NCBI GenBank assembly: GCA_963662615.2
Contig: CAXXSR010000001.1
Span: forward strand, 96,001-160,000
Direction of reading: 5' to 3'
DNA length: 64,000 nt
From: Dehalococcoidia bacterium
GTDB taxonomy: Bacteria > Chloroflexota > Dehalococcoidia > Bin125
Shown here: positions 1 through 64,000 of the stretch, one piece after another
Position numbering within the stretch: position 1 is the stretch's first letter
How the letters are laid out: each line of letters begins with the position of its first letter
Made by a program: the position numbers and the translations under genes
Notes under the pieces: model-generated
The model's database searches: none
The model's input: only the letters and a program-made list of their open reading frames with translations
Told to the model about the DNA's origin: nothing

Positions 1-1
1 A

Positions 2-400
2 TTCACTTGGGGTTTTGGGTTAAACGAATCGTATCCACGCGGGCAGTACAACGCATCGATGGCGGTGCATGAGGCGGGCAGTCGCGCTGCGTTCTGGCGC
101 CTCTACCACCAACCGAACCACAAGAAATTCCTGGAGCCGACAGTGTATGACGTGGACTTTCCGTCCGTTTGCGTCTCACAAGCTTGGTATGATGCCGACC
201 GTCGTACCCTCATTGTGTCGACGGATGCTGGACTGCCTCGCAGGGCCGGTCAGCCGAGATCATTCAAGGTGAGTCGTGTGGACGTGAACAACGTGAGCGT
301 GAGGGTAGATGATCACCTCTCGGATCAGTGGTCCATTGTCGATGGAGACGTGGAGATTGTCACCACGATTGGCGAGCACACCTACCTCATCTCTCACTAA
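2..400 (+). CDS. 3' end of a hypothetical protein that begins before the window
   Basis: Frame is open from base 2 (FTWGFGLNESYPRGQYNASM...) to TAA at 398-400; no family recognised with confidence. Confidence 0.65.
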   Translation, partial: FTWGFGLNESYPRGQYNASMAVHEAGSRAAFWRLYHQPNHKKFLEPTVYDVDFPSVCVSQAWYDADRRTLIVSTDAGLPRRAGQPRSFKVSRVDVNNVSVRVDDHLSDQWSIVDGDVEIVTTIGEHTYLISH

Positions 401-681
401 GAGGTCTTACGACCGGGATTTGTCACGGACATGCGGTGTCATGGTGTCGGCGGTGATCTGATGACACGTGGCGCACACCGCTGGAAGGGACCGGCGGGTG
501 TAGCCAAGTGCTCGCGCTGTCTATGGCGTCTCAGTTTGGGCTAGCGTGGGTGTGCGCGGAAGTCAAGGTGTGGGGCTGTTCTGGCCCAGAACTGCTGTGC
601 CGGCCCAAAACTCCATCTCCATCTAGTAGCGTGTGAGTCGACTGGCCACGGTTGGAATGTTGAGCCGTCGCAACCGCACCC

Positions 682-1425
682 CTACGGCCCCGCTACCCCC
701 TGCATTTCGTAGAACGCGGCGTTCACGACGTCCGCCGCGTGTTCCCGCATCGCCCGGTAGTACCGCGACGGGTCGCCTTGCAACACGGACCCGTGGTGGC
801 AGGCAAGAGTGTCGATTGCGAGCGGCTCGATCCGATCCAGCAGCTGATTCAAGTGCGCTTGCGACGGCAGCAGCCCGAAGAACCGCGCGCATGCCAAGAC
901 TTCGTCCGATCAATCCTCGTCGGTGAGCGGCTCCCGGTCTCCTGTCTGCATGAACAGGTCCGACGAGAAGAGCAGCCTGTCCGTCTCGTCGTACACCACC
1001 AGGCTGTCCCAGTAGTGCACCCACGGCGCCAGGATCATCCGCAGCGTCTTCCGCCCGAGGGTGAGCGTCTCGCCGTTCGCGGTCGCCCGCGGCGTCGCCG
1101 CCGTGAAGTCTCCCAACGTCACCGAAGCACCCACGGGGCTTGACACCACCTCCGCCTCCGGCGCCTCGGCCAAGAACTCGTTGAGCGACCCGCACTCGTC
1201 CATTTCGAAGTGCGGCACGATCAGGTAGCGCAGACTCGCCGGGTCCACCAATTGCGCCACGGCCTCGCGGAACAGCGGGTACATCTGCCGGAAGCCCGTC
1301 TCGACCATCGCCGGCTGGTCATCCCGGATCACGAAGCAGCCGACGCTCACCGGTGCCGGCGCGACTATGCTCATCGAGTCGGCGCGGGTCCGTTGAACAC
1401 TGCGAACGGGCGAGAGATCGAGCAT
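682..1425 (-). pseudogene. MBL-fold FprA/ODP-like protein with an in-frame TGA at 910-912
   Basis: HFEMDECGSLN, APWVHYWD and LFSSDLF motifs; ORF 682-897 (LACHHGS) continues in the same frame after the stop. Confidence 0.75.
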
Positions 1426-1487
1426 GGAGCACCGCCAGGGCGTGCGTGCCGTCGCCTCCGCTGAGTACGCCAGCATCCTTGCGGAGG

Positions 1488-1756
1488 CCGAACCAGTACC
1501 TCCTCAGGACCTTGTTTACCCGGCTTGGGGATCGGGCCGGGTGCACGCCAACCCCCACCCCTTCCGGCACACCTTCGCCACCTGGACAATCGAGAACCAC
1601 GCCCGGAAGTTGGACGTGCAGTACCTGCTGGGCCAATCGACCTCGGCGATGGTGCGGCGCTACTCGGCGACCTACGATGCGGCCAAGGCCGCGGCCGCGC
1701 ACGCAAGCTTCAGCCCCGCGGCGCGGCTCCTCCGCAATGGAGCGATCGGCTCCTGA
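1488..1756 (+). pseudogene. Tyrosine recombinase C-terminal relic 1
   Basis: HPFRHTFATW...DVQYLLGQSTSAMVRRY (box II region); frameshifted and lacking an N-terminus. Confidence 0.85.
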
Positions 1757-1934
1757 TCGGCCAAGACTCCGCCGGCGAACGCACGTTCTCCCTCCGCCGT
1801 CACGCGACGCGGGGTTCCGCCGTCTACGTCTGGGAAGGGCCCGGTGCCCACGGTCTCCATTTGCCTGAGAATGGGAGCCCGGGGCAGCTCGACGCCGGGC
1901 CTTGCGCTCTTGAGGCGGCGAGACTCCGCGGGAG

Positions 1935-1962
1935 GCCGACTCGATGTCGGATAGCTGTGTGC
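1935..1962. repeat. 42-bp palindrome family, left-half copy
   Basis: GCCGAC TCGATG TCGGAT AGCTGT directly before the RRM gene ATG. Confidence 0.55.
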
Positions 1963-1963
1963 C

Positions 1964-2551
1964 ATGAAGCTGACTCTTGCCTACGTGTCTCCGGACACGA
2001 CGGAATTCGACGTGCTCCAGCTGTGCGAGCCGTACTCGTCGGTCCGGGATGTGCAGCTGGTCGAGTCCCTCGCGGGCGGGGGTCGGATGCTGGCGATCGT
2101 CGACTTCGCGGATGACGCCGAAGCGGCCCGGGCCATCGCCGCGCTGGACGGCACGCAATTCGCCGGGCGACCGATGCGAGTGCGAGCGGTGTCCGAGACC
2201 GACGTCCGGCCGGCTTCCCGAACGCGGCAAGGCGCGGCCCCGGCTCTCCGGGCCGACGCCGGGGCCGAGAGGGCGAGGGCCGTCCACCCTCGCGGGGAAT
2301 CAAGCGGGCGCCGACGGATCGTCACGCTGCCCGCTGGGGCGGTCGCCCGGGCGGGGCTCTACGTGATCGGAACGCTCCTCCTGATGCTTGGGTTCGGCTG
2401 CCTGGGGCTGGCGCGGGGGCTGCAGGGAGCAGGGCGACAGCTCATCCGCGCCACCCGGTGGCGACACCCGCTCGTTGCCAGCGAGGCCGGACACCAGCAA
2501 GCCGACCGAGCCCCCGACGACCGACCACACCCCGACGCCACGCCTGACTGA
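1964..2551 (+). CDS. RRM RNA-binding domain protein with C-terminal hydrophobic helix
   Basis: AIVDFADDAEAARAIAALDGTQFAGRPMRV is RRM-like; later TM-like segment LYVIGTLLLMLGFGCLGLA. Confidence 0.7.
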   Translation: MKLTLAYVSPDTTEFDVLQLCEPYSSVRDVQLVESLAGGGRMLAIVDFADDAEAARAIAALDGTQFAGRPMRVRAVSETDVRPASRTRQGAAPALRADAGAERARAVHPRGESSGRRRIVTLPAGAVARAGLYVIGTLLLMLGFGCLGLARGLQGAGRQLIRATRWRHPLVASEAGHQQADRAPDDRPHPDATPD

Positions 2552-2589
2552 GTGCTCGGCGCGTGCAGCGCACGTGTGGTAGATCAGCG

Positions 2590-2618
2590 GCTTCCCAAGC
2601 AGAGGGTCGCGGGTTCGA
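2590..2618 (+). other. tRNA-Gly(CCC) 3'-half fragment, att-like site 1
   Basis: GCTTCCCAAGCAGAGGGTCGCGGGTTCGA corresponds to anticodon loop, variable loop and T arm start; no complete cloverleaf. Confidence 0.75.
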
Positions 2619-2633
2619 CTGGCGGGCGCAAAA

Positions 2634-2675
2634 CCCGAACCTCTGTGGGATAGAGCTGTCCGAGATAAAAGTTGA
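2634..2675. repeat. 42-bp palindrome copy
   Basis: CCCGAA CCTCTG TGGGAT AGAGCT GTCCGA GATAAA AGTTGA. Confidence 0.6.
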
Positions 2676-2984
2676 TTCTCGTCTGATCGAATGCTCGGGC
2701 GCGGCAGGATCTGATCCTGGAATGCGCTCACGTCACCGCAAGGCCGGCCACGGCTTCGATTGCGACGGTGCTCAGGTCCTCGGTCGCTGCGGTGGGTGAT
2801 CGGGTCCCTCCCGAGCTTCTCGAGCATTAATCCTTCGGTCAGCAGGTATCGACGACCTATCGGGAGCGGATTCACGCCGGATTGATGTGCGCTTGCCCGG
2901 CGTACTCGGTCCTTGAGGTCGGCTTCCGTCAATCTCGACACGTAGAGAGCGAACGAGTCAGATAGCGCCTGGAACGTCAAGCGC

Positions 2985-3186
2985 CTATTCGACCGCCAGG
3001 TCTGGACCACCCGGGCCGAGCTCGCGGCGGCGATCTTCGAGTGGATCGAGGGCTGGTACAACGCGCGCCGCCGGCACACCGCGATCGGCGATCTCAGCCC
3101 GATCAACTTCGAACGCGCTCGTCAGGCCGCCGAGGATGCGGCACGATCTCTACACCCGAACAGTCCTGGAAACCGGGGCAGGCTTA
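2985..3186 (+). mobile_element. IS3-family remnant (OrfB C-terminus and right end)
   Basis: Translates LFDRQVWTTRAELAAAIFEWIEGWYNARRRHTAIGDLSPINFE; ends AACCGGGGCAGGCTTA. Confidence 0.8.
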
Positions 3187-3399
3187 GGTGCTGGGGAACC
3201 CACACCTCAGCAATATTGTCCAAGATGGGCAGGTTGCTGGGATCTCATCGAGCCCAAGAGTCTCCGCGTGTTGGAGTTGCATCGGTTTGAGCCGACCTTC
3301 AATCACCAGAACGGGAGCGGTTGGGGGCTACGAGCGATGACAGGAGCGGCGAGGCGATCTGCCACAAGGGCATTCAAGCGCGTGGCGAGGAGGATACGC

Positions 3400-3684
3400 A
3401 TGGGGTTTCTGAGGCTGTTGAGCAATCGAAGAGGGGCCATACGAGCCCTCTTGGCCCTCTTAGTCGTGGTCCCGACAATCTGGGCTGCTATCGGCGGGGG
3501 GCTCTATCTGATCGTCACTGGCAATCTGTCCGAAGGCGTCGCGCTCTTCGGAGTGGCCACGGCGGCGGCCACTGCCGTGCTCGGATTTTATTTCGGGAAT
3601 CGCAGCGCGGCAGGAGTCCCAGCAGAGCAGGCTGTTGCCGTAGAAGAGACGGCTGTCCTTCCGCCGACGGAGGTAGGGCCATAA
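3400..3684 (+). CDS. Small membrane protein, holin-like
   Basis: GAGGAGG RBS, two hydrophobic helices ending VLGFYFG; TAATG overlap with the M23 gene. Confidence 0.6.
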   Translation: MGFLRLLSNRRGAIRALLALLVVVPTIWAAIGGGLYLIVTGNLSEGVALFGVATAAATAVLGFYFGNRSAAGVPAEQAVAVEETAVLPPTEVGP

Positions 3685-4094
3685 TGCTCCGCCCTGTACC
3701 ACATCAGATCATTGAGCCCTTCGGATCAATGACAGACGAGAGGCGGGCCCTTGGCCTGCCGGCGCACCGGGGCATCGACCTCGCGGCGCCCCTAGGCACC
3801 GTCGTTACTGCGCCGTTTGCCGGCGCGGCAACGACCGGCCAGGACGACGGCGTCGGCAACTTCGTCATCATCACGGGGGCGTACAGAAACGGCCGCGACC
3901 GGCTCTGGTTCAAGGCACACCTCTACCATCTCAGCAAGATCACAGTGTCAAACGGGCAGAAGGTCGAGGCGGGCATGGACGTGGGCTTCGTGGGGAACAC
4001 CGGTCGACTCATCACCGCCCCGCACCTCCACCTGGGACTGCAGCGTCTCGTCGGCGGTGGTTGGCGCTGGGTGGATCCGGAGGAGTACCTATAG
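3684..4094 (+). CDS. M23 family metallopeptidase
   Basis: HRGIDL, YHL, VGNTG and PHLH zinc motifs. Confidence 0.85.
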   Translation: MLRPVPHQIIEPFGSMTDERRALGLPAHRGIDLAAPLGTVVTAPFAGAATTGQDDGVGNFVIITGAYRNGRDRLWFKAHLYHLSKITVSNGQKVEAGMDVGFVGNTGRLITAPHLHLGLQRLVGGGWRWVDPEEYL

Positions 4095-4192
4095 CTGAAC
4101 GATCTCGCGGACTTCGACGCCGGTGGCGGCACTTTTGCCGATCCGCTGCGATGTCGTCCCACGCGGGAGCAGTAAGTAGGGGCGGCGATCGC

Positions 4193-4612
4193 ATGACCGC
4201 TGCCCACGACGCCCTGGCCGGCCTGCGCCAGTCCGCGCGTGACCCTGGCTCGCGGGCTGCGGGTGGACCGGAGGCCGCCGGCCGGGCACACGTTGTGCGT
4301 CGCCGCGAGAATCTCGGGGCGATCGCGAGTCGGTACGACACGACCGTGCGAACGCTGGTGGAGCGCAATCAGATCGCGAACCCCAACCTGATCCGCGTAG
4401 GGCAGGTGCTGTTGATCGACGCGCAGGCGGTCGGGCGGGCTGAAGAGCCGGTTGTGCCCCGCCCGACGGACCGGAGTGTCTACGTCGTCCGTCCCGGGGA
4501 CACCTTGAGCGGTGTCGCGGCACTGTTCAACACGACGGTCCAAAAGCTGTAGAGGAAGAACGGGATCCGCAACCCCAACCGCATCCGCGTGGGGCAGAAG
4601 ATCAAGGTCTGA
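4193..4612 (+). pseudogene. Two-LysM protein with in-frame TAG at 4550-4552
   Basis: LysM repeats; the second continues after the stop as RKNGIRNPNRIRVGQKIKV*. Confidence 0.75.
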
Positions 4613-4915
4613 CCAACGCTCGAACCCAGCTGGGGTTCGGGGCCTCCCGCCTTGAGAGCATGCGAGGAGTCGAGACCGCAGGTATCACAGCACGCGGTGG
4701 GGCGAGGGTCCCGCCGAACCCCCGGCGCCGGCGGCTTCCGGCGCCACGAACTGCGTGGCCTCGCGGATCGCCTTCTCGCTTGACTGCTTGCCACGCTCCG
4801 TGACAGCGTCCCCTACGACGCTGGGCGGCGTGCCCAGTCCGTCAAGCACACAGTCGTGGCTCGACCGCGGACCGAAGATCTCCTACAGGTCTTGGGAGTC
4901 CCGTTAGTTCAAAAC

Positions 4916-6916
4916 TTACCCCGGGGGATCAGTATCCAAGGGCTCAACATCAAAGGTCCCGATCGCCGGGGGTCCCTCCACATCGCGCTCGAAGATCGCG
5001 GTGACCTCCCACGTCCATCCCATCCGGCGCTCATTGATGATGAAGCCGTCAGGACTATCAAAGACGTACACCGGATCTTCGCTAACTTCTTCCCCATTAA
5101 ATAGCGCTTCTTCCATCACGACTGGAAATGAAGCGGTCGCTGACTGCACCACGAGGCGATAACGTACGGCCTGCGCACAGAGACTCCACGAAAATCTCCA
5201 GATGATTCCGTCCGTGCGATCGCGGCGACCGTTGTCCAGCACGTCGCCTCGGCTAGGAGAAAGAAGTGTCGGTGCGCAACTCCTGCCTTCGTCAACTTCT
5301 AGAACCAGGAGTGCTTTGGCCGCATCTTCCGCTTGCTCAGCTCCCATCCTGAGCACCTCAGCCTGCGCTTGGGCCGCCTCAGCCACCCCTACCGCCCGCT
5401 GGGCGTCGGACCGCGCCCTATCAGCATCTTGCCACTGCCACGCCGCGAGACCCGTGAGGACGAGGCCAATAGCCAGTCCCACCACTAAGGACGCGATGCG
5501 TCTCCGAAGTCGCCGACGCGCGACCTGCTCACGCTCTTTCAGAGCCTGGCTTGCATCGAGGAAGGACCGCTCTAGCTCATCTAGCTCTGCCGGGTGCGCT
5601 GCCGACCACGCAGTCGCTTCCGCCAGCCGTTTGCCTCGTAGTAGGGCGTCCTCGTCGCTGCCCAGCCGCTGCCACTCGCGCGCCGGCCTTGCGAGCGGGT
5701 GCGTCGCTCCCGCCCGCCTCTTGCTGTCCCATGCCTCGTTGTCGGCAAGAATGGGACCGATGCAGCGGTCGTGGCTGAGCTCGTACCAACGCGTGCCCGC
5801 CCGGTACTCCGCGCGAATCAGGTGCTGTCCTTCCAGCACGTCGATGGCGGCGTTGGAGATGCCTCCGGTGGACTCCTCATCTCGGTAGACCGTGCCGCGC
5901 GTCCCCATGGTCGTGATCAGCGTGCTCCCGAACCAGCGGCGAAGCGTCGGCTCGTCCACGCTGGATGTGCCCGTCGCCGCGCCGAGAGCATCGCGGTAGA
6001 ACGTTCGCAGCGCGCGGTCAACGTCGCCAAATTCCCGCAGGTGGCCTTCGTCGATGACGGTGGTTGCGGCCGGCAAACTGGACCAGAGCGTCACGCAGAC
6101 GACCTGCAACTGCACGGGTTCGACATACGGTCCGGTCACCGCCACGGCTTCGCCACCGGCGCTGACGGCCCGCACCTGCAGCAACTCTTGGACCAAGCGT
6201 TCGGCCACGCCTGGTGCGAAGGTGCGATCGGCATCGACGAGCGGCCCTTGGACCGCCTCGAGGGCCGCCGGCTCCCGGAGCCGCTCGAGCCGAAAGCGGG
6301 TCCGCAGCCGCTCGGGTAGCTGGCGGGCAAAAGGATCGAGTTGGGCCAGGTAATCCTCACGAATGACGAAGACAACCCGCAGCAGGGGATCGGCGGCCAG
6401 CGCCGCGGCCACCTGATCGAAGAACGCGAATTGGGCGGCGGACCCGCGATCGGTGATCAGCGTGAACAGCTCTTCGAACTGGTCGAAGATGAGCGCCCGC
6501 GGTACGAGGTGCCCCTCGTCGTCGGTACCGCGCGGACGCGCCGCCAAGAAGTCCGCCAGGGTGGTGCTCATCAGGGACTCGGGTTCCGCCTCTGGGTCGA
6601 GGTGGAGCAGGGCGTTGAAAATGTAGAGATTCGTCACGCTGGCCGGATCCACTCCCTCCGGAGCGGCGCCGAGCACTCGGGCCAAGGGGAGGACATTGAA
6701 CCCGTTCCCCTGTAGCGCGGGCGCGACGCGCACATTGAAGAGCGAAGTTTTGCCCGCGCCCGACTGGGCGTAGGCGAGGACGACTGGATGGCCCCGGATC
6801 AAGGAGACGATCTCGTTGGTTTCCCGCTCCCGCCCGAAGAAACGGGCCCGGTCCGTGGCGTTGGCTTCGAACGGGCGCGGGCCGACGTCGGGATTCTGGT
6901 CGGGGGAATCAGGCAT
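4916..6916 (-). CDS. nSTAND1-type STAND NTPase with TM helix and C-terminal beta-rich domain
   Basis: GPRPF..FFGRERE, Walker A AQSGAGKTSL, IFDQFEELFT, IREDYL, YELSHD; TM segment IASLVVGLAIGLVLTGLAAW. Confidence 0.85.
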   Translation of the reverse strand: MPDSPDQNPDVGPRPFEANATDRARFFGRERETNEIVSLIRGHPVVLAYAQSGAGKTSLFNVRVAPALQGNGFNVLPLARVLGAAPEGVDPASVTNLYIFNALLHLDPEAEPESLMSTTLADFLAARPRGTDDEGHLVPRALIFDQFEELFTLITDRGSAAQFAFFDQVAAALAADPLLRVVFVIREDYLAQLDPFARQLPERLRTRFRLERLREPAALEAVQGPLVDADRTFAPGVAERLVQELLQVRAVSAGGEAVAVTGPYVEPVQLQVVCVTLWSSLPAATTVIDEGHLREFGDVDRALRTFYRDALGAATGTSSVDEPTLRRWFGSTLITTMGTRGTVYRDEESTGGISNAAIDVLEGQHLIRAEYRAGTRWYELSHDRCIGPILADNEAWDSKRRAGATHPLARPAREWQRLGSDEDALLRGKRLAEATAWSAAHPAELDELERSFLDASQALKEREQVARRRLRRRIASLVVGLAIGLVLTGLAAWQWQDADRARSDAQRAVGVAEAAQAQAEVLRMGAEQAEDAAKALLVLEVDEGRSCAPTLLSPSRGDVLDNGRRDRTDGIIWRFSWSLCAQAVRYRLVVQSATASFPVVMEEALFNGEEVSEDPVYVFDSPDGFIINERRMGWTWEVTAIFERDVEGPPAIGTFDVEPLDTDPPG

Positions 6917-7700
6917 GGGAGAAGGCCTCCCAGCGTGCACGTAACTCCCCGGCGAACTCCCGCGCGTCGCCCCAATAAGTCCGCACCTTGATCTTCTGAA
7001 TCGTGTCGAAGTACGCGTCGAGATAGCGCTGAGCGCGTTGCCGACCGTGCTCAGACGCATCCGCCGCGGGCGGCGCCAGCTGCACGGCAATGCTCGTCAT
7101 CCCCAAGCTCGCGCCCAGCGAACCGATGAGCCCGCGGAAGAGGACGCGGATGTTCCAATCTGTAAGGCTGTAGCCCACGAACAGTAGCGACGTACCGGCC
7201 AACGCCGTGCGGATTGTGGCCGGGAGCAGGTCTTGATCGTTGGAGAGGCGCACGAGGAAATCGAGGTAATCGTCCTCGGTCAGGACCAGCGACTGCGGAA
7301 GCGCATAGTGGCCGTGAAGGTGATAGACGAGCGGGGTGGCCGGACTGGGCTCGAACCCGGACGCTAAGGCAGAAGGCTGCTCCATCTCGACGAAGCGATT
7401 CCAGTGGCAGAGTTCGCGGACCGGGTCCTTCTCTCGCGCCTTGAGGGCTTCGACCATGAAATCGTCGTAGTTCGTGGTGATATAGAGGGGGAGGTTGAGG
7501 TCGGCCAGCACGCCGTGGGGCGAGTCGGCGGCGGAAAAGTCGGGCGGCTGGACGTCGCGGAATCGGCGCTGCACGTCTTCCTTGGGAAAGAGGTCGTCTT
7601 GGTCCACGGCGAGGTATTGCGCGACCCGAGCCAGGTCCTGCGAGTCTTGGAGGGGATAGCCGTGCTCCTCCGCCCACTGGCGCGCTATTTCGCGTGGGAG
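6909..7700 (-). pseudogene. SIR2-like (SIR2_2) domain protein, 5'-truncated
   Basis: YITTNYD, HLHG, LVLTEDDY and LLFVGYSL motifs; frame continues upstream (REIARQWAEEHGYP) but the N-terminal GAG motif is missing; stop overlaps the STAND ATG. Confidence 0.8.
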
Positions 7701-8174
7701 GTCACGGTGTTCCGCTACGGCCCCTACACGCGCGATGCGGAAGTCATCCGCCTAACCGAGGCAGTGCGTGACGACTTCGCGAGCTCTGCCGTCCCTGTTG
7801 GCCCCTTCTGTTTCTTTCGCTCCGAGCAGCATGCGTTCGCAGCCGTTGTGTTGGAACGTCGAGAGGGCAATGTCGGGGTGGAATTCGACACGATCACGCT
7901 CGCCGACTCCAATCGGCAGCTCACCGATCCGCCGGCATTGGAGATGGTGTCGGTGAAGCAGACACGCGATGCGCTACGCACGGCCACGCGCGTGGAGAAC
8001 CTGTCCGGTAGGGACCGACTGGCCCACGTGCACAACCATCTTGTCGATCTCCTGTCGTATATCGAGATGCAGGAAGGGTTCAGCCTCTTCCCGGGGGAGC
8101 GCAGTCGGGCGTCGTTGGACCGGAGAGTCAGTAGCGGACTAACCACCCGCAAGACTGAGGACAGACCTCGATAG
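7701..8174 (+). pseudogene. 3' fragment of a hypothetical protein
   Basis: Protein-like frame begins at the SIR2 breakpoint. Confidence 0.45.
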
Positions 8175-8272
8175 CGAGGATTCGGCCAGCCGCCGCACAC
8201 TTCGTCCGAAGATGCGAGCGGTATCATGGTTGGCCTGGACCAGCCGGCACCGGGCCAGGAGAGGGGGAGACC

Positions 8273-8450
8273 ATGTCACTGAGAGTGGAGCGGTGGCGAT
8301 ACCTCGTCGCGGCTGTCTTGCGATCGCTGCCAGGACCTAAGCCGACGCACGCGGAGCTGCTGGGACAGATCCACGCTGAAAGCAACGGCAACCCGCACGC
8401 TGAATCGGGTGCCAGCGCAGTGGGACTCATGCAGGTCACAGAGTTGCCAC
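8273..8450 (+). pseudogene. Lytic transglycosylase (SLT) N-terminal fragment
   Basis: IHAESNGNPHAESGASAVGLMQV, after which similarity is lost. Confidence 0.7.
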
Positions 8451-8626
8451 CCGTGATCGCAAGGGGGGCCGGGAAGCCACTGTTCATGGGGCTGATGAGG
8501 TTTCAGCGCCCTACACCAGGTTCTCGACCAGGAGATCACGCCGTCCCGACGCGAGTGCGCATGATTCGTTAGCATCGGGCGGGGGATGGCCGGCGCCTAT
8601 GCGGTTGCCTCCCGAGGGGAGGAGCA

Positions 8627-9615
8627 ATGGCGCGGAAGTATCTCCTGTCGATCGACGGTGGCGGGATCCGCGGAATCATTCCCACGGTCGTGCTAGCGAA
8701 GCTCGAAGAGCAGACGGAGAAGCCCACGCGAGAGACGTTCTCGTTTCTCGCAGGCACGTCGACGGGGTCGTTGATCGCGGGTGCCTTGGCGGCGGGGATT
8801 CCCGCCAGAGACCTCTTGACCCTCTATCGCAGCAGGGGGCCAGATATATTCAGGAGCACGCCGATCCTCGGGCAGATCCGCCGGTTCGTCGCTGGCTGGC
8901 AGTACAGCACGGACACGCTGTACGCCGTCGCGCGCGAGGCCCTCGGCCCCGCGCCGAACATTGAGCTCAACGACCTACCGGTCGATGTCTTCATCACGTC
9001 GAAGCGGGTGGCGGACGGATCGGCCTGGTATCTGGTGAAGGACAAGGATCCGGCGGGGCAGTTCAAGGGCAACTCGCGGCGAACAGGCGGGCTGCGTCTA
9101 GCGGAGTGCGTGACGGCATCGTCGGCCGCGCCTACCTACCACAAGCCGTGGACGATCCAGCACGACCCCCTCGCCGACGACGGACGAGCTCCGATCGGCG
9201 CGTTGGTGGATGGGGGCGTCGGCATCGCGCGAAACCCAGTGCTGGAAGCCTGCTTCGAGGCCTTCCACTTCACTGGTGACTACGACGAGGCTGAGACGAC
9301 CATCGTGTCGTTAGGAACCGGTTGGGCAGAGAGCCAGAAGCGCACCGGCCCGGGTGGATTCTGGAGTGGCTGACTTGGGTGTTGGGCGAGGCTCTCAGCG
9401 AGCCTGCCGAGCAGCAGACTCGCATGGTGCCACATACGTTTGAGAGGGCGACCTTCTACCGCATCGACTACCAGATGCAACGATCGATCGGTCCGGACAA
9501 GGTGAAAGAGATCGAAACGCTCGTCGGCTACGGCGAACAGCTCGCCAACCAGGTCGACTGGAAGGACATCCTGGCCGGGAAGGAGACCGTTCACTTCGTC
9601 TCCGCGCCGAAGTGA
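8627..9615 (+). pseudogene. Patatin-like phospholipase with a frameshift near 9355
   Basis: DGGGIRG, GTSTG, SSAAPTY and DGG motifs; C-terminus continues in ORF 9322-9615. Confidence 0.8.
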
Positions 9616-9980
9616 AGGTTGAGCGCGGCAGCATCGGCCTTGTATCGCGCCCTAGTGGCCCTCGCGCCGGCGTTCGGCCTGAAATCTGCGGCATGGTCAC
9701 TTCACAACTGTCCAGGCTAAGTGTCGAGATTCCAGCCTGCATTGACCAGACGGGTGCATGCCAGGTGGCTACGAGCACAGTAATGATCGAGATACGACAC
9801 TGCAGACATGTAATCGCTGTACTGGCTCACCGGCGCGCTTCATCGTCGAAGGCGCAAGGGGCTTCACTAGCCGTATCACGCTAGTACGAGACCGCACTCG
9901 CGCATCTCGATCAGTGCTCTACGAGTTCCGCACCAGGCGGGTATGCGCTGCGCAACGTCAGCTCTCTGCGGAGGGGAACC

Positions 9981-11036
9981 ATGCCTTTCTTCTACCGGCT
10001 TGACGAGTCGGATCCGGCGCTCAACGCACCCCGAACTGCGGCGAATCTCATCGATCTGCGTGTCCAGCTCGATCGCGACGTGCCCCCGAAGACCGTCCTT
10101 GAACGGCTCCTCCTGGCGACATGGAACATTCAGGCGTTTGGGACTACCAATCGCCTCGAAGAAAGCTACTGGTATATCGCAGAGATCCTGTCGCGATTCG
10201 ACCTGATCGCGATCCAAGAGATCAAAGGGGACCTCTCGGCGCTGGATCAAGTCCGCGCCCTCCTGGGGGATTGGTGGGACTACATCGTCACGGACGTGAC
10301 AGAGGGGAGCGCGGGCAACAACGAACGCCTGGGCTTCCTCTTCGACACGCGCAAGGTGGAGTTCGGTGGGATCGCTGGGGAGATCGTGCTCCCGCCGCTC
10401 AAGGACGCCAAAGGACGCTCTGTCGCACCGGATCAGATCTTTCGTACACCGTTCGTGGCCGGCTTCCGCGCCGGTTGGTTCGACTTCATGTTGGCGACGG
10501 CACACATTCGGTTCGGCAAGAACAAGCGCGCGGATCCGGCCCGGGTGATGGAGATCCGGCAGGTGGCGGATTTCTTGGCGAAGCGCGGGTCGCGAACGAG
10601 CACCTGGTCCCCAAACCTCGTTCTGCTGGGGGACTTCAATATCTTCGATGAATCCAGCCCGGCGATGGACGCGCTACTCGACGCGGGATTCACCGTCCCG
10701 CGGGCACTCTCACAGGTGCCGTCCTCGAACGTTGGAGCCCAGCCACGACGATACGACCAGATCGCGTTCCGGCTGAGCGGCCAGCCACAACTCCAGCCGA
10801 CACAGGCGGGAGTGCTGGACTACTTCGAGTCGGTCTACACGGACGACAAGTTCGGTTCCTATGCACCCGGCTTGACGAGGGCCGACGGATCGGTCCCGAC
10901 CGACAAGCGGCGCTACTACCAGAACCACTGGCGTCGTCGTGAGATGTCGGACCACCTGCTGCTGTGGGCTGAGATCCCGATCGAGTTTGCGGACCCTTAC
11001 CTGCGGAAACATGCGGACGCCGGGCCCTCCAGGTGA
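9981..11036 (+). CDS. Endonuclease/exonuclease/phosphatase (DNase I-like) family protein
   Basis: ATWNI, IAIQE, LGDFN, YDQI and MSDH motifs. Confidence 0.9.
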   Translation: MPFFYRLDESDPALNAPRTAANLIDLRVQLDRDVPPKTVLERLLLATWNIQAFGTTNRLEESYWYIAEILSRFDLIAIQEIKGDLSALDQVRALLGDWWDYIVTDVTEGSAGNNERLGFLFDTRKVEFGGIAGEIVLPPLKDAKGRSVAPDQIFRTPFVAGFRAGWFDFMLATAHIRFGKNKRADPARVMEIRQVADFLAKRGSRTSTWSPNLVLLGDFNIFDESSPAMDALLDAGFTVPRALSQVPSSNVGAQPRRYDQIAFRLSGQPQLQPTQAGVLDYFESVYTDDKFGSYAPGLTRADGSVPTDKRRYYQNHWRRREMSDHLLLWAEIPIEFADPYLRKHADAGPSR

Positions 11037-11090
11037 CGCGCGCTCGATCGCCGTCATCCCAACCCACGTGGTAGGGGGTCAAGTGTTCCG

Positions 11091-11888
11091 TCAGAGGACC
11101 GCGCCGTAGGCTTCCGTGAACGCGGCCTGCGCATAGTCGTTGGAGGCGGAGGCGAAACCCCGGTCGCCCCACGACGTCCCCCAGCTGTTGCGGACGATGA
11201 AGTGGTCCGGCGTATAGCCGACGATCGAGACGGCGTGCCCACCGCGTGCGGTGTTGGACTGGTAGACATCGAGTCGTCCCTTTGTCGCTCGTGCGCGGTC
11301 CCAGGTGCGATCGACGTTGAGACGCGCCAGGATGGGTCCCTGCTGTGCGAGCCACCGCCGCCAGTCTTGGAGATCGACGCCGAGGTTGTGATAGCTCGCG
11401 ATGCGAAGACGCGCTGCCTTGGTGTAGAAGGCGGCCACTGAGAGCTTGGCGAGCCCACCGTACAAGGGGAGATCTTCCTCAAGGACGCAGCCATACGTGC
11501 GGGCGACCGAGAGCGCGAGCTTTGTCTGCGTCCCGGCCGACTCGATAAAGGTCGTTGGGTAGGCCGTGATGTCGTCGGTTTCCTTGTTCGCCATCCAGAT
11601 GAAACGCGGTGCGGGACGGTCTCGCCCGCGGATCAGCTTCTCCTTGACGTAGTGCCAGTGCAGAACGCCGTCCGCCGCGGCGAAACCAACACACGCCCCG
11701 GTCGTGCCTTGGTTGCGTATCCGCCACCATGGCGCTCGGAGATCCCGCGCTTTGGGGATGCGGGTGCTTCTGGGCACGATCCCAGCCGATACGGCGTCGC
11801 CCAGGGTCCAATCGTTCTCCCGTCCTACGGATGAGACACAGTTGAGAACGAATTGACGGGTGCTCGGTTGCGTTCGAGCGGCGGGCAT
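11091..11888 (-). CDS. C1 (papain-like) cysteine peptidase
   Basis: NQGTTGACVGF, GGHAV and RNSWG catalytic motifs. Confidence 0.9.
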   Translation of the reverse strand: MPAARTQPSTRQFVLNCVSSVGRENDWTLGDAVSAGIVPRSTRIPKARDLRAPWWRIRNQGTTGACVGFAAADGVLHWHYVKEKLIRGRDRPAPRFIWMANKETDDITAYPTTFIESAGTQTKLALSVARTYGCVLEEDLPLYGGLAKLSVAAFYTKAARLRIASYHNLGVDLQDWRRWLAQQGPILARLNVDRTWDRARATKGRLDVYQSNTARGGHAVSIVGYTPDHFIVRNSWGTSWGDRGFASASNDYAQAAFTEAYGAVL

Positions 11889-12084
11889 CGCTGTCTCCGA
11901 TCTGTACAGCGCCAGGTAGGTGTGCCGGCAAGTCTAGCCGAAACAGTGCTCGCCAAAGAAACTCCATCAGTGACGCTTGGGCCCGGCGTTGTGAGCCGGA
12001 GGAGCGCCGACATGGACGAGCAGACGGGAGTCGCGGCGCGCGATCCGATCGCCACATCATCATCGACTCGACGGTGCTGGACAC

Positions 12085-12607
12085 AGTCGGCGGCGTAGCG
12101 ATGGACGCGGGAGTTGCCGTAGCCGTCGCTCACAAAGATGTCGCCGTTGGCCTGGGAGATGGCGCGGTCAGTGGGCTTGTTGAAGGGGTCGCCGCTCTGG
12201 GGTGGCGCCGGGTCGCCGCTGCCGAGCGTCATCACCGTCGTGCCCGCGCGGTCGGTCTTGGTCAGTTTGTGCGTGTGCACGTCCACGAGCCAGAGGTAAT
12301 CGTCGGGGTCGACGCGCACGGAGTGGGGCCAGCCGAAGCGGACACCGCGCTAGACCAGGCGGGTGACGCCATAGGGGTCGACGATCTCGTCCATGTCGCC
12401 GTGCGGCGTGTCGTTGCCCCAGTGGTCGATCATGTGGCCGTCGGCGTCGAATACCAGCATGGGCATGTTGCCCCGGTTGAAAACGTAGACGCGGTCCTGG
12501 GAGTCCACGGCGACCGCGGTAGCCTCGCGGAGCCAGAAGCCGTGTGGGATCTTGGCCCAGCCCGGTACCGGCTCGTAGGTCGTGGCGGTGGTGGGGGGTC
12601 CCGGCAT
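12085..12607 (-). pseudogene. NHL-repeat (peptidylglycine lyase-like) protein, in-frame TAG at 12350-12352 and 3'-truncated
   Basis: VAVDSQDRVYVFNRG, FNKPTD and VSDGYGNSRVH motifs. Confidence 0.8.
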
Positions 12608-12793
12608 GGTTCTCGTCCTCCCTGCTTGGTGGGCGCGCCCGTCGCTGCGCGGCTCGCTACGCAGGGTACTGCGTTCGCGCTTCTTGGAAACCGGCGGATC
12701 GAAGGCGCCCTGGACCAGAGCCGCGGAGGGAGGCGCCTCTCAGTCCCTGGCGCGACGATGGGTCTGGCGCGCGGGGCGTGTTCGGTCACTCTG

Positions 12794-12835
12794 TTGGATC
12801 GGATTTCGTACAGACCTGTCCGCCATAGGATTGGA
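12794..12835. repeat. 42-bp palindrome copy
   Basis: TTGGAT CGGATT TCGTAC AGACCT GTCCGC CATAGG ATTGGA. Confidence 0.65.
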
Positions 12836-13020
12836 CACAGTGTCGGCGGAAACGGCGCCGCTTCCAGAACCGCACTCCGTCGTGCCTGAGTTGGAACTGG
12901 ATGTTGGACCGCGTGGTGCGCTACCCCGACCGTGTGCCCAGGTTGGGGGCACAGCGCTTACGCTCTTGCTGGGACTCTGCACGGTCTCCACGACTGCCCA
13001 GCGGGCGCCCTTTCCAAAGC

Positions 13021-13062
13021 TGAATTTCTATCCGGGACCGGACTGGTCGATATTGACTCCGA
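13021..13062. repeat. 42-bp palindrome copy (degenerate)
   Basis: TGAATT TCTATC CGGGAC CGGACT GGTCGA TATTGA CTCCGA. Confidence 0.5.
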
Positions 13063-13200
13063 CTCGCCGTCCATGTACCGGCACTCCCAAATAACTCGGA
13101 TACGCCGCTACGCTCAAGGGGGCGCACGGCGCAACGGGTATCGGGGGGGCATGGCGAGTCCCACGGCCCCTGCCACGATTCGAGAGGGGAGCGAACGCGG

Positions 13201-13668
13201 ATGCAATGCCCGCGGGACGGCGCGGAGCTCCGGGTGGAGCATGTGCACGACATTGAGGTGGACCACTGCCCGCAATGCAACGGCCGCTGGCTGGACCACC
13301 ACGAGTTGGACGAACTCGAAGCGACGCGTGCCGGTGAGGATGAACGGCGCGGGATGGTCCAGTACGCCAAGCGCGACTCAGAGCTGGACTGCCCAATTTG
13401 CGGCGAGCGCATGACAGCATTCAACTATCGCGCCTACGACTTGGAGCTCGACACGTGCCGGAGCGAGCACGGCTTCTGGCTGGACGCCGGCGAGGACGGC
13501 CGGGTACGGGACGTCATCGACGAGCGGGTCCGCGGGCTGCAGCGCGCCGCCTCCGCGGAGGCGGCCTGGGCCGGCTTCCTCGATGGGTTGCGCGGTGGCG
13601 GTTCGGGCGGCGGTTCCGGCGGCGTCTGGAGCAGGGTGCGGTCATTCTTTGGCGGCCGTCGGCGCTAA
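13201..13668 (+). CDS. zf-TFIIB-like double zinc-ribbon protein
   Basis: CPRD, CPQCNGRWLD, CPIC and HGFWLDAGE motifs. Confidence 0.85.
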   Translation: MQCPRDGAELRVEHVHDIEVDHCPQCNGRWLDHHELDELEATRAGEDERRGMVQYAKRDSELDCPICGERMTAFNYRAYDLELDTCRSEHGFWLDAGEDGRVRDVIDERVRGLQRAASAEAAWAGFLDGLRGGGSGGGSGGVWSRVRSFFGGRRR

Positions 13669-13800
13669 AGCGAGAGGCATCGACGCCAAGCCCCCGAGAA
13701 CGGGATCCTCATGAGTCATTTCGGACCAGCACATTCCGCGGGCGGCTTTCCCAGGGCGCGCTCCATTTCGGACAGCCGCAGGGGGTCGATCATTTCAGAG

Positions 13801-13842
13801 TCGAACTCTGTCTCGGACAGGACTGTTCGACATTGAGACCGA
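13801..13842. repeat. 42-bp palindrome copy
   Basis: TCGAAC TCTGTC TCGGAC AGGACT GTTCGA CATTGA GACCGA, followed by flank CACGCCGTCG. Confidence 0.8.
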
Positions 13843-13918
13843 CACGCCGTCGCAGCGTGTACCCTCCTCAAAGTCTCACCGGGCCGACCTGGGAGTTTGA
13901 TCGAGCGGACGGCGCTCA

Positions 13919-15370
13919 ATGGCGTCCCCTGAGGCCGAGGAGCGATCGGCGATGGAACTAGATCCCATCGTCTTGCGACCGGCCCTGGAGATCGCCGCCC
14001 TGATCCGCGCCCGCCATCTTTCCGTGCAGGATGTGGTTCAGGCGCATCTCAACCAGATCGAGAAGATCAATCCCCTCGTCAACGCTATTTGCACGTTCAT
14101 TCCAGACGATGCCATGCGCGACGCCGCCGCAGCCGACGACGCCCTGGCCACAGGCGAGGCGATCGGTCCGCTGTTCGGGCTGCCGGTCGCCATCAAAGAT
14201 CTCGTTCCCACCAAGGGCATCCGCACGACGTACGGCTCCCCAATCTATGCGAACAACGTTCCGGACTGCGACGCGCTGCTCGTGGAGCGGTTGCGAGGCG
14301 CGGGCGCCATCATCGTCGGCAAGACCAACACGCCGGAGTTCGGCGCGGGGTCGCAGACCTTTAACAAGCTCTTCGGCGAGACGCTTAATCCTTACGACCT
14401 GACCAGGACCTGCGGCGGCAGCAGCGGCGGGGCCGCGGTCGCCCTGGCCACCGGCATGCTGCCCATCGCCGACGGATCGGACCTGGGCGGTTCGCTGCGC
14501 AACCCAGCGAGCTTCTGCAACGTCGTGGGGTTCCGTCCCTCGCCTGGACGCGTCCCCACCTGGCCCAAGTTACACGCGTGGTCACCGCTGGCGGTCCAGG
14601 GGCCCATGGCCCGGACCGTTCAGGACGTCGCCTTGATGTTGACGGCCCTGGCCGGCCCCGACCCGCGAGCGCCGCTGGCCAATCCCGAGCCCCCAGCGCG
14701 CTTCGCCGTCCCCCTCGACCGCGACTTTGCCGGGACCCGCATCGCCTGGAGTCGCACCCTGAATCGCTACCCCGTGGATCCGGTCGTCACCCAGACGATC
14801 GACGCGCAGCGCGCGACGTTCGAGCAGCTGGGCTGCGTCGTCGAGGATGCCGCCCCCGACGTCTCCAACGCGGACGAGATCTTTCAGGTCTTGCGTGCCT
14901 GGACCTTCGCCAACGCCTACGCGGACGACCTGCGGCGTCATCGTGCGCTGATCAAGGACACAGTGATCTGGAATACCGAGAAAGGGTTGGCGCTCGACGC
15001 GCTGACCATCGCACAAGCCGAGACCAAGCGAACCGATCTATACCACCGCGTGCGCGAGTTCATGGCGGACTACGAGTATCTCGTCCTGCCCGTGAGCCCC
15101 GTCCCTCCGTTCCCAGTGGAGCAGCGCTGGGTGACTGAGGTCGACGGGGTGCCGATGCAGACGTACATCGACTGGATGGCGCTCTGCTACGCCATCACGA
15201 TCACGGGGCTCCCGTCCATCTCCGTGCCTTGCGGATTCACGCCGGACGGCCTCCCCATCGGCGTGCAGATCGTCGGACGCCACCAGGCCGATCTCGAGGT
15301 GTTACAGCTGGCCCACGCGTTCGAGGCGGCGACGGGATTCGGGAAGCGGCGCCCGCCGATCCTCGGCTGA
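13919..15370 (+). CDS. Amidase signature family protein
   Basis: VAIKD, GKTNTPEFG, GGSSGG and GSDLGGSLRNPAS motifs. Confidence 0.95.
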   Translation: MASPEAEERSAMELDPIVLRPALEIAALIRARHLSVQDVVQAHLNQIEKINPLVNAICTFIPDDAMRDAAAADDALATGEAIGPLFGLPVAIKDLVPTKGIRTTYGSPIYANNVPDCDALLVERLRGAGAIIVGKTNTPEFGAGSQTFNKLFGETLNPYDLTRTCGGSSGGAAVALATGMLPIADGSDLGGSLRNPASFCNVVGFRPSPGRVPTWPKLHAWSPLAVQGPMARTVQDVALMLTALAGPDPRAPLANPEPPARFAVPLDRDFAGTRIAWSRTLNRYPVDPVVTQTIDAQRATFEQLGCVVEDAAPDVSNADEIFQVLRAWTFANAYADDLRRHRALIKDTVIWNTEKGLALDALTIAQAETKRTDLYHRVREFMADYEYLVLPVSPVPPFPVEQRWVTEVDGVPMQTYIDWMALCYAITITGLPSISVPCGFTPDGLPIGVQIVGRHQADLEVLQLAHAFEAATGFGKRRPPILG

Positions 15371-15476
15371 GGCGGCGTACGGGCATCGACGTCAGTGGGT
15401 CCTGCGACAGCGATCCGCTCTAGCCGACCGCGGGCGGCGTTAAAGGGAGCGGCGTGCGGTGTACATGGGTCGGATG

Positions 15477-15518
15477 TCGGACTCTATCTCGGACAGATCT
15501 GTCGGAGATAGAGTCCGA
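15477..15518. repeat. 42-bp palindrome, near-perfect copy (a degenerate copy follows at 15563-15604)
   Basis: TCGGAC TCTATC TCGGAC AGATCT GTCGGA GATAGA GTCCGA; one mismatch between arms; flank GACGCCGTCG. Confidence 0.9.
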
Positions 15519-15686
15519 GACGCCGTCGGCGGGGAGTCCCCGCACCACCGGGGCCTCCAAGGTCCTGTTCTCAGTCGGACATGCCACCCCGACATCGAGT
15601 CCAGTTGAACGGATCTTGACCGGCTCTGGTGCACGAGTTCATAATCCCGACGACGACCGCGGCGCAGACCCCTCAAACGAGGGGAG

Positions 15687-16061
15687 CTAGCTGTCGTGAA
15701 AAAACACTTGGACTAGCGGACTCCTCTGGACCCAACTGTTCTGTAGGTCCTTGTCAGTCACACTGTCGGCGAGCGTGGTCATGCCGCGCAGGATCCGGAG
15801 CCTCTCTTCGGGATCGATCACCGGGATTGCCGTGGCAGGCAGGTTTGCCTGCGCCGACCGCTTGAGATGGAACGTAAAGTTCGGATTGGCAAGAAGGTTC
15901 GCATACCAACTTCGATGTCCCGGACTCCCCGTGATGTAATAGCGCTGCGCCACGCGATGGAACCAGATCTCGATACGGCGGGGCTCTCCGCTCCGTCGTC
16001 CGGTGGTCGTGATATCTATCAGCCGGTCTTCGTGGAGCGCCGCTCTGATCGCGTCACCCAT
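15687..16061 (-). CDS. Deazaflavin (F420)-dependent nitroreductase family protein
   Basis: ITTTGRRSGEPR and WYANLLANP motifs. Confidence 0.85.
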   Translation of the reverse strand: MGDAIRAALHEDRLIDITTTGRRSGEPRRIEIWFHRVAQRYYITGSPGHRSWYANLLANPNFTFHLKRSAQANLPATAIPVIDPEERLRILRGMTTLADSVTDKDLQNSWVQRSPLVQVFFHDS

Positions 16062-16105
16062 GGTCGTCTCCCATGCCAGCCGTTGTAGTCTATTAGGTGC
16101 GCGTA

Positions 16106-16147
16106 CCCGACTCTAGGTCGGATTGATCTATCCGAAGAAGACTCGGA
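16106..16147. repeat. 42-bp palindrome copy
   Basis: CCCGAC TCTAGG TCGGAT TGATCT ATCCGA AGAAGA CTCGGA. Confidence 0.65.
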
Positions 16148-16177
16148 CGCAGCGGCCTGGCGCTCCTCGTGGGCCCT

Positions 16178-16300
16178 GGCTGCCGGCGGCGATCAGCCGA
16201 TGCACGCCGCTCTCCAAAGGCGATCTCTATCTCGGTCAGCACTGTTCTGCACCGCGTCGAGAACAGGACTGTGCGAGATCCAATATGGCGTAGTTTTCCG
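16178..16300 (+). repeat. ~125-bp repeat containing the 71-bp long palindrome (16219-16289)
   Basis: Homologous to 57258-57380 and partly to 53838-53917. Confidence 0.8.
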
Positions 16301-16301
16301 C

Positions 16302-16615
16302 GGGGACGGGGACGGCCCGTTGTTCCTCACGATCGACCGGCCCCAGAAACCGCGCGGGCCGATGAACAAGTACCTTCTCGGGACCCTGTTTACCCGGCTT
16401 GGGGAGCGGGCCGGCGTGCATGCCACCCCGGTTCGCTTCCGGCACACCTGCGCGACCTGGGCGATCGAGAACCACGCCGGGAACTCGACGTGCAGTTCCT
16501 GCTCGGCCACTCCCCGTCGGCGATGGTGCGCCGGTACTCCGCCACCTATGATGCGACGAAGGCCGCCGAGGCGCAGGCAGCGTTCACCCCGGCAGCGCGC
16601 CTGCTCGGAGCGTGA
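16302..16615 (+). pseudogene. Tyrosine recombinase C-terminal relic 2
   Basis: GPLFLT...RFRHTCATWAIENH / ELDVQFLLGHSPSAMVRRYSATYDATKA; frameshifted. Confidence 0.85.
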
Positions 16616-16699
16616 TCGCTCGGGAATGGCATCTATACTTGGCCGCAGCGTGAGAAGATCCGTGACGATGCTGCTGCCGCAGTGGAGAGAGGGCAAGCC

Positions 16700-17533
16700 A
16701 TGGTGACGATCGACGCCCAGGTTCATTCCTATGAACGCGACCATCCGGGTCGCCCCTGGGCCGGCGTGCTCCACGGCCCGCCGGAAGCCACCGGCGATCA
16801 GATGGTCGCCGCGATGGATGAAGTCGGAGTGGACGGCGCGATTCTGGTCTCACCGTTCACCATGTACCAATACGATGCGAGCTATGCGCTCGACGTCTAT
16901 GCCAAGCACCCGACGCGGTTCCGACTGATCAAGCCGGTGGACCCATCCGACCCCGCGGTGGCCGACACGATTGCCGACTGGGCCGCGACCACGGGTACCG
17001 TCGCCATTCGCATCATGCTGACCCGCGGCGCGTCTGAGGACCCCGCCGATCCAGGCCTCAACCACGTGCTGGCCACCGCCGCGCGCCATTCGCTGCCGGT
17101 CAACCTAGCGTGCTCGGGCCGGCTGGACCAAGTGAAGCAGATGGCGGCGCGCAACCCCAACACGACGCTGGTGATCGACCATCTAGGGCTGCAGCAGCCG
17201 TTCGATCCGCCCGCGCCAGCCAACCCGTTCGGCGACCTGCCGAGCGTTCTGGCCCTGGCGGAGTTGCCCAACGTCCGCATCAAGATCAGCGGCGCCTGCA
17301 CGCTGTCGCACCAGCCCTTCCCGTACAACGATCTCTGGGACCCGCTGGCGCGCATCTTCGACGCGTTCGGCATGAACCGCTGCCTGTGGGGCACGGACTG
17401 GACGCGCGCCACCGCCCTGCTCACCTACAAGGAAGGCGTTGAGGCGTTCCGAGTCAGCGACCGCCTGTCCGGCAGCGACAAGGCGGCGTTGATGGGCGGG
17501 ACCCTGCAAGAGGTCTACGACTGGAAGGACTGA
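16700..17533 (+). CDS. Amidohydrolase_2 family protein
   Basis: IDAQVH, VIDHLG, IKISG and WGTDW motifs. Confidence 0.9.
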   Translation: MVTIDAQVHSYERDHPGRPWAGVLHGPPEATGDQMVAAMDEVGVDGAILVSPFTMYQYDASYALDVYAKHPTRFRLIKPVDPSDPAVADTIADWAATTGTVAIRIMLTRGASEDPADPGLNHVLATAARHSLPVNLACSGRLDQVKQMAARNPNTTLVIDHLGLQQPFDPPAPANPFGDLPSVLALAELPNVRIKISGACTLSHQPFPYNDLWDPLARIFDAFGMNRCLWGTDWTRATALLTYKEGVEAFRVSDRLSGSDKAALMGGTLQEVYDWKD

Positions 17534-17781
17534 GCCGGGCGCTTTTCGCCGCCTGCGCCCCGCGGGGTTTTGGGCCGCCACACCACCTGGGAACGGGAAA
17601 GGCGCTGTCGGTTCATCGAAGAGATCGTGCCGGAGTGTTTCCAGGCCATCACCGATCACTGTCTCTGCGAACGCGGCGGCAGAACTCGCGCGGGTCAACG
17701 CCTACGCTATAAGCACCATCGCGCTGACGGACTGTCCCTCGGCGGCGAATTCCATCCATCGGGCGGACCGGAACGATATTC

Positions 17782-19608
17782 ATGCCTAGGCGCGACGATT
17801 TACGGAATGTGGCGATCATCGCTCACGTCGATCACGGAAAGACGACACTCATCGACGCCATGCTGCGCGAATCGGGGTCATTCGCCGCACATCAAGAGAT
17901 CGCCGACCGGGTGATGGACTCGATGGATCTGGAGCGCGAGAAGGGCATCACCATCCTCGCCAAGAACACTGCGGTTCACTACGGCAGTACCAAGGTCAAC
18001 ATCGTTGACACGCCGGGCCACGCCGACTTCGGTGGCGAAGTGGAACGTGGCCTGACGATGGTCGACGGCGCCCTCCTGCTCGTGGACGCGAGCGAAGGTC
18101 CACTCCCGCAAACGCGGTTCGTGCTGCGCAAGGCGCTGGAATCGCGCCTCGCGATCGTTCTCGTGATCAACAAGATTGACCGTCCCGACGCGCGTATCAA
18201 AGAAGTGGTCGACGAAGTCTACGAACTCTTCTTTGACCTCGACGCCGACCATTCGCAGATTAATTTTCCTATCGTCTATTGCAACGCCCGCGCCGGCACT
18301 GCGACGCTTGATCAAGCGACACCCGGCACGGACCTGCACCCCCTCCTCGACATCCTGCTGGAAACGATTCCGGCACCGACATTCACCGAGGGTTCGCGCC
18401 TGCAGGCGCTTGTTACCAACTTGGATGCCTCCCCGTATCTGGGGCGGATCGCAATTTGCCGGGTGTACGAGGGCACCATCCAGAAGGGGCAGATGGTCAC
18501 GCGCTGCCGCGCCGATGGGTCGCAGCAGCTCGTCAAGATCACTGAGCTGCTCATCACCGAGGCGCTGGAGCGAATCGACGCTGACCAAGCCGGCCCCGGG
18601 GAGATCATCGCGATCGCCGGAATCCCGGACATCACGATCGGCGAGACCCTGGCGGACGCAGAGAACCCGATCCCGTTGCCGGTCATCCGCATCGACGAGC
18701 CCAGTCTGGCGATGACGATCGGCGTCAACACCTCGCCACTGGCCGGCCAGGACGGCACGGAGCTGACCGGCCGATTGGTGAAGAGTCGCCTTGACGCGGA
18801 GGTTGTTGGCAACGTCTCCATTCGCGTCCTGCCTGCTGAGCCTCCCGATACCTGGATCGTGGAGGGTCGCGGCGAACTCCAGCTCGCCGTGTTGGTCGAG
18901 ACGATGCGCCGCGAGGGCTTCGAACTGACCGTGGGAAAACCCGAGGTCGTGACGCGCGAGATCGACGGCCGGCTCCATGAGCCCGTCGAGCGTCTCTCCG
19001 TCGATGTGCCGGAGGAGTACATGGGGGCGGTCACGCAGATCCTCGGTCCCCGCAAGGGGCGCCTGGAGCGGATGATCAACCATGGCAACGGCCGCGTGCG
19101 AACGGAATACATTGTCCCCGCGCGGGGTCTGATCGGCTTCCACACCGCCTTCCTCACGGAGACGCGCGGAACGGGAATTCTTCACCACGTCTTTGAGGGT
19201 TACGAACCTTGGTACGGCGACCTGCGACTCCGTCCCACCGCGAGCCTGGTCGCCGACCGCAGCGGAGCCAGCAGTGCCTACGCACTGCTCAATTTGCAGG
19301 AGCGCGGTGTCATGTTCATCGGCCCCGGCGTCGCCGTGTACGAGGGCATGATCATTGGCGAGAACGCGCGCTCGGACGATATGAATGTTAATCCGACCAA
19401 GGAGAGGAAGCAGTCGAACGTGCGATCCTCCACCAAGGAGGAGACGGCGAAGCTCATTCCTCCACGCCTGCTCTCGCTTGAACAAGCGCTTGAGTTCATC
19501 CGCGAGGACGAGTGTCTCGAGATCACGCCGCGAACGGTACGGCTCCGTAAGGTCGAATTGCGCCAGGGTGTGCGCGGACGAAAGCGAAGTGAGACGCGAG
19601 GACGTTGA
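17782..19608 (+). CDS. typA: Translational GTPase TypA/BipA
   Basis: [38 protein letters not shown] and [13 protein letters not shown] motifs. Confidence 0.97.
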
Positions 19609-19687
19609 TCCAGTCGGACTGACCCCAGCGGTGATCGTTGGTCAACTCAGGTACGGCTCATCAGGTAAGCGTGGTCGCGATGCAAAG

Positions 19688-19729
19688 TCCGACGCTACGC
19701 CGGCCAGATCTGTCCGACATACAGTTCAG
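19688..19729. repeat. 42-bp palindrome copy
   Basis: TCCGAC GCTACG CCGGCC AGATCT GTCCGA CATACA GTTCAG. Confidence 0.65.
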
Positions 19730-19857
19730 CAGTGGGCAGGGGACGCCGTAGCGAACCTCAGGGGCTTTGAGGAGCCGGTGCGGCCGTTCGAGGTGCGGCG
19801 TTCGAGGTGCAGTGGCGAGACATGCCTGAGGCGGTTGTGAGGGGGAGAAACGACGCC

Positions 19858-20724
19858 ATGACCACTGCCGAAGGCGTGACCCATCACGACGCGGAACTGT
19901 CTGCACTCCGCCTCCATTACGTCATTGCGGGCGCCGGCGACGATACCGTCGTCTTGCTGCATGGCTTTCCGCAGACCTGGTACGAATGGCGTCCACTTAT
20001 CCCGCTGCTGGCAGGGCGCTATCGCCTCGTCGCGCCGGATTTGCGGGGCCTCGGTGATTCCGGCCGGCCAGCGGACGGTTACGACAAGAAAACCGTGTCC
20101 TCCGATATCGCCGAGCTTATGCGCGATCATCTCGACTGCAGGAGGTTCTTCCTTGTCGGCCATGACTGGGGTGGAGCGGTTGCCTTCCAGCTGGCCATGC
20201 AACAGCCGGACGCGGTCCGGCGTTTGGCGATTCTCGACGTCATGATTCCGGGTGACGGTTCTGACCTCTTCGCCACTTCGAGAGGACGCTGGCACCATGG
20301 GTTTCATCGCACGCCTAACCTGCCGGAAACCTTGATCGAGGGCCGTGAGCGCGCCTATCTCAACTATTTCTTTCGCCACTTCGGCGCCCGCCCCGACGCG
20401 GTCCCGGCTGAGGCGGTGGACGAATACGTTCGCTGCTATTCGGCGCCCGGCGCGATGGCGGCCGGCCTCGCCTACTATCGCGCCACGCCGCAAGATATTG
20501 CCGACAACGAGGAGGCGATCGCTCGCGGCAAATTGCAGATGCCGGTTCTGGCGCTGGGCGGGGCCAAAGGCATGGGGCGAGGCAAGCTGTGCATTGAATC
20601 GATGGCCCGGGTTGCCGAGGACGTCCGCGGCGGGACCGTGGAGTCAGCCGGCCACTGGATTCCGGAGGAGGCGCCGGACGAGCTTGCTACGCAGTTGCTG
20701 GCATTTTTCGGCGAGGCGACATGA
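19858..20724 (+). CDS. Alpha/beta hydrolase, epoxide hydrolase-like
   Basis: LHGFPQTWYEW, GHDWGG and GHWIPEE motifs. Confidence 0.9.
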   Translation: MTTAEGVTHHDAELSALRLHYVIAGAGDDTVVLLHGFPQTWYEWRPLIPLLAGRYRLVAPDLRGLGDSGRPADGYDKKTVSSDIAELMRDHLDCRRFFLVGHDWGGAVAFQLAMQQPDAVRRLAILDVMIPGDGSDLFATSRGRWHHGFHRTPNLPETLIEGRERAYLNYFFRHFGARPDAVPAEAVDEYVRCYSAPGAMAAGLAYYRATPQDIADNEEAIARGKLQMPVLALGGAKGMGRGKLCIESMARVAEDVRGGTVESAGHWIPEEAPDELATQLLAFFGEAT

Positions 20725-20782
20725 GGCTAGTCGGCCAGTAGATCCGCGAGCGGCGGCCTGTCCGAGCACGAAGGAGTGAACG

Positions 20783-21886
20783 ATGGTTGATTCGATCCGC
20801 GTCGGCATCGTTGGCGCGACTGTGACCCCCGGCGGTAGCGGCTGGGGCGCGAAGGCCCATGTTCCCGCTCTGCAGGCGCTGCCCGGCTACCAACTCCGCG
20901 CTGTCTGCACCGCGCACGCGGAGACCGCGGCCTCGTCGGCGGCCCGATTCGGCGCCGAGTTGGCGTTCCACGCCATGGACGACATGGTTGCGCGCCCGGA
21001 CATCGACCTCGTCGTCGTCTGCGTGCGCGTGCCGTGGCACTACGACTTGGTGATGGCGGGCCTGCGGGCGGGGAAGCCCGTCTTTTGCGAGTGGCCCCTC
21101 GGCGCGACGCTCGAGGAGGCGGAGGAGATGGCGAAGCTGGCGCGCGATCGCGGCTTGCGCACCGCCGTCGGGCTGCAGGCCCGCAGCGACCCGAGCGTCC
21201 GCTACGCGCGCGACCTCATCGCCCAGGGCTACGTCGGCGAGGTGCTGACCGCCAACCTCCGCGTGATGTCGCAAGCGGTGCTGGAACGCGGCCCGGGTCG
21301 TATCTGGCAGGCGGTGCGCGCGAACGGCGCCAATCCGCTCACGATCGCCGGCGGCCACGCGATCGACGCGCTCTGCTACATCCTCGGCGAGGTGGTGGAG
21401 CTGTCGGCGCGCGTGACGACACGGATCACGGAGTGGCGCGACGAGGAGACCGGCGCCGGCGTCCCGGTCGACGCCCCCGACAGCATCATCGTTGCGGCGC
21501 GTATCGAGAGCGGGGCCGAGATCGCGATCCAGGTGGCCCACGTGCCCGCCCAGCCCACCGGCACCCGCCTCGAGATCTACGGCGACGCGGGGGCGCTCTT
21601 CCTGACGGCGCCTTCGGTGTCCACCGGTCCCAGCCTGCTACATGGCGCCCGAGGCAGCGACGCACCGGCGGAGCTGGCACCGCCGACCGAGTATCTGGTG
21701 GCTCCGGAGGGCACGCCGCCGGGCCCGCCCCGCAACGTCGCGCACGCCTATGCACGGATGGCGGACGCCCTCGAAGCCGGCAAGCAGTTCGATCCCGACT
21801 TCGACCTGGCGGTGAGGCGGCATCGCCTGCTGGCAGCGATCGAGCGTTCCTCAGAGACCGGAATCAGGGAAACGGTCTCCGGCTAG
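20783..21886 (+). CDS. Gfo/Idh/MocA family oxidoreductase
   Basis: RVGIVGA, GKPVFCEWPLG and GGHAID motifs. Confidence 0.9.
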   Translation: MVDSIRVGIVGATVTPGGSGWGAKAHVPALQALPGYQLRAVCTAHAETAASSAARFGAELAFHAMDDMVARPDIDLVVVCVRVPWHYDLVMAGLRAGKPVFCEWPLGATLEEAEEMAKLARDRGLRTAVGLQARSDPSVRYARDLIAQGYVGEVLTANLRVMSQAVLERGPGRIWQAVRANGANPLTIAGGHAIDALCYILGEVVELSARVTTRITEWRDEETGAGVPVDAPDSIIVAARIESGAEIAIQVAHVPAQPTGTRLEIYGDAGALFLTAPSVSTGPSLLHGARGSDAPAELAPPTEYLVAPEGTPPGPPRNVAHAYARMADALEAGKQFDPDFDLAVRRHRLLAAIERSSETGIRETVSG

Positions 21887-21892
21887 CTGGCA

Positions 21893-21967
21893 CACGACGC
21901 GGCCAAGGCCGTCGACGTGCAGGCGGCGTTCAGCCCGGCCGCCCGGCTCCTCGCCCGCGCCGGTTAA
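21893..21967 (+). pseudogene. Tyrosine recombinase extreme 3' relic 3
   Basis: HDAAKAVDVQAAFSPAARLLARAG* matches the tails of relics 1 and 2. Confidence 0.7.
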
Positions 21968-22130
21968 TCTCCTGCTTCCCAGGCATGGAATCTGCCGCCC
22001 CCCGGATGTAGGCGTGCCCTCCCGTGCAGCCGTGAGGCGCGATTGGGTTCTCGTGCCCTCTACGTCTGATCAGCCGATGCTCGCGGTCGGGTTTGGCGAG
22101 CGTGCGCCGGCCGGTTCCCCGCGGACGCGG

Positions 22131-22820
22131 TCAGGCTTTCTCGCGGACGGCGTGGCCGCTGGGGCAGGCGATGCCCGTGCCGCCAAGTCCGCAGTAGCCG
22201 TCCGGATTCTTGGCCAGGTACTGCTGGTGATACGCCTCCGCGTAATAGAACGTCGATGCCGGCAGGATCTCCGTCGTGATGACTCCGTGCCCGGCGTCGC
22301 GCAGCGCCGCTTGGTAGGCATCGCGGGACGCCTCGGCAGCCCGGCGCTGCGCCTCCGACCCGTAGTAGATCCCCGAGCGGTACGGCGTCCCCACGTCGTT
22401 GCCCTGTCGCATCCCCTGGGTTGGGTCGTGGCTCTCCCAGAAGGTCTTCAGCAGCAGCTCGTACGTGGTCAGCGTCGGGTTGAACACGACGAGGACGGTC
22501 TCGTTGTGGCCGGTGCGACCGGAGCAGACTTCCTCATAGGTGGGATTTGGCGTGAGCCCTGCGGCGTACCCGACTGCAGTCGTGAAGACGCCGGTCGCCT
22601 CCCAGAAGCACTGCTCAGCACCCCAAAAACAGCCGAGGCCGAAGATGGCCGTCTCCACGCCTGCCGGGAACGGCGGCTCCAAGGGGGCGCCGTTAACGAA
22701 ATGTTCTCGGGGGACGGGCGTCCGCTGCTCACGGCCGGGCAACGCCTCCGCCTTCGTGGGGATCTCGGTCCTCGGTCGGCCGAACAAGGCCATGGGCATC
22801 CTCGCTTCCCTCGGGCTCAT
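22131..22820 (-). CDS. msrA: Peptide methionine sulfoxide reductase A, copy 1
   Basis: [17 protein letters not shown] and YHQQYL motifs; start may be 22799 or 22793. Confidence 0.95.
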
Positions 22821-23443
22821 CCGCCCGCGCCGACAGTGTACCGCGCCCGCCGCACGGCATGGCCGCTGCAGACCCAGCAGCGGCTTCCCAAGCGGGCGCC
22901 CAAACCATGAACGCCGGCGCGTCGTCGCTCCCGCGCGCTGGCTACCGGGCGGGCGCGCCTGAGTCGCGGCGGGCTTCTCTGGTCATGGGTTTCAAGTTCT
23001 GACCGGTCGTCGGGGATATCCTGGCCGACCTCACGGACGAGCGCGCTCCTTGGCATGACCTCCGCATGTTCCGCATCGATCGGCTCCGTGCTTCGATGCC
23101 TCATGAGAGCTGCGTTGTTGAACTCGTCAGCAACGGCGTCGTATTCATGTGCGAAGGAGCGTGCTTGATCAGGCGTCATTGCCATCCAGGCAAGAAACCT
23201 GCTGGCAGTGAGAGAGACAAGCCGCGGGTCATCGAGATCGTTTTCGGCCGCGATCATCCTTTTTAATGCGGCGCTACGCTCAAGCTGGTCAAGTCGCAGC
23301 AGCTGCGAGAACGTTGCGCGCATTGCAGCCTGGCGGGCAACCTCACCAATATCAGCGAGTGCTGCCCAGCCGCGGTCTGGTAGGGATGACGAAGAGACCA
23401 CAGAAGCCCCGCATCCGAGACTGCGATGTTGATCAGCGCGCAA
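22817..23443 (-). CDS. Hypothetical helical protein, possibly degraded
   Basis: Central part is protein-like; both ends uncertain. Confidence 0.35.
22883..22893 (+). other. tRNA-Gly(CCC) anticodon core, att-like site 2
   Basis: CAGCGGCTTCCCAAGC, identical to the left part of site 1. Confidence 0.5.
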
Positions 23444-23524
23444 CCAAGCCGCAGTCGAAGAGCAGCCGAAATATACACCAACAGGCTGGATGCACAGGGT
23501 TGGTATTTTCCCTGCGGCTCTCGG

Positions 23525-25000
23525 TTAGGAGCTCGCCGCCGCTTCCCCCGCGATTCGGCCAAAGACGGCGCCGGACGTGAGGCCGGAGCCGCCGGCGTAG
23601 TTTTGATAGAAGAGCCCGCCCACCAGTTCGCCCGCGGCGTAGAGGCCGGGGATGGGGCGCTCCTCCGTGTCCAGGACCTGCGCGGTATGCTCGTCGATCT
23701 TGAGGCCGCCGAAGGTGAAGGTGATGCCGCAGGTGACGGCGAAGCCGACGTAGGGCGGCTTGTCGAGCGGGAGCGCCCAGTTCGACTTCGGCGGCGCGAT
23801 GCCCTCCGTGTGGACGCCGTCAAGAATTGAAGGATTGAACGGTCCCGGTCGGCAGGCCGCGTTGAAGTCGCTGATCGTGTGCGTGAGGCCCTCCACGTCG
23901 ACGCCCAACTGGGCGGCCAGCTGCGGGATCGTCGCGGCCTCCACTTTCGTCACCTGGCGGATGCGATATTCGTCGCGCAGGAGCGGCACGGTCTTTTGGT
24001 CGAAGAGCTGAAACGCCACCCGATGCGGCTGCTCCATGATGGCCCGCCCGTAGGGGACGTAGGTGTAGTTGCGGTAATCGGCGCCCTCGTCCAGGAAGCG
24101 CTCGCCCTCCAGGTTCACGATCAGGCCGTAGGGATAGGAGTGCTTTTGGTAGAGGTCGGCGATGGTGCGATTGCCGGTGGGAGGCGCGTTGAGGTCCCAG
24201 GCGACCGCGTGCGCCCCCGACCAATGCCCGTACGGCTGCGCACCGGCATCGACCGCGGCGCGAATGGCGTCGCCGGTGTTGAAGCGGCTGCCTCGCACTT
24301 TGGCCAGGTCCCAGCCGGGGCCCAAGTAGCGAGCACGCATCTCGGCGTTGGCTTCGAAGCCGCCCGCGGCGACGATCACGGCATCGGCCGGCAGCGGCTT
24401 GTCGGCGTCGCCGTTGCGGACCATGACGCCAATGACGCGGCGTCCGTCTCGCAGCAGGTCGGTCATCTTGCTCTCGTAGCGGATGTCGAGCCCGGCGGCC
24501 TCCGTCGCTTCGAAGAGAGCGTCGGCGAGCCCTTTGCCGGCACCCACCGCCTCCACGATGAGGGCGCCGTAGAAGACCAGCTTGCCATCTACGCTGTGCG
24601 CTTGACGCCCGGACATGAGCGCCCAGCGCACGCCCTGCTCGCGCAGCCAGGCCATCGTGGGGAACGCCTCCCGGACCAGGGTGGTGGCGAGGCCCTCGTC
24701 GATCAGGCCGTCGCTGACGCGGGCCAGGTCGTCGTGCATCGCCGCGGAGGAATACGCGCCCACATCAATGCCGGCCACCTCGGCGTCGCTGAGGTCCGGG
24801 ATCAGCGCGCGGATCGTTTCAATGTCGTCATAGGGGAAACGGAAGCCGCCGCCGGTGAAGAACGTGTTGCCGCCACGCTCGTCGCGCGGCGCCTTCTCCA
24901 ACACAGTGACGTGGGCGCCCCGTTCGCGTGCGGCGAGAGCGGCGCAGAGTGCTGCGTTGCCCGCCCCCACTACCACGACATGCCGCTGCTCGTCGCCCAC
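23525..25000 (-). CDS. tcuA: FAD-dependent tricarballylate dehydrogenase TcuA-like
   Basis: VVGAGNAALCAA, RGGNTFFTGG, GGFEAN, ITFTFGGL and YAGGSGLTSGAVFG motifs. Confidence 0.85.
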   Translation of the reverse strand: MGDEQRHVVVVGAGNAALCAALAARERGAHVTVLEKAPRDERGGNTFFTGGGFRFPYDDIETIRALIPDLSDAEVAGIDVGAYSSAAMHDDLARVSDGLIDEGLATTLVREAFPTMAWLREQGVRWALMSGRQAHSVDGKLVFYGALIVEAVGAGKGLADALFEATEAAGLDIRYESKMTDLLRDGRRVIGVMVRNGDADKPLPADAVIVAAGGFEANAEMRARYLGPGWDLAKVRGSRFNTGDAIRAAVDAGAQPYGHWSGAHAVAWDLNAPPTGNRTIADLYQKHSYPYGLIVNLEGERFLDEGADYRNYTYVPYGRAIMEQPHRVAFQLFDQKTVPLLRDEYRIRQVTKVEAATIPQLAAQLGVDVEGLTHTISDFNAACRPGPFNPSILDGVHTEGIAPPKSNWALPLDKPPYVGFAVTCGITFTFGGLKIDEHTAQVLDTEERPIPGLYAAGELVGGLFYQNYAGGSGLTSGAVFGRIAGEAAASS

Positions 25001-25021
25001 GATGTTTGCCTGCGCGGGGGG

Positions 25022-25414
25022 CTATTGGAGGGCGAACGCTGGGTCCTTCGCTCGCGGCAGATGGTACCAGGCGTCATCGCACACGGCCAAGTCTTCCGCC
25101 GTCAGCGTGACCTCGACAGCCTTGAGTGAATCCTCGATCTGTTCGCGACTGCTCGCGCCGACGATCGCGGAGGTGATGCCGTCCTGGGCGAGCACCCAAG
25201 CGATGGCCGCCTGCGCGAGCGATACCCCACCGTGGTCGAAGTGCGACTTGAGTCGCTGCATCTGCTGAAACTGGGCCTCGTGCCAGTAGCGCCCCTGGTA
25301 GCGCGACGCCACCGTGCCCAGCGTAAAGCGGGTGCCTTGGCCGAGGTCATCCAGCGATTCGTACTTCCCGGTGAGAAAGCCGCCCGCCAGCGGGTTGAAG
25401 GCGATGACGCCCAC
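25022..25414 (-). pseudogene. Aldo/keto reductase, C-terminal fragment
   Basis: FNPLAGGFLTGKY, AIAWVL and IVGASSREQ motifs; 5' part replaced. Confidence 0.8.
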
Positions 25415-25665
25415 GGTGCCGCTCGAGGGCGAGCCGTGTGATCTCGCGACCGATCGGACGGGCCGCTACCTGCTCTCCGCCTATTACCAGGCTGGGCGTT
25501 GCGCCGTGCATGCGCTTGGCGAGGACAGGGCACTCATGGACCCCCCCCGTCGAGTCGTTCGAGACCGGGTCCGGTGCCCATTGCTTCCAGACCGATCCAT
25601 CGAACCGCTATGCCTTCCTCCCGCACATCGCGAACGGCTCTGGCGGCCTGGCGCGGCTCGCCTCT
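25414..25665 (+). pseudogene. Lactonase (Pgl-like beta-propeller) internal fragment
   Basis: TDRTGRYLLSAYYQAG / GAHCFQTDPSNRYAFLPH; frameshifted. Confidence 0.7.
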
Positions 25666-25705
25666 TCCCAATCTGGGAGTCATGGTCGGATGGGGTTTTG
25701 GACCC

Positions 25706-25781
25706 TGTGGGGCACGAATATCAGATCGTTCCGGTTCTCCATCGGGTAGACAGGCAGCGATCCAAGTTATGTGGTCCCACA
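25706..25781 (+). mobile_element. 76-bp MITE-like element with TGT...ACA ends
   Basis: TGTGGGGCACGAATATCAGATCG...CGATCCAAGTTATGTGGTCCCACA; inverted copy at 29258-29331. Confidence 0.7.
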
Positions 25782-25988
25782 CCCGGGCCATATGCCCAAT
25801 CGAGCGTCGAGTCTCCTGAGATGCCGCGTGGAGAGAGAATGGCGCCAAGACTCCCGTCATCGTGTCCCCGCTCGCACTGCCCCCCGGGCGCAGGCGATCG
25901 GGCCCGGGTCGGCGGGAGAGCCTAGAATGACGGACAGCCGGGTCAGACTGATGTCCTTGGAGTCCATGCGGTCAGCGAGGAGGCAATG

Positions 25989-26114
25989 ATGGCGACGAAG
26001 GACAAGGGCGGCAAGAACACGAAGGAGGCCGCGTCGCGGACCCTGAAGGAGAAGCGGCAGGCCAAGCGGGACAAGAAGATTGCGAAGGTCAGGGGAACCA
26101 TGGGGGTGAACTAG
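25989..26114 (+). CDS. Small Lys-rich basic protein (41 aa)
   Basis: GAGGAGG RBS; MATKDKGGKNTKEAASRTLKEKRQAKRDKKIAKVRGTMGVN. Confidence 0.65.
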   Translation: MATKDKGGKNTKEAASRTLKEKRQAKRDKKIAKVRGTMGVN

Positions 26115-26454
26115 CAAATCGAATCGGTTGTCAGGCGAGGAGGATTGCGATAGCCGAGGTGACTGACCAAGTCGCGCCGAGATTATGCGCGGGCGGAGCC
26201 TAGCAGCTCGCACTCGCCTCTGGGCGGAGGAATCAACCGTGCCTGAGTGAAGGGAGGCCCGCAGGGGCATCCGCGGGTGCGGTGATCCGAGGCGCATGAT
26301 CGCTGTCTCTGCTTGCTCCACTGCCACCCCTGGGCTGCAGGCGACGTTGCGGTCGCCGTTCCGTGTTGGAGCCGCGTCAGAAATCTCGTCGCGTTGCGGG
26401 ACCGGTGCCGTGGCGAAGGGCTGTTCGGCCAGATGGCGCGGCTTGTGAAGTGCG

Positions 26455-26729
26455 GGGCGCTCCTGTCCTACGACGCGTACTACATGCTCTTCCAGGCCAT
26501 GAAGGACGCCGGCACGGTGACCGACACCGACGCGATCGTCGCCGCGCTGGAGAATGTCGTCCTCCACGGCGTGGTCGCCGATGACTACCAATTCGACGAT
26601 CGGCACATCGTCACGCACGGCACGGTAGTGTGCGCGGCGGATCCGTACGACGGTGAGGGCGCGGTTCAGTTCTCTTGTCAGTTCACGCCGCCGCCGGACT
26701 CGCCGCCGCCGGGGACTCCAGGGTTTTGA
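26455..26729 (+). pseudogene. LivJ-like ABC substrate-binding protein, C-terminal fragment
   Basis: YDAYYMLFQAMKDAGTVTDTDAI aligns with the C-terminus of 38081-39574. Confidence 0.7.
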
Positions 26730-26771
26730 GTAGGAGGTAACGAAGCAGCAGAGACGGACTTCGGTCCGCGT

Positions 26772-26813
26772 GCCCGGCGTCCTTCCGTTCGGAGGGGCGC
26801 CGGGCTCTTTATT
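26772..26813 (+). terminator. Intrinsic terminator
   Basis: GCCCGGCGTCCTTCC/GGAGGGGCGCCGGGC stem followed by TCTTTATT. Confidence 0.65.
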
Positions 26814-26959
26814 GCCCGCCACCCCGGCCCCCCGGTGACGAAGGCGACGTTGGGTCTGCCAACCCGTGAGCGCTGAGTCCGCCGGCACGAGCACGATGGA
26901 CCTCCTCTCGGCCCGCTCCGGGTTATCGACGCCAGCAGGGGCCCGCGGGCGGATTCCGT

Positions 26960-27115
26960 AGCAAGCTGCTCGCCCAATATGGCGCGACGGTGGTGAAGGT
27001 CGAGCCCCCGTCCGGCGATCCGCTGCGCTCGACGGGCCCGTTCCTCGATGATGAGCCCGGCCCCGATCGATCTCTCCTGTTGAACCGTCTGCACAGCGGC
27101 AAGGAGTCGGTGGCG
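26960..27115 (+). pseudogene. CaiB/BaiF CoA-transferase fragment
   Basis: LLAQYGATVVKVEPPSGDPLR...LHSGKESV. Confidence 0.7.
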
Positions 27116-27288
27116 CGCCCAACAGTAGGCGTGATGCAGGCCGCCAAGGACGGGCTCGGCGACAATCTGTCGCGGGCCGATGGGTCGGAGCTGCCGACGC
27201 GGGCCAGCGGGGGGCGGGTGGACCTGATGGACGTGGAGGAAGCTGTCAGCGATCGCGCGGTCGGTCGTCTGGGGGCTTGAGCGCGATG

Positions 27289-27330
27289 TCGGACTCAGTG
27301 CCGAAGAGATCTGTCCGGCGTAGAATCGGA
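27289..27330. repeat. 42-bp palindrome copy
   Basis: TCGGAC TCAGTG CCGAAG AGATCT GTCCGG CGTAGA ATCGGA. Confidence 0.7.
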
Positions 27331-27401
27331 CTTTGCGACCCTTGTTCATCAAGCGATTGGCCGCGTATCGTTCTGGCAGTCGCCGACCGGGAGGAGTCCT
27401 C

Positions 27402-29039
27402 GTGCGAGGCATCCGGCGTGGTGTGACGTTCGCAGTACTGCTGGGCGCTCTCTGCTTGATCGCGGCCGCGTGTTCCGGGGGTGGGGATGCCGAGACCGAG
27501 GAGCAAATCGTCGCGGCGGATGAGGCGGGAGACGTTGCGGAGGAGCCCACGGATGCGCCAACCGACGAAGAACGTCCGGCGAGCTGCGAGGAAGGCCCGG
27601 CGCCGGCCGACGTGACTGGGCCTGCACCCGAGTTGTCGCGCGCGGCCAACGACTGGCCCAGCGCGAACCGTGATCTGCCGGGGACCCGCGCAACGTTCGA
27701 CTCGCCGATCGACTCGACCACGGTTGGCGACCTCGAGATCGCGTGGGAGTACCCGTTGACCGGGACAGCCGGATTCTTCGGGTACGCCGCGACGAATCCC
27801 CTGATCCTCGGCGGCCGTGTGTACCTGCAGGACCTCGCCAGCGGGCTGCATGTGCTGGATCTGCAGTCCGGGGAGGTCTGCTGGCGGCTGGTGCTGGACG
27901 CGCCCGTGTTGGGACCGAACGGCCTCGCCGTCGGCTGGGGCCGAGTCTTCGCGCCGACGCGCGGCCGATCGATCAGCGCCTACGACGCCGACCGCGGCGA
28001 GCTTCTGTGGGAGACTGATCTAGTCGCTGACAAGGGCGGCGCCGTCGACATCCAGCCGGTGCTGGCTGGGGAGTTGGTTCTCGCTGCGACGTCGTCGCTG
28101 TCGCAGCCCGGGAGCCGGGGCGTTCTCTTCGCGCTGGATCCCGAAACAGACGACGTCGTCTGGTCGTTCGACACGATCGAGTCGCCTGACCTTTGGGGGA
28201 ATTCCCAGATCAACAGTGGCGGGGGCGCCTGGTATCCGCCGGCTGTGGATCTGGATGCCGGGTTGGTCTTCTGGGGGATCTCCAACGCCTACCCTTTCCC
28301 TGGGGTTCCTGGCTTCCCGAACGGCACCTCACGGCCGGGCGCCAATCGTTGGACGGCGTCGGTCGTGGCGCTCGATCTCGTTACCGGCGAGTTGCTCTGG
28401 GGCTTCCAGCACTTCCCCCACGACATCTTCGACCGGGATAGCGTCGTCACGACGATCGCACCCGTGGATGGGCCGGACGGGCCCAGCGGCGTCGTGGTCA
28501 ACACGGGCAAGGGCGCCCACGTGGCGGGCTTCGAGCCGACGACGGGGGAGCGGCTCTGGAACACCGTCGTCGGGCGACACCAGAACGACGAACTCACGGA
28601 GTTCCGAGGATCGCTGGAGGTCCTGCCGGGAACGGTCGGGGGGGTGGTGACGCCGGCGGCGTCCGCGGATGGCGTCGTCTATGTGGCGGTCGTGAACGCA
28701 CCGGCGACGTACGACTCGCCCGAGGACTCCGAAGGGAACACGGCGCTACGCAAGTTTCCCTCCCAGGTCGTCGCAATCGATGTCGCGGACGGACGGATTC
28801 TCTGGGACGTCGAGCTGCCGGGCGACTCCTTCGGCGGCGTGACCGTCGTGAACGACCTGGTGTTCGTCTCCCTGATCGACGGGCGGTTGTTCGCGCTGCA
28901 CCGCGCCAGCGGGGATCGGGTGTGGTCGATGCAGCTGCCGGCCGGGATTAACGCCTGGCCAGCCGTGGCGGGGGACATGATCGTGCTGCCGGCAGGACTG
29001 GGGGAGACGCCGACCCTCGTGGCGCTGCGCCTTCGCTAG
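27402..29039 (+). CDS. PQQ-like beta-propeller lipoprotein
   Basis: GGAGG RBS and GTG start; lipobox AAAC; repeated W-docking motifs; HDIFDRD. Confidence 0.85.
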   Translation: MRGIRRGVTFAVLLGALCLIAAACSGGGDAETEEQIVAADEAGDVAEEPTDAPTDEERPASCEEGPAPADVTGPAPELSRAANDWPSANRDLPGTRATFDSPIDSTTVGDLEIAWEYPLTGTAGFFGYAATNPLILGGRVYLQDLASGLHVLDLQSGEVCWRLVLDAPVLGPNGLAVGWGRVFAPTRGRSISAYDADRGELLWETDLVADKGGAVDIQPVLAGELVLAATSSLSQPGSRGVLFALDPETDDVVWSFDTIESPDLWGNSQINSGGGAWYPPAVDLDAGLVFWGISNAYPFPGVPGFPNGTSRPGANRWTASVVALDLVTGELLWGFQHFPHDIFDRDSVVTTIAPVDGPDGPSGVVVNTGKGAHVAGFEPTTGERLWNTVVGRHQNDELTEFRGSLEVLPGTVGGVVTPAASADGVVYVAVVNAPATYDSPEDSEGNTALRKFPSQVVAIDVADGRILWDVELPGDSFGGVTVVNDLVFVSLIDGRLFALHRASGDRVWSMQLPAGINAWPAVAGDMIVLPAGLGETPTLVALRLR

Positions 29040-29125
29040 GCGAGGGCGGAAGCGAGTGCTCATCTGCAGCATATGTCAGAATCTCAGCCGGTATAGCCTT
29101 GTCAACCAATGCGTGGGAGGGCCAC

Positions 29126-29257
29126 ATGGCGTTCAGCATGAGTGAGACCGTCGAGATCAACCGCCCTGCGGCGGAGGTGTTCGCGTACCTAACCGACCTG
29201 AACAACGCCCCCAAGTGGCAGAAGACGGTCGTCGAAGCGAAGTACACGTCGGAAGGC
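29126..29257 (+). pseudogene. SRPBCC family protein truncated by the MITE
   Basis: TVEINRPAAEVFAYLTDLNNAPKW; MITE begins at 29258. Confidence 0.75.
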
Positions 29258-29331
29258 TGTGGGACCACAAAACTCGGATCGCCGCCGGTCCACCAGATCG
29301 GAAACCGGAACGATCTGATATTCGTGCCCCC
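29258..29331 (-). mobile_element. MITE-like element, copy 2
   Basis: Reverse complement closely matches 25709-25781. Confidence 0.7.
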
Positions 29332-29536
29332 CAACCTCCCCCTGGGCCCGCTCCGGCTTATCGACGCCAGCAGGGACGCGCGAATTTTTTTTATCGGCGA
29401 GCCTCCCGGGCCGACTACCAGATGGGCGAGGGACGCGGAGTGTCTTTCAAGGGCAGAAATCGTCGCGGATTCGGCAGGATATTGCACGCTTTTGCACGGG
29501 GGAGGCGGACATCGGCGGACAGGGAGGGGACTGGAG

Positions 29537-29602
29537 GAGGACAGGCAGCGGACGGGCAGCGGACGGGTAGCGGACAGGCAGCGGACGGGTAGCGGACAGG
29601 GC
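29537..29602 (+). repeat. Six tandem 11-bp units GCGGACRGGYA
   Basis: gaggacaggca gcggacgggca gcggacgggta gcggacaggca gcggacgggta gcggacagggc. Confidence 0.85.
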
Positions 29603-29821
29603 TGCGACAGTCAAGGGACAGGGGCGGGACAGCCCCGAGACAGGGCGTTGAGGGTCGGCGGTGAAGTCCCATATACGTGAACTATAGCACGCGGTAAGAG
29701 GATAGACAATCAAAGGGGGTTGCCAGGTGTGGAAGGGACATAACGATCGACTGGGCCGCGCGTGAGTCGGGCCCGGGGAGTGAAGGTAGGCTCCCGGCAT
29801 CTGGGGGTCGGGGCGGGCAGG

Positions 29822-30826
29822 TCAGGGGGCGCTGCCGACGACCGGGAGGCCGTCGCCGCGCGCCGCGTTGATGGTCTCGATCACGCGCTGATCGAACGGG
29901 GGGTAGCCGATCTCGAACTCTTCGACGAGACGCGAGTTGTCCATGAGGAAGAGGCCTGACGCCTCGCGCCCGCCCTCGTCCGCTTCGAACGTGATCTCGG
30001 CGTCGGGCAGGAACCCGCGCACGGTGTCGGCGAGCTGGCCCATGCTGAGTGACTCGCCGCCCGAGTTGTAGATCGCGTAGCGCGTCTCTGCCGCCAGCGT
30101 CACGCGCACGAAGACCTCGGCGATGTCCTCCACGTGGAGGGGGATGGTCATGGTGTCGCGGAAGGGGAAGTGGACGGGCTCGCCGCGGGCCGGGAGCACT
30201 TGGCAGCGCACGTGGTTCATTGAGCCTCGCACCTTGTCCGGGCCGGTGACGTTGGCGGGACGCACGCCCGTAATCGCCATATCGAAGGCGCGGTTGTACC
30301 AGTCGGCCTGGTACTCGTTGAAGATCTTCGAGACCGCGTACAGACTCGTCCCGAGGCGCGCGTCATCCTCCACGACCGCGCGCTCCCCGTGCAGATGCTG
30401 CTGTCCGTACACGGCGAGCGAACTCGCGTAGACCACGCGACGGATGCCGAGGATGCGCGCTGCCTCGAAGCAGTTGTCCATGCCGAGGATGTTCAGCCGG
30501 ACCTGCGGGTGGGGATCGTCCTCGCCGGGCGCCGGCCCAGGAGCCCCCGGCCGGTCCGCGAGGGCTCGCGATCGCTCGGCAGCTCCGACGCCCAGGGCGT
30601 AGGCGAGGTTGAGTACGCGGTCGGGCGGGCTCAGCGCCATCGCCTCCATCACGTCGTCCATCAGGGTGATGTCGCCGCGGACGATTTCGATGCTGTCGCG
30701 CAGGCCCTCAAGCGAGGGCGAGCCGGGCGCAATGTCCATGCAGCGGACCTCGTGCCCGCGCTCCAGCAGCCGCCGCATCACGCGCGGCCCGATGAAGCCG
30801 CTGCCCCCCAGCACCAATACGCGCAC
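29822..30826 (-). CDS. NAD-dependent epimerase/dehydratase
   Basis: LGGSGFIG, ASSLAVYG and YAVSK motifs. Confidence 0.9.
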   Translation of the reverse strand: MRVLVLGGSGFIGPRVMRRLLERGHEVRCMDIAPGSPSLEGLRDSIEIVRGDITLMDDVMEAMALSPPDRVLNLAYALGVGAAERSRALADRPGAPGPAPGEDDPHPQVRLNILGMDNCFEAARILGIRRVVYASSLAVYGQQHLHGERAVVEDDARLGTSLYAVSKIFNEYQADWYNRAFDMAITGVRPANVTGPDKVRGSMNHVRCQVLPARGEPVHFPFRDTMTIPLHVEDIAEVFVRVTLAAETRYAIYNSGGESLSMGQLADTVRGFLPDAEITFEADEGGREASGLFLMDNSRLVEEFEIGYPPFDQRVIETINAARGDGLPVVGSAP

Positions 30827-30872
30827 GCCTCGTCCTTCCGGAACGCGCCGGCGTCGGCGCGCGGCGAGATTA

Positions 30873-31005
30873 GCAACCGATCATCGCCGCGGTCAACGGT
30901 GCAGCCATGGGGTTGGGCGCGACCATGGCGCTCTTCTCGGACATCATCATTGCGGCCGACGATGTCCGCATTGGCGATCCCCATGCGCGAATCGGCGTGG
31001 TGGCT
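30873..31005 (+). pseudogene. Enoyl-CoA hydratase internal fragment
   Basis: QPIIAAVNGAAMGLGATMALFSDIIIAADDVRIGDPH. Confidence 0.7.
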
Positions 31006-31068
31006 TGCCGGCGGCGGCAGATCGAATCCGCGCCCGGCAGGACGTCCGACTGGCGCGGGATCGAGCGG

Positions 31069-31719
31069 CTACGCGCCTGGTGTGTCGCCGGGCGGTTGGT
31101 TGCCGGGCGGTGGGTCCCGGCGCAGGGCGTCACGCACCGGAGGCCAGTTGCGCGCCAGGTCAGGGGTCGGCGGCTCCAAGGGCGGAGGGGGCGTCGCGTA
31201 GAAACTGCCGGCCGGTTGGGTGATCAGCTCCACGAACACCGGCCCTTCCAGGCTCAGCAGCTCGTCAAAGGCGGCGTCGAACGCCTCCACGTCGTCGAAG
31301 CGCACGGCGTGGCGGTAGCCGGCCTCCCGCGCCATCCCCGCGAAGGACAGCGTGTCGTCCGCGGGGATCGGCTGACCACCGCTGGTCTCGTAGGTGCCGT
31401 TGCGGAAGACCAGGTGCAGCAAGCGCTGAGGAGCGGCGCCGGCGATCGTGGCCAGGGAGCCCAACTGCATCAGCAAGGAGCCGTCGCCATCAATGATCCA
31501 CACCGGCAGATCCGGCCGCGCCAGCGCGACGCCCAGTCCAAACGTGGAAGCGCCGCCCATGAAGCCAACGCAGCGGAGGTTGCGGTCGCTGGGCGAGCGC
31601 TTCTCCCACGGTCCCCGTGCCGTCATGGTGGCCATCACGACCTGGTCCGTGCGCCGGCGCGCCAAGATGTCCAGGGCGCCGTCGCGCGACATGCGCCGAA
31701 TGTCGGGCGGTTCGGACAT
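31069..31719 (-). CDS. TPP-dependent decarboxylase beta subunit (ComE / phosphonopyruvate decarboxylase-like)
   Basis: GFMGGA, DGDGSLLMQLGSL and NGTYETSGGQP motifs. Confidence 0.85.
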   Translation of the reverse strand: MSEPPDIRRMSRDGALDILARRRTDQVVMATMTARGPWEKRSPSDRNLRCVGFMGGASTFGLGVALARPDLPVWIIDGDGSLLMQLGSLATIAGAAPQRLLHLVFRNGTYETSGGQPIPADDTLSFAGMAREAGYRHAVRFDDVEAFDAAFDELLSLEGPVFVELITQPAGSFYATPPPPLEPPTPDLARNWPPVRDALRRDPPPGNQPPGDTPGA

Positions 31720-31727
31720 GCAGCCCC

Positions 31728-32237
31728 CTATTCTGTCTCCACCCCCACCAGCAGGGCGATCGGGCCGGCTCGCTCCTCCGCTTCCTGGAACGCGCGCGGC
31801 AGAGCGTCCACGTCGGTTCGGTGCTCCAAAAGGCGACAGGGGATATCAAGCGCGTCGAGGAGCGGCTGCGCCAACCGCACCATGGAGCCAAAGTCTTCGC
31901 GGGGCGCTTTGGCGGGATCGCGACCCAAGAGACCGATCAGCAGCACCAGCGGGAAACAACCATCGATGCCGATCCCGCGCAGGTAGTTCACGCAGGCGAA
32001 CAGGCCCGCATGCTGGATCTGCAGCAAGGGCCGCCTCCCGCCAACGATCAGGCCGGCGCCAATGGCCACCGCCTCGTTCTCGTTGGTGGCACGGATGAGG
32101 CGGATATCGGGAGCGTCTTCCAGCAGGGCGATCAGCGTCCGCTGGTGGGTGTCGGGGACGATAATCACGTCCTGGACGCCGGCCTCCCGCAAGGACTCCA
32201 GCATCGTGTCGGCTGGGATCGCTTCGGCGACGGCCAT
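31728..32237 (-). CDS. TPP-dependent decarboxylase alpha subunit (ComD-like)
   Basis: VPDT, ENEAVAIGAGL and IQHAGL motifs; directly upstream of the beta subunit. Confidence 0.8.
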   Translation of the reverse strand: MAVAEAIPADTMLESLREAGVQDVIIVPDTHQRTLIALLEDAPDIRLIRATNENEAVAIGAGLIVGGRRPLLQIQHAGLFACVNYLRGIGIDGCFPLVLLIGLLGRDPAKAPREDFGSMVRLAQPLLDALDIPCRLLEHRTDVDALPRAFQEAEERAGPIALLVGVETE

Positions 32238-32394
32238 GACCGCAGCCCCTCCCCGGAGTAGCGGGAATCGACGAACCGGAGGTAGGGTAGTGTGCTTTTC
32301 GGCGAGACGCCAGAGCGCGGAGCGGCCGGCCGCCCGTGACGACGGACGCCTGCGACGACGTTGGTGCTTTGCCCGGCCGCCGCGAACGACGAAC

Positions 32395-32673
32395 ACGTCC
32401 GGCCGTTGGCCAGACGGTGGTGCACCGCGACCGCGGGACCCCGTACACGGCGTGGGCGTTCGGCCAGCGCCTGCGGGCGGCGGGCCTGCTCGGTTCGATG
32501 GGCCGAGTTCGCCTCGGCGATCTTTGAGTGGAACGAGGCCTGGTATCACCCGCGTCGTCGGCACACCGCCATCGACGATCACAGCCGCGTCGAATACGAA
32601 CGCCTTCACGAAGCCGCGGAGGATGCGGCATGTTCACCACACCCGAGCAGTGCGGAAAACCGGGGCAGGCTCA
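32395..32673 (+). mobile_element. IS3-family remnant with an internal deletion
   Basis: VVHRDRGTPYTAWAFGQRLRAAGLLGSMGRV / AIFEWNEAWYHPRRRH; right end GGGGCAGGCTCA matches the 3170-3186 end. Confidence 0.8.
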
Positions 32674-32706
32674 ATGTGGAACAGTCCTGTCCGACACAGA
32701 GATCAC
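32674..32706. repeat. 42-bp palindrome copy joined to the IS3 end
   Basis: ATG TGGAAC AGTCCT GTCCGA CACAGA GATCAC. Confidence 0.65.
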
Positions 32707-32749
32707 TTCAGGGCTGGAGGATCGCTGCGGCTGGGCCCGCGCCGTGGGG

Positions 32750-33308
32750 AGGCGCGGGTGGGACGGGCTGGCAGGAAGCGGAGTTCGAGTCGTTGGGGAC
32801 GCCGTTCCGGCAGCGGCCGTCGCGGATGGAGGAGGCGGTGGCGGTGTTGCGGGCGTGTTGGTCGGAGGAGCCGGTGCGCTTCGAGGGTCGGTACACGACG
32901 GTGCGGGAGATGAGCATGTTGCCGAAGCCGGTCACGCCGGGGGGGCCGCCGATCCTCTTTGGCGGGGCCGTGCCGGCGGCGGAGGAGCGGGCGGCGCGGC
33001 TGGGGGACGGCTGGATTGGGCTGAGGCGCGTCAGCCCCGAGGGGGCGAGGGAGTCGATGGGGCGGCTTCGCTCACACCTCGCCAAGAACGGCCGCGACGG
33101 TGACGCGTTTCCGATCCAGTGGACGACGCCGTTGCGGGAGGACGTGGGAGAGCTGATCGCGACGTTCGTGGGCTATCGGGAGGCGGGGGCGAGCCGGCTG
33201 GGGGTGTCGATGCCGAGCAACGACCCCGGGGCTAAGCTGGCGGTGGACGAATATTTGCGGCAGTTGGAGGTCGTGTTTCGGGAGGTGTGGCCGGCGGTGC
33301 GGGGGTGA
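32750..33308 (+). pseudogene. LLM-class F420 oxidoreductase, 5'-truncated
   Basis: GTGWQEAEFESLG, PPILFGG and RAARLGDGW motifs. Confidence 0.8.
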
Positions 33309-33419
33309 GGGGGGAAGCGCCGGCGAGCCGGCGGCGCGGCGTGCACCCTCCTTCTTAATACGGTCACTTCCGTTTGCGGGTGGGTTTCGCCCGCCGTGTG
33401 TGCGGTATGAAGCGGCGTC

Positions 33420-33461
33420 TCGGACTCGATGTCGAACGGTCCTGTGCGAGATGGAGTTCGC
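33420..33461. repeat. 42-bp palindrome copy
   Basis: TCGGAC TCGATG TCGAAC GGTCCT GTGCGA GATGGA GTTCGC; conserved flank on the left (GCGGCGTC). Confidence 0.75.
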
Positions 33462-33540
33462 CGCTGGATCGCGCACTCGCGCACAACCAGAGCACCAGCA
33501 CTGACTTCTACGTCGCCGGGAGGCCGATCCGCCGTTGTGG

Positions 33541-33849
33541 TTACGAAACTGCGATCGCCTTCGAGACTTCCAGGTCCGGGGCGACCTCCGGGTTCACTTT
33601 GAGACCGCCGCAGGCCTTCGCCAGCTGGGGGACGCAGTCAGCGGCGAATATCCGCATCTGCTCCTCGGTCTCCTGACCACTGAATCCGCCCATCTCGTCG
33701 GCCAGGATGCCCTGGCGGATCTGGTCCACCAGCCCCCGCTGGAAGCTCTCGTGCGTCTCGGCCAACGTGCCCGAGTTCACGCGGATCCCTTCCGCGGCGA
33801 CGCTGGGCAGGTCCGTCGGCCCGGTCTGGAAGATCGCGAGTTCAAGCAT
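33541..33849 (-). pseudogene. LLM gene with a probable in-frame internal deletion
   Basis: N-terminal-like segment (DQIRQGILADEMG) runs directly into a C-terminal-like segment (EEQMRIFAADCVPQL). Confidence 0.6.
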
Positions 33850-34092
33850 CCGTCCCTTTTTCGCCAGTCTGATGCGGACCGCGCCGAGCGCTGCGCGTGT
33901 GGCCTGCCCGCACTGCCCGGTCCCCTGCAGATACCCGACCGAAGCTCGCTCGGCTTCGCGGCTAGTTCCGCACCCGTGCCCCGGTCTGATCGCAGCGCCG
34001 AAAAACCGACCTCTTGTGTAGCCGATCAGGGGGCGCTTGTCTATCCGGGCGCGCCGCCGTACGCCCCTGCCCTGCCCCCGGACAGCGTTCAA

Positions 34093-34134
34093 CCCGACTC
34101 GATGTCGAACAGAGCTGTCCGACATAGGATCGGA
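34093..34134. repeat. 42-bp palindrome copy
   Basis: CCCGAC TCGATG TCGAAC AGAGCT GTCCGA CATAGG ATCGGA. Confidence 0.8.
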
Positions 34135-34248
34135 CACGGTGTTGGGCGGCGGGCTCCTGGAAGCGAAGCCCTTGTCTCCACATTAGAGGAGGGCGTCAGG
34201 TGCAACGTGCCACGGTGCCGGCCCGGACGCGGTACACTGCGCTGCGGC

Positions 34249-36585
34249 ATGACAGCGGGCCGGGTGCAGGCGACGGCGGCGCACTTCCCTCGAACTGAGG
34301 TGAAACTCGACGGCGAGATCGCCGTCGGCGGGCTGCGCGACGCCGCCGTCATCCGGCGCGATGAGCTCGGCGTGCCTCACATCGAGGCGTCGAGCGAACA
34401 CGACGCCTGGTTCGGGCAGGGCTTCGCGGCGGCGCAGGATCGGCTCTGGCAGATGGAGTACGACCGCCGCCGTGCTGTCGGGCGCTGGGCGGCCGTCGTG
34501 GGGGAAGAGGCATTGGCGGCAGACGTCCTGGCGCGCCGTCTGCAGCTGCGGGCGGCAGCCGAGGCCGACGTCGCCGCGATGTCGCCACCGACCCGTGGCA
34601 TGTTCCAGGCCTATGCCGCCGGGGTGAACGCGTTCCTCGCCACCCAACCGCTGCCGCCCGAGTACGCGCTCGCGGGCGTGACCCCGGAGCGTTGGGAGCC
34701 CTGGCACTCCGTCGTGACGTTCAAGATCCGTCACGTCCTCATGGGGCCGTGGCAGCTCAAGCTGGCGCACGCCGCGTTGTTGGCCCGCATTGGGCCCGAG
34801 CGATACGCCCGCGTCGAATCGCAGCAGCCGCTTGGGTCCAACGCGGTGCTGCCGCCGGGCGGGGCCATCGCGGAACTTTTCCAGCACGCGGCGGCGGACA
34901 TCGAGGCGGCGTCCAAATCCCTCGGCTTCCTGGCGGACGCGCAGGGCGGCTCCAACTCGTGGGCGGTCCACGGCAGCCGGACGGTCAGCGGCCGCCCGGT
35001 CCTGTGCAACGACTCGCACCGCCAACTTGAAGCGCCGAACGTCTATTGGCAGGTGCACGTGCGCTGCCCCGACTTCGATGTAATCGGAGCGACCTTCCCG
35101 GGCCTCCCGGCGTTTCCGCATTTCGGGCACAACGGCCGGGTGGCCTGGTGCATCACGCACGCGATGGCCGACAACCAGGACCTCTACATCGAGCAGTTCG
35201 ATCGCGAGCGGCCCGAACGCTACCGCACACCCAACGGCTGGGCCGTTGCGGAGCGGAGCGCCGAGACGATCGACGTAGCGGACGGCCGGCCGGCGAACGT
35301 GGAGCTGTGGCGCACGCCTCACGGGCCGATCGTGCACGGCGATCCCCGTCGTGGCCATGCCTTGGCCTTGCGGTACACCGCGACGGAGGCGCCTTGCCGC
35401 GGTTTCGAGGTGCTGCGCCCGATGCTGGGCGCCCGCACCGTCCCGGAGCTCTTCGAGACCCAACGCCAATGGGTGGACCCGGTGAATAACCTGCTCGCGG
35501 CCGACACGGCGGGGAACATCGGCTACGTGACCCGGGGGCGGATCCCGCTGCGTTCGTCGCCCGCGGGCCGGCGCTTCCCCGTTCCCGGCTGGACGGGCGA
35601 GCACAGGTGGACCGGTGACTTGGGCGAGGAGCAGCGGCCGCGCGCGATCAATCCGCCCGCGGGATTCATCGTCACGGCCAACCAGCAGATCCTCGAGCGC
35701 GATGAGCCCTACATCTCACATGACTTCGCGACGCCGGCGCGCGCCGAGCGGATCGTCGAGCGGCTCCAGGGATCGGAGCGGATGACGCCGGAGGCGATCG
35801 TCGCGGTGCAGGGGGATACCATGTCGCTGCCGGCGCGCTGGTGGGCCACGGCCTTGCAGCGGTTCGGGCCCTACGCCGGCGAGGCCGAGCGCGCGCGGAC
35901 CATGTTGGCCGCTTGGGACGGCGACCTGCGACCGGAGAGCGGCCCGGCGCTCCTCTATGCCTGCTTCCGCCGTGCTCTGGTGACCGAGGCGTTCGGGCCG
36001 ATCCTGGGAGAGGCAACGCTGGCCTGGGCGCTGTTGGCTGCGCTCCCGTCCACCGCCCGGATCCTGGACTCCTGGCTCTACAACGTCGCGCGGGACGTTG
36101 GGCAGGGCGGCGTGACGGCGCCGGACGGCCGCTCGTGGGAGGACACTCTCCCCGTCGTGCTGGCGCTGGCCTGCCGCACGGCCGTCGACGAGGGCGGCGC
36201 GGACCCAGAAGCGTGGCGTTGGGACCGCGTGCACGCGACGCGCGCGCGGCACACCCTGGCCGATCGGCTGCCGCAGTTCGACGATGTCCTCAACCCGCCG
36301 CGGGCGGCGCTGGGCGGCAACGGCGAGACGGTGCAGCAGGCCGGCCATAGTTCCACAAGCTTCGACGTGGACCTCGTCTCTGTGTACCGGCAGGCGGCGG
36401 ATCTGGCTGACCTCTCGCATGCGCGCTGGATCGTGCCGGGTGGGGCGAGCGGCGTGCCTGGGTCCGCGCACTACAGCGACCAGTTGGAGCGCTGGCGCCT
36501 GCACCAGCTCGCCCCCATGCACTATGAAGCGGCCGAGGTGAGGACGGCGGCGCTTCACTCGTTGCGCTTGGCGCCTTCTCCCTAG
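34249..36585 (+). CDS. Penicillin acylase family Ntn hydrolase
   Basis: RDELGVPHI, AQDRLWQME, GGSNSWAV and GASGVPGSAHYSDQ motifs. Confidence 0.92.
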   Translation: MTAGRVQATAAHFPRTEVKLDGEIAVGGLRDAAVIRRDELGVPHIEASSEHDAWFGQGFAAAQDRLWQMEYDRRRAVGRWAAVVGEEALAADVLARRLQLRAAAEADVAAMSPPTRGMFQAYAAGVNAFLATQPLPPEYALAGVTPERWEPWHSVVTFKIRHVLMGPWQLKLAHAALLARIGPERYARVESQQPLGSNAVLPPGGAIAELFQHAAADIEAASKSLGFLADAQGGSNSWAVHGSRTVSGRPVLCNDSHRQLEAPNVYWQVHVRCPDFDVIGATFPGLPAFPHFGHNGRVAWCITHAMADNQDLYIEQFDRERPERYRTPNGWAVAERSAETIDVADGRPANVELWRTPHGPIVHGDPRRGHALALRYTATEAPCRGFEVLRPMLGARTVPELFETQRQWVDPVNNLLAADTAGNIGYVTRGRIPLRSSPAGRRFPVPGWTGEHRWTGDLGEEQRPRAINPPAGFIVTANQQILERDEPYISHDFATPARAERIVERLQGSERMTPEAIVAVQGDTMSLPARWWATALQRFGPYAGEAERARTMLAAWDGDLRPESGPALLYACFRRALVTEAFGPILGEATLAWALLAALPSTARILDSWLYNVARDVGQGGVTAPDGRSWEDTLPVVLALACRTAVDEGGADPEAWRWDRVHATRARHTLADRLPQFDDVLNPPRAALGGNGETVQQAGHSSTSFDVDLVSVYRQAADLADLSHARWIVPGGASGVPGSAHYSDQLERWRLHQLAPMHYEAAEVRTAALHSLRLAPSP

Positions 36586-36643
36586 CACGCTCGGCCTAGC
36601 GGCCGCGCACAGCAGGCGCTCATTCCGGCGAGGGGGAACGCGA

Positions 36644-37600
36644 TTACGTCGGGGCTGCGCGGGAAGAGCGGCCCTCCGCTTCGCGATCCGGTTCGCCATC
36701 GCTTTCGCCTTCGCTGGGGCCCTGCGCGTAGGCGCGGGCGACGTCGATGGCGCGCTCAAAGCGGACTTGGGGCTGGGAGCGGATATGGCGGATCAGCTGT
36801 TCCAGCATTTGCAGCCGGCCGGGCCGCCCGATCACGTGCGGATGCATCGTCAGCACGAACGGATCGCCCCGCGCGGCCAGTTCGTCGAAGGCGGCCGCCC
36901 AGACGTCGTAGACATGTTGGGGCGTTGCCATGAGGCGACTGCGGTCGGCGGCGCTAAAGGTGAAGTACGGGTAGTCGTCCAGGCTCCAGTGGACGGGGAT
37001 TTCAACCAGACGGCGCTCGGGCGGTCCCACCCAGTAGGGTCGGTCCGCGCCCATCAGGCTGGAGTCGTAGACGAAGCCGCGCGCGGCCAGCAGGTCGAGT
37101 GAATGGGGACTCAGCTCCCAGCTGGGAGAGCGGTAGCCCATTGGCGGCTCCCCGCTGAGCCGCTCGAGGACGGCGGTCGCCCGATCGAGCACCTCCGCTT
37201 CCTGCTCCGGGGTGAGGGAGGCGGGCGGTTCGTGCAGGTAGCCGTGGTGGCCCACCTCGTGGCCGTCGCGGAGGATGTGCTCCACGAGGGCGGCATGGCG
37301 CTCGGCGATCCAGCCCGGGATGAAAAAGGACGCGCGGATCTCGTACTTGCGCAGCAGCGCGAGAATGCGCGGGGCCGCCACGGCGGGCCCGTACTCACCG
37401 ATGGAGAAGGTCGAGGGCAAGCGCTCCACCTCAGGGTTGCGATTGATCAGGCCGGTCGGGCCATCCACATCGAAGCTCAGCAGGGCCACACTCGCCCGCG
37501 CAGGCGGAGAGGAGCCCCGCTCCTCGAGGGCCGCGCCGCAGGCGCTGCAATAGTTCGCCTGGGCGACATCCTCGCGTCCACACGACGGGCAAACCGTTAC
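36644..37600 (-). CDS. Polysaccharide deacetylase with in-frame N-terminal zinc ribbon; start uncertain (GTG at 37489)
   Basis: SFDVD, HEVGHHGYLHE and LTMHPH motifs; upstream in-frame CPSCG...CSACG. Confidence 0.85.
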   Translation of the reverse strand, partial: VTVCPSCGREDVAQANYCSACGAALEERGSSPPARASVALLSFDVDGPTGLINRNPEVERLPSTFSIGEYGPAVAAPRILALLRKYEIRASFFIPGWIAERHAALVEHILRDGHEVGHHGYLHEPPASLTPEQEAEVLDRATAVLERLSGEPPMGYRSPSWELSPHSLDLLAARGFVYDSSLMGADRPYWVGPPERRLVEIPVHWSLDDYPYFTFSAADRSRLMATPQHVYDVWAAAFDELAARGDPFVLTMHPHVIGRPGRLQMLEQLIRHIRSQPQVRFERAIDVARAYAQGPSEGESDGEPDREAEGRSSRAAPT

Positions 37601-38080
37601 GATCGCCTCGTTCCATCGCCGAGCGTTCCCTCGCAGAGCCGGCTGCAGTCTACTCGTCTGCCGCCCCCTCGGGCGCCGCAGTCGGAGGGCGTGATCTCTC
37701 GCAGCGGCCCCGGGCGCTGAAGGGCCCAGGCGCTGAACGGCTAGAAGGGCGAGGGTCCGTTCTCAGCAGCCAAGCGCTGGAAGACCAGCGGGCATCACAC
37801 AGACCTGCCCGCCGTCCACGGCCGTGACAATCTGGAGCGCGTCCGTGGAATGCGCTCTTGGTCCGAGTCACCCGCACGACCGACCGGCCGTTGCCGGCGC
37901 TCTCCGGCGCCGCATCCCGGAGCTTGAAAGCCGCCCGGCGCCCGCCACGAGGACGCGCGCCGGACGGCCTGTTGATGCTGCTGGTGGGCAGCCGAAGGGG
38001 ATCGTCTAGTCCTCAACCTCCTCCTTCGTCACCCCACGGGGGGGTTCACAGCCGCACCCCTCCGCCGCCAATCCGGGGCC

Positions 38081-39574
38081 TCAATCCAGTACGATCGCTC
38101 CCGTCTCGTCGTACCGCACGCCCAGCGCGTCGGGCCCGAACTCCTCGTCGCTGAAGTGCGAGCAGGTGATCTCGCCACCTCCGACCAGGCAGGTGTCGTA
38201 GCCGTGCGCGGAGCGGTGGTACTCGTCGAAGCTGAGCGGTCCCAGCACGCCGAGGTACTCCACCTTTTCCAGCTCGTCGGCGATCGCGGTGGTGTCATCT
38301 ATCGTGCCCGCCGCCTGCATCGACTTGACCAGCATGAAGACGTAATCGTGTGTCCACAGCGTGGCGTCCATGACGACGGGGAACGGGTCACAAATGGGGC
38401 TGCCACACTCCAGCTCGTTCACGGCTTCGTAGTAATCCGCCGCCCGCGCCGGGTCGTAACCGCCCGGCACGGCCCGGCAGACGTTGAGGCAGGCGAGCGC
38501 GACCGGCACGTCGTAGTCAAGGCTGGCGTTCTCGATCCACCAGCCGGGGTCCGCGCCGAAGACCATGTAGCCCTTCTTCGCCACCTGCAGCTCGAGCGCC
38601 TGTGCGGCGATCAGGACCGAGTCTACCGCGCGGTACCAGTTGTGCATGACGTCAGGATTTTGAGCCTTGATCCGCGTCAGGAAGGGCGAGAAGTCGGTAA
38701 CCCCCACCGGGTAGTAGACCACATCCCTGGTCTCCTGCCCCAAGGCCTCGAGGACGTCGTTGTAGAACTCGCCCAGGAACTTCCCGGAGGGGTCGTCGGT
38801 GGCCAGGATCATGGAGAGGTCGCCCGGCTCCGCGCCCAGCAGGTCCAAGACGCCCACGGCCGTGATGGTGCTGCGGACGGCCTCGGCCGGCTCCGTCTGG
38901 AAGAGCCAGTGCTTGTCGCCGCCGGAGCGCGCCGTCTCCGGCGTCAGGACCCCATCCGGCGAGCTGAGGATGCTCAGCGCCATCAGGTGCAGCACCTCCG
39001 CCTGCTGAGTGATCTCCTGCGCCGCCAGCCCCGGGCCGTGCGGCGACGGCCCGAAGATCACCTTCACCCCTTCGTCCCGGACCAGCTCGGCCGTGGCGAT
39101 GACGGCCGCGTTGATGTCGGAACGGGTGTCGCGCTCCACCAGCTCAATGGTGTAGAGGGTGTCGCCGACGACGAATCCGCCGCCGGGCTCACAGATCCCC
39201 GCCGCCACGCAGCGGGCATCGCCCTCGTTGATCATCGCAGTCGCCACTCTGATCCCGTTACTCAAGGTCTCCCCGGCCCAGGCAAAGTCACCGGTCATCG
39301 GGTGCGCCGAGCCGATCCGAAGCGTGCCCGTCTTCAGGACCACCGGCTCCGGCTCGGCGGCCGGCGCGGGCTCCACCTGGGCGGCCGGCGCGGGCTCTGG
39401 TGCAGCAGCCGGGGCCGGCGCGGGCTCCGGCTCCGCGGCCGGCGCCGCCGCCGCCGCGGGCTGGGCTTCGTCGTCGTCATCGCCGCAGGCCGCGGCCAGC
39501 GCCAGGGCCAAGGCGATGAGCGCGAGGAGTGCGAAGGCCGATAGCCCCCTCACTCGCCAAAGACGCCGCTTCAT
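38081..39574 (-). CDS. LivJ-like ABC transporter substrate-binding lipoprotein
   Basis: Lipobox AAAC, Pro/Ala linker, DFSPFLTRIK motif. Confidence 0.88.
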   Translation of the reverse strand: MKRRLWRVRGLSAFALLALIALALALAAACGDDDDEAQPAAAAAPAAEPEPAPAPAAAPEPAPAAQVEPAPAAEPEPVVLKTGTLRIGSAHPMTGDFAWAGETLSNGIRVATAMINEGDARCVAAGICEPGGGFVVGDTLYTIELVERDTRSDINAAVIATAELVRDEGVKVIFGPSPHGPGLAAQEITQQAEVLHLMALSILSSPDGVLTPETARSGGDKHWLFQTEPAEAVRSTITAVGVLDLLGAEPGDLSMILATDDPSGKFLGEFYNDVLEALGQETRDVVYYPVGVTDFSPFLTRIKAQNPDVMHNWYRAVDSVLIAAQALELQVAKKGYMVFGADPGWWIENASLDYDVPVALACLNVCRAVPGGYDPARAADYYEAVNELECGSPICDPFPVVMDATLWTHDYVFMLVKSMQAAGTIDDTTAIADELEKVEYLGVLGPLSFDEYHRSAHGYDTCLVGGGEITCSHFSDEEFGPDALGVRYDETGAIVLD

Positions 39575-39843
39575 GATCTGCCTCCTTCTCTGTTCCTCGT
39601 TGTCTGTCACCATTTGGCTACGCGTCATCCGTCCCGCGCAGCCTTCGTCTCTTCGCCCTCCTCGTTGATGCAGTTCTTGGCTGCCCTCCCTCCGCCCCAG
39701 CAGGGGCCGGACCTCGCTGAATCCTTGGCCTCGTTCTTTCGCGCGGTCGTGATCTCTAAGCAGACTACGCCGCTAGGCGCAATCCCAGCGAACGTGTTCT
39801 GGTTAACACAAAGCGGTCCACTTGGCAACCCGGCCGCCTTGAA

Positions 39844-39885
39844 TCGAACTCTATGTCGGACAGACCTGTCCGACATAGAATCCGA
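39844..39885. repeat. 42-bp palindrome, near-consensus copy
   Basis: TCGAAC TCTATG TCGGAC AGACCT GTCCGA CATAGA ATCCGA, followed by flank GACGCCGTCG. Confidence 0.9.
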
Positions 39886-40134
39886 GACGCCGTCGCCGAA
39901 CCTGGCCTGCGCGCAAGCATCCGCACGCGATCGAATATTCGTGTTGCACGGGTTTTGGCACCCTACAGGAGCTGCCGGCGGCGATGGAGGGGCACGTCGT
40001 CGCGGAGGCCGAACGGAGCGGGCTCTCGGCGCGGCGTTGACCTCTGCGCCGAACGCTCTTGCGTCCGGTTGCGGCTTCCCGCACGTCATGAGCTTGATGC
40101 GGAACTGCGCTTCGCAATCCGTCCCTCTCCCGCC

Positions 40135-40959
40135 TCAAGCCGGCGCGGATCCGCCGGGTGGGCGGGCATCAATGCCCAACGCCTCATATGAATCAGCTCC
40201 GGCGTCGTACTTGGCCTGGGCATCGCGCATGAGCTGCAGCGCCTCCTGGCGCTTGGCGATGGGGATGAAGATCGTTCCCTCATTGCGGACGGCTTGCTCC
40301 AGGGGGAGATCGGCGCCTTCCTGGACGCTCTTTTTGCATCCTTCCAGAGCCCAGAGCGGCCGCCGGGCGAGCCGCGCCGCCCAGGCGATGGCTTCCTCGC
40401 GGAGGCGGTCGTCCGGCACGACGCGGTTGATGGCGCCAATGCGCAGCGCCTCCTGGGCCGAGATCGGGTTGCCCTCCAGGATCAGCTCCAAGCACTTGGT
40501 CTCGCCCACGATCCGCGCGAGGCGGGTGGTGCCGCCAGCGCCCGGGATGATCCCCACGAGCGACTCCGGCTGCCCGTAAGTCGCCGACTCCGCGGCGATG
40601 CGGAGATTGCAGGCCCATGAGATCTCCGAGCCTCCCCCCCAGGCCTGCCCGTTGTTGGCGGCGATGGAAATCATGGGCCCGCTGCGCAGCTCTTGGAGGA
40701 CACGGAACCAGTTGCGCGGATCGCCGGAGGGCGTGCCGCCGCTGAAGGCCGTGATGATGTCCGGGATCCAGGCGTGCGCCATGAAGTATCCGGGCACGTC
40801 GGAGGCGAGGACGACGACGCGGGAGCCGGCCGCCTTCACGGCATGGATCGCCTCACCGATGTCCCCCAAAGATGCCCAGCTGCAGAAGTTCATGGGCGGA
40901 ATGTCGATGAGGACAAGGCCCACGCCGTCAGCGGGGTAGGAAACGTGCGCGTCGGGCAT
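40135..40959 (-). CDS. Enoyl-CoA hydratase/isomerase
   Basis: GGGSEISWACNLR and GQPESLVGIIPGAGGTTRL motifs. Confidence 0.9.
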   Translation of the reverse strand: MPDAHVSYPADGVGLVLIDIPPMNFCSWASLGDIGEAIHAVKAAGSRVVVLASDVPGYFMAHAWIPDIITAFSGGTPSGDPRNWFRVLQELRSGPMISIAANNGQAWGGGSEISWACNLRIAAESATYGQPESLVGIIPGAGGTTRLARIVGETKCLELILEGNPISAQEALRIGAINRVVPDDRLREEAIAWAARLARRPLWALEGCKKSVQEGADLPLEQAVRNEGTIFIPIAKRQEALQLMRDAQAKYDAGADSYEALGIDARPPGGSAPA

Positions 40960-41271
40960 CGGAACGGCCCCCTTTCATGGACTCGCGCTTCTCCCGAAAC
41001 AGCGTCAACGGTCGCACGGAGTGCGCCCGGCGCTGAGGTGGCAGGCGGGACGCGAGCGCCCGCCGCTGGAGCGGCCCGCAAGCCGCACGCTGCATATCGT
41101 AGGCTGACGGTCGTTGTCAAGGACGTGGCGGCGCTCGCCTGCGGGGCTGCTGCAGCCCGAAGGGTTCACTGTTCTGCGTCTAGCCGGATTCTCACTTAGG
41201 ATCGGAGCCGGCAAGGCCGCAGGAGGGCGGCGCTTGCCCGCGGGTGCGCGGGCGGCAGGGAGGACGGCTCC

Positions 41272-42534
41272 ATGAAGTTCCATTGGTTCGGCTTCATGCC
41301 CTGGCCGCATCTGCCGGAGGATTTTCGCGAGAAGCACCACAGCGTCTGGGTTGACGTGGACTCCACTCTCTACGACCCCGTGAAGGGGCACAAGCTCTAC
41401 AACGACTACCTGGATCTGCTGGAGTTCGCGGCTGACGAGGGCTTCGACGGGCTTGGCGTCAACGAACACCATCAGAACGCGTACGGCTTGATGCCCTCGC
41501 CCCAGATCATGGCGGCCGCGCTGGCGCGTCGCACCCGTGACGTCTCGCTGCTGCTTCTGGGCCAATCCATCGCCCTCTACAACCCGCCCACCCGCGTGGC
41601 GGAGGAGATGGCCATGCTGGACGTCATCTCCGGCGGCCGCCTCATTGCCGGGTTCCCGGTGGGGTCGTCCATGGACGCGAACTACGCGATGGGCGCCAAT
41701 CCCGCGACCTTGCGGGAGAAGTACGCGGAAGCGCACGATCTGGTGGTGAAGTCATGGGCGGAGCCGAAGGTCTTCGCGTGGAACGGCAAGTATTTCAAGT
41801 TGCGCTACGTCAACGTGTGGCCGCGCCCCGTGCAGCGACCGCGCCCACCGATCTGGATCCCTGGCGGCGGCTCCGTTGAGACCTGGGACTTCTGCGCGAA
41901 GCGGGACTACAACTACAGCTTCCTCAGCTACAGCGGCTACTTGCGTGCCCAACAGGTGATGGACGCGTTCTGGCATCGTCTGGAGGAGATGAAGGTTGCT
42001 TTCAACCCCTATCAGGGAGCCTTCGCCCAGCTGATCGCCGTTGCCAACAGCGACGCCGAGGCCGAGGAGCTCTACGCCCCCCACGTCCGCTACTTCTTCG
42101 AGCGCTGCCTCCACATCTGGCCAGGTTTCGTGGACGCGCCCGGCTACCGCTCCGAGGCGACGATCCGCGCGGGCTTGGCAACGGCCTTCGGCGGGCGCCA
42201 ATCTTCGTCGAGCTACGCGCAGAAGTTGAGCTGGCGCGAATTGATCGAAGAGGGGTTCATCATCGGGGGCGGCGTGGACAGCGTGGTGGAGCAGATGGAG
42301 CGCCTCGCCCAGGGGCTCAAAGTGGGCCACGTGGTTTGCCTCATCCAGTTTGGTGACATGCCCGCGGACAAGGCTCGCTACAGCACGGAGCTGTTCGCGC
42401 GCAAGGTGATGCCCCAGATCCAACATCATTGGAGCGACTACGAGGATCACTGGTCACCGCGGCCCCTGCCGGCGGAACAGATGGCCGCGCCGCGCTCCAT
42501 CCGCACGGAAGCGCCGCTCGCTGGAGGCGACTAG
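41272..42534 (+). CDS. LLM-class flavin-dependent monooxygenase
   Basis: VNEHHQ, RVAEEMAMLDVISGGR and PRPVQRPRPPIW motifs. Confidence 0.92.
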   Translation: MKFHWFGFMPWPHLPEDFREKHHSVWVDVDSTLYDPVKGHKLYNDYLDLLEFAADEGFDGLGVNEHHQNAYGLMPSPQIMAAALARRTRDVSLLLLGQSIALYNPPTRVAEEMAMLDVISGGRLIAGFPVGSSMDANYAMGANPATLREKYAEAHDLVVKSWAEPKVFAWNGKYFKLRYVNVWPRPVQRPRPPIWIPGGGSVETWDFCAKRDYNYSFLSYSGYLRAQQVMDAFWHRLEEMKVAFNPYQGAFAQLIAVANSDAEAEELYAPHVRYFFERCLHIWPGFVDAPGYRSEATIRAGLATAFGGRQSSSSYAQKLSWRELIEEGFIIGGGVDSVVEQMERLAQGLKVGHVVCLIQFGDMPADKARYSTELFARKVMPQIQHHWSDYEDHWSPRPLPAEQMAAPRSIRTEAPLAGGD

Positions 42535-42536
42535 GG

Positions 42537-43325
42537 ATGGAGCTTCAGACCGTGCGCACCGAGCCGGGCGGTCTCAATGCCCACTACTATCGCGCGGGCA
42601 GCGGCGAGCCGGTGCTCTACCTGCATCACTTGGCGGGGTTGCAGAGCGGGGAGCCGGCCCTGGTGCGCCTGGCGGCGTCGTTCGACGTGATCGCGCCCTA
42701 CCATCCCGGTTGGGGGCCGGCCAAGGACGACCTGACGGCAGTGGAGAGTCCCCTGGACTTCGCCCTGTTCTATGCGGACTTTCTGGACGTGCTGGGACTG
42801 GAACGCGTGCACGTGGTCGGCATCAGTATCGGCGCCTGGCTGGGCGCGGAGCTGGCGGCGATCTTTCCGCAGCGCGTGCGCAAGCTGGTGCTGGTGAATC
42901 CCCTGGGGCAATGGCTGGCGGAGGCGCCGGGCGAGGATCCCTTCGCCCAGCATCCTGCCCGACCAACGGCCATGCTCTTCGCCGATCCGGACTCGCGTCA
43001 ATCCCTCCTGATGGAAGGCCAGGATCCCACCGAAGCCTACGTGCAGGAGGTGCTGAACCTTCGCGCCGGGGCGAAGTTCCTCTTTCCGATCCCGGATACG
43101 GGCATTGCGCGGCGCCTCGGCCGGATCCAAGCGGCCACGTTGGTCGTCACCAGCGAAGAGGACAAGGTGGTCTTGCCGCCCTACGGCCCGCTGTGGCAGT
43201 CGCAGATCGCGGGGGCGCATCTCGCCACACTGCCGCATGCAGGCCATCTCGCCGAATTGGATGCGCCGGAGGCCTTCGCCGCCTTGGTGTCCAACTTCAT
43301 CCTCCACGATCAGGCGGGGCAATAA
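42537..43325 (+). CDS. Alpha/beta hydrolase, in an operon with the LLM gene
   Basis: GISIG nucleophile elbow and AGHL motif; 2 bp after the LLM stop. Confidence 0.88.
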   Translation: MELQTVRTEPGGLNAHYYRAGSGEPVLYLHHLAGLQSGEPALVRLAASFDVIAPYHPGWGPAKDDLTAVESPLDFALFYADFLDVLGLERVHVVGISIGAWLGAELAAIFPQRVRKLVLVNPLGQWLAEAPGEDPFAQHPARPTAMLFADPDSRQSLLMEGQDPTEAYVQEVLNLRAGAKFLFPIPDTGIARRLGRIQAATLVVTSEEDKVVLPPYGPLWQSQIAGAHLATLPHAGHLAELDAPEAFAALVSNFILHDQAGQ

Positions 43326-43344
43326 TTCACGCTCCGCTCGCCAC

Positions 43345-43448
43345 CGCGGCAGAACCACGGCCGCGTCGTTGCGATCCCGATCCTCGGGGGCCTCCATCAT
43401 CGCTCCGAGCGTGCCGCGGCCTGACGATCCGCATTTTGTGGTCTCACA
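43345..43448 (+). mobile_element. IS integrase-core transposase C-terminal scrap plus right end
   Basis: GRVVAIPILGGLHHRSERAAA*, then GATCCGCATTTTGTGGTCTCACA. Confidence 0.65.
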
Positions 43449-43452
43449 CGCG

Positions 43453-45060
43453 TCAGTCGTCAAACGGGCCGAGGACATCTACCGGCTGTCCGGGGATAGC
43501 ACCTCCCAGGTGCTCCTCGGAAAGCGCCCCAGGCACGATGTCGTGCGCCGGCATAAATCTCGCTACGAGCCCGGCGCCCAACAGCGCCACGGCTCCCGTC
43601 ACGATGTAGACGACGAACTGGGCGTCCACGAACGCCGACCCAGCGGCGGCGACCAGGTTCGTCCCGATGTCGCCGCCCAGGTCGTCCGCTATCTGGAGCG
43701 CCCCACCGATCGAGTTCCTCGCCGTGTTCGACGCCTCCGCCGACAGATCACTGACGGCGTCCGTCAGGCGCGACGAGTACATGGAATTCAGGATCGACCC
43801 GTAAATCGCGATCCCAAGAGCACCCCCTATCTGCCGAGTGGTATCGTTCAGTGCGGACGCCACACCCGCCTGCGCCTCCGGCACGGCGGCCATCACCGCA
43901 TCGGTGGCCGGCGCCATGGCATTCGCCATGCCGATGCCGACGACCAGCAGCAGCACCGCGATGACCCAGTAGGAAGTCGTCAGGTCGAGCACGGCCAGGC
44001 TCGCAATCGCGCCCGCCACCACCAGCATCCCGCCCGAAATGACCTTCCTCGAACCAAGCCTGCCCACCAGCGCGGCCGAGACGGGCGCGCCGATCATGAA
44101 ACCGAGTGCGAGGGGGACGAGCCGCAGCCCCGTGTCCAGCGGCGAGTAGTCACGCACGAACTGCAGGTACTGCGTGATGAGGAACAGCGTCCCCAGCATC
44201 GCCATGAAGACGATCCCGACCGCACCGGCGCCGGCCGACAGCCGTGCGTTCCGGAAGAGCCGGATGTCCAGCATTGGCTGCGGCGTGCGTAGCTCGTAAT
44301 AGACGAACAGCACGCCCGCGGCCGCCGCGGCCGCGAAGCCCCCGAGCGTGACTGGGTCGAGCCAGCCGCGCTCGGGCGCTTCGATGAGCGAATAGATAAG
44401 CGCGCTGAGTGCCGCCATCGAGATCACTGCGCCCGGAACGTCGATCTTCCCGGGCGATGGGTCCTTGCTCTCAGGGATCAGTAGGCGACTGCTGAGGAGG
44501 ATGACGGCGACGACCGGCAGGTTGATCAGGAAGATCGCGCCCCACGAAAACTCTTCCAACAGCCATCCGCCGAGGACCATCCCGATCGGAATCCCGAGGG
44601 CTGCGACGGCCGCCCAGATCCCGATAGCCCTGGCGCGCTCCGCGCGCGGAAAGACGTCCACCAGGATGGACAACGTCGACGGCATGATCAGCGCGCCGCC
44701 GATCCCCTGGCCAGCGCGCGCCGCGATCAGCTGTGAGCTCGTTTCGGAGAATGCCGCCGCCAGGCTCGCCGCCGCGAAGATCACCATCCCTGCTTCCAGG
44801 GCACGCCGCCTGCCGAACCGGTCGCCCAGGGTGCCCATCGTAAGCAAGAGGCCGGCGAACACGAGGATGTACGCGTTGATGATCCACTGTAGTGACGCCG
44901 CGGAGGCGTCAAGGTCACGCTGCAGCGTCGGAATCGCGACATTCAGGACCGTGACGTCGAGCGCAATGACGAGGAGGCTGAGCGAGAGCACTCCGAGTGT
45001 CCAGTAGCGACGCCGATACTTGCGTGAGTCGAGATCTGGCTGGGTCGCCGCATGTCCCAC
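43453..45060 (-). CDS. DHA2 (EmrB/QacA-like) MFS efflux transporter
   Basis: LDVTVLNVAIP, GTLGDRFGRR, QGIGGALIMP and IFLINLP motifs. Confidence 0.92.
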   Translation of the reverse strand: MGHAATQPDLDSRKYRRRYWTLGVLSLSLLVIALDVTVLNVAIPTLQRDLDASAASLQWIINAYILVFAGLLLTMGTLGDRFGRRRALEAGMVIFAAASLAAAFSETSSQLIAARAGQGIGGALIMPSTLSILVDVFPRAERARAIGIWAAVAALGIPIGMVLGGWLLEEFSWGAIFLINLPVVAVILLSSRLLIPESKDPSPGKIDVPGAVISMAALSALIYSLIEAPERGWLDPVTLGGFAAAAAAGVLFVYYELRTPQPMLDIRLFRNARLSAGAGAVGIVFMAMLGTLFLITQYLQFVRDYSPLDTGLRLVPLALGFMIGAPVSAALVGRLGSRKVISGGMLVVAGAIASLAVLDLTTSYWVIAVLLLVVGIGMANAMAPATDAVMAAVPEAQAGVASALNDTTRQIGGALGIAIYGSILNSMYSSRLTDAVSDLSAEASNTARNSIGGALQIADDLGGDIGTNLVAAAGSAFVDAQFVVYIVTGAVALLGAGLVARFMPAHDIVPGALSEEHLGGAIPGQPVDVLGPFDD

Positions 45061-45379
45061 TGTGGTAGCCCCTTCCTGAATCTGTGGGCCACGAACACTC
45101 GATCGTGCCTCAGGCCGCTCACTGATAGACGTGATCCAATCCTCCGGGCACGGGCGTGGCGATGATTCGGCCCGCGCCCGCCCGCACTGGTCGAGAACTG
45201 TTGGGCGGCTCCAAGTCCAACGTCTAGTGCGTGGTCCGAAGCCCAAATTGCGGGCGCATGCAGGGGGAGGAAGGTGCGCCGATCGCGATCGGTGAGCGGG
45301 AGCCGCCGCCGGGATCACCGGCAGACCTCCAATTGAGCGCTGGCTCCGTGCGGGCTGTTGGCATGCTTCTGTCCTCGAA

Positions 45380-45436
45380 GTAACTGCTTGATATTTAGAA
45401 GTTACAAGCCAAACTAAAGGTCTAACTTTATAAAGT
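45380..45436. promoter_or_regulatory. AT-rich divergent promoter region with candidate HxlR-type operators
   Basis: GTAACTGCT-N8-AGAAGTTAC and the perfect palindrome ACTTTATAAAGT just upstream of the regulator. Confidence 0.5.
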
Positions 45437-45480
45437 CAAGTTATGAATTCTCATTGAGCAGTGTGAGCTATACTTCTTAT

Positions 45481-46176
45481 ATGCCAAAGGACTATCACCA
45501 GTTCTGCCCGATGGCACGGAGCCTCGAACATGTTGGCGAGCGCTGGACGCTCCTGGTCGTGCGCGATCTGCTGTGGGGCCCGATGCGCTACTCCGACCTC
45601 GAGAGGAGCCTCGTCGGCATCGGCTCGAACCTGCTGTCAAGCCGGCTGAAGGATTTGCAGGCCGCCGGCATCGTCGAGAAGTACGACCTGCCCCCGCCGG
45701 CCGCCTCCACGGTCTACGCGCTCACCGACCTCGGTCGCGAGCTGCGGCCAGTGCTGCAGGCGCTGGCGACGTGGGGCCTGAATTTCCTGCACGAGCAGCC
45801 GCTCGACCAGATCGACTTCGTAGAGGCGCTCGCCACCCGGGCACCGCTCGCGTTGAGGCGCACGCCTCCGACCGAGGAGTGGTACGAGTTCGTGATCGAC
45901 GGCTGCACGGCCGCTGTCCACGCCGGCCCGGGCATTTTTGAGGTGAGCGAGGCTGCCCCTCGCACGCCCGACGCGCGCATCACTGCAACACCTGCGCACT
46001 TCATGAGGATCGTGGAGTCCTCCCGCACCATCGCTGACGCCGTCGAGGCCGGAGACATTGCCGTCCAGGGCGACCTCGCCGCCGCGGAGCGCGCGGTCAG
46101 GCTCTTCCGCATGCCCGGCATCCAGCCGGAGGTCGCGACGGAGATGCTGGCGGAGGCCAAACTACAGCCGCCGTAA
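45481..46176 (+). CDS. HxlR-family winged-helix regulator with SCP2-like C-terminal domain
   Basis: YHQFCPMARSLEHVGERWTLLVVRDL and YALTDLG motifs. Confidence 0.9.
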   Translation: MPKDYHQFCPMARSLEHVGERWTLLVVRDLLWGPMRYSDLERSLVGIGSNLLSSRLKDLQAAGIVEKYDLPPPAASTVYALTDLGRELRPVLQALATWGLNFLHEQPLDQIDFVEALATRAPLALRRTPPTEEWYEFVIDGCTAAVHAGPGIFEVSEAAPRTPDARITATPAHFMRIVESSRTIADAVEAGDIAVQGDLAAAERAVRLFRMPGIQPEVATEMLAEAKLQPP

Positions 46177-46404
46177 GAACCTCTGGCAGCTGATGGGCGA
46201 GACCGGCGAGTGGACGATACGGCATGCCGAGCTCGCCAGGTGGGGTCGGATACCATCGCTGCCCTCCCAGCGGCAAGGATAGCGGCGGGGCCGTCGCTCG
46301 GCGGCGAACCAGCAGTAGCGCCAGTCGCGCCCGTATTTTTTGAGGTGCCCGCCACCAGATGGGAATGAGGTTGGGGCACCCTACAGATCTGCGCTCCATC
46401 TCAA

Positions 46405-46578
46405 TACCAGCAATGGTGAGCGATGCCGCTGCGCCCAGTGCCGCGGCCGTACGCAGATGGTTCGATGCCGCCCACTCTCCGACGCAGCGTCGCCAGATCC
46501 CGGCGCTGTCGGCGTGCTCAGGATTGACGGCCGCCAGCGCGTCGTTGCGCGGCATACATTGAACGCCCCCGTCACCAA
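46405..46578 (-). pseudogene. DUF1772 (anthrone oxygenase-like) 3' fragment
   Basis: VTGAFNV / PRNDALAAV...W..NHLRTAA; frameshifted. Confidence 0.6.
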
Positions 46579-46700
46579 AACGGCTCCGATGACGGAGAGG
46601 GCCCTGCCGACACGCTGATAGAACAGCTCCGGTTCTTCCCATCCAAACGCGGATAAGACGGCCTTGGCGACACAGACCAGCGCCGTACCGAAAAGCGCGC

Positions 46701-47045
46701 TTACTCGTAGACGTGGTTGGGCAGGAACTCGACCTGCTTGACCTCCATCTTCCCCTGGTTGTAGTTGATCCCGGTTTCGTCGTGCCCGGGGAAGACGAAG
46801 GCGTCCGTCTCCTTGGCGATGCCCTCGATCTTCGTCATCGAGGCGGCGGCGTTCTCATTGCTGAAGTTCACGAAATTGGGAAGGTATGGCGGGCCGTAGG
46901 CGTCGTGGGTTGCGATCGCGTCGCCGGTCAAGATCGCCCAGCCCGTGTGGTCCAGCTTCGTCACGATCCCCATCGAACCGGGCGTGTGCCCCGGCAGGCT
47001 GATTGTCCAGAGGTCCTTCAGGATCTCCTGGTCGCCGTACATCAG
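46701..47045 (-). pseudogene. AHL-lactonase-like MBL protein, 3' fragment
   Basis: PGHTPG, LTGDA and FPGHD motifs; HxHxDH motif missing. Confidence 0.75.
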
Positions 47046-47290
47046 CGTGGGACGCTTTCGTGACAGGCGATGCGGAGGCCGACCTCGCCGCGCCGGAGCA
47101 GACGGTGCGGGATCTGGCGGTCAAGCTCGTGCCCCGGCTGCGAGTTGCCTGCGTCACCGATCCGCTTGACACATGCCGCTAGCCGAGCATCCATGTCATC
47201 GATGGGCCTTCCAACTGTCGCAGCTGCGCACCCGAGCTCCGCGGCGAACCCGCCTCACCTGCGTTTCCGCCGGCGCCGATGGAACGAGAG

Positions 47291-47332
47291 TGAATCTCTA
47301 TTTCGGACAGACCTGTCCGACATAGGATGGGG
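47291..47332. repeat. 42-bp palindrome copy
   Basis: TGAATC TCTATT TCGGAC AGACCT GTCCGA CATAGG ATGGGG. Confidence 0.8.
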
Positions 47333-47932
47333 CTGCGCACAGAGGAACAGGCCACGGCAACCGGAGGTACTGCGGGCGCTGCCGCGGATGCACCTCCTCC
47401 GGCCTCCGCAGCTGCTAGCCTCAACCAGGCGGGCCGTCGCCATCACGGGAACTGAAATCAGCCCTTCGTTGCCCGATCATCAGTGCGTCCACGAGAAGAC
47501 GAACTCTCCCGAGGTGCTTCGCTCGGTCGCGGATGGAGTTGCGCTACCCGATGACGTCAAACTTCGCCACGTCTGGCGGTGTCCGCACTGCGGGCATGTG
47601 GACCGGATCGGTCTGGTGAACGCGCGGCACGTGCACCCCGCGATCGTGCGGCGCATCGAGACATGGCTGGCGGGCCAGGAACGACAGGCGAAGTGAATAC
47701 AAGCGGTGGCTCCCCGGTCAGCGCGATCGCTATCGGTAATCGTCGCGGGATGACTCATTACACCTGACAAGGCGAGGGAGGGCAAGACCCTCTTTCCATC
47801 TGGAAGACAACGTCTGAATCCGAAGCAGATGGAGTTTTGAGCCCAGCACCTCGGCCCCGGAGCCGGAGCTGGCGGAGCAGAAAGTCGATCATTCTCGCGC
47901 CCGCTGGCGCCGCGGGGACTGAGAATCGGACC

Positions 47933-47974
47933 AGCCATCCAGAGTCGGACAGATCTGTCCGACATAGAGTTCGG
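47933..47974. repeat. 42-bp palindrome copy
   Basis: AGCCAT CCAGAG TCGGAC AGATCT GTCCGA CATAGA GTTCGG. Confidence 0.8.
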
Positions 47975-48242
47975 CATCGTTCCCGGAGCTCTAGACGTCG
48001 ACAAGAGAATTCCCGAGTCGCTGCCTTTCCAGCTGTGCTTCCTCCCGCGTTCCCATCTCCGAGGCGCCGCTCGACTCCGGTGGGCGCAGTGCAAAGTCCG
48101 GATCTGGGCTCACGATGGGGTCTGGAGACAGCACAGGATGGAGTTTTGGGCCGGCACAGGTGGCCAGGACTCGCGTTGCGGGTCCGACGGTGATGGTTGC
48201 CCTGGTGATGATCGTATCTGCCGATGCCGCGGGGGATGTCCA

Positions 48243-51200
48243 TCAGGGCGCCGGTTGTTCCCAGTCAGCTTGCCGCGAAGCGAGCACCCAGACGCCCTCA
48301 CCGTGTCTGAAGGTCGTCGCTGTGTTCAAGAATGCCGGCGCGCCGGGCGTGAACGAGCGGAATTGCTGCGTTGCCGCGTCCCACGTGAACACGGCCTGGG
48401 CGACGTCACCCAGCCCCTCCAGCGCGTCAGCGACGCTCGCGCCATCGGGACCGGTCCATGCGACGAGATTGAACCCCGGCAGCAATGGAACCATCCGCGC
48501 TTCGGTCACGGGGGCCAGGCTCCACCTCCCGCCTCCGGGCACGTTGATCCAGACGCCGTCTCCGGCCCGCAGTTCGCTTAGGGAGTTGAGGAACGCGGGT
48601 GCGCTGGGATCGAACGAGCGAAAGCTCTGCGCCACTGCGTTCCATGTGAAGATTGCCGACGGCGTCCCGTCGATCGCAGCGAGCGCGTCGATGATCGACG
48701 TCGTCGCCGGCGTTCCGACCAAGTTCCATCCCGCTGCGAGGCTCTGCACTCGAGTGCTCGCGGAAATCGTGAACGCGAGTTCCGATTCGTTTCCGGCGAG
48801 GTCGCTCACCGTGAGGACGCCGCTCTGTCCGGCGACAAGGGTGTCCGTCGTGGCGACAAAGGCCAACGCGGCGTGGTAGGAGGTGGCCACGTTCGCGCCA
48901 TCAACCACGACAGTGATGGTCGCAGTATCCACTCCGGACTCATCGTCCGACACGCCGGCAACAAACCCCTCCGCCGTCTGCAGGATCGCCAGCGAGGGGC
49001 CGCTGCTATCAACGCCGACCACAAAGAGACCAAGCCGGTCAATCTCCGCTTGGACGCCGCGAACATCCGTGTTCACCATGGTTTGCAGCGGCTGCCAGCC
49101 TCCATGGGCCCAGCGATAGATCGCGAGGTCGTCCGCGACGGAATCGAACGCCTCGTCGTAGGCGATGGTGAGTGTGAGAGCAGGATCCGCCGTGGCGTCG
49201 AACGGGCTGACCTCAACGATGTCTGAGACGAAGAAGCCGGTCCCAAACTGTGCCGATCGGAGACGGTCGGCGGCCACCGCCGCATTGGGCTCGGCGCGCA
49301 CGCCCTGCGTTGCCAGGGATGCACTGCCAATGCTATTCGTCCTGGCTTCCACACTGAAGAAATCCATCACGTCACCGAGGAACGTCACGATGGTCCCGCC
49401 GGGGACGCCGGTGAGCACGACGCGCGTCCCGCCTTCATTCAGGGAATCGAAGGCGTCGCCCCCCAGCGTGGTCAGCGCCTCCCGCGCGTTCACGCGGTCG
49501 AAGGCCTCGCTCAGCGCACTGACGATCATGTCCGTCAGATCACCGTCACGATTGATGGTCGGACCCGCCGGGAAGTCGATCGCCGGCACGAACTGGCCGT
49601 CTTGGATGAGCCAGACTTGTGTGGTCTGGCGGTCGGTCGCTATCCACTCCCCGGTGAGTGACCCGGACAAGGAGATGCCGGCAAGGAGGTCCACTCTGGC
49701 GCCGAGGGCCAGAGGAATCTTGAGTCCCCGCCCTTCCGTGTTAATGATCGTCATCGTGCCCGGCACCGCTTCGACGGAGGCCTCCAAGAACCCCAAGAGC
49801 TGGAGCCAGTCGAATTGCGTGTCGAGCGTAGGGTCAAGGAGGACCCGCATCGTCGTCCAGAGAGGGGAGTTTTGAATCGCGTCCCCGTCGAATGCGTAGA
49901 TGATTCGATCCTTGAGGATGTCCTGAGTCTGCGTCTGATCGACGGACAACTCGAAGATCAGCTGGTCGAGGACGCCGGGTTGGCTGAATTCGAACTTCAC
50001 CACGGCGCTGGTGGCTCCCGTATCACGGATGGTGGGAGGGAGGAACTCGCTGTCGCCCGGGTCGATGAGGTTGGGGAAAATCAGGCTGGGCTGCGGAGTG
50101 AACGTCCCTTCGAACCCGAGATCGGCGCGAAAGATGATGGTGCCGCGATTCGTCACGAGGTCGGTTTGGAAACCGAGCGAGGCACTGGCGGTTCCTTTCG
50201 CCGAAACGCCAAGGCTGTATGGGTTGAGCTTGGGACTGCTCAGGATCGAAAACAGCCCTTTCACCTCCGCTTTCGCGCCGAGCGCCATGCCGGCTTCGTT
50301 CTTCACGAGGAAGGCATCGTAGCTTTGCGACAGGTCAAATCCGCCAATCAGGTCAATCAGCGCATCCGCTCTTGCGTCGTTCATCGCGATCGTGTCGATG
50401 GCCCCGGCCGCGAGGTATGCCGCCAGGGCTTGGCGCTGGTCGGGCTGCGTGAGGTCCGTCAGCCGCAGAACGCCCGTGTGGTATTCCCGGCTCTCGACCC
50501 CCACCTTCAGGCCCGCCGTGATGCTCGGCTGCAGCACGATCAGCTTGGCGCTCACGCCCAGCCCGCCTTGCAGACCGATGCCGTAGGTGACGGAACGTGT
50601 GCTCTCGACGAGCACGCTTCCATCTTTGGGCAACTCGAGAGCGAATCCGACATCCGATTTTTGCGAAAGATACAGACCTGCGCCCGCTTCAATTTTGGCG
50701 CTTCCGGTCGTTTCGAGACGGCTCTTCGTTTCCCGCTCGACGAGCTCGACCGTCATTGAGGGCCAGCCCTCGACGCTTTCGGCGACGTCGTCGTGCCAGG
50801 CGCGCGCGAAAGACACCGTCGAAGTACCGAGCGGCAAATCGCCACTCGGGATCTCGCAGAATAGCCGGCCGTCGGACCGGGTCGTGCACTCGCCGACGGG
50901 CTTCAACGTCGCGCGCACGTTTGTCGCCGGCAGGAGATCGTCTTCGTTGACGATGCGGAATTCGCGGAACAAGCGTGCGCCATGTTCCGCTTCGGGCGGG
51001 TAGTTGTATGGCTCGGACATGCGGACGGTGTCCGCCGCGTCCGGAATCGCGGTCTCGACGCGGATGTTGAACGCACCCAGGGACCAGATGGACTGATCCG
51101 CGCGGAGTCGGAAGGGGATCATCGTCCCGGGGGCGAAGTCACCGAGGAACAATTCGAGGGTCGACGGAGGGAGCACTTGCGCCAACGCTTCCTCGCCGCG

Positions 51201-51671
51201 ACCCGGGCTCCTCAGGTCGCCGGGTCTGGTCAGAACGCTGTCGTAGTTCTCGTCCACCCAAGTCCAGTAGAACCGGACGCGGGTGTCGATAGGCGTCACA
51301 TAGATCCGGTATTCAACACCGGGCTCCACCGGCAGCCAGTAGAACTCCATCATGTACTGTCGGAATTCATCCCATGCGCTGTCTGGCCCGCAGCCGGAAG
51401 TGTAGAACTGCGACGTGCACCCGTCGTTGGGAGCGTCATAGAACTCTGCCGGCGGCGATACGAGTTCCCCGCGCTGCGCAGCGCCATCCGGCTCCAGCGT
51501 CAGCGCGGTGGCGAAATCGGTCTGGAATTGCTCTGGCCCGTACCCTTCGATGTCGTTGGCAGCCGTTTGGGGGATGCTGCCAGGTCCGGAGCCGATCATT
51601 ACGGCTGTCACGGCGATAAGCAGCGTGGCGATAGCGGCGATTGTCAGGCGGCGAATTCCAGTCAGACTCAT
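48243..51671 (-). CDS. Large secreted/surface protein with two C-terminal GWNLV/GFNLV repeats
   Basis: Signal-like N-terminus; repeats L.AGWNLV...FTW.A..Q.FRSF.P.APAFLN. Confidence 0.8.
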   Translation of the reverse strand: MSLTGIRRLTIAAIATLLIAVTAVMIGSGPGSIPQTAANDIEGYGPEQFQTDFATALTLEPDGAAQRGELVSPPAEFYDAPNDGCTSQFYTSGCGPDSAWDEFRQYMMEFYWLPVEPGVEYRIYVTPIDTRVRFYWTWVDENYDSVLTRPGDLRSPGRGEEALAQVLPPSTLELFLGDFAPGTMIPFRLRADQSIWSLGAFNIRVETAIPDAADTVRMSEPYNYPPEAEHGARLFREFRIVNEDDLLPATNVRATLKPVGECTTRSDGRLFCEIPSGDLPLGTSTVSFARAWHDDVAESVEGWPSMTVELVERETKSRLETTGSAKIEAGAGLYLSQKSDVGFALELPKDGSVLVESTRSVTYGIGLQGGLGVSAKLIVLQPSITAGLKVGVESREYHTGVLRLTDLTQPDQRQALAAYLAAGAIDTIAMNDARADALIDLIGGFDLSQSYDAFLVKNEAGMALGAKAEVKGLFSILSSPKLNPYSLGVSAKGTASASLGFQTDLVTNRGTIIFRADLGFEGTFTPQPSLIFPNLIDPGDSEFLPPTIRDTGATSAVVKFEFSQPGVLDQLIFELSVDQTQTQDILKDRIIYAFDGDAIQNSPLWTTMRVLLDPTLDTQFDWLQLLGFLEASVEAVPGTMTIINTEGRGLKIPLALGARVDLLAGISLSGSLTGEWIATDRQTTQVWLIQDGQFVPAIDFPAGPTINRDGDLTDMIVSALSEAFDRVNAREALTTLGGDAFDSLNEGGTRVVLTGVPGGTIVTFLGDVMDFFSVEARTNSIGSASLATQGVRAEPNAAVAADRLRSAQFGTGFFVSDIVEVSPFDATADPALTLTIAYDEAFDSVADDLAIYRWAHGGWQPLQTMVNTDVRGVQAEIDRLGLFVVGVDSSGPSLAILQTAEGFVAGVSDDESGVDTATITVVVDGANVATSYHAALAFVATTDTLVAGQSGVLTVSDLAGNESELAFTISASTRVQSLAAGWNLVGTPATTSIIDALAAIDGTPSAIFTWNAVAQSFRSFDPSAPAFLNSLSELRAGDGVWINVPGGGRWSLAPVTEARMVPLLPGFNLVAWTGPDGASVADALEGLGDVAQAVFTWDAATQQFRSFTPGAPAFLNTATTFRHGEGVWVLASRQADWEQPAP

Positions 51672-52049
51672 TGGGCAGCTCGATCTCCATGGTGGTGAGG
51701 GGTGCAGATGCCCCGAGGGTCGCATAGGCCTCGCGATCGGGCACCATACGATCCTATTGGAGCGTTGAACCGGCTGGTATGAGGAGTGTTCCTAGTGCGG
51801 TGTGCGCTATCCCTCCAGTAAGCAGTGAAGGAGGTCTCAATCAGACGGGAAGCGTTGCGCACCGGTCGGCCGCTCTGGTGTGGTGTCTCAAAACTCCACT
51901 CCCACCTGCGAGCGTAGGTGATTGACCCGATGAGGAACTTGACGCTTCGCAAACGCCGGACCGCATGAATGAAAATCCGCTGGTCATGCCATCGCGGGTC
52001 CAGACGAGTCCGCCGCGAGAAGGCTAGCGACGCCGGGGGTCGTCATTTT

Positions 52050-52210
52050 CTCCGCCTCCGCCACACCTTCGCGATCTGGGCCATCGAGAACCACACCCGC
52101 GAGTTGGACGTGCAGTTCCTTCTCGGCCCCTCCCTTCGGCGATGGTGCGGCGCTACTCGGCGACGTACGACGCCGCCAAGGCGGCCGCAGCGCACGCGGC
52201 CTTTAGCACC
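52050..52210 (+). pseudogene. Tyrosine recombinase C-terminal relic 4
   Basis: LRHTFAIWAIENHTRELDVQFLLG / AMVRRYSATYDAAKAAAAHAAFS. Confidence 0.85.
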
Positions 52211-52487
52211 CTCCTCCATATCGCCACCGACGGGCCGATCCAACGAGCATGGACGCCGCCATCGCGGTGGACCTCGCGGCTACGGTGCAGTCCCTGATGC
52301 TCGGCACGATCTACATCTTCGTGGGGTCGGTTCTGAGGGGTGCTGCTGGGCGTCGCCCGTATCGTGGTCCTCATCGCCGATCTCGGTCTCGTCCGGGTCG
52401 CGATCTGCGTCGGCCTGGCGGTGCTGCGGCAGTCGGTGCGTGCGCTCCCCACGGGGCAGACCCCGTCACATGATCTCCGCCGGCACC

Positions 52488-53684
52488 CTAGAGGACGCTG
52501 CCAATGGTCATCGGTGGGAACACACGATTCTCCGTGTAGGGGTGCGCCTCGACGACCGCCTCATCGAGCTCGTAGCCGATGCCCGGATCGGTGGACGGGA
52601 TGATGTATCCGTTCTCCCACTGGATCGGCTTCTTCAGCACGTCGGCGTAGAAGCCGAGGAAGTTCTCGATGCTCTCCTGGATCAGGAAGTTGGGGCTGCA
52701 CGTCGCGAACTGGATGTTCGCCGCGGCCTCGATCGGCCCGGCGTACAGGTGCGGGGCCATCTGGGCGTAATGCGCCTCAGCCATCCCCGCGATCTTCTTC
52801 GCCTCGAGGATCCCACCGACCCGTCCGAGGGCCGGCTGGAGGATCGCTGCGCCCTGCTTGCTCAGCAGATCCTGGAATTCGTACTTGGTGACCAGGCGCT
52901 CCCCGGTGGCGACGGGGATCGTGGTCATCCGTGCGACCCGGGCCATCTCGTCGCGATTCTCCGGCGGTACGGGCTCCTCGAACCACAGCGGGTCGTACTT
53001 TTCGAGCCGCTTGGCAAGCCGGATCGCGCTTGATGTCGTCATCTGGCCGTGGGTTTTGATCAGCAGGTCGCAGCGGTCGCCAACGGCCTCGCGGACGTTC
53101 TTCGTGACGAGTTCCGCGTTGCTGAGTTGCTCCAGGGAGAGCTGGCGGGGGTCGCCCATTGGCATGACCGGGTCGTACCCGACCGCTGTGAAGCCCATGT
53201 TCGCGTAGTACGCCGCCCGCATGGGCGCGATCTCCGGGTCACCGTGGATGTCGCCGTAGGCAACCTGGTCCGGGTCGGAGGGAGCAGCGTTCAGGTAGGT
53301 GTACGAGCGCAGCTTCTCGTTCACCATGCCGCCCAGCAGGTTGTAGACCGGTTGATCGAGCGCCTTGCCGACAATGTCCCAGCAAGCGATCTCGAGGCCG
53401 CTCAGGACGCCGCCGATGGTGAATTCCGGGTGCTGGTTGAATCCGCTCCCGTAGATCGTGCGCCACATCGTTTCAATCTGGAACGGGCTCTGCCCGATCA
53501 CGTGCCGCTCGGCGATGTCTTCGATCAGCCGGCAGGTCTGCGTGGGCGAGAAGGGCACGCCGTATGTCTCGCCGTAGCCCGAGATGCCGTCGTCGGTGGT
53601 GAGCTTCAAGAAGACCCAGAAGGGACCCCCGAAGTGCGGCGGGGGGTTCGCCACGGCCCACGTCTTCACGTCCTTGATCTGCAT
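52488..53684 (-). CDS. Mandelate racemase/galactonate dehydratase-like enolase
   Basis: ACWDIVGKALDQPVYNLLGG, WFEEP and ATGERL motifs. Confidence 0.9.
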   Translation of the reverse strand: MQIKDVKTWAVANPPPHFGGPFWVFLKLTTDDGISGYGETYGVPFSPTQTCRLIEDIAERHVIGQSPFQIETMWRTIYGSGFNQHPEFTIGGVLSGLEIACWDIVGKALDQPVYNLLGGMVNEKLRSYTYLNAAPSDPDQVAYGDIHGDPEIAPMRAAYYANMGFTAVGYDPVMPMGDPRQLSLEQLSNAELVTKNVREAVGDRCDLLIKTHGQMTTSSAIRLAKRLEKYDPLWFEEPVPPENRDEMARVARMTTIPVATGERLVTKYEFQDLLSKQGAAILQPALGRVGGILEAKKIAGMAEAHYAQMAPHLYAGPIEAAANIQFATCSPNFLIQESIENFLGFYADVLKKPIQWENGYIIPSTDPGIGYELDEAVVEAHPYTENRVFPPMTIGSVL

Positions 53685-53846
53685 GGACACCTCCTCGGCC
53701 TAGGCTGCTCGGAATTCCCACTCATCGACGCCGCACAGGATGGAGCCCTTGCAGGCTGGACGCAAGCACGAATGTCCGCCCCACTCCGTCACGAAATCGG
53801 AGAATCGGGATCCCGTCGGGCATGGTTGGATCGCTTTCTCTCCAAA

Positions 53847-53917
53847 GGCGAACTCTATCTCGCTCCGCACTGTTCTGCCCCGCGTCGAGAACAGTCCTGT
53901 CCGAAATAGGGTTCGCC
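53847..53917. repeat. 71-bp long-form palindrome
   Basis: GGCGAACTCTATCTCG...ACTGTTCT-N11-AGAACAGT...CGAAATAGGGTTCGCC. Confidence 0.8.
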
Positions 53918-53979
53918 GCTGGCAAGGGATTCACGTCCCTGCCATGGCCGCCGCCTCGGCGACTTCGAGCCACTCCCGT

Positions 53980-54054
53980 CGCCGCGCCCGCCCGCACGAG
54001 GTTGGTGCATAGCGGGCGACCCACTTGGCCATCGCCTACGAAGCCGATCTTCAT
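53980..54054 (-). pseudogene. 3-hydroxyisobutyrate dehydrogenase-like N-terminal scrap
   Basis: GGAGG RBS, MKIGFVGDGQVGRPLCTNLVRAG, then truncated. Confidence 0.6.
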
Positions 54055-54106
54055 GGCGACCACCTCCCCGCGACCTGCGCCGCGAGAGCTAGACTGCGGC
54101 GTGGTG

Positions 54107-54185
54107 CGCCAAGGCGGCCGCAGCGCACGCCGCGTTTAGCCCCGCCGCCCGCTTACTCGCAACCGAGGCCAGCGCGGCCGGCTAA
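54107..54185 (+). pseudogene. Tyrosine recombinase extreme 3' relic 5
   Basis: AKAAAAHAAFSPAARLLATEASAAG*. Confidence 0.7.
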
Positions 54186-54191
54186 GCGCCG

Positions 54192-54209
54192 GCTTCCCAA
54201 GCAGAGGGT
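54192..54209 (+). other. tRNA-Gly(CCC) fragment, att-like site 3, 6 bp after the relic-5 stop
   Basis: GCTTCCCAAGCAGAGGGT, identical to site 1. Confidence 0.7.
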
Positions 54210-54317
54210 TTGCCGCCGCTGTCCGCGGCGCCCGAAACCCGACCCTTGCGGAAGCCGAGGCGGTGGACATGGCGTTGCCCGTCTGCTTGGCTACGCGAGA
54301 CAAGGGGCGCGCGAACG

Positions 54318-55901
54318 ATGCCCATCGAGACGCAGCGGACCTTCTGGAGGACGATGCCCGGCATCCTGGCTGGCGTCGCAGCGCTGATCACTGCGGTTGC
54401 AGCGCTGCTTGGGGCGTTAGCTGGATTTGGCGCGTTCTCGGGGGATGGCGGACCAGCACCCACCGCCGCTCAGAGCGAGGCCACGCCAACGCTGGATCCT
54501 AGCGCGGAGGACGCTACAGACGAGGTCCCAGGGGGACAGGCGGTCGCCGAATCGCCAGCCGGAGCGCAACAGGAATCGGCGGAGCCGCCCGCTCCCGCTC
54601 CCGCTCCGGCAACCGAGCCGACCCAGAGCGTCGAAGAGGCGGTCCGTCTAGACAAAGAGGCTGATGCAGCGGCGCTCGAAGCAGAGTCCGGGACCGCCGC
54701 CGCCGAGCCAACCCAGAGTGCCGAAGAGGCGGTCCGTCTAGGCAAAGAGGCTGATGCAGCGGCGGTCGAAGCAGAGTCCGAGAGCGCCGCCGCCAGGGCT
54801 GCAGCACGGGATGCCACGGAGTACGCGACGAGAGCCGAAACCGCCGCGCTTGACGCCCCACAAGCCGCCGCCCCTGAGACGGCGGCCTACGCAGTCGCCC
54901 GGTGGGCCGTACAGACGAGAGAGCACGCCGAAGAAGCGCGCACCCACGCGACGAGTGCGCGGGAATTGGCGCTGAAATCGGAAGGACTGGCGAGCGACGC
55001 ACAATCAAAGCTCAACACCATCGATTCCGACACGGCGAACGCTGCAACCCGTGAATCGGCTGACCGAGCTTCCCGGCTTTCATCCGCAGCTCTGGAGCGC
55101 GCCGCAGAGGCGAAAGGCGCGGCATCCGCTGCATCCAAAGACGCAGCAGACGCCGAACGGCGGGCCGAACGGGCCGTCAGGGTAGCAAACCGCGCAACGA
55201 CCGAATGTCGGGACGCGGAATGTCTGTTTGATCGCGGCCAACTGCGGGAGGCGCGGGGGGATCACCTCGGGGCACTTGAACACTACCTCGCTGTGGAAGC
55301 CTGCGAAGGTGTCGTGGATGAGGCACGCACGCAATGTCTTGGTCCGGACAGCGCCGACGAGAATCGAGAGACCGTGACCGACGCGGAAATGCGGCTTGTC
55401 GCCCTGATACGGACCGCGAAGTTCAGGTCGGCGGTCATCCTCTCGCGGATCCCGGAGGTGTCGTATCTCCTCGGCCCGATTGAGGCGATGCGGCGGCTAC
55501 TCGAACGCGTCCCCAAGCTTCCCTGGAAAGACCAACCACCCGACATGGCGGAAGCCGAAGAAGCCCTCCTAGCTCTCTTCGACTACGTCTGGAACAAAGA
55601 GGGAAACGGCCTCTCCGCAGTAAACACACAGCTCGTGAACGAAGAGATCGTATTGGCGCCGGAGGACCGGAACGCAATCATGCGGCTCGATCCGGGTGAG
55701 CTCCTGATTCTTCTGAGGCGATCGGAGTCCCACGATCAATGGGTAGAGGCTATGGTACGCGACGAGATCTCCGGCGTATCGTTTGTTCGAGCTGGGTGGG
55801 TAAACCTGCGCTTACAAGACCCCAGCGCCCTGCCGCTCTTCGGATCGCAGGAAATCAACGAAACCATCCTCGCGACAGTACCGTATACACCGACGCCCTG
55901 A
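54318..55901 (+). CDS. Membrane-anchored Ala-rich coiled-coil protein with possible C-terminal SH3-like domain
   Basis: N-terminal TM helix; internal 76-bp direct repeat (54615-54690 and 54705-54780); WVEA...AGWV. Confidence 0.7.
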   Translation: MPIETQRTFWRTMPGILAGVAALITAVAALLGALAGFGAFSGDGGPAPTAAQSEATPTLDPSAEDATDEVPGGQAVAESPAGAQQESAEPPAPAPAPATEPTQSVEEAVRLDKEADAAALEAESGTAAAEPTQSAEEAVRLGKEADAAAVEAESESAAARAAARDATEYATRAETAALDAPQAAAPETAAYAVARWAVQTREHAEEARTHATSARELALKSEGLASDAQSKLNTIDSDTANAATRESADRASRLSSAALERAAEAKGAASAASKDAADAERRAERAVRVANRATTECRDAECLFDRGQLREARGDHLGALEHYLAVEACEGVVDEARTQCLGPDSADENRETVTDAEMRLVALIRTAKFRSAVILSRIPEVSYLLGPIEAMRRLLERVPKLPWKDQPPDMAEAEEALLALFDYVWNKEGNGLSAVNTQLVNEEIVLAPEDRNAIMRLDPGELLILLRRSESHDQWVEAMVRDEISGVSFVRAGWVNLRLQDPSALPLFGSQEINETILATVPYTPTP

Positions 55902-56188
55902 TCGGTGAGGCGCCACGACGAAAACGGAGGCGAGCGTTTTCTGTTTGCGCTGCGGGACGGCTGGCAACGAAGTGAGCGAGCGGTCGGGTCGGCCTTTGAA
56001 GAAACGTGCTGATGCCCGTCCGACGGCTCCTCCGTGCCGCCAGCGCGACCACGCCCGTGGAAGTCTTGGCCAGTGTTCGCAGAAATATTGAGGCCCCACA
56101 GCCGAAAGGCGTGTTCGGCTGCGCCAGACTCCGATGCGACTCCAAAGTGTGCCAAATAGTGGCGCCTCCGAACTCCATCCCAGTACAG

Positions 56189-56230
56189 CCGAATTGGATC
56201 TCGGAGAGGTCTGTACGAAATTCAATCCGA
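56189..56230. repeat. 42-bp palindrome copy
   Basis: CCGAAT TGGATC TCGGAG AGGTCT GTACGA AATTCA ATCCGA. Confidence 0.65.
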
Positions 56231-56265
56231 CATAGCGACGACTTGTGTTCGCGGCGAGGACTCGG

Positions 56266-56955
56266 TCAGGCGCTCTCGCGCGCGGCCAGGCCGCTGGCGC
56301 AGGCGATGTCCGTGCCGCCCAGTCCGCAGTAGCCGTCCGGATTCTTGGCCAGGTACTGCTGGTGATATGGCTCCGCGTAATAGAACGTCGATGCCGGTAG
56401 GATCTCCGTCGTGATGACTCCGTGCCCGGCGTCGCGCAGCGCCGCTTGGTAGGCATCGCGGGACGCCTCGGCAGCCCGGCGCTGCGCGTCCGACCCGTAG
56501 TAGATCCCCGAGCGGTACGGTGTCCCCACGTCGTTGCCCTGTCGCATCCCCTGGGTTGGGTCGTGGCTCTCCCAGAAGGTCTTCAGTAGCAGCTCGTACG
56601 TGATCAGCGTCGGGTTGAACACGACGAGGACGGTCTCGTTGTGGCCGGTGCGACCTGAGCAGACTTCCTCATAGGTGGGGTTCGGCGTGAGCCCTGCGGC
56701 GTACCCGACTGCAGTCGAGAAGACGCCGACCGCCTCCCAGAAGCACTGCTCTGCACCCCAAAAACAGCCGAGGCCGAAGATGGCCGTCTCCATGCCTGCC
56801 GGGAACGGCGGCTCCAAGGGGGCGCCGTTGACGAAATGTTCTGGGGGGACGGGCATCCGCTGTTCACGGCCGGGCAACGCATCCGCCGTGGTGGGTATCT
56901 CGGTTCTCGCGCGGCCGAACAAGGCCATGGGCATCCCCGCTTCCCTGGGATTCAT
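56266..56955 (-). CDS. msrA: Peptide methionine sulfoxide reductase A, copy 2
   Basis: GCFWGAE motif; about 18 of 229 residues differ from copy 1 (counted by eye). Confidence 0.95.
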
Positions 56956-57018
56956 CCGCCCGCGCCGACAGTGTACCGCGCCCGCCGCAGGGCATGGCCA
57001 CTGCCGGACCGAGCCGCG

Positions 57019-57052
57019 GCTTCCCACGCAGAAGGTCACGGGTTCCAGCCCG
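57019..57052 (+). other. Degenerate tRNA-Gly 3'-half fragment, att-like site 4
   Basis: GCTTCCCACGCAGAAGGTCACGGGTTCCAGCCCG. Confidence 0.65.
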
Positions 57053-57257
57053 ACACGAGCGCCCGCAGAATCTCCGACAGGCGCCGCAGAGCGACCGAGA
57101 TGTGCCCTTCCTCCGAGATGAATTGGGCTTCGCAGTGGGGAATGGCCGCGGCCACAGCGCGCCCAATCCGAATCGGGACGTGTACGTTGCGGCCGCCGTG
57201 CCAGAGCAGCACGGGGTCGGCCGCTGCCGTCCGACATCGAGCCCGGTACGCGCCGCC

Positions 57258-57380
57258 GGCTGCCGGCGGCGATCAGCAGATGCACGTCGCTCTGCAAAGG
57301 CGAACTCTCTCGCGGTCAGCAATGTTCTGCACCGCATCAAGAAAACGACTGTCCGAGATATTCTACGGCATGGTTTTCAG
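57258..57380 (+). repeat. ~125-bp repeat containing the long palindrome (57299-57369); degenerate short copy at 57205-57246
   Basis: Homologous to 16178-16300. Confidence 0.8.
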
Positions 57381-57459
57381 GCGACCCGCTGAGCTACATC
57401 AGTGGGGTACACACCGCTCGCGTTGAAGACGACCGACGAGGGGCAAACCCTGCCGGGCA

Positions 57460-57501
57460 TCGGACCCTATGTCGGACGGTATTGTCCGACGTAGAGTTCG
57501 A
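57460..57501. repeat. 42-bp palindrome copy
   Basis: TCGGAC CCTATG TCGGAC GGTATT GTCCGA CGTAGA GTTCGA. Confidence 0.85.
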
Positions 57502-57582
57502 GCCCTCACAAGGCGTCCCCATGGCCTCGCCCTGCGGTCTCGTCTTACCGGGAGCGGGCGTCTGGGCGGTTAGACTCCGCAC

Positions 57583-58836
57583 ATGCTCACGCGCCTGCCT
57601 GCCTTGCAGTCGCCCGACTACCGGCTGTTGTTCTACAACATCGTGCTGGCGGAGGCGGCGCGCTGGGCGCTGATGCTGGCGCGCGGCTGGCTCGTCTTCC
57701 AGCTCACGGATTCCACCGGCGCCGTGGGGATCGTGACGTTCGCCGGAATGGCGCCGTTCCTGTTCTTGGGACCGCTGGCGGGCGCGCTGGCAGACCGCTT
57801 CGACCGACGCCGTATGGCGATCGCCTCCGCGACGCTGGGCGTCACGTTCTCGGCCGCGCTGGGCGCGCTGGTCGTGATGGACGCCGTCGCCACGTGGCAG
57901 GTGGTGATCTTGGCCGTCCTGCAGGGCACGACGATGGCGACGGTGGGTCCCGCCCAAGAGGCGCTGCTGCCGAGCCTGGTGGCACGCACGCATCTCCTGA
58001 ACGCGGTGGCGCTCAACGGCGTCGGGCGTTACGGCTCACGCGCCGTGGGGCCCCTCGCCGGCGGTGCGGTGCTGGCGACGTTGGGCGTGGGCGCCGTCTT
58101 CTTCCTCTCGGCCGGCCTGCTCTTCCTGGCCGTCGTTCAGTTCTGGCGGATTGGCTGGCGTCCGGCCGCGGCGCCCGCATCGACGGGGACGCCGTTGCAC
58201 CGGCTCGGCGCCGAGGTAGCCGAGGGGATGCGCTACGCGTGGCAGGACCGCCGGGTGCGGCTGGTGCTCTCGCTCCTGGGCGCGCACTGTGGGCTGACGA
58301 TGGCGTTCGACTCCCTGTTGCCGCGGCTGGCGACCGACGTCGGCGGGGGCAGCACGACGTTCACGGCGATTCTTGTGGGGATTGGCGTGGGGGCGCTGGT
58401 GGGCACGCTGGCGCTGTCGCAGCTGCGGCAGGAGGCGGTGCGGGGATCCGTGCTCGCCGCGACCGGGCTGGGCAGCGGGCTGGCGATGATCGTCCTGGGG
58501 CTCGCACAGACGCCGGCCATGGCCGTGACCGGCGCGGCGCTCGCCGGCGGGACGCAAGCGACCTACATGGCGCTCTCAGCGACGTTAGTGCAGACGATCA
58601 TTCCGGACCATCTTCGGGGCCGGGTGATGTCGCTTTATTTGATGCTGGCCGCCGGTCACATGGCGTTCATGAACCTGGGCTTTGGCTTGTTCGCGGACGA
58701 GGTGGGCGTCCGCGTGCTCTTGGTGGGCCCGGGCGTGATCTGGGTGGGCGTCTTCCTGCTGGCCACCCTGACGCTGACGGACCTGCGCCACCTGCTGCGG
58801 CGCGGCGATTTCGTCTCGACCGAGGGCGTTGCTTAG
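57583..58836 (+). CDS. MFS transporter (MFS_3-like)
   Basis: GALADRFDRRR and PDHLRGRVMSLY motifs; many TM helices. Confidence 0.9.
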   Translation: MLTRLPALQSPDYRLLFYNIVLAEAARWALMLARGWLVFQLTDSTGAVGIVTFAGMAPFLFLGPLAGALADRFDRRRMAIASATLGVTFSAALGALVVMDAVATWQVVILAVLQGTTMATVGPAQEALLPSLVARTHLLNAVALNGVGRYGSRAVGPLAGGAVLATLGVGAVFFLSAGLLFLAVVQFWRIGWRPAAAPASTGTPLHRLGAEVAEGMRYAWQDRRVRLVLSLLGAHCGLTMAFDSLLPRLATDVGGGSTTFTAILVGIGVGALVGTLALSQLRQEAVRGSVLAATGLGSGLAMIVLGLAQTPAMAVTGAALAGGTQATYMALSATLVQTIIPDHLRGRVMSLYLMLAAGHMAFMNLGFGLFADEVGVRVLLVGPGVIWVGVFLLATLTLTDLRHLLRRGDFVSTEGVA

Positions 58837-58874
58837 GGCCTCCCCAGGCCCGCGTGAAGAGACGGGAGGACAGG

Positions 58875-60101
58875 ATGTCAGACACCGAACCGTCCCAGGC
58901 AGGTGCGCGGGCCCCAAGTGAGGCGCACTGGTCTGCCTTCCGCTCGCGCATCCCCGCCACCTCCCACTGCATCTACTTCAACTCCGGCTGGTCCGGCCCG
59001 CTCCCCAGTCCCGTTGTGGAAGCGATCGAGGGCCGGCTGCGTCGGGAGTGGCGCGAGGGACCGACCACGCAGGCCGTGCAAGACGAACTGCTGGCGCTGC
59101 GCGAGCGGGTGCGGGCGCAGTTCGCCGCACTCATCCAGGCCGAAGCCGAGTCCGTGGTATTGACGCAGAACACCACGGAAGGGATGAACATCGTCATCAG
59201 CGGGCTCGAGTGGCGGGCAGGCGACGTGGTCGTGACGACGACGATGGAACACAGCTCCGGCCTGGTTCCCGTCTACTACCTGGGAGCCCGGCACGGCGTT
59301 GAGGCGCGCTACGTCTCCCCAGATGTCGCCGAAGCGTCCGCCGACACACTGCAACGCTTTTACGAAGCGATCACGCCGGGTGTAAAGCTCGTCGTGATCA
59401 GCCACATCTCCTACTCCACGGGGCTGGTGTTGCCGCTGGCGGAGATCGTGCAGCGGGCGCACGAGGTGGGGGCACGGGTGCTGGTCGACGGGGCCCAGTC
59501 CATGGGGCAACTGCCGCTCGACCTCTCAAGCTGGGAAGTCGATTACTACGCGGTCCCCGCGCACAAGTGGCTGCTGGGGCCGGATGGGGTTGGTGCGCTC
59601 TATGTGCGGCGGGACTTGATCTCAAGCCTGGAGCCGCGCGCGGTGGCCGGGAAGGCGGCGCGCTCATTCGCGTTCGATGGGAGCGGATTCGAGCCGCAGC
59701 AGGACGACATCGCGAAGTTCCAACTGACCACGTCGAGCGGTCCGCTGTTGGCCGGCGTGGAAGCCGCTCTGGCGTTCTATGCGGAGGCCGGCCCCGCCGC
59801 CGCGGGGGACCGAATCCGGTCGCTTGGTGCGGCGGCGGCGGACGCCCTTGAGGCCGTTGCCGGGGTGACGGTGGTCAGCCCACGGCGATCGGAGACGCGC
59901 AGCGGCCTGGTCTGTTTTCGTGTCGCTGACCGGGAATGCCGGAGTGTGGCGGAAGCCCTGCAGCGTGACCACGGCGTCGTCTGCCGCGCGGTCGCGGAGC
60001 AGAACACCGTGCGCTGGTCGATGCACTACTTCAGCACGGAGGAGGAAGTGCGGAGCGCCGTCGCAGCGCTTACGGCGTTGGTCGCGGCGAGTGAGTCGTA
60101 A
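58875..60101 (+). CDS. Class V PLP aminotransferase (cysteine desulfurase / IPN epimerase-like)
   Basis: NTTEGMN, VDGAQS and AHKWLLGPDGVG motifs. Confidence 0.9.
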   Translation: MSDTEPSQAGARAPSEAHWSAFRSRIPATSHCIYFNSGWSGPLPSPVVEAIEGRLRREWREGPTTQAVQDELLALRERVRAQFAALIQAEAESVVLTQNTTEGMNIVISGLEWRAGDVVVTTTMEHSSGLVPVYYLGARHGVEARYVSPDVAEASADTLQRFYEAITPGVKLVVISHISYSTGLVLPLAEIVQRAHEVGARVLVDGAQSMGQLPLDLSSWEVDYYAVPAHKWLLGPDGVGALYVRRDLISSLEPRAVAGKAARSFAFDGSGFEPQQDDIAKFQLTTSSGPLLAGVEAALAFYAEAGPAAAGDRIRSLGAAAADALEAVAGVTVVSPRRSETRSGLVCFRVADRECRSVAEALQRDHGVVCRAVAEQNTVRWSMHYFSTEEEVRSAVAALTALVAASES

Positions 60102-60291
60102 CGGTCGCTGGAGCCGCGTCGAGCGCTTGGGCGCCGGTCGCCCCCTGCCCGCGCAGCAGGAACGTCTTACTGCCAGATCGTCCCGCCTTCCTCCGAGCGA
60201 ATCGTGACAGGAGCCGTCGGGCTGATTGTGGCCCGCAGCCAGGCGCCAATTGCGCCGTTTGGTCCGCGTCTCGGATATGATCAGCGCTCCC

Positions 60292-61491
60292 CTACGACAC
60301 CGCGTGCATGATCTCCGCGAAGCGCTCCAACTGCTGGTCCGACTTCTCCTTCGACATCAGCCCGATTTGCCACAGCAGCACCCAGTACTCGAAGTGGAAC
60401 CGATCCTGGACCTCCTGCACCTTCGCCTTCACCTCGTCCATCGTCCCGATCAGCAGGTACTGGGACTTGACCATCCGCTCCGCCAGCGTCTCCCCCGGCG
60501 ACGGCACGGGCCCCTCCTCCCCCGGCAGCCGGAAGGTCTCGTAGAAGCCGAAGTGCTTGAAGTACGTCCACACCGGCGCCACGTACTTTTCCACATACTC
60601 ATCGATATCCTCCCTCTCATCGACGATATACACCTCCCGCACGATCGCGATGTGCTCCCCCAGCGCGTAGTCCCGCCCGTGCTCCTTGCACACCCGCTGG
60701 AACGTCTCCGCCAACTCCTGCACCCGCTCCAGCGGCCCCTGCAGCACTGTCGGAATGATGTCCTGCTCCCCACACCACTCCATCGTCGCCGGACTCACCG
60801 AAAACGCCTGGAACAGCGGCGGATGCGGCTTCTGGTACGGGCTCGGCACCACCGACACCTTCTGCACGATCCCCTCGTCGTCCACCTCCCCCGGCACCCC
60901 CGCCTCCCGCGTCAGATCCGCCGCCGGCCAGTCCGTGTTGGGGTACGGCACCATGTACCCTTCCTGCTTCCACTCGATGGCGTCTTCCGTCCAGGCCTTG
61001 CGCATCAGGTTGAGGTGCTCTTCGAACACCCGCCGGTTCTTCAGGTCGATCTCCGACTGATCCGAATACGTCCCCTGCGCCCCGTACCTCTGCCCCAGCA
61101 CGTTCGTCCAGCGCCGCTGGTACCCCCGCGCCAGCCCCACGAAGAACCGCCCCTGCAGCATGTGGTCGATCATGGCCGTCTGCTCCGCCAGCCGGATCGG
61201 GTCCCGCGTTGGCAGCACGTAGCCCAGCTGCCCGAGCCGCAACTCTTTCGTGTGCAACCCCAGGTAGAGGTTCAGGATCCCCGGGTCCGGTGACACCTCC
61301 AGCCCTTCCGAGTGGAAGTGGTGCTCCGTGTGGCACATCCCCCAGTACCCCAGCCGGTCCGCCGTCTTCGCTGTGTGCACCAGGTACTCCAGCATCACCT
61401 GGTACTGCTCCGCGTCCCGCCCCACCGGCCGCTTCGCCGCCCGCGTCTCTGGGTCCGCCATGATCGGGTAGACCTGCAGAATCGTCTTCAT
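60292..61491 (-). CDS. LLM-class flavin-dependent monooxygenase
   Basis: TEHHFHSEG, DPIRLAEQTAMIDH and PYQKPHPPLF motifs. Confidence 0.9.
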   Translation of the reverse strand: MKTILQVYPIMADPETRAAKRPVGRDAEQYQVMLEYLVHTAKTADRLGYWGMCHTEHHFHSEGLEVSPDPGILNLYLGLHTKELRLGQLGYVLPTRDPIRLAEQTAMIDHMLQGRFFVGLARGYQRRWTNVLGQRYGAQGTYSDQSEIDLKNRRVFEEHLNLMRKAWTEDAIEWKQEGYMVPYPNTDWPAADLTREAGVPGEVDDEGIVQKVSVVPSPYQKPHPPLFQAFSVSPATMEWCGEQDIIPTVLQGPLERVQELAETFQRVCKEHGRDYALGEHIAIVREVYIVDEREDIDEYVEKYVAPVWTYFKHFGFYETFRLPGEEGPVPSPGETLAERMVKSQYLLIGTMDEVKAKVQEVQDRFHFEYWVLLWQIGLMSKEKSDQQLERFAEIMHAVS

Positions 61492-61761
61492 CCTCGCACC
61501 CTCTTCCTACCTGCCCGTGCCGATCGGGCTCGCGCACAGGATCGCCCCCGCCCGCCGTCCCACGCAACCCCCACCCCGCGACCCCCGCTGCCGCCAACGC
61601 CGAGAGCCCGTCTGCTTCGTCGTCGTCCGAGAAACCGCCGCTCCCTGAGGGAGGGAGAGTTGCGGGAGCCTCGGGAATAGCTGGTTCGCCCGTCGGCGCC
61701 TCCAGCGTCGTATCAGCGCTGCGATCGCGTGCGCTTGCCGGATCGATTTCATGATGCCAAG

Positions 61762-61803
61762 TTCGACCCTTTGTCGGACAGATCCGTCCGACCTAGAATC
61801 CTG
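61762..61803. repeat. 42-bp palindrome copy
   Basis: TTCGAC CCTTTG TCGGAC AGATCC GTCCGA CCTAGA ATCCTG. Confidence 0.75.
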
Positions 61804-61868
61804 CACAGCGCACCGTCGGGTAGGCGTGTGGGCTCTAGAGCCGGACGTTGCGCTTGCCGACTCCTGAA

Positions 61869-61910
61869 TCGGACTCAATGTCGGACGGACGTGTTCGACA
61901 TCGAGTGCAA
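61869..61910. repeat. 42-bp palindrome copy
   Basis: TCGGAC TCAATG TCGGAC GGACGT GTTCGA CATCGA GTGCAA. Confidence 0.75.
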
Positions 61911-61968
61911 GTCGACGCGAGCCGGGGGGTCGGATCCGCGTTCGCGGAGCTTCCAGAAAGGTGCACGA

Positions 61969-62769
61969 ATGATCGCAGACCTGACAGGGAAGAAGGCGCT
62001 GGTCACCGGCGCCGGATCGGGGATTGGCAAAGGCATCGCGGAGGTCTTGGCCGCTCAGGGCGCCTCGGTGGTGGTCGCGGACCTGAACGAGGCTTCCGCC
62101 GAAGCCGTGGCCAGAGGCCTTCCCGATGGCCGCGCGCTGGCGCTCCATCTCGACGTCGGCGATCCCGCATCGGTCGAGGAAGCAGTGGAGCGAATGCGCT
62201 CCGAATGGGGCGCGCTGGATATCCTGGTCAACAACGCGGGCGTCCGCTCCGCGAGCGGCGAGCCGCGGGCGCTGGACCAAGAGGAGGACTGGGACGCCAC
62301 GCTGAACGTGAACCTGCGCGGTACGGTGCGATGCTGCAACGCCGTCGTGCCGCACATGCGCGCTCGTCGCTCCGGCAAGATCATTAATATCGCCTCCATG
62401 GCGGGACATGCCAGCCGCCGCACCGGCGCAGCGTACGGCGTGAGCAAGGCGGCGGTCCTTCGCTACACGAAGGGGCTGGCCGCGGAGCTGGCTACCGACG
62501 ACATCAATGTGAACGCGATCTGTCCAGGAGCGGTCTGGACGCCTTTGCAGGAGACGGGTGAGCGGGCGAGGGCCGGACTCGACGCCGGCGTGCCCAGCGC
62601 CGAAGTCGAGAAAGGCTTCATTGAGCGGTACAAGGCCGTTATCCCGCTGGGACGCGCGCAGACCGTCGAGGACATCGGCAAGGTGGCAGCGTTCCTGGCG
62701 TCGGACGATGCGCGCAACATCACCGGTCAGTGCATCCACGTCGACGGCGGGGCAATTCTGCGCGACTGA
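61969..62769 (+). CDS. Short-chain dehydrogenase/reductase (SDR)
   Basis: TGAGSGIG, NNAG and YGVSK motifs. Confidence 0.93.
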   Translation: MIADLTGKKALVTGAGSGIGKGIAEVLAAQGASVVVADLNEASAEAVARGLPDGRALALHLDVGDPASVEEAVERMRSEWGALDILVNNAGVRSASGEPRALDQEEDWDATLNVNLRGTVRCCNAVVPHMRARRSGKIINIASMAGHASRRTGAAYGVSKAAVLRYTKGLAAELATDDINVNAICPGAVWTPLQETGERARAGLDAGVPSAEVEKGFIERYKAVIPLGRAQTVEDIGKVAAFLASDDARNITGQCIHVDGGAILRD

Positions 62770-63097
62770 GCCGCGGCGGCTGGATCAGATCGTGAGCGGA
62801 TGGGTTGGGGCCGGCCGCCTGAAGTCGAACTCCATTGCAGCAATGACCGAGGGAACCGCCGGCGGCGTCGAACAGGCGGACTTAGGGAACGCGCCACTCG
62901 AACGCGCGCGTGGTGTCGAAGAGGGCTCTCGGACAGCAAGCTCAGTTCAAAGCCGGCCTCGTGAGCGGTGCGCAAAAGGCGAATTCGTTGACCGTGTCGC
63001 GTAGACGCGCGTTGGCGACTCTGCAGGTGCTGCACCTGGGCATTGGCGGCGCAACCGACAAGGTCGGGACGCACTGAAGGCCTCTGGACCTCTCTGG

Positions 63098-63736
63098 CTA
63101 TTCGGCCTTCCCCGCGCGCGGGGCCAGGGCGTTCCATACATCCCCCAGGGCGTAGACTTGCTTGAACGTCTGAGAGACTCCCTGCCACATCTCCTCCCGC
63201 GCCCGGTCAGCTCCTCCCTCGTCGCCAGCGGCCAGGGCCAGTTTGAGCTGGGTGGAAATCACCTCCTGCCTTTGTGCGGCTTCGCGCGCAGCTTTGGCCG
63301 CGGACTGGGCCGCGGCGACGAAACGGTCGATCAGGGTGTCCACGGGCGTCTGCGTATCGGTTTCAACATCGTAGGCAGGGGAGGGCCTGAAGCGGGTGGG
63401 GTGGCGGCTGCCATCCTCATTGCGACCGGTGTGGGTTGGCTGGATGTGGGGGGTGACCGACAGGTACATGATCATGGGTTCACTGCCTGGGTTCCGCACC
63501 TGGTGGGGCTCGTCGACCAGGGCGACACACAGTTGCCCCGGACCCAGCTCGGCTTCTTCGCCCGCGATTTTGAAGTGGGCTCTGCCCTGCAGGATCAGGA
63601 AGATCTCGTGACCCAGGTCGTGACTATGCAGGTCGCCCACCTGTCCAGGCTCATAGCGAAAAAACCGGGAGCGAATCTGCGGGGTGACCAAGATATTGCG
63701 GCTGTCGCGCTTTGAGTCGAAGACTTGAATAGGCAT
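63098..63736 (-). CDS. Cupin domain protein
   Basis: HSHDLGHE and DEPHQVRN motifs. Confidence 0.85.
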   Translation of the reverse strand: MPIQVFDSKRDSRNILVTPQIRSRFFRYEPGQVGDLHSHDLGHEIFLILQGRAHFKIAGEEAELGPGQLCVALVDEPHQVRNPGSEPMIMYLSVTPHIQPTHTGRNEDGSRHPTRFRPSPAYDVETDTQTPVDTLIDRFVAAAQSAAKAAREAAQRQEVISTQLKLALAAGDEGGADRAREEMWQGVSQTFKQVYALGDVWNALAPRAGKAE

Positions 63737-63827
63737 GCTTCTTCTCCCTCTGAGTCGTCCGGCTCGTCCATCTTAGGCCGACGCCAGCGCGGTTCTGAGC
63801 CTGCCCCGGTCCCCCGGAACGTTCGCG

Positions 63828-63928
63828 TCTCGAGATCATGCCGCAAGTCCTGTCCGAGATACAGTTCACCTTGGGAACACGCGGTCGCCAGGCAGGGTGG
63901 GATCCAGCCTGTCCCACATAGAGTCCTT
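63828..63928. repeat. Two partial (right-half) palindrome copies
   Basis: AGTCCT GTCCGA GATACA GTTCAC (63846-63869) and CAGCCT GTCCCA CATAGA GTCCTT (63905-63928). Confidence 0.55.
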
Positions 63929-64000
63929 GCGCCTCAGATGCGAAGACCGCGGGGAGCACCAGGCTCCTTTTGCTCCCTAGCCGCACGACACCGCTCTGTG

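Follow-up and report, generated by a model that had tools for sequence, protein, structure and literature searches.

A probable worn-down pile-up of integrative elements at tRNA-Gly(CCC) anticodon-arm copies in an uncultured Dehalococcoidia bacterium

The window analysed here is a stretch of 64,000 nucleotides of chromosomal DNA from an uncultured Dehalococcoidia bacterium. It contains five relics, each a 3' end of the same Xer-like tyrosine integrase, and five plus-strand copies of a core from the tRNA-Gly(CCC) anticodon arm (at 2590, 21974, 22883, 54192 and 57019). The features of interest are as follows.

1424..1756, plus strand: integrase relic 1, the C-terminal ~88 codons (query residues 233-291 onward), with a frameshift near 1540 and the stop codon TGA at 1754-1756
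1964..2551, plus strand: gene for an RRM-domain protein (RRM_1, 6.4e-10)
2565..2620, plus strand: tRNA-Gly(CCC)-like fragment, core at 2590-2600, tRNA match through the T-loop (2590-2618); 3' part 21/36, 5' part 13/28
16296..16615, plus strand: integrase relic 2, codons ~205-315, one frameshift, TGA at 16613-16615
21894..21967, plus strand: integrase relic 3, the last ~24 codons, TAA at 21965-21967
21974..21984, plus strand: core with one mismatch, 6 bp after the relic 3 stop
22131..22820, minus strand: msrA copy 1 (PMSR domain), inside a 0.9-kb unit from core 21974 to core 22883
22883..22951, plus strand: exact core (22883-22893) with a right arm of ~58 bp
52052..52210, plus strand: integrase relic 4, codons ~256-307, frameshifted and without the last codons
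54107..54185, plus strand: integrase relic 5, the last ~23 codons, TAA at 54183-54185
54192..54209, plus strand: core, 18 nt identical to the tRNA-Gly(CCC) of the genome from the anticodon stem onward, 6 bp after the relic 5 TAA
54210..55901, plus strand: ORF with no Pfam family match (a putative membrane-protein gene according to the initial annotation) and a 90-bp tandem duplication, the first gene of a 2.8-kb unit (54192-57029)
56189..56243, no strand: palindrome, one copy of a genome-specific 46-bp family
~56269..56955, minus strand: msrA copy 2, its protein 92% identical to that of copy 1
57019..57055, plus strand: core with one mismatch and, to its right, a decayed arm resembling a tRNA-Gly 3' half, 3' part 20/36

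The inventory of the initial annotation proved real, including the RRM gene, both msrA genes, the palindrome, the ORF and five C-terminal integrase fragments on the plus strand, of which relic 1 matches PF00589 at 2.7e-07. What had been called an empty site, the end of relic 5 followed after 6 bp by tRNA-Gly(CCC) sequence, is present as described, and no core adjoins relic 2 or relic 4, as had also been noted. The 5' end of relic 2 is fused to a 115-bp repeat (16178-16298), and a microhomology junction links that of relic 3 to an oxidoreductase gene copy. Genome-wide, all 11 integrase relics are C-terminal, mapping to codon 167 or beyond, with no purely N-terminal relic among them; the relative G004 carries an N-terminal relic. 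The palindrome family, with 43 copies, marks islands and does not bound the core-delimited units. The RRM gene is an orphan with no close ortholog among 25 relatives.

When at most one mismatch was allowed, the 11-mer core was found seven times in the window against 1.26 expected, and seven was reached in 1 of 100 shuffles. Two of the seven, on the minus strand at 16397 (inside relic 2) and 53009 (inside a coding gene), look like chance matches, and the high G+C content raises the background, both of which would suit the view that there is no recombination system at all, the cores being chance matches or plain tRNA pseudogenes that lie near integrase fragments by coincidence. This view is hardly credible. 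Besides the excess in the window, the genome holds 13 exact 11-mers, several of which match the tRNA over as much as 44-47 nt; duplications end precisely at the core; and the fixed spacing of 6 bp after the integrase stop recurs in several genomes. The fixed spacing and the swapping of arms already contradict it.

We found a constant module in which the integrase stop is followed after 4-6 bp by the core. It occurs in the window at 21974 and 54192, elsewhere at C1 60744, C1 62783, C2 6606, C2 28298 and C2 31276, and in relatives (L003/L015, L005/L012, L006 and L014). The 6 bp after the stop plus GC form an inverted repeat of the tRNA's GCAGAGGG, as read directly off the aligned sequences. The copies cease to be homologous precisely at the core, where the arms are swapped, and successive cores delimit units; nearly every copy has different DNA on the right of the core, and the integrase module is conserved. 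The right arm of core 22883, for example, recurs after an integrase relic and core at C1 60744 (84%), and the 80-90 bp to the right of the core are near-identical in three genomes. Several right arms retain only 8 nt of the tRNA and others carry nearly full 3' halves; those at the window cores are mostly not tRNA-Gly halves. The constant module, the unit-delimiting cores and the breaks of homology at the core bear out one of the two explanations offered in the initial annotation, namely that many tandem integrations have decayed here. Among 16 close-family integrase 3' ends, a TTCCCAA-type core lies at +4 to +6 in seven and at +41 in one, and is lacking in eight; this distribution weighs against the accretion of elements at the core.

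The other explanation, that single genes are captured between integrase and att in an integron-like manner, is not supported in that form. A core of relic 3's own, overlooked at first, lies at 21974, so the order is relic 3, core, msrA, core, and msrA sits between two cores rather than between integrase and att; both msrA genes lie on the minus strand. For the arrangement of relic 1, RRM gene and att, the gene and core 2590 are real; the relic 1 stop is not directly followed by a clean core, at best by a heavily degraded copy. The 5' flank of the fragment at 2565-2620 partially resembles a D-arm or an integrase terminus. A gene between the integrase stop and the core was found in none of the intact or near-intact homologs examined, the outcome that the initial annotation had itself named as speaking against capture.

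The part of the capture idea that survives is the existence of integrase-less, core-flanked units of 0.9-2.8 kb, which resemble cis-mobilizable elements. The two msrA copies align at 93.8% (22120-22893 versus 56255-57029), and the alignment ends at the last base of the core, beyond which the right arms differ; the right arm of copy 2 is common to the genome G009 (86% over 56255-57098). The msrA gene was present in three of 16 family genomes searched (G000 included), all three multi-core. One may imagine a landing pad formed by the integrase and its adjacent Gly core, into which circles that lack an integrase but bear a compatible anticodon-arm site (the 0.9-kb msrA unit and the RRM unit being examples) would be inserted singly and could be excised in trans. 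In its favor, integrase-less units of 0.9 and 2.8 kb directly follow a relic and core and end in another core, variable DNA lies beside a conserved integrase module, and an msrA block with core is common to two genera. We consider this platform quite unlikely, because there are just two or three such units, the two msrA units share only msrA and the right core while their left parts are unrelated, and the integrases beside the small units are all dead relics; there is also no intact copy with a gene between stop and core, no attC-like element or common cassette structure, msrA runs antisense to the integrase, which itself is not IntI-like.

Integrons do share with this locus a tyrosine recombinase gene with an adjacent recombination site followed by variable DNA, and short integrase-less units bounded by sites. 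In integrons, attC sites are imperfect palindromes with R''/L''/L'/R' boxes, and the cassettes are mostly co-oriented. Here, the integrase scored 65 bits against a cut-off of 265 with the integron integrase model TIGR02249 and 36.8 against 435 with NF011946, the site lies downstream of the stop and not upstream of a divergent intI, no attC structure was seen, and the units are not uniform, promoterless, co-oriented cassettes. Membership of the integrons was rejected on the non-IntI integrase, the tRNA-derived core rather than attC-like sites at the unit ends, and the antisense msrA.

The intact copies of the integrase, which lie outside the window, carry PF00589 (4.5e-36) and a SAM-like N domain and align to XerD and to a XerC-like structure. 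Judged from the active-site motifs read off the alignment with XerD (TGMR/TGLR, GKGRK/GKGNK, HRFRH/HVLRH, LLGHS/LLGHS and RRY/QIY), they are predicted to be catalytically complete. The best model matches were XerD and XerC, both below cut-off (145 versus 330 bits and 143 versus 335 bits, respectively). The candidate of a chromosomal XerC/XerD dimer-resolution recombinase was rejected on these scores, on the multiple copies with relics and on the patchy distribution; at E<=1e-40 the integrase was found in only three of the 18 genomes of the family that were sampled at class level, counting G000. A stretch of 3.3 kb with integrase, core and cargo is 98.9% identical to G009, a genome of another genus, and this identity is evidence of the mobility and recent transfer of the element. 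The core itself occurs in 24 of 24 same-family genomes, once in most; multi-core genomes are a minority (eight in G000, seven in G009, five each in G004 and G010), and in 14 relatives with a single core, no homolog of the integrase was found closer than 4 kb to the tRNA.

A tRNA-Lys(UUU) 3' half stands in front of every intact integrase, so that tRNA-Gly(CCC) is only a candidate target, which weighs against the accretion reading. The two tRNAs have similar half-sites (C.GA.GGTC, as read off the sequences), and Gly/Lys hybrid sites are present. Two further readings build on this. It is rather unlikely that the 1.25-kb Xer-like module is a capture platform with two sites, the tRNA-Lys(UUU) 3' half upstream and the tRNA-Gly(CCC) core downstream, beside which integrase-less circles with a compatible site, e.g., the 0.9-kb msrA unit, were inserted and traded between Dehalococcoidia genera, the hybrid sites being footprints of inter-site recombination that released cargo circles. 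Alternatively, the mobile unit would be the module alone (~1.25 kb, with tRNA-Lys 3' half, integrase and left half of the Gly core), which hops into the anticodon arms of tRNA-Lys, tRNA-Gly and their fragments, and the window relics would be separate insertions into resident DNA and not the ends of large elements. Two loci (C2 32263-31230 and C2 19690-18440) do consist of an integrase alone between good and diverged tRNA-Lys 3' halves, the flanking DNA varies on both sides of the conserved module, the half-sites are similar, and the large units are without mobile-element genes. We nevertheless regard such an integrase-only element as fairly improbable, because the identity with G009 continues 2.1 kb beyond the core into the cargo, the near-identical 80-90 bp in three genomes are what the attP arm of a larger element would look like, the window has no tRNA-Lys-type site, and the right arms of its cores are mostly not tRNA-Gly halves. 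Also against accretion, the large units have no replication, transfer or excision genes and hold the only BipA copy of the genome and both its msrA copies; therefore, some of these units may be chromosomal DNA between scars.

The intact tRNA-Gly(CCC), whose location the initial annotation had proposed to establish, lies at C1 218950-219024 on the minus strand, ~59 kb to the right of the window, and no integrase was found within 4 kb of it. All five window cores are oriented opposite to it, and thus the working gene is not what anchors the array; one has to postulate an inversion or else an ancient tRNA copy that has since decayed (2565-2620), which counts against accretion. A tRNA fragment in the same orientation as the working gene is present at C1 189125. 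Two further points count against accretion: the right ends of the msrA and RRM units show no clear integrase remnant, only ~20 nt that loosely resemble the integrase terminus, and random decay does not predict that all relics are C-terminal.

On balance, the stretch is probably a worn-down pile-up of mobile elements that were serially inserted at anticodon-arm copies of tRNA-Gly(CCC). Tandem accretion and decay of integrative elements, including integrase-less att-flanked mini-units that resemble cis-mobilizable elements, is the best reading and a likely one. Its supports are the constant module, the breakpoints at the core, the complete integrase of the intact copies, the stretch shared with another genus, the distribution of cores in the family, and the accessory nature of the msrA, RRM and defence-like genes. 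In this accretion model, the units would have been laid down by the Xer-like tyrosine integrase at a candidate attachment site centred on the anticodon arm, with a core whose 8-bp inverted repeat encloses the 7-nt loop TTCCCAA. The left half-site of this core would lie within the 6 bp after the integrase stop, and the integrase 3' end, the 6 bp and the core may together constitute that half of the att site which is fixed and lies next to the integrase. [quoted passage not shown] Later deletions and microhomology-joined insertions may have stripped the integrase genes from the 5' side, leaving scars of relic and core and the core-flanked, integrase-less units 21974-22893 (msrA) and 54192-57029 (ORF and msrA). 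The small units would then have arisen by deletion, the events presumably followed in this order, and the integrase may still act on these sites.

On this reading, the structure belongs to an established type of genome scar and is no novel machine for gene capture, and what is new is its occurrence in high-GC Dehalococcoidia. The passages on tandem islands in the Islander paper report 2083 anticodon-centred attP sites, with tandems of two or more in 125 cases and of three or more only four times, Xer-like integrases having been excluded from that search (PMC4383910). As in those islands, there are a tyrosine integrase carrying PF00589, displaced tRNA fragments at unit ends, a putative anticodon-loop-centred crossover and several units in a row; here, however, the fragments run counter to the working tRNA, most integrase copies survive only as 3' scars, the enzyme is of the Xer-like subclass, five cores fall within 55 kb, and some right arms would not restore the tRNA. 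Accretion at att sites, cis-mobilizable elements (CIMEs) and a path of decay followed by accretion are described for ICESt1/ICESt3 of Streptococcus thermophilus in the relevant passages of PMC5704250. The units 21974-22893 and 54192-57029 are, like the CIMEs of those passages, att-flanked, without integration or transfer genes, and in tandem with related elements. They differ in phylum, integrase and target and in being as small as 0.9 kb with one gene; cis mobilization is only putative, no conjugation module was seen anywhere near the window units, and every integrase next to them in the window is a relic. In the same bacterial class, multiple tandem islands of Dehalococcoides, bounded by direct repeats of the 3' part of a small-RNA gene, ssrA, lie in a high-plasticity region, and 15 without an integration module were proposed to be cis-mobilizable, according to the passages on these islands in PMC3146451. 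As described there, those islands use a serine recombinase and the T-loop region of the tmRNA gene, whereas here the recombinase is a Xer-like tyrosine enzyme and the site would be in the anticodon arm of tRNA-Gly(CCC) (and tRNA-Lys).

In the Dehalococcoidia literature that we found, only the ssrA/serine-recombinase islands of Dehalococcoides are described, and our results add, for an uncultured high-GC branch of the class, a concrete and testable pair of candidate att site and integrase that mobile elements would use. The cargo, which includes msrA, defence-like genes (SIR2, STAND and patatin) and catabolic genes, points to a route by which accessory genes reach these small genomes. If the integrase does use the anticodon arms of both tRNA-Gly(CCC) and tRNA-Lys(UUU), or if the tiny att-flanked units do move in trans, this would be an unusual integration module.

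The feature is real, and on its sequence it is best read as a decayed accretion array of integrative elements that would target a tRNA anticodon arm. The source genome was assembled in two contigs, C1 and C2, with 2.66 Mb in total and 68% G+C, and the window corresponds to C1 96001-160000. The window holds no tRNA gene (ARAGORN) and no Rfam match. Its landmarks are the decayed 3' ends of a Xer-like tyrosine integrase (relics 1 to 5) and an 11-nt match to the anticodon arm of tRNA-Gly(CCC), here called the core. Seven cores with at most one mismatch were found as against 1.26 expected, and seven were reached in 1 of 100 shuffles. Five lie on the plus strand, and the two minus-strand matches fall within relic 2 and within a coding gene.

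Landmarks of the window (cores from the 11-mer search, at most one mismatch)
1424-1756, plus strand, integrase C-terminal relic 1
2565-2620, tRNA-Gly-like fragment with which the layout of units opens
2590, plus strand, core
16296-16615, plus strand, relic 2, inside a 19-kb stretch that ends in relic 3 and a core
21894-21967, plus strand, relic 3
21974, plus strand, core; a 0.9-kb msrA unit lies between the 19-kb and 31-kb stretches
22883, plus strand, core; the 31-kb stretch opens with a conserved arm of about 58 bp and closes with relic 5 and a core
52052-52210, plus strand, relic 4, inside the 31-kb stretch
54107-54185, plus strand, relic 5
54192, plus strand, core, at a 2.8-kb unit with ORF 54210-55901 and msrA
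57019, plus strand, core
57019-57055, decayed tRNA 3' half, the last landmark

The initial annotation had most of these landmarks right; the integron-like model built on them did not stand. The empty site described at relic 5 was recovered, with TAA at 54183-54185 followed by 6 bp and 18 nt identical to tRNA-Gly(CCC), and relics 2 and 4 have no core after either, as had been stated. Relic 3, msrA and att had been taken as a filled site, but after the TAA at 21965-21967 and 6 bp a one-mismatch core (21974) precedes msrA, so that this second filled example is relic, core, msrA, core. The stop of relic 1 has no clean core after it, and both msrA copies are on the minus strand. Accretion of units and subsequent decay would give such a layout, which suits the annotation's other suggestion that many tandem integrations decayed here.

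The integrase stop codon, 6 bp and the core form a constant module. The genome has 13 exact core 11-mers and matches the 18-mer at 12 places when up to two mismatches are allowed, and the complete module was found beyond the window at C1 60744, C1 62783, C2 6606 (also at the C1 end), C2 28298 and C2 31276, and in relatives at loci L003/L015, L005/L012 and L006, and with 4 bp at L014. As read off the sequence, the 6 bp after the stop plus GC are an inverted repeat of the tRNA's GCAGAGGG, so the site is an 8-bp inverted repeat around the 7-nt loop TTCCCAA. An inverted repeat around a short centre is the usual core layout of tyrosine recombinases. Among 16 close-family integrase 3' ends (5 from this genome, 7 from relatives and 4 from metagenome contigs), a TTCCCAA-type core lies at +4 to +6 in seven, two of them Gly/Lys hybrids, at +41 in one, and is missing from eight. 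None of the 16 carries a gene between the integrase stop and the core, and the proposed capture of a gene between int and att thus failed its own test. The metagenome scan gave eight short loci, with the canonical core in 0 of 4 usable 3' ends and a variant at +6 in one. Distant homologs from 301 genomes of the class (at most 55% identity) could not be usefully linked to tRNA-Gly; their loose core matches, 227-989 bp past the stop, failed against a 47-nt tRNA half and are uninformative on the att site of this genome. About 90 bp past the core are near-identical (about two differences) at L003, L005 and C2 6616-6525 in three genomes, despite integrases that are just 82% identical, and the homology of the relative G004 ends at about this distance. 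This segment, a candidate attP arm or small RNA, had no Rfam match at the three related loci, where only tRNA-Lys and its antisense shadow were reported.

The integrase contains PF00589 and a SAM-like N domain and can be aligned to XerD and to a XerC-like structure. XerD and XerC models scored best, below their cut-offs, and the score on the integron integrase model fell far short of its cut-off. At aligned columns the motifs of the integrase and XerD are TGMR/TGLR, GKGRK/GKGNK, HRFRH/HVLRH, LLGHS/LLGHS and RRY/QIY, by which the protein is predicted to have a XerD-type active site. The relics of this genome, 11 in all, cover integrase codons from 167 onward and none is N-terminal only, which does not sit neatly with accretion; one N-terminal relic was found, in G004.

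Exchange at the core is recorded in the arms, the DNA on either side of it. The msrA segments 22120-22893 and 56255-57029 share 93.8% identity, and their alignment stops with the core's last base. The right arm of msrA copy 1 is the arm that follows the integrase relic and core at C1 60744, and msrA copy 2, taken together with its core and its decayed, tRNA-like right arm, has an 86%-identical counterpart in G009, a genome of a different genus, in which an inverted integrase relic and core lie 1.4 kb away. One left arm is therefore paired with two right arms and one right arm with two left arms, the expected product of crossing-over at the core. A 3.3-kb stretch with integrase, core and cargo (C2 about 4440-7770 and G009 L003 3820-7153) is 98.9% identical between the two genera, which points to recent horizontal transfer. 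Two other derivations were set aside: an origin of the small msrA unit from the larger by deletion is not supported, as their left parts cannot be aligned save for about 25 nt at the core, and C1 60744 and relic 3-msrA-22883 are no longer read as a strict empty and filled pair, since only the right arm is common and the left integrase relics differ.

The position of the intact tRNA-Gly(CCC), which the initial annotation had proposed to locate, was established: the genome's one copy occupies C1 218950-219024 (minus strand), about 59 kb beyond the right edge of the window. The cores of the window run opposite to this working gene, again not a neat fit to accretion. An inverted pair of tRNA-Gly-like copies was also seen at C1 172591 (plus) and 189125 (minus), 16.5 kb apart. 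Their 3' halves are almost complete (33/36 and 31/36), their 5' halves are related and non-tRNA, and the segment between them may be invertible or inverted. The final 3,000 bases of C1 (2004984-2007983), which end within an integrase element, are 100% identical to C2 3679-6678. The assembly break is probably due to this repeat, and C1 and C2 may form one chromosome.

The core is present in all 24 same-family genomes searched. Several cores were found in G000, the source genome (8), G009 (7), G004 and G010 (5 each), and G012, G015 and G017 (3 each), and 14 single-core relatives lack an integrase homolog within 4 kb of the tRNA. Among 16 family genomes searched, including G000, msrA is confined to G000, G009 and G012, and no close ortholog of the RRM protein was found in 25 relatives. 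RRM and msrA were rejected as native neighbours of tRNA-Gly(CCC), as neither lies within 4 kb at the loci of 15 relatives or at that of G000.

Further features do not sit neatly with the accretion reading. The large stretches of the window hold metabolic and defence-like genes and no transfer or replication genes, and they contain the genome's sole BipA gene and its two msrA genes. The BipA neighbourhood shares no synteny with relatives within 1.5 kb, a result that suits an element and chromosomal DNA alike. Window DNA matches other places in the genome over 22% of its length, as against about 10% genome-wide. Microhomology occurs at three relic junctions, where relic 3 adjoins an oxidoreductase gene copy 94% identical to the one at C1 750 kb, relic 2 adjoins a 115-bp repeat, and at C1 62783 a tRNA T-loop joins an integrase relic. 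The patchwork pieces share 81-99.8% identity with DNA elsewhere in the genome, and some of their junctions have microhomology. Many ends fall within genes (a truncated aldo-keto reductase, a luciferase-like monooxygenase fragment, a split TPP enzyme); a 1.9-kb copy with 99.8% identity ends in the middle of an aldo-keto reductase gene.

Patchwork pieces and repeats
Patchwork pieces: window 20748-21908, 23526-25415, 12074-12647, 32756-33330, 33523-34131, 37776-39969, 46700-47067
Palindrome copies: window 2639-2671, 12799, 13806, 15482, 16111, 19693, 27294, 32670, 33425, 34098, 39849, 47296, 47938, 56194, 57465, 61767, 61874
Repeat of about 115 bp: window 16178-16298, 53838-53907, 57258-57378; C1 1991384-1991498; C2 28544-28606
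11-bp tandem repeat array, about nine units, in a non-coding patch: window 29515-29613
90-bp tandem duplication, 92% identical, within ORF 54210-55901: window 54613-54792

The palindrome is near-perfect, about 46 bp long, with a fixed 2-nt centre and a half-site of about TCTATGTCGGACAG. Its 43 copies in this genome are clustered at C1 55-161 kb, 751-753 kb and 1978-1987 kb and C2 20 kb and 300-307 kb, in each case close to integrase or att remnants, and several precede start codons by about 80 bp. It was not found in 40 relatives, none of which belongs to the same species, and a scan of genome contigs gave at least 117 single, scattered matches at about chance level, with no multi-copy genome among the matches listed. 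It is a candidate MITE-like repeat or operator. The repeat of about 115 bp contains a split palindrome copy with a nested hairpin, recurs beside integrase relics and cores, and is joined to relic 2 at integrase codon 205 or so. Defence-like cargo was seen at window 4916-7607 (minus) and 8627-9373 (plus), including a SIR2-like protein with weak matches to the ThsA SIR2 domain, an adjoining STAND NTPase (nSTAND1) with no PADLOC match, and a patatin-like phospholipase matching the PADLOC Effector/Phospholipase model (4.5e-46).

A second tRNA is associated with the integrase. The 3' half of tRNA-Lys(UUU), beginning at the anticodon loop, lies about 135 bp upstream of every intact close-family integrase (5 copies in G000, 6 in relatives and 1 on a metagenome contig), with a complete tRNA-Lys gene in several cases.

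Integrases and upstream tRNA-Lys 3' halves
C1 1987152-1988096, intact integrase; with tRNA-Lys half, 1988272-1987150
C1 1996850-1997806, intact integrase; with tRNA-Lys half, 1997981-1996800
C2 6632-7585, intact integrase; with tRNA-Lys half, 7764-6600
C2 18487-19446, intact integrase; with tRNA-Lys half, 19690-18440
C2 31320-32051, integrase with internal deletion; with tRNA-Lys half, 32188-31230
L001, L004, L012, L014, L015, L016, L202, other loci with tRNA-Lys half and integrase

At three sites the Gly loop is joined to a tRNA-Lys-like 3' half, and the right arm at C2 31276 scores 26/37 against Lys and 22/37 against Gly by our own count. A Gly-like reading of the 5' arms in the pseudo-tRNA-Lys copies was dropped because Lys fits about equally (11/14 vs 12/14, own count). 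The relative G008 has a second tRNA-Lys(UUU) that is integrase-free. The two tRNAs have C.GA.GGTC in common 3' of the loop, so one integrase might use both arms. This possible dual use keeps alive two rival readings, an integrase-only mini-element and a capture platform.

The accretion array is still the best reading, and the integrase-less units of the window would fit the notion of cis-mobilizable elements as outlined in two papers (PMC5704250, PMC3146451). Tandem islands and att sites centred on the anticodon are well known in the field (PMC4383910). The main texts of the literature searched hold no description of an accretion array for this lineage, in which the window would represent a structure of a known kind.

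Follow-up and report, generated by a model that had tools for sequence, protein, structure and literature searches.

The 42-bp palindrome dispersed through the window, by which we mean the whole 64,000-nucleotide stretch analyzed here, is best explained as an orphan, non-autonomous interspersed palindromic repeat, REP/BIME- or MITE-like and private to its lineage, a reading to which we assign a probability of roughly 0.4. The observations beneath it are the family itself, the strict geometry of its arms, its confinement to six genomic zones, its privacy, the independent variation of its arms, and a placement that is neutral with respect to genes. The repeat resembles a decaying selfish repeat more than a working gene-cassette switch.

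The repeat family and its copies

The repeat is real: at each of the 23 positions claimed by the sequence-only reading, one arm or more scores far above background, with two arms at 19 of them and one at 4. With a half-site weight matrix, for which the 99.9th percentile of the genome is 3.2 bits, both arms score at least 5.8 bits at those 19 starts. Genome-wide, there are 72 two-armed copies in 2.66 Mb, and the matrix yields 167 matches at ≥16 bits, against 4 in a shuffled genome, and 126 at ≥18 bits, against none. The exact consensus, allowing up to three mismatches, finds two window sites and none in 100 shuffles, an overly strict test given that the claimed copies deviate from the consensus at 2–20 of 40 positions. 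The family is old and decayed, as the copies match the consensus at 30.7 of 40 positions on average and each other at 27.5 of 42. The most similar pair shares 40 of 42 bases, only 6 pairs share at least 38, and neither an empty site nor a recent identical copy attests to movement.

The best copy in the genome lies in the window at 39844..39885 (33.1 and 32.5 bits for its two arms), and the sequence on its right side matches that found 3' of the integrase at C1:1987149-1988096. The two-armed copy at 2634..2675 (10.4 and 19.8 bits) adjoins a tRNA-like fragment, that at 32665..32706 (16.2 and 20.6 bits) a luciferase-like monooxygenase fragment, and that at 19688..19729 (12.6 and 26.3 bits) lies 78 bp beyond the end of the BipA homology with relative G009. 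The copy at 13801..13842 (26.4 and 26.5 bits) has a CACGCCGTCG flank, and the one at 15477..15518 (30.7 and 26.3 bits; fold −18.4 kcal/mol), situated between convergent genes, has a GACGCCGTCG flank. At 34093..34134 (24.7 and 27.7 bits) the flank of each arm is common to a different copy elsewhere, and the copy at 57460..57501 (24.6 and 26.9 bits) lies between divergent genes. A variant subfamily is represented at 12794..12835 (17.1 and 23.4 bits; left arm of the GTACGA-AATCCG type) and at 56189..56230 (17.5 and 23.5 bits), the latter lying 25 bp from where the msrA paralog homology ends. Two copies 107 bp apart form a pair at 61762..61803 (23.2 and 17.3 bits) and 61869..61910 (26.7 and 19.4 bits), and further two-armed copies occupy 16106..16147 (17.4 and 17.4 bits), 27289..27330 (17.6 and 24.4 bits), 33420..33461 (24.4 and 19.4 bits) and 47291..47332 (22.1 and 20.8 bits). 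The copy at 13021..13062 is weak (7.2 and 16.5 bits), that at 15563..15604 degenerate (10.4 and 11.4 bits), and that at 47933..47974 has a weak left arm (5.8 and 30.2 bits). The claimed starts with one arm are 1935..1976, which retains the left arm only (23.1 bits left, −16.3 right), and 57205..57246 (−16.1 and 17.7 bits), 63828..63869 (−19.7 and 24.3 bits) and 63887..63928 (−25.8 and 21.1 bits), which retain the right. Two copies were absent from the earlier list, a two-armed one at 16220..16261 (18.1 and 5.8 bits) and a one-armed or composite one at 53875..53916 (−8.7 and 25.2 bits).

The proposed spacing of the arms is borne out. When 234 arm matches of at least 13 bits were compared at offsets up to 200, all 58 strong head-to-head pairs were offset by exactly 22, with every other offset seen three times at most; a few copies, such as C1:161343 and C1:1978177, carry 1-bp deletions. 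The proposed division into four hexamer boxes holds as a feature of the consensus and is not reflected in conservation. When the partner arms were scored for 126 strong anchors, agreement with the consensus was 80% over the inner 8 nt, 65% in the 'spacer' and 62% in the outer box. Conservation thus declines from the center to the outside, a gradient that persists on arms outside the detection set, with maxima at the symmetric central positions G15, A17, G20, C23, T24, T26 and C28. The central dinucleotide varies among copies, three classes accounting for 56 of the 72.

The arms vary independently, and the compensatory pairing that would have marked a hairpin is absent: paired cells between the arms amount to 72.7%, against 72.8±0.7 after shuffling, the covariation score is 0.178 against 0.177, and a separate count gave 871 of 1368 paired cells against 861.6±11.3. 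Conservation therefore resides in the sequence and not in a hairpin.

The one-sided flank (G/C)ACGCCGTCG was confirmed at 13801, 15477 and 39844, and its relatives occur on about 18 of some 170 arm flanks genome-wide; in about 18 flanks a third GTCG box extends the 12-bp step. Twelve flank pairs share at least 17 of 22 bases, and 10 of these are alike on one side only, the partner flank being unrelated. The shared flanks are mostly 20–35 bp long. Arms move together with their own adjacent flanks, and copies mix arm kinds: C1:130093 combines A and B, C1:1978158 A and C, and C2:13801 D and B. The polarity of the sites is mixed. No target-site duplication or direct repeat is visible in the flanks of the copies, and the short segments between palindromes have no common interior sequence.

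Confinement, placement and privacy

The distribution is markedly non-uniform, with 66 of the 72 two-armed copies (92%) in six zones that together make up 201 kb (7.6%) of the genome. In these zones, integrase arrays linked to tRNAs occur alongside IS elements, pseudogenes and patches of paralogs, and 15 of the 19 one-armed remnants lie there as well.

The copies had been said to lie outside intact genes, marking module boundaries. By ORF calls that are crude, 61 of the 72 lie outside genes, and 6 of the 11 within them fall in the first quarter of over-long ORFs; 'boundary', however, says hardly more than 'intergenic'. The intergenic copies comprise 31 between tandem, 15 between convergent and 15 between divergent genes, where about 33, 11 and 17 are expected, so that placement is neutral, proportional to intergenic space, and free of promoter or terminator bias. 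The related claim that pairs of sites bracket one or two genes applies to 18 of 41 long intervals, while the rest hold none or 3–10. A further 33 of the 74 neighbor intervals are shorter than 260 bp and contain no gene, the clustered copies being 17–250 bp apart. The blocks between copies hold 0–10 genes on both strands, and the genes next to copies have no common theme.

The family is private to its lineage and turned up in none of the other genomes searched. A profile model of the repeat gives 145 strand matches in its own genome and none in 30 genomes of the same family. The motif, with up to three mismatches, has no match in 40 relatives or in 400 genomes of the phylum. Searches of contig collections from genomes and metagenomes returned only single chance matches, and those of viral and plasmid collections none.

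Origin of the repeat and rival readings

We suggest that an enzyme no longer recognizable in the genome bound the central 16–18 bp (CGGACAG-NN-CTGTCCG) as duplex DNA and placed copies of the unit of about 42 bp, whose outer modules vary, in intergenic DNA close by. Such 'local hopping' would have been restricted to the plastic compartment formed by the six zones, and the copies would afterwards have decayed arm by arm. Their position at block edges may be a consequence of intergenic siting within a repeatedly rearranged region, to which occasional recombination between copies may contribute. The orphan-repeat reading is favored by the privacy of the family, its age and decay, its neutral placement, its BIME-like clusters, its mosaic flank modules, its independent arms, and the remnants that share its zones; the lack of structural variation at copies and the failure of the integrase link outside this genome, both detailed below, point the same way.

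Several observations weigh against this reading. No mobilizing enzyme was found in the genome: there is no Y1/RAYT gene, no transposase gene or other unit is bounded by the arms as terminal repeats, and the IS481-like elements of the zones have ends that differ from the arms, with no matching IS. The RAYT search used PF01797, which gave matches in control genomes and none at E≤0.01 in this genome, itself 93.6% complete. The missing target-site duplications, empty sites and recent copies count against it likewise, and confinement of this degree is unusual for REP-type families. The paralog at C1:89222-90485 is flanked by copies on both sides, whereas its chromosomal twin has none. Finally, neutral decay predicts neither the center-high gradient nor the dominance of three central dinucleotide classes, both of which fit a site still under selection.

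In an unlikely alternative, a putative DNA-binding protein specific to the plastic zones would use the copies as operators or insulators. The protein would bind the central inverted repeat as a dimer or dimer of dimers, with weaker outer contacts, and would repress or bracket accessory-gene transcription in the manner of an island-wide repressor with many sites. Sequence conserved without covariation, symmetric central maxima whose gradient extends to arms outside the detection set, strict spacing and restriction to accessory zones are all consistent with binding, and several sites per intergenic region could permit cooperativity. Placement argues otherwise, since the 15 of 61 intergenic copies between convergent genes, and the overall agreement with intergenic space, gave no support to a promoter-region regulon. 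Moreover, no promoter-like match coincides with a copy in window positions 12000–31999, many copies are too degenerate or one-armed, no candidate regulator was found, and neighboring genes lack a theme. In one duplicated block the palindrome has diverged more (to about 76% identity, by reading) than its flanks (87–90%).

We consider it rather improbable that the copies serve a tyrosine recombinase as sites, their core arms inverted about a short center, at which modules are inserted, excised and shuffled in a pdif- or integron-like manner. Of the original recombination-site and cassette proposal, the sequence conservation, the non-uniform spread, the absence of RAYT and the presence of recombinases in the zones stand, while the link to a recombinase and the enrichment at breakpoints are not supported. 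Four intact Xer-like paralogs and seven fragments or partial copies do share the zones, the window itself containing fragments at 1490..1725 (plus strand; context, with a putative link to the repeat), 16296..16609 (plus strand) and 52052..52211. Each intact recombinase, however, has a tRNA-Lys 3' fragment upstream and belongs to a tandem array at the tRNA-Lys(UUU) gene; the recombinase therefore has its own attachment site. The same family (81–84% amino-acid identity) is present in four relatives, G004, G008, G009 and G015, which have 0–3 motif matches at three mismatches, against 136 here and 0–1 in controls, and no analogous palindrome family surrounds the integrases of these four. Identification of the zone recombinases as the integron integrase IntI was rejected: they are generic Xer-like proteins that score 63–65 bits on TIGR02249, in the N-terminal half only, against a cut-off of 265.

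Some loci do look modular, and the joint movement of arms and flanks, with the mixing of arm kinds, would suit exchange. The bracketed paralog ends within 17 and 28 bp of the copies on its two sides, exactly where homology to the twin stops; from C1:128665 to C1:130134, copies alternate with segments traceable to different chromosomal locations; and BipA and a DEAD-box helicase, 3.4 kb apart in G009, are here separated by 49 kb with about 27 copies between. Of 39 duplication breakpoints, however, 6 lie within 30 bp of a copy, against 5.3 expected under an intergenic-space null (P=0.45), and homology in the 84387/87308 pair ends at the palindrome's outer edge rather than at its center. At eight window copies, contigs from four studies run straight through in colinear order, with no rearranged contig or structural variation at any of them. 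Apparent joints have sides of 21–31 nt, and one bears a spacer identical to that of another palindrome pair and is therefore a product of cross-mapping. Mixed polarity, intervals too short for modules and outer boxes kept no better than spacers also disagree with the recombination reading. Among the best-conserved positions are the central bases G20 and C23, with a variable dinucleotide between them, and such a conserved center is unlike a recombinase overlap region.

It is more doubtful still that each palindrome represents two abutted transposon ends (…GTCGGACA / G-NN-C / TGTCCGAC…, with TG…CA tips), the intervening DNA being the interior of head-to-tail units each inserted beside an existing end, and the subterminal GTCCGA boxes at 12-bp steps being putative transposase-binding sites. 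IS3-, IS30- and IS481-type elements typically have TG…CA tips, and a short spacer typically lies between their ends where these abut. Conservation peaks at the putative tips and drops inward into each unit, the arms accompany their own-side flank, the third GTCG box keeps the 12-bp step, and one-armed copies could be array ends. Against this, such ends flank no transposase gene, the resident IS481-like copies have others, no clear isolated unit has outward non-element DNA, the short segments lack a common interior, and recent copies are missing.

Hairpins in RNA or single-stranded DNA, acting as terminators, stabilizers or REP-type substrates, are largely refuted: the consensus comes close to a perfect palindrome, and for 3 of 12 window copies none of 200 shuffles folds as well (z-scores −3.6 to −7.1), but covariation is lacking, 6 of the 12 are equaled or surpassed by 28–169 of 200 shuffles, none of 8 terminator-like sites in window positions 12000–31999 is at a copy, 15 copies lie between divergent genes, and an Rfam search gave no match. 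Judged by the refuting conditions set out with the original proposal, an 'ordinary REP or RNA hairpin' is not established either, as covariation and RAYT are absent and the spread is non-uniform.

Comparison with known systems

In integron attC arrays the cassettes are co-oriented and mostly single-gene, each ending in one site. The present palindromes are likewise imperfect and crowded, with miscellaneous genes, into an array of about 100 kb, and their four boxes have an R''-L''-L'-R'-like layout. They differ in the mixed gene orientation, multi-gene blocks and clustered sites around them, in conservation of sequence rather than structure, and in lacking both a GTTRRRY core and an IntI in the genome.

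A pdif site consists of two different 11-bp arms around 6 bp, whereas the repeat is 42 bp long with symmetric arms and a conserved center. In addition, no movement of a module was seen, the recombinase family is also found in genomes that lack the repeat, and breakpoints are not enriched at copies. What the repeat has in common with the pdif sites and dif modules described in Acinetobacter plasmids (PMC6449649, PMC13141974) is many inverted-arm sites that separate blocks of accessory genes within a plastic compartment, with Xer-type recombinases alongside.

REP/BIME elements and REPINs are mobilized by RAYT transposases, according to two reports (PMC3116915, PMC3337134). The repeat shares with them a short, imperfect, extragenic palindrome in dozens of copies, short-linker clusters, mosaic combination, and restriction of the family to a single lineage. 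It departs from them in the lack of a RAYT gene and of a GTAG/CTAC-type tip, in a stem not maintained by compensatory change, and in zonal confinement instead of spread over the whole chromosome; unlike in a REPIN doublet, each arm is a direct hexamer repeat and not itself a palindrome. In contrast to MITEs, the repeat has no visible target-site duplication, autonomous partner or internal segment, only 2 bp separating its arms. It resembles them in being small, non-coding and intergenic, in its inverted repeats, and in a copy-number burst in one lineage only.

Distribution of the palindrome

The most striking property of the dispersed 42-bp palindrome, two 20-nt arms around a central 2 bp, is its confinement. 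Across the genome studied (G000, a 2.66-Mb assembly in two contigs, C1 and C2, with 68.3% G+C), 66 of the 72 two-armed copies and 15 of the 19 strong one-armed copies lie within six zones that total 201 kb, or 7.6% of the genome. These are, from zone 1 to zone 6, C1:53-165 kb, C1:1975-2008 kb, C2:0-33 kb, C2:298-310 kb, C1:748-756 kb and C1:1197-1200.5 kb. The three large zones have a coding density of 74-78%, as compared with 84-86% for the whole contigs, a mean GC3 of 0.81, as compared with 0.84 in the rest of the genome, and a G+C content of 65.7-66.6%. They contain integrase copies and fragments, IS481-like elements, gene fragments and many patches with 72-99.8% identity to other DNA of the same genome.

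The consensus proposed by the sequence-only reading, with up to three mismatches, matched the window twice, as compared with no match in 100 shuffles. It is too strict as a search pattern because the copies claimed deviate from it at 2-20 of 40 positions, and it was dropped in favour of nhmmer and weight-matrix scans. An HMM trained on 12 window copies and run over the whole genome gave 102 merged loci, 76 of them at E<=0.01. The 20-nt arm weight matrix gave 167 matches of at least 16 bits (4 in the shuffled genome) and 126 of at least 18 bits (0 in the shuffled genome). Among the 234 arm matches of at least 13 bits, 58 head-to-head pairs stand at an offset of exactly 22 nt, and every other offset up to 200 is seen three times at most. 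Two-armed copies were defined by a weaker arm of at least 5 bits. Our scans confirm the repeat family first noticed in the sequence alone: all 23 positions listed by the sequence-only reading are members (19 two-armed, 4 one-armed), but its list missed a two-armed copy at window 16220 and a one-armed copy near window 53875.

Among the relatives compared, all from outside the genus, the motif was not found in 40 (up to three mismatches in 24 nt) or in 400 genomes drawn from the phylum, and gave nothing in a profile search of 30 same-family genomes, as compared with 145 strand hits in G000. A 22-nt degenerate core has eight exact occurrences in G000. In collections of genome and metagenome contigs, which may omit the window's own genome, this core gave only single matches in unrelated records, and the rest of the motif is missing from the five contig matches inspected. 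The core has no match in viral contigs, a 67-bp copy has none in plasmids, and in the literature the core motif string gave only unrelated primer or vector matches among the matches listed.

Our preferred reading, to which we give a probability of about 40%, is that of an orphan interspersed palindromic repeat, peculiar to the lineage, which spread locally within a plastic compartment and is now decaying. Judged by the features that define REP/RAYT, attC, pdif and MITE, the repeat falls outside these families and is one of the interspersed-palindrome kind. Were it no more than a selfish repeat in decay, it would provide a clean example of a family confined to a plastic compartment, and would usefully mark that compartment in a lineage that is under-studied.

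Two other stretches of the window recur in relatives. Window 25968-26104 (~135 bp) matches single sites in G004 and G009 at 89-93% identity, with surroundings that are not conserved; it could be a small gene or RNA, and gave no Rfam match. Window 54108-54209 carries a ~100-bp repeat that is 92-96% identical to at least six G009 sites, several adjoining integrase fragments. This repeat family, in contrast to the palindrome, is common to different genera.

Conservation of the arms and possible recognition by a protein

The consensus from 65 aligned copies is TCGGACTCTATGTCGGACAGAnCTGTCCGACATAGAGTCCGA, in which G15, A17, G20, C23, T24, T26 and C28 are kept in at least 90% of copies. Conservation was scored on the partner arms of the 126 anchors of at least 18 bits, as a guard against detection bias. 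The consensus match falls from 80% in the inner 8 nt to 65% in the "spacer" and 62% in the outer box. Thus, the four hexamer boxes originally described are present in the consensus but are not the conserved units, and the outer ones find no support as accessory boxes in the tests run. Three classes of central dinucleotide, AC/GT (23), AT (20) and GA/TC (13), account for 56 of the 72 copies.

The copies are old. On average, a copy matches the consensus at 30.7 of 40 positions and another copy at 27.5 of 42, and at least 38 positions are shared in only six pairs. Several short flank families lie outward of the arms: sAyGCCGTCG on ~18 arms, whose third GTCG prolongs the 12-bp step, CTTTGg/c on ~12, TTCAAGG on ~8, and other smaller ones. 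No target-site duplication is visible in the copy flanks. The association between left and right arm variants is not significant (12.48 vs 12.30±0.21), and this near-independence is compatible with recombination and also with star-like decay.

Three results keep the more interesting readings in play: conservation that peaks at the centre, the prevalence of three centre types, and a confinement that is extreme. We rank them below the decaying repeat, in the order operator or insulator, recombination site, abutted transposon ends and hairpin. A putative protein-binding operator or insulator is the best placed of these, although unlikely. The high conservation of the centre hints at a protein that still recognises the copies. 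In that case, the copies would point either to an undescribed island-wide regulator or to gene shuffling by a mechanism beyond the integron and Xer/dif families. By our own crude GC3-based calls, 61 of the 72 copies lie outside ORFs, and six of the other 11 fall within the first quarter of probably over-long ORF calls. The 61 intergenic copies (31 tandem, 15 convergent and 15 divergent) show no promoter or terminator bias relative to the expectation from intergenic base pairs (~33, ~11 and ~17, respectively). Intervals between neighbours are bimodal: 33 of 74 are shorter than 260 bp, making clusters of two to five copies, and the remaining 41 contain 0-10 called genes, one or two in 18 cases.

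Recombinases, flanks and breakpoints

Less likely again is a recombination site. One tyrosine recombinase family in G000 comprises four intact paralogs (315-326 aa, 82-98% DNA identity across ~1.13-1.2 kb), six fragments and one partial copy, and all 11 lie within the zones, which supports the suggested tie of the repeat to a recombinase-rich part of the genome. The zone recombinase is a generic Xer-like protein: it scores ~145 bits against XerC/XerD models with cut-offs near 330, and 63-65 bits against an integron-integrase model with a cut-off of 265, and the closest solved structure is the XerC-like protein 4a8e. The 3' part of tRNA-Lys(UUU) precedes each intact recombinase gene, and a complete tRNA-Lys(UUU) gene is located at C2:c32188-32263. 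C1 ends with the same 6,678 bp with which C2 begins. The two contigs therefore overlap, and the four intact genes and the partial one form a single, continuous, co-oriented tandem array of ~58 kb that begins at tRNA-Lys (C2:6623-32263 and C1:1987149-2007983). The zone recombinases are ordinary island integrases that target a tRNA gene and have an attachment context of their own. Four relatives (G004, G008, G009 and G015) carry this integrase family at 81-84% amino-acid identity, and in them a 19-nt core pattern with 3 mismatches gave 0-3 matches, as compared with 136 in G000 and 0-1 in controls. No analogous palindrome family was seen around the relatives' integrases in 60 kb of G009 and 40 kb of G008. 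The proposed tyrosine-recombinase cores around a 6-bp spacer went unsupported by the tests run.

By eye, window 2570-2633, which abuts the copy at window 2634, resembles a tRNA 3' part with a T-arm-like GGGTTCGA, and a similar CTTCCCAAGCAGAGG stretch lies 3' of the integrase at C2:6623-7603. ARAGORN called no tRNA in the window.

Arms travel together with adjoining flanks. Twelve flank pairs have at least 17 of 22 bases in common; the opposite flank is unrelated (6-12/22) in ten, and the other two are both sides of one duplicated copy. The left arm of the copy at C1:130093 recurs, together with 440 bp, at C1:1978158, and the right arm, together with 21 bp, at C2:13801. Most shared flanks are just 20-35 bp long, and therefore behave as mosaic modules. 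In the 84387/87308 pair, homology reaches the outer edge of the palindrome and does not stop at its centre.

The idea that the copies mark cassette boundaries was not supported by the tests run. In its favour count the travel of arms with their flanks and, as described below, the copies next to one paralog, the interleaving of copies with patches and the separation of BipA from a helicase. Against it stand the shortness of most shared flanks, the reach of homology in the 84387/87308 pair, and the breakpoint and contig tests. A naive null suggested enrichment of breakpoints (19 ends within 60 bp vs 8.5±2.7 expected), but this was gone under an intergenic null: of 39 duplication ends (length at least 200 bp, identity at least 85%), six lie within 30 bp of copies vs 5.3 expected (P=0.45). 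Logan contigs from four studies are colinear with the reference over all eight copies in window 9000-28999, a weak test, as contigs drop rare variants. The Logan joints listed at copies have sides of 21-31 nt. Since the 40-nt insert of the best-supported joint equals the spacer of a palindrome pair at C2:305.17 kb, these joints (15518>27307, 15520>19706 and others) were rejected as cross-mapping of other palindrome loci.

Possible gene capture or abutted ends, and the plastic compartment

It is doubtful, but conceivable, that the palindromes serve as working joints in a lineage-private gene-capture and shuffling system, by which copied chromosomal genes and fragments would be inserted and reordered in a ~200-kb compartment around two once-adjacent core genes, those for BipA and a DEAD-box helicase. 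Each site would be either the target of a recombinase or a pair of abutted element ends, and the system would be independent of IntI and of RAYT. The candidate cargo would include a paralog at C1:89222-90485, a whole gene with untranslated flanks that has 92% identity to C1:1925091-1926352. The paralog stops 17 bp short of one copy and within 28 bp of another, and its twin is without copies. Further candidates would be the patches between C1:128665 and C1:130134, where copies are interleaved with sequence from C1:1469 kb and C1:1748-1750 kb. BipA and the helicase, with 92% and 90% DNA identity to G009, respectively, are 3.4 kb apart in that relative and 49 kb apart in G000, with ~27 copies in between. 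BipA homology with G009 stops 78 bp short of the copy at window 19688, and the best match of the next gene lies elsewhere in G004. Because homology stops at gene borders on both sides, the comparison yields no clean insertion site. BipA/TypA (window 17646-19610) and the helicase (C1:62966-64499) are small conserved islands in accessory DNA, and G000 and G009 differ in how the two genes are oriented to each other.

That the palindromes are abutted transposon ends is improbable. As terminal repeats of a larger element, the arms gave no convincing unit in either arrangement, and no gene bounded by solo arms was found in either arrangement. The genome contains no Y1/RAYT transposase, and 18 unannotated zone proteins, put through a relaxed Pfam scan, yielded nothing usable as a nuclease or transposase partner. 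IS481-like elements were rejected as the autonomous partner, since the zone copies end in a different inverted repeat. Diverged copies of these elements (rve_3 and HTH_32), with ends of type TGTGCCGGCCCAAAAC, lie at C1:81700-82900, C1:59512-60575 and C1:2004081-2005142, and copies at 85% identity also occur in G009.

A hairpin function is very improbable, and is not maintained, given the independence of the arms (72.7% of cells in standard pairs vs 72.8±0.7 and a covariation score of 0.178 vs 0.177 over 65 copies and, for the pairs, 500 shuffles; in a separate count of 72 copies, 871/1368 Watson-Crick cells vs 861.6±11.3 and 58 double changes vs 54.8±5.7), single-stranded DNA folding (3 of 12 window copies better than all 200 shuffles, three equalled by 7-13 and six by 28-169), an Rfam scan of the window without a match, and promoter and terminator consensus scans in which no site of window 12000-31999 coincides with a copy. 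A tRNA scan of the window gave nothing. The absence of compensatory pairing agrees with the initial view of a sequence-conserved duplex element.

The window and the rest of the genome have further features. Window 23526-25415 (C1:119526-121415, 1.9 kb) arose by a very recent internal duplication: it matches C1:1591990-1593879 at 99.8% identity and spans an FAD-binding oxidoreductase and a fragment of an aldo-keto reductase. For dnaA, the single strong match lies on the smaller contig (C2:407705-408178); the GC skew of C1 flips sign many times, so that skew alone cannot place the origin or terminus. Window 48243-51725 holds a 1160-aa ORF without a Pfam match even at E<=0.05. At window 4916-7090, a 724-aa nSTAND1 NTPase lies close to a patatin-like phospholipase and an endonuclease/exonuclease/phosphatase-family protein, and these may be defence-type genes.
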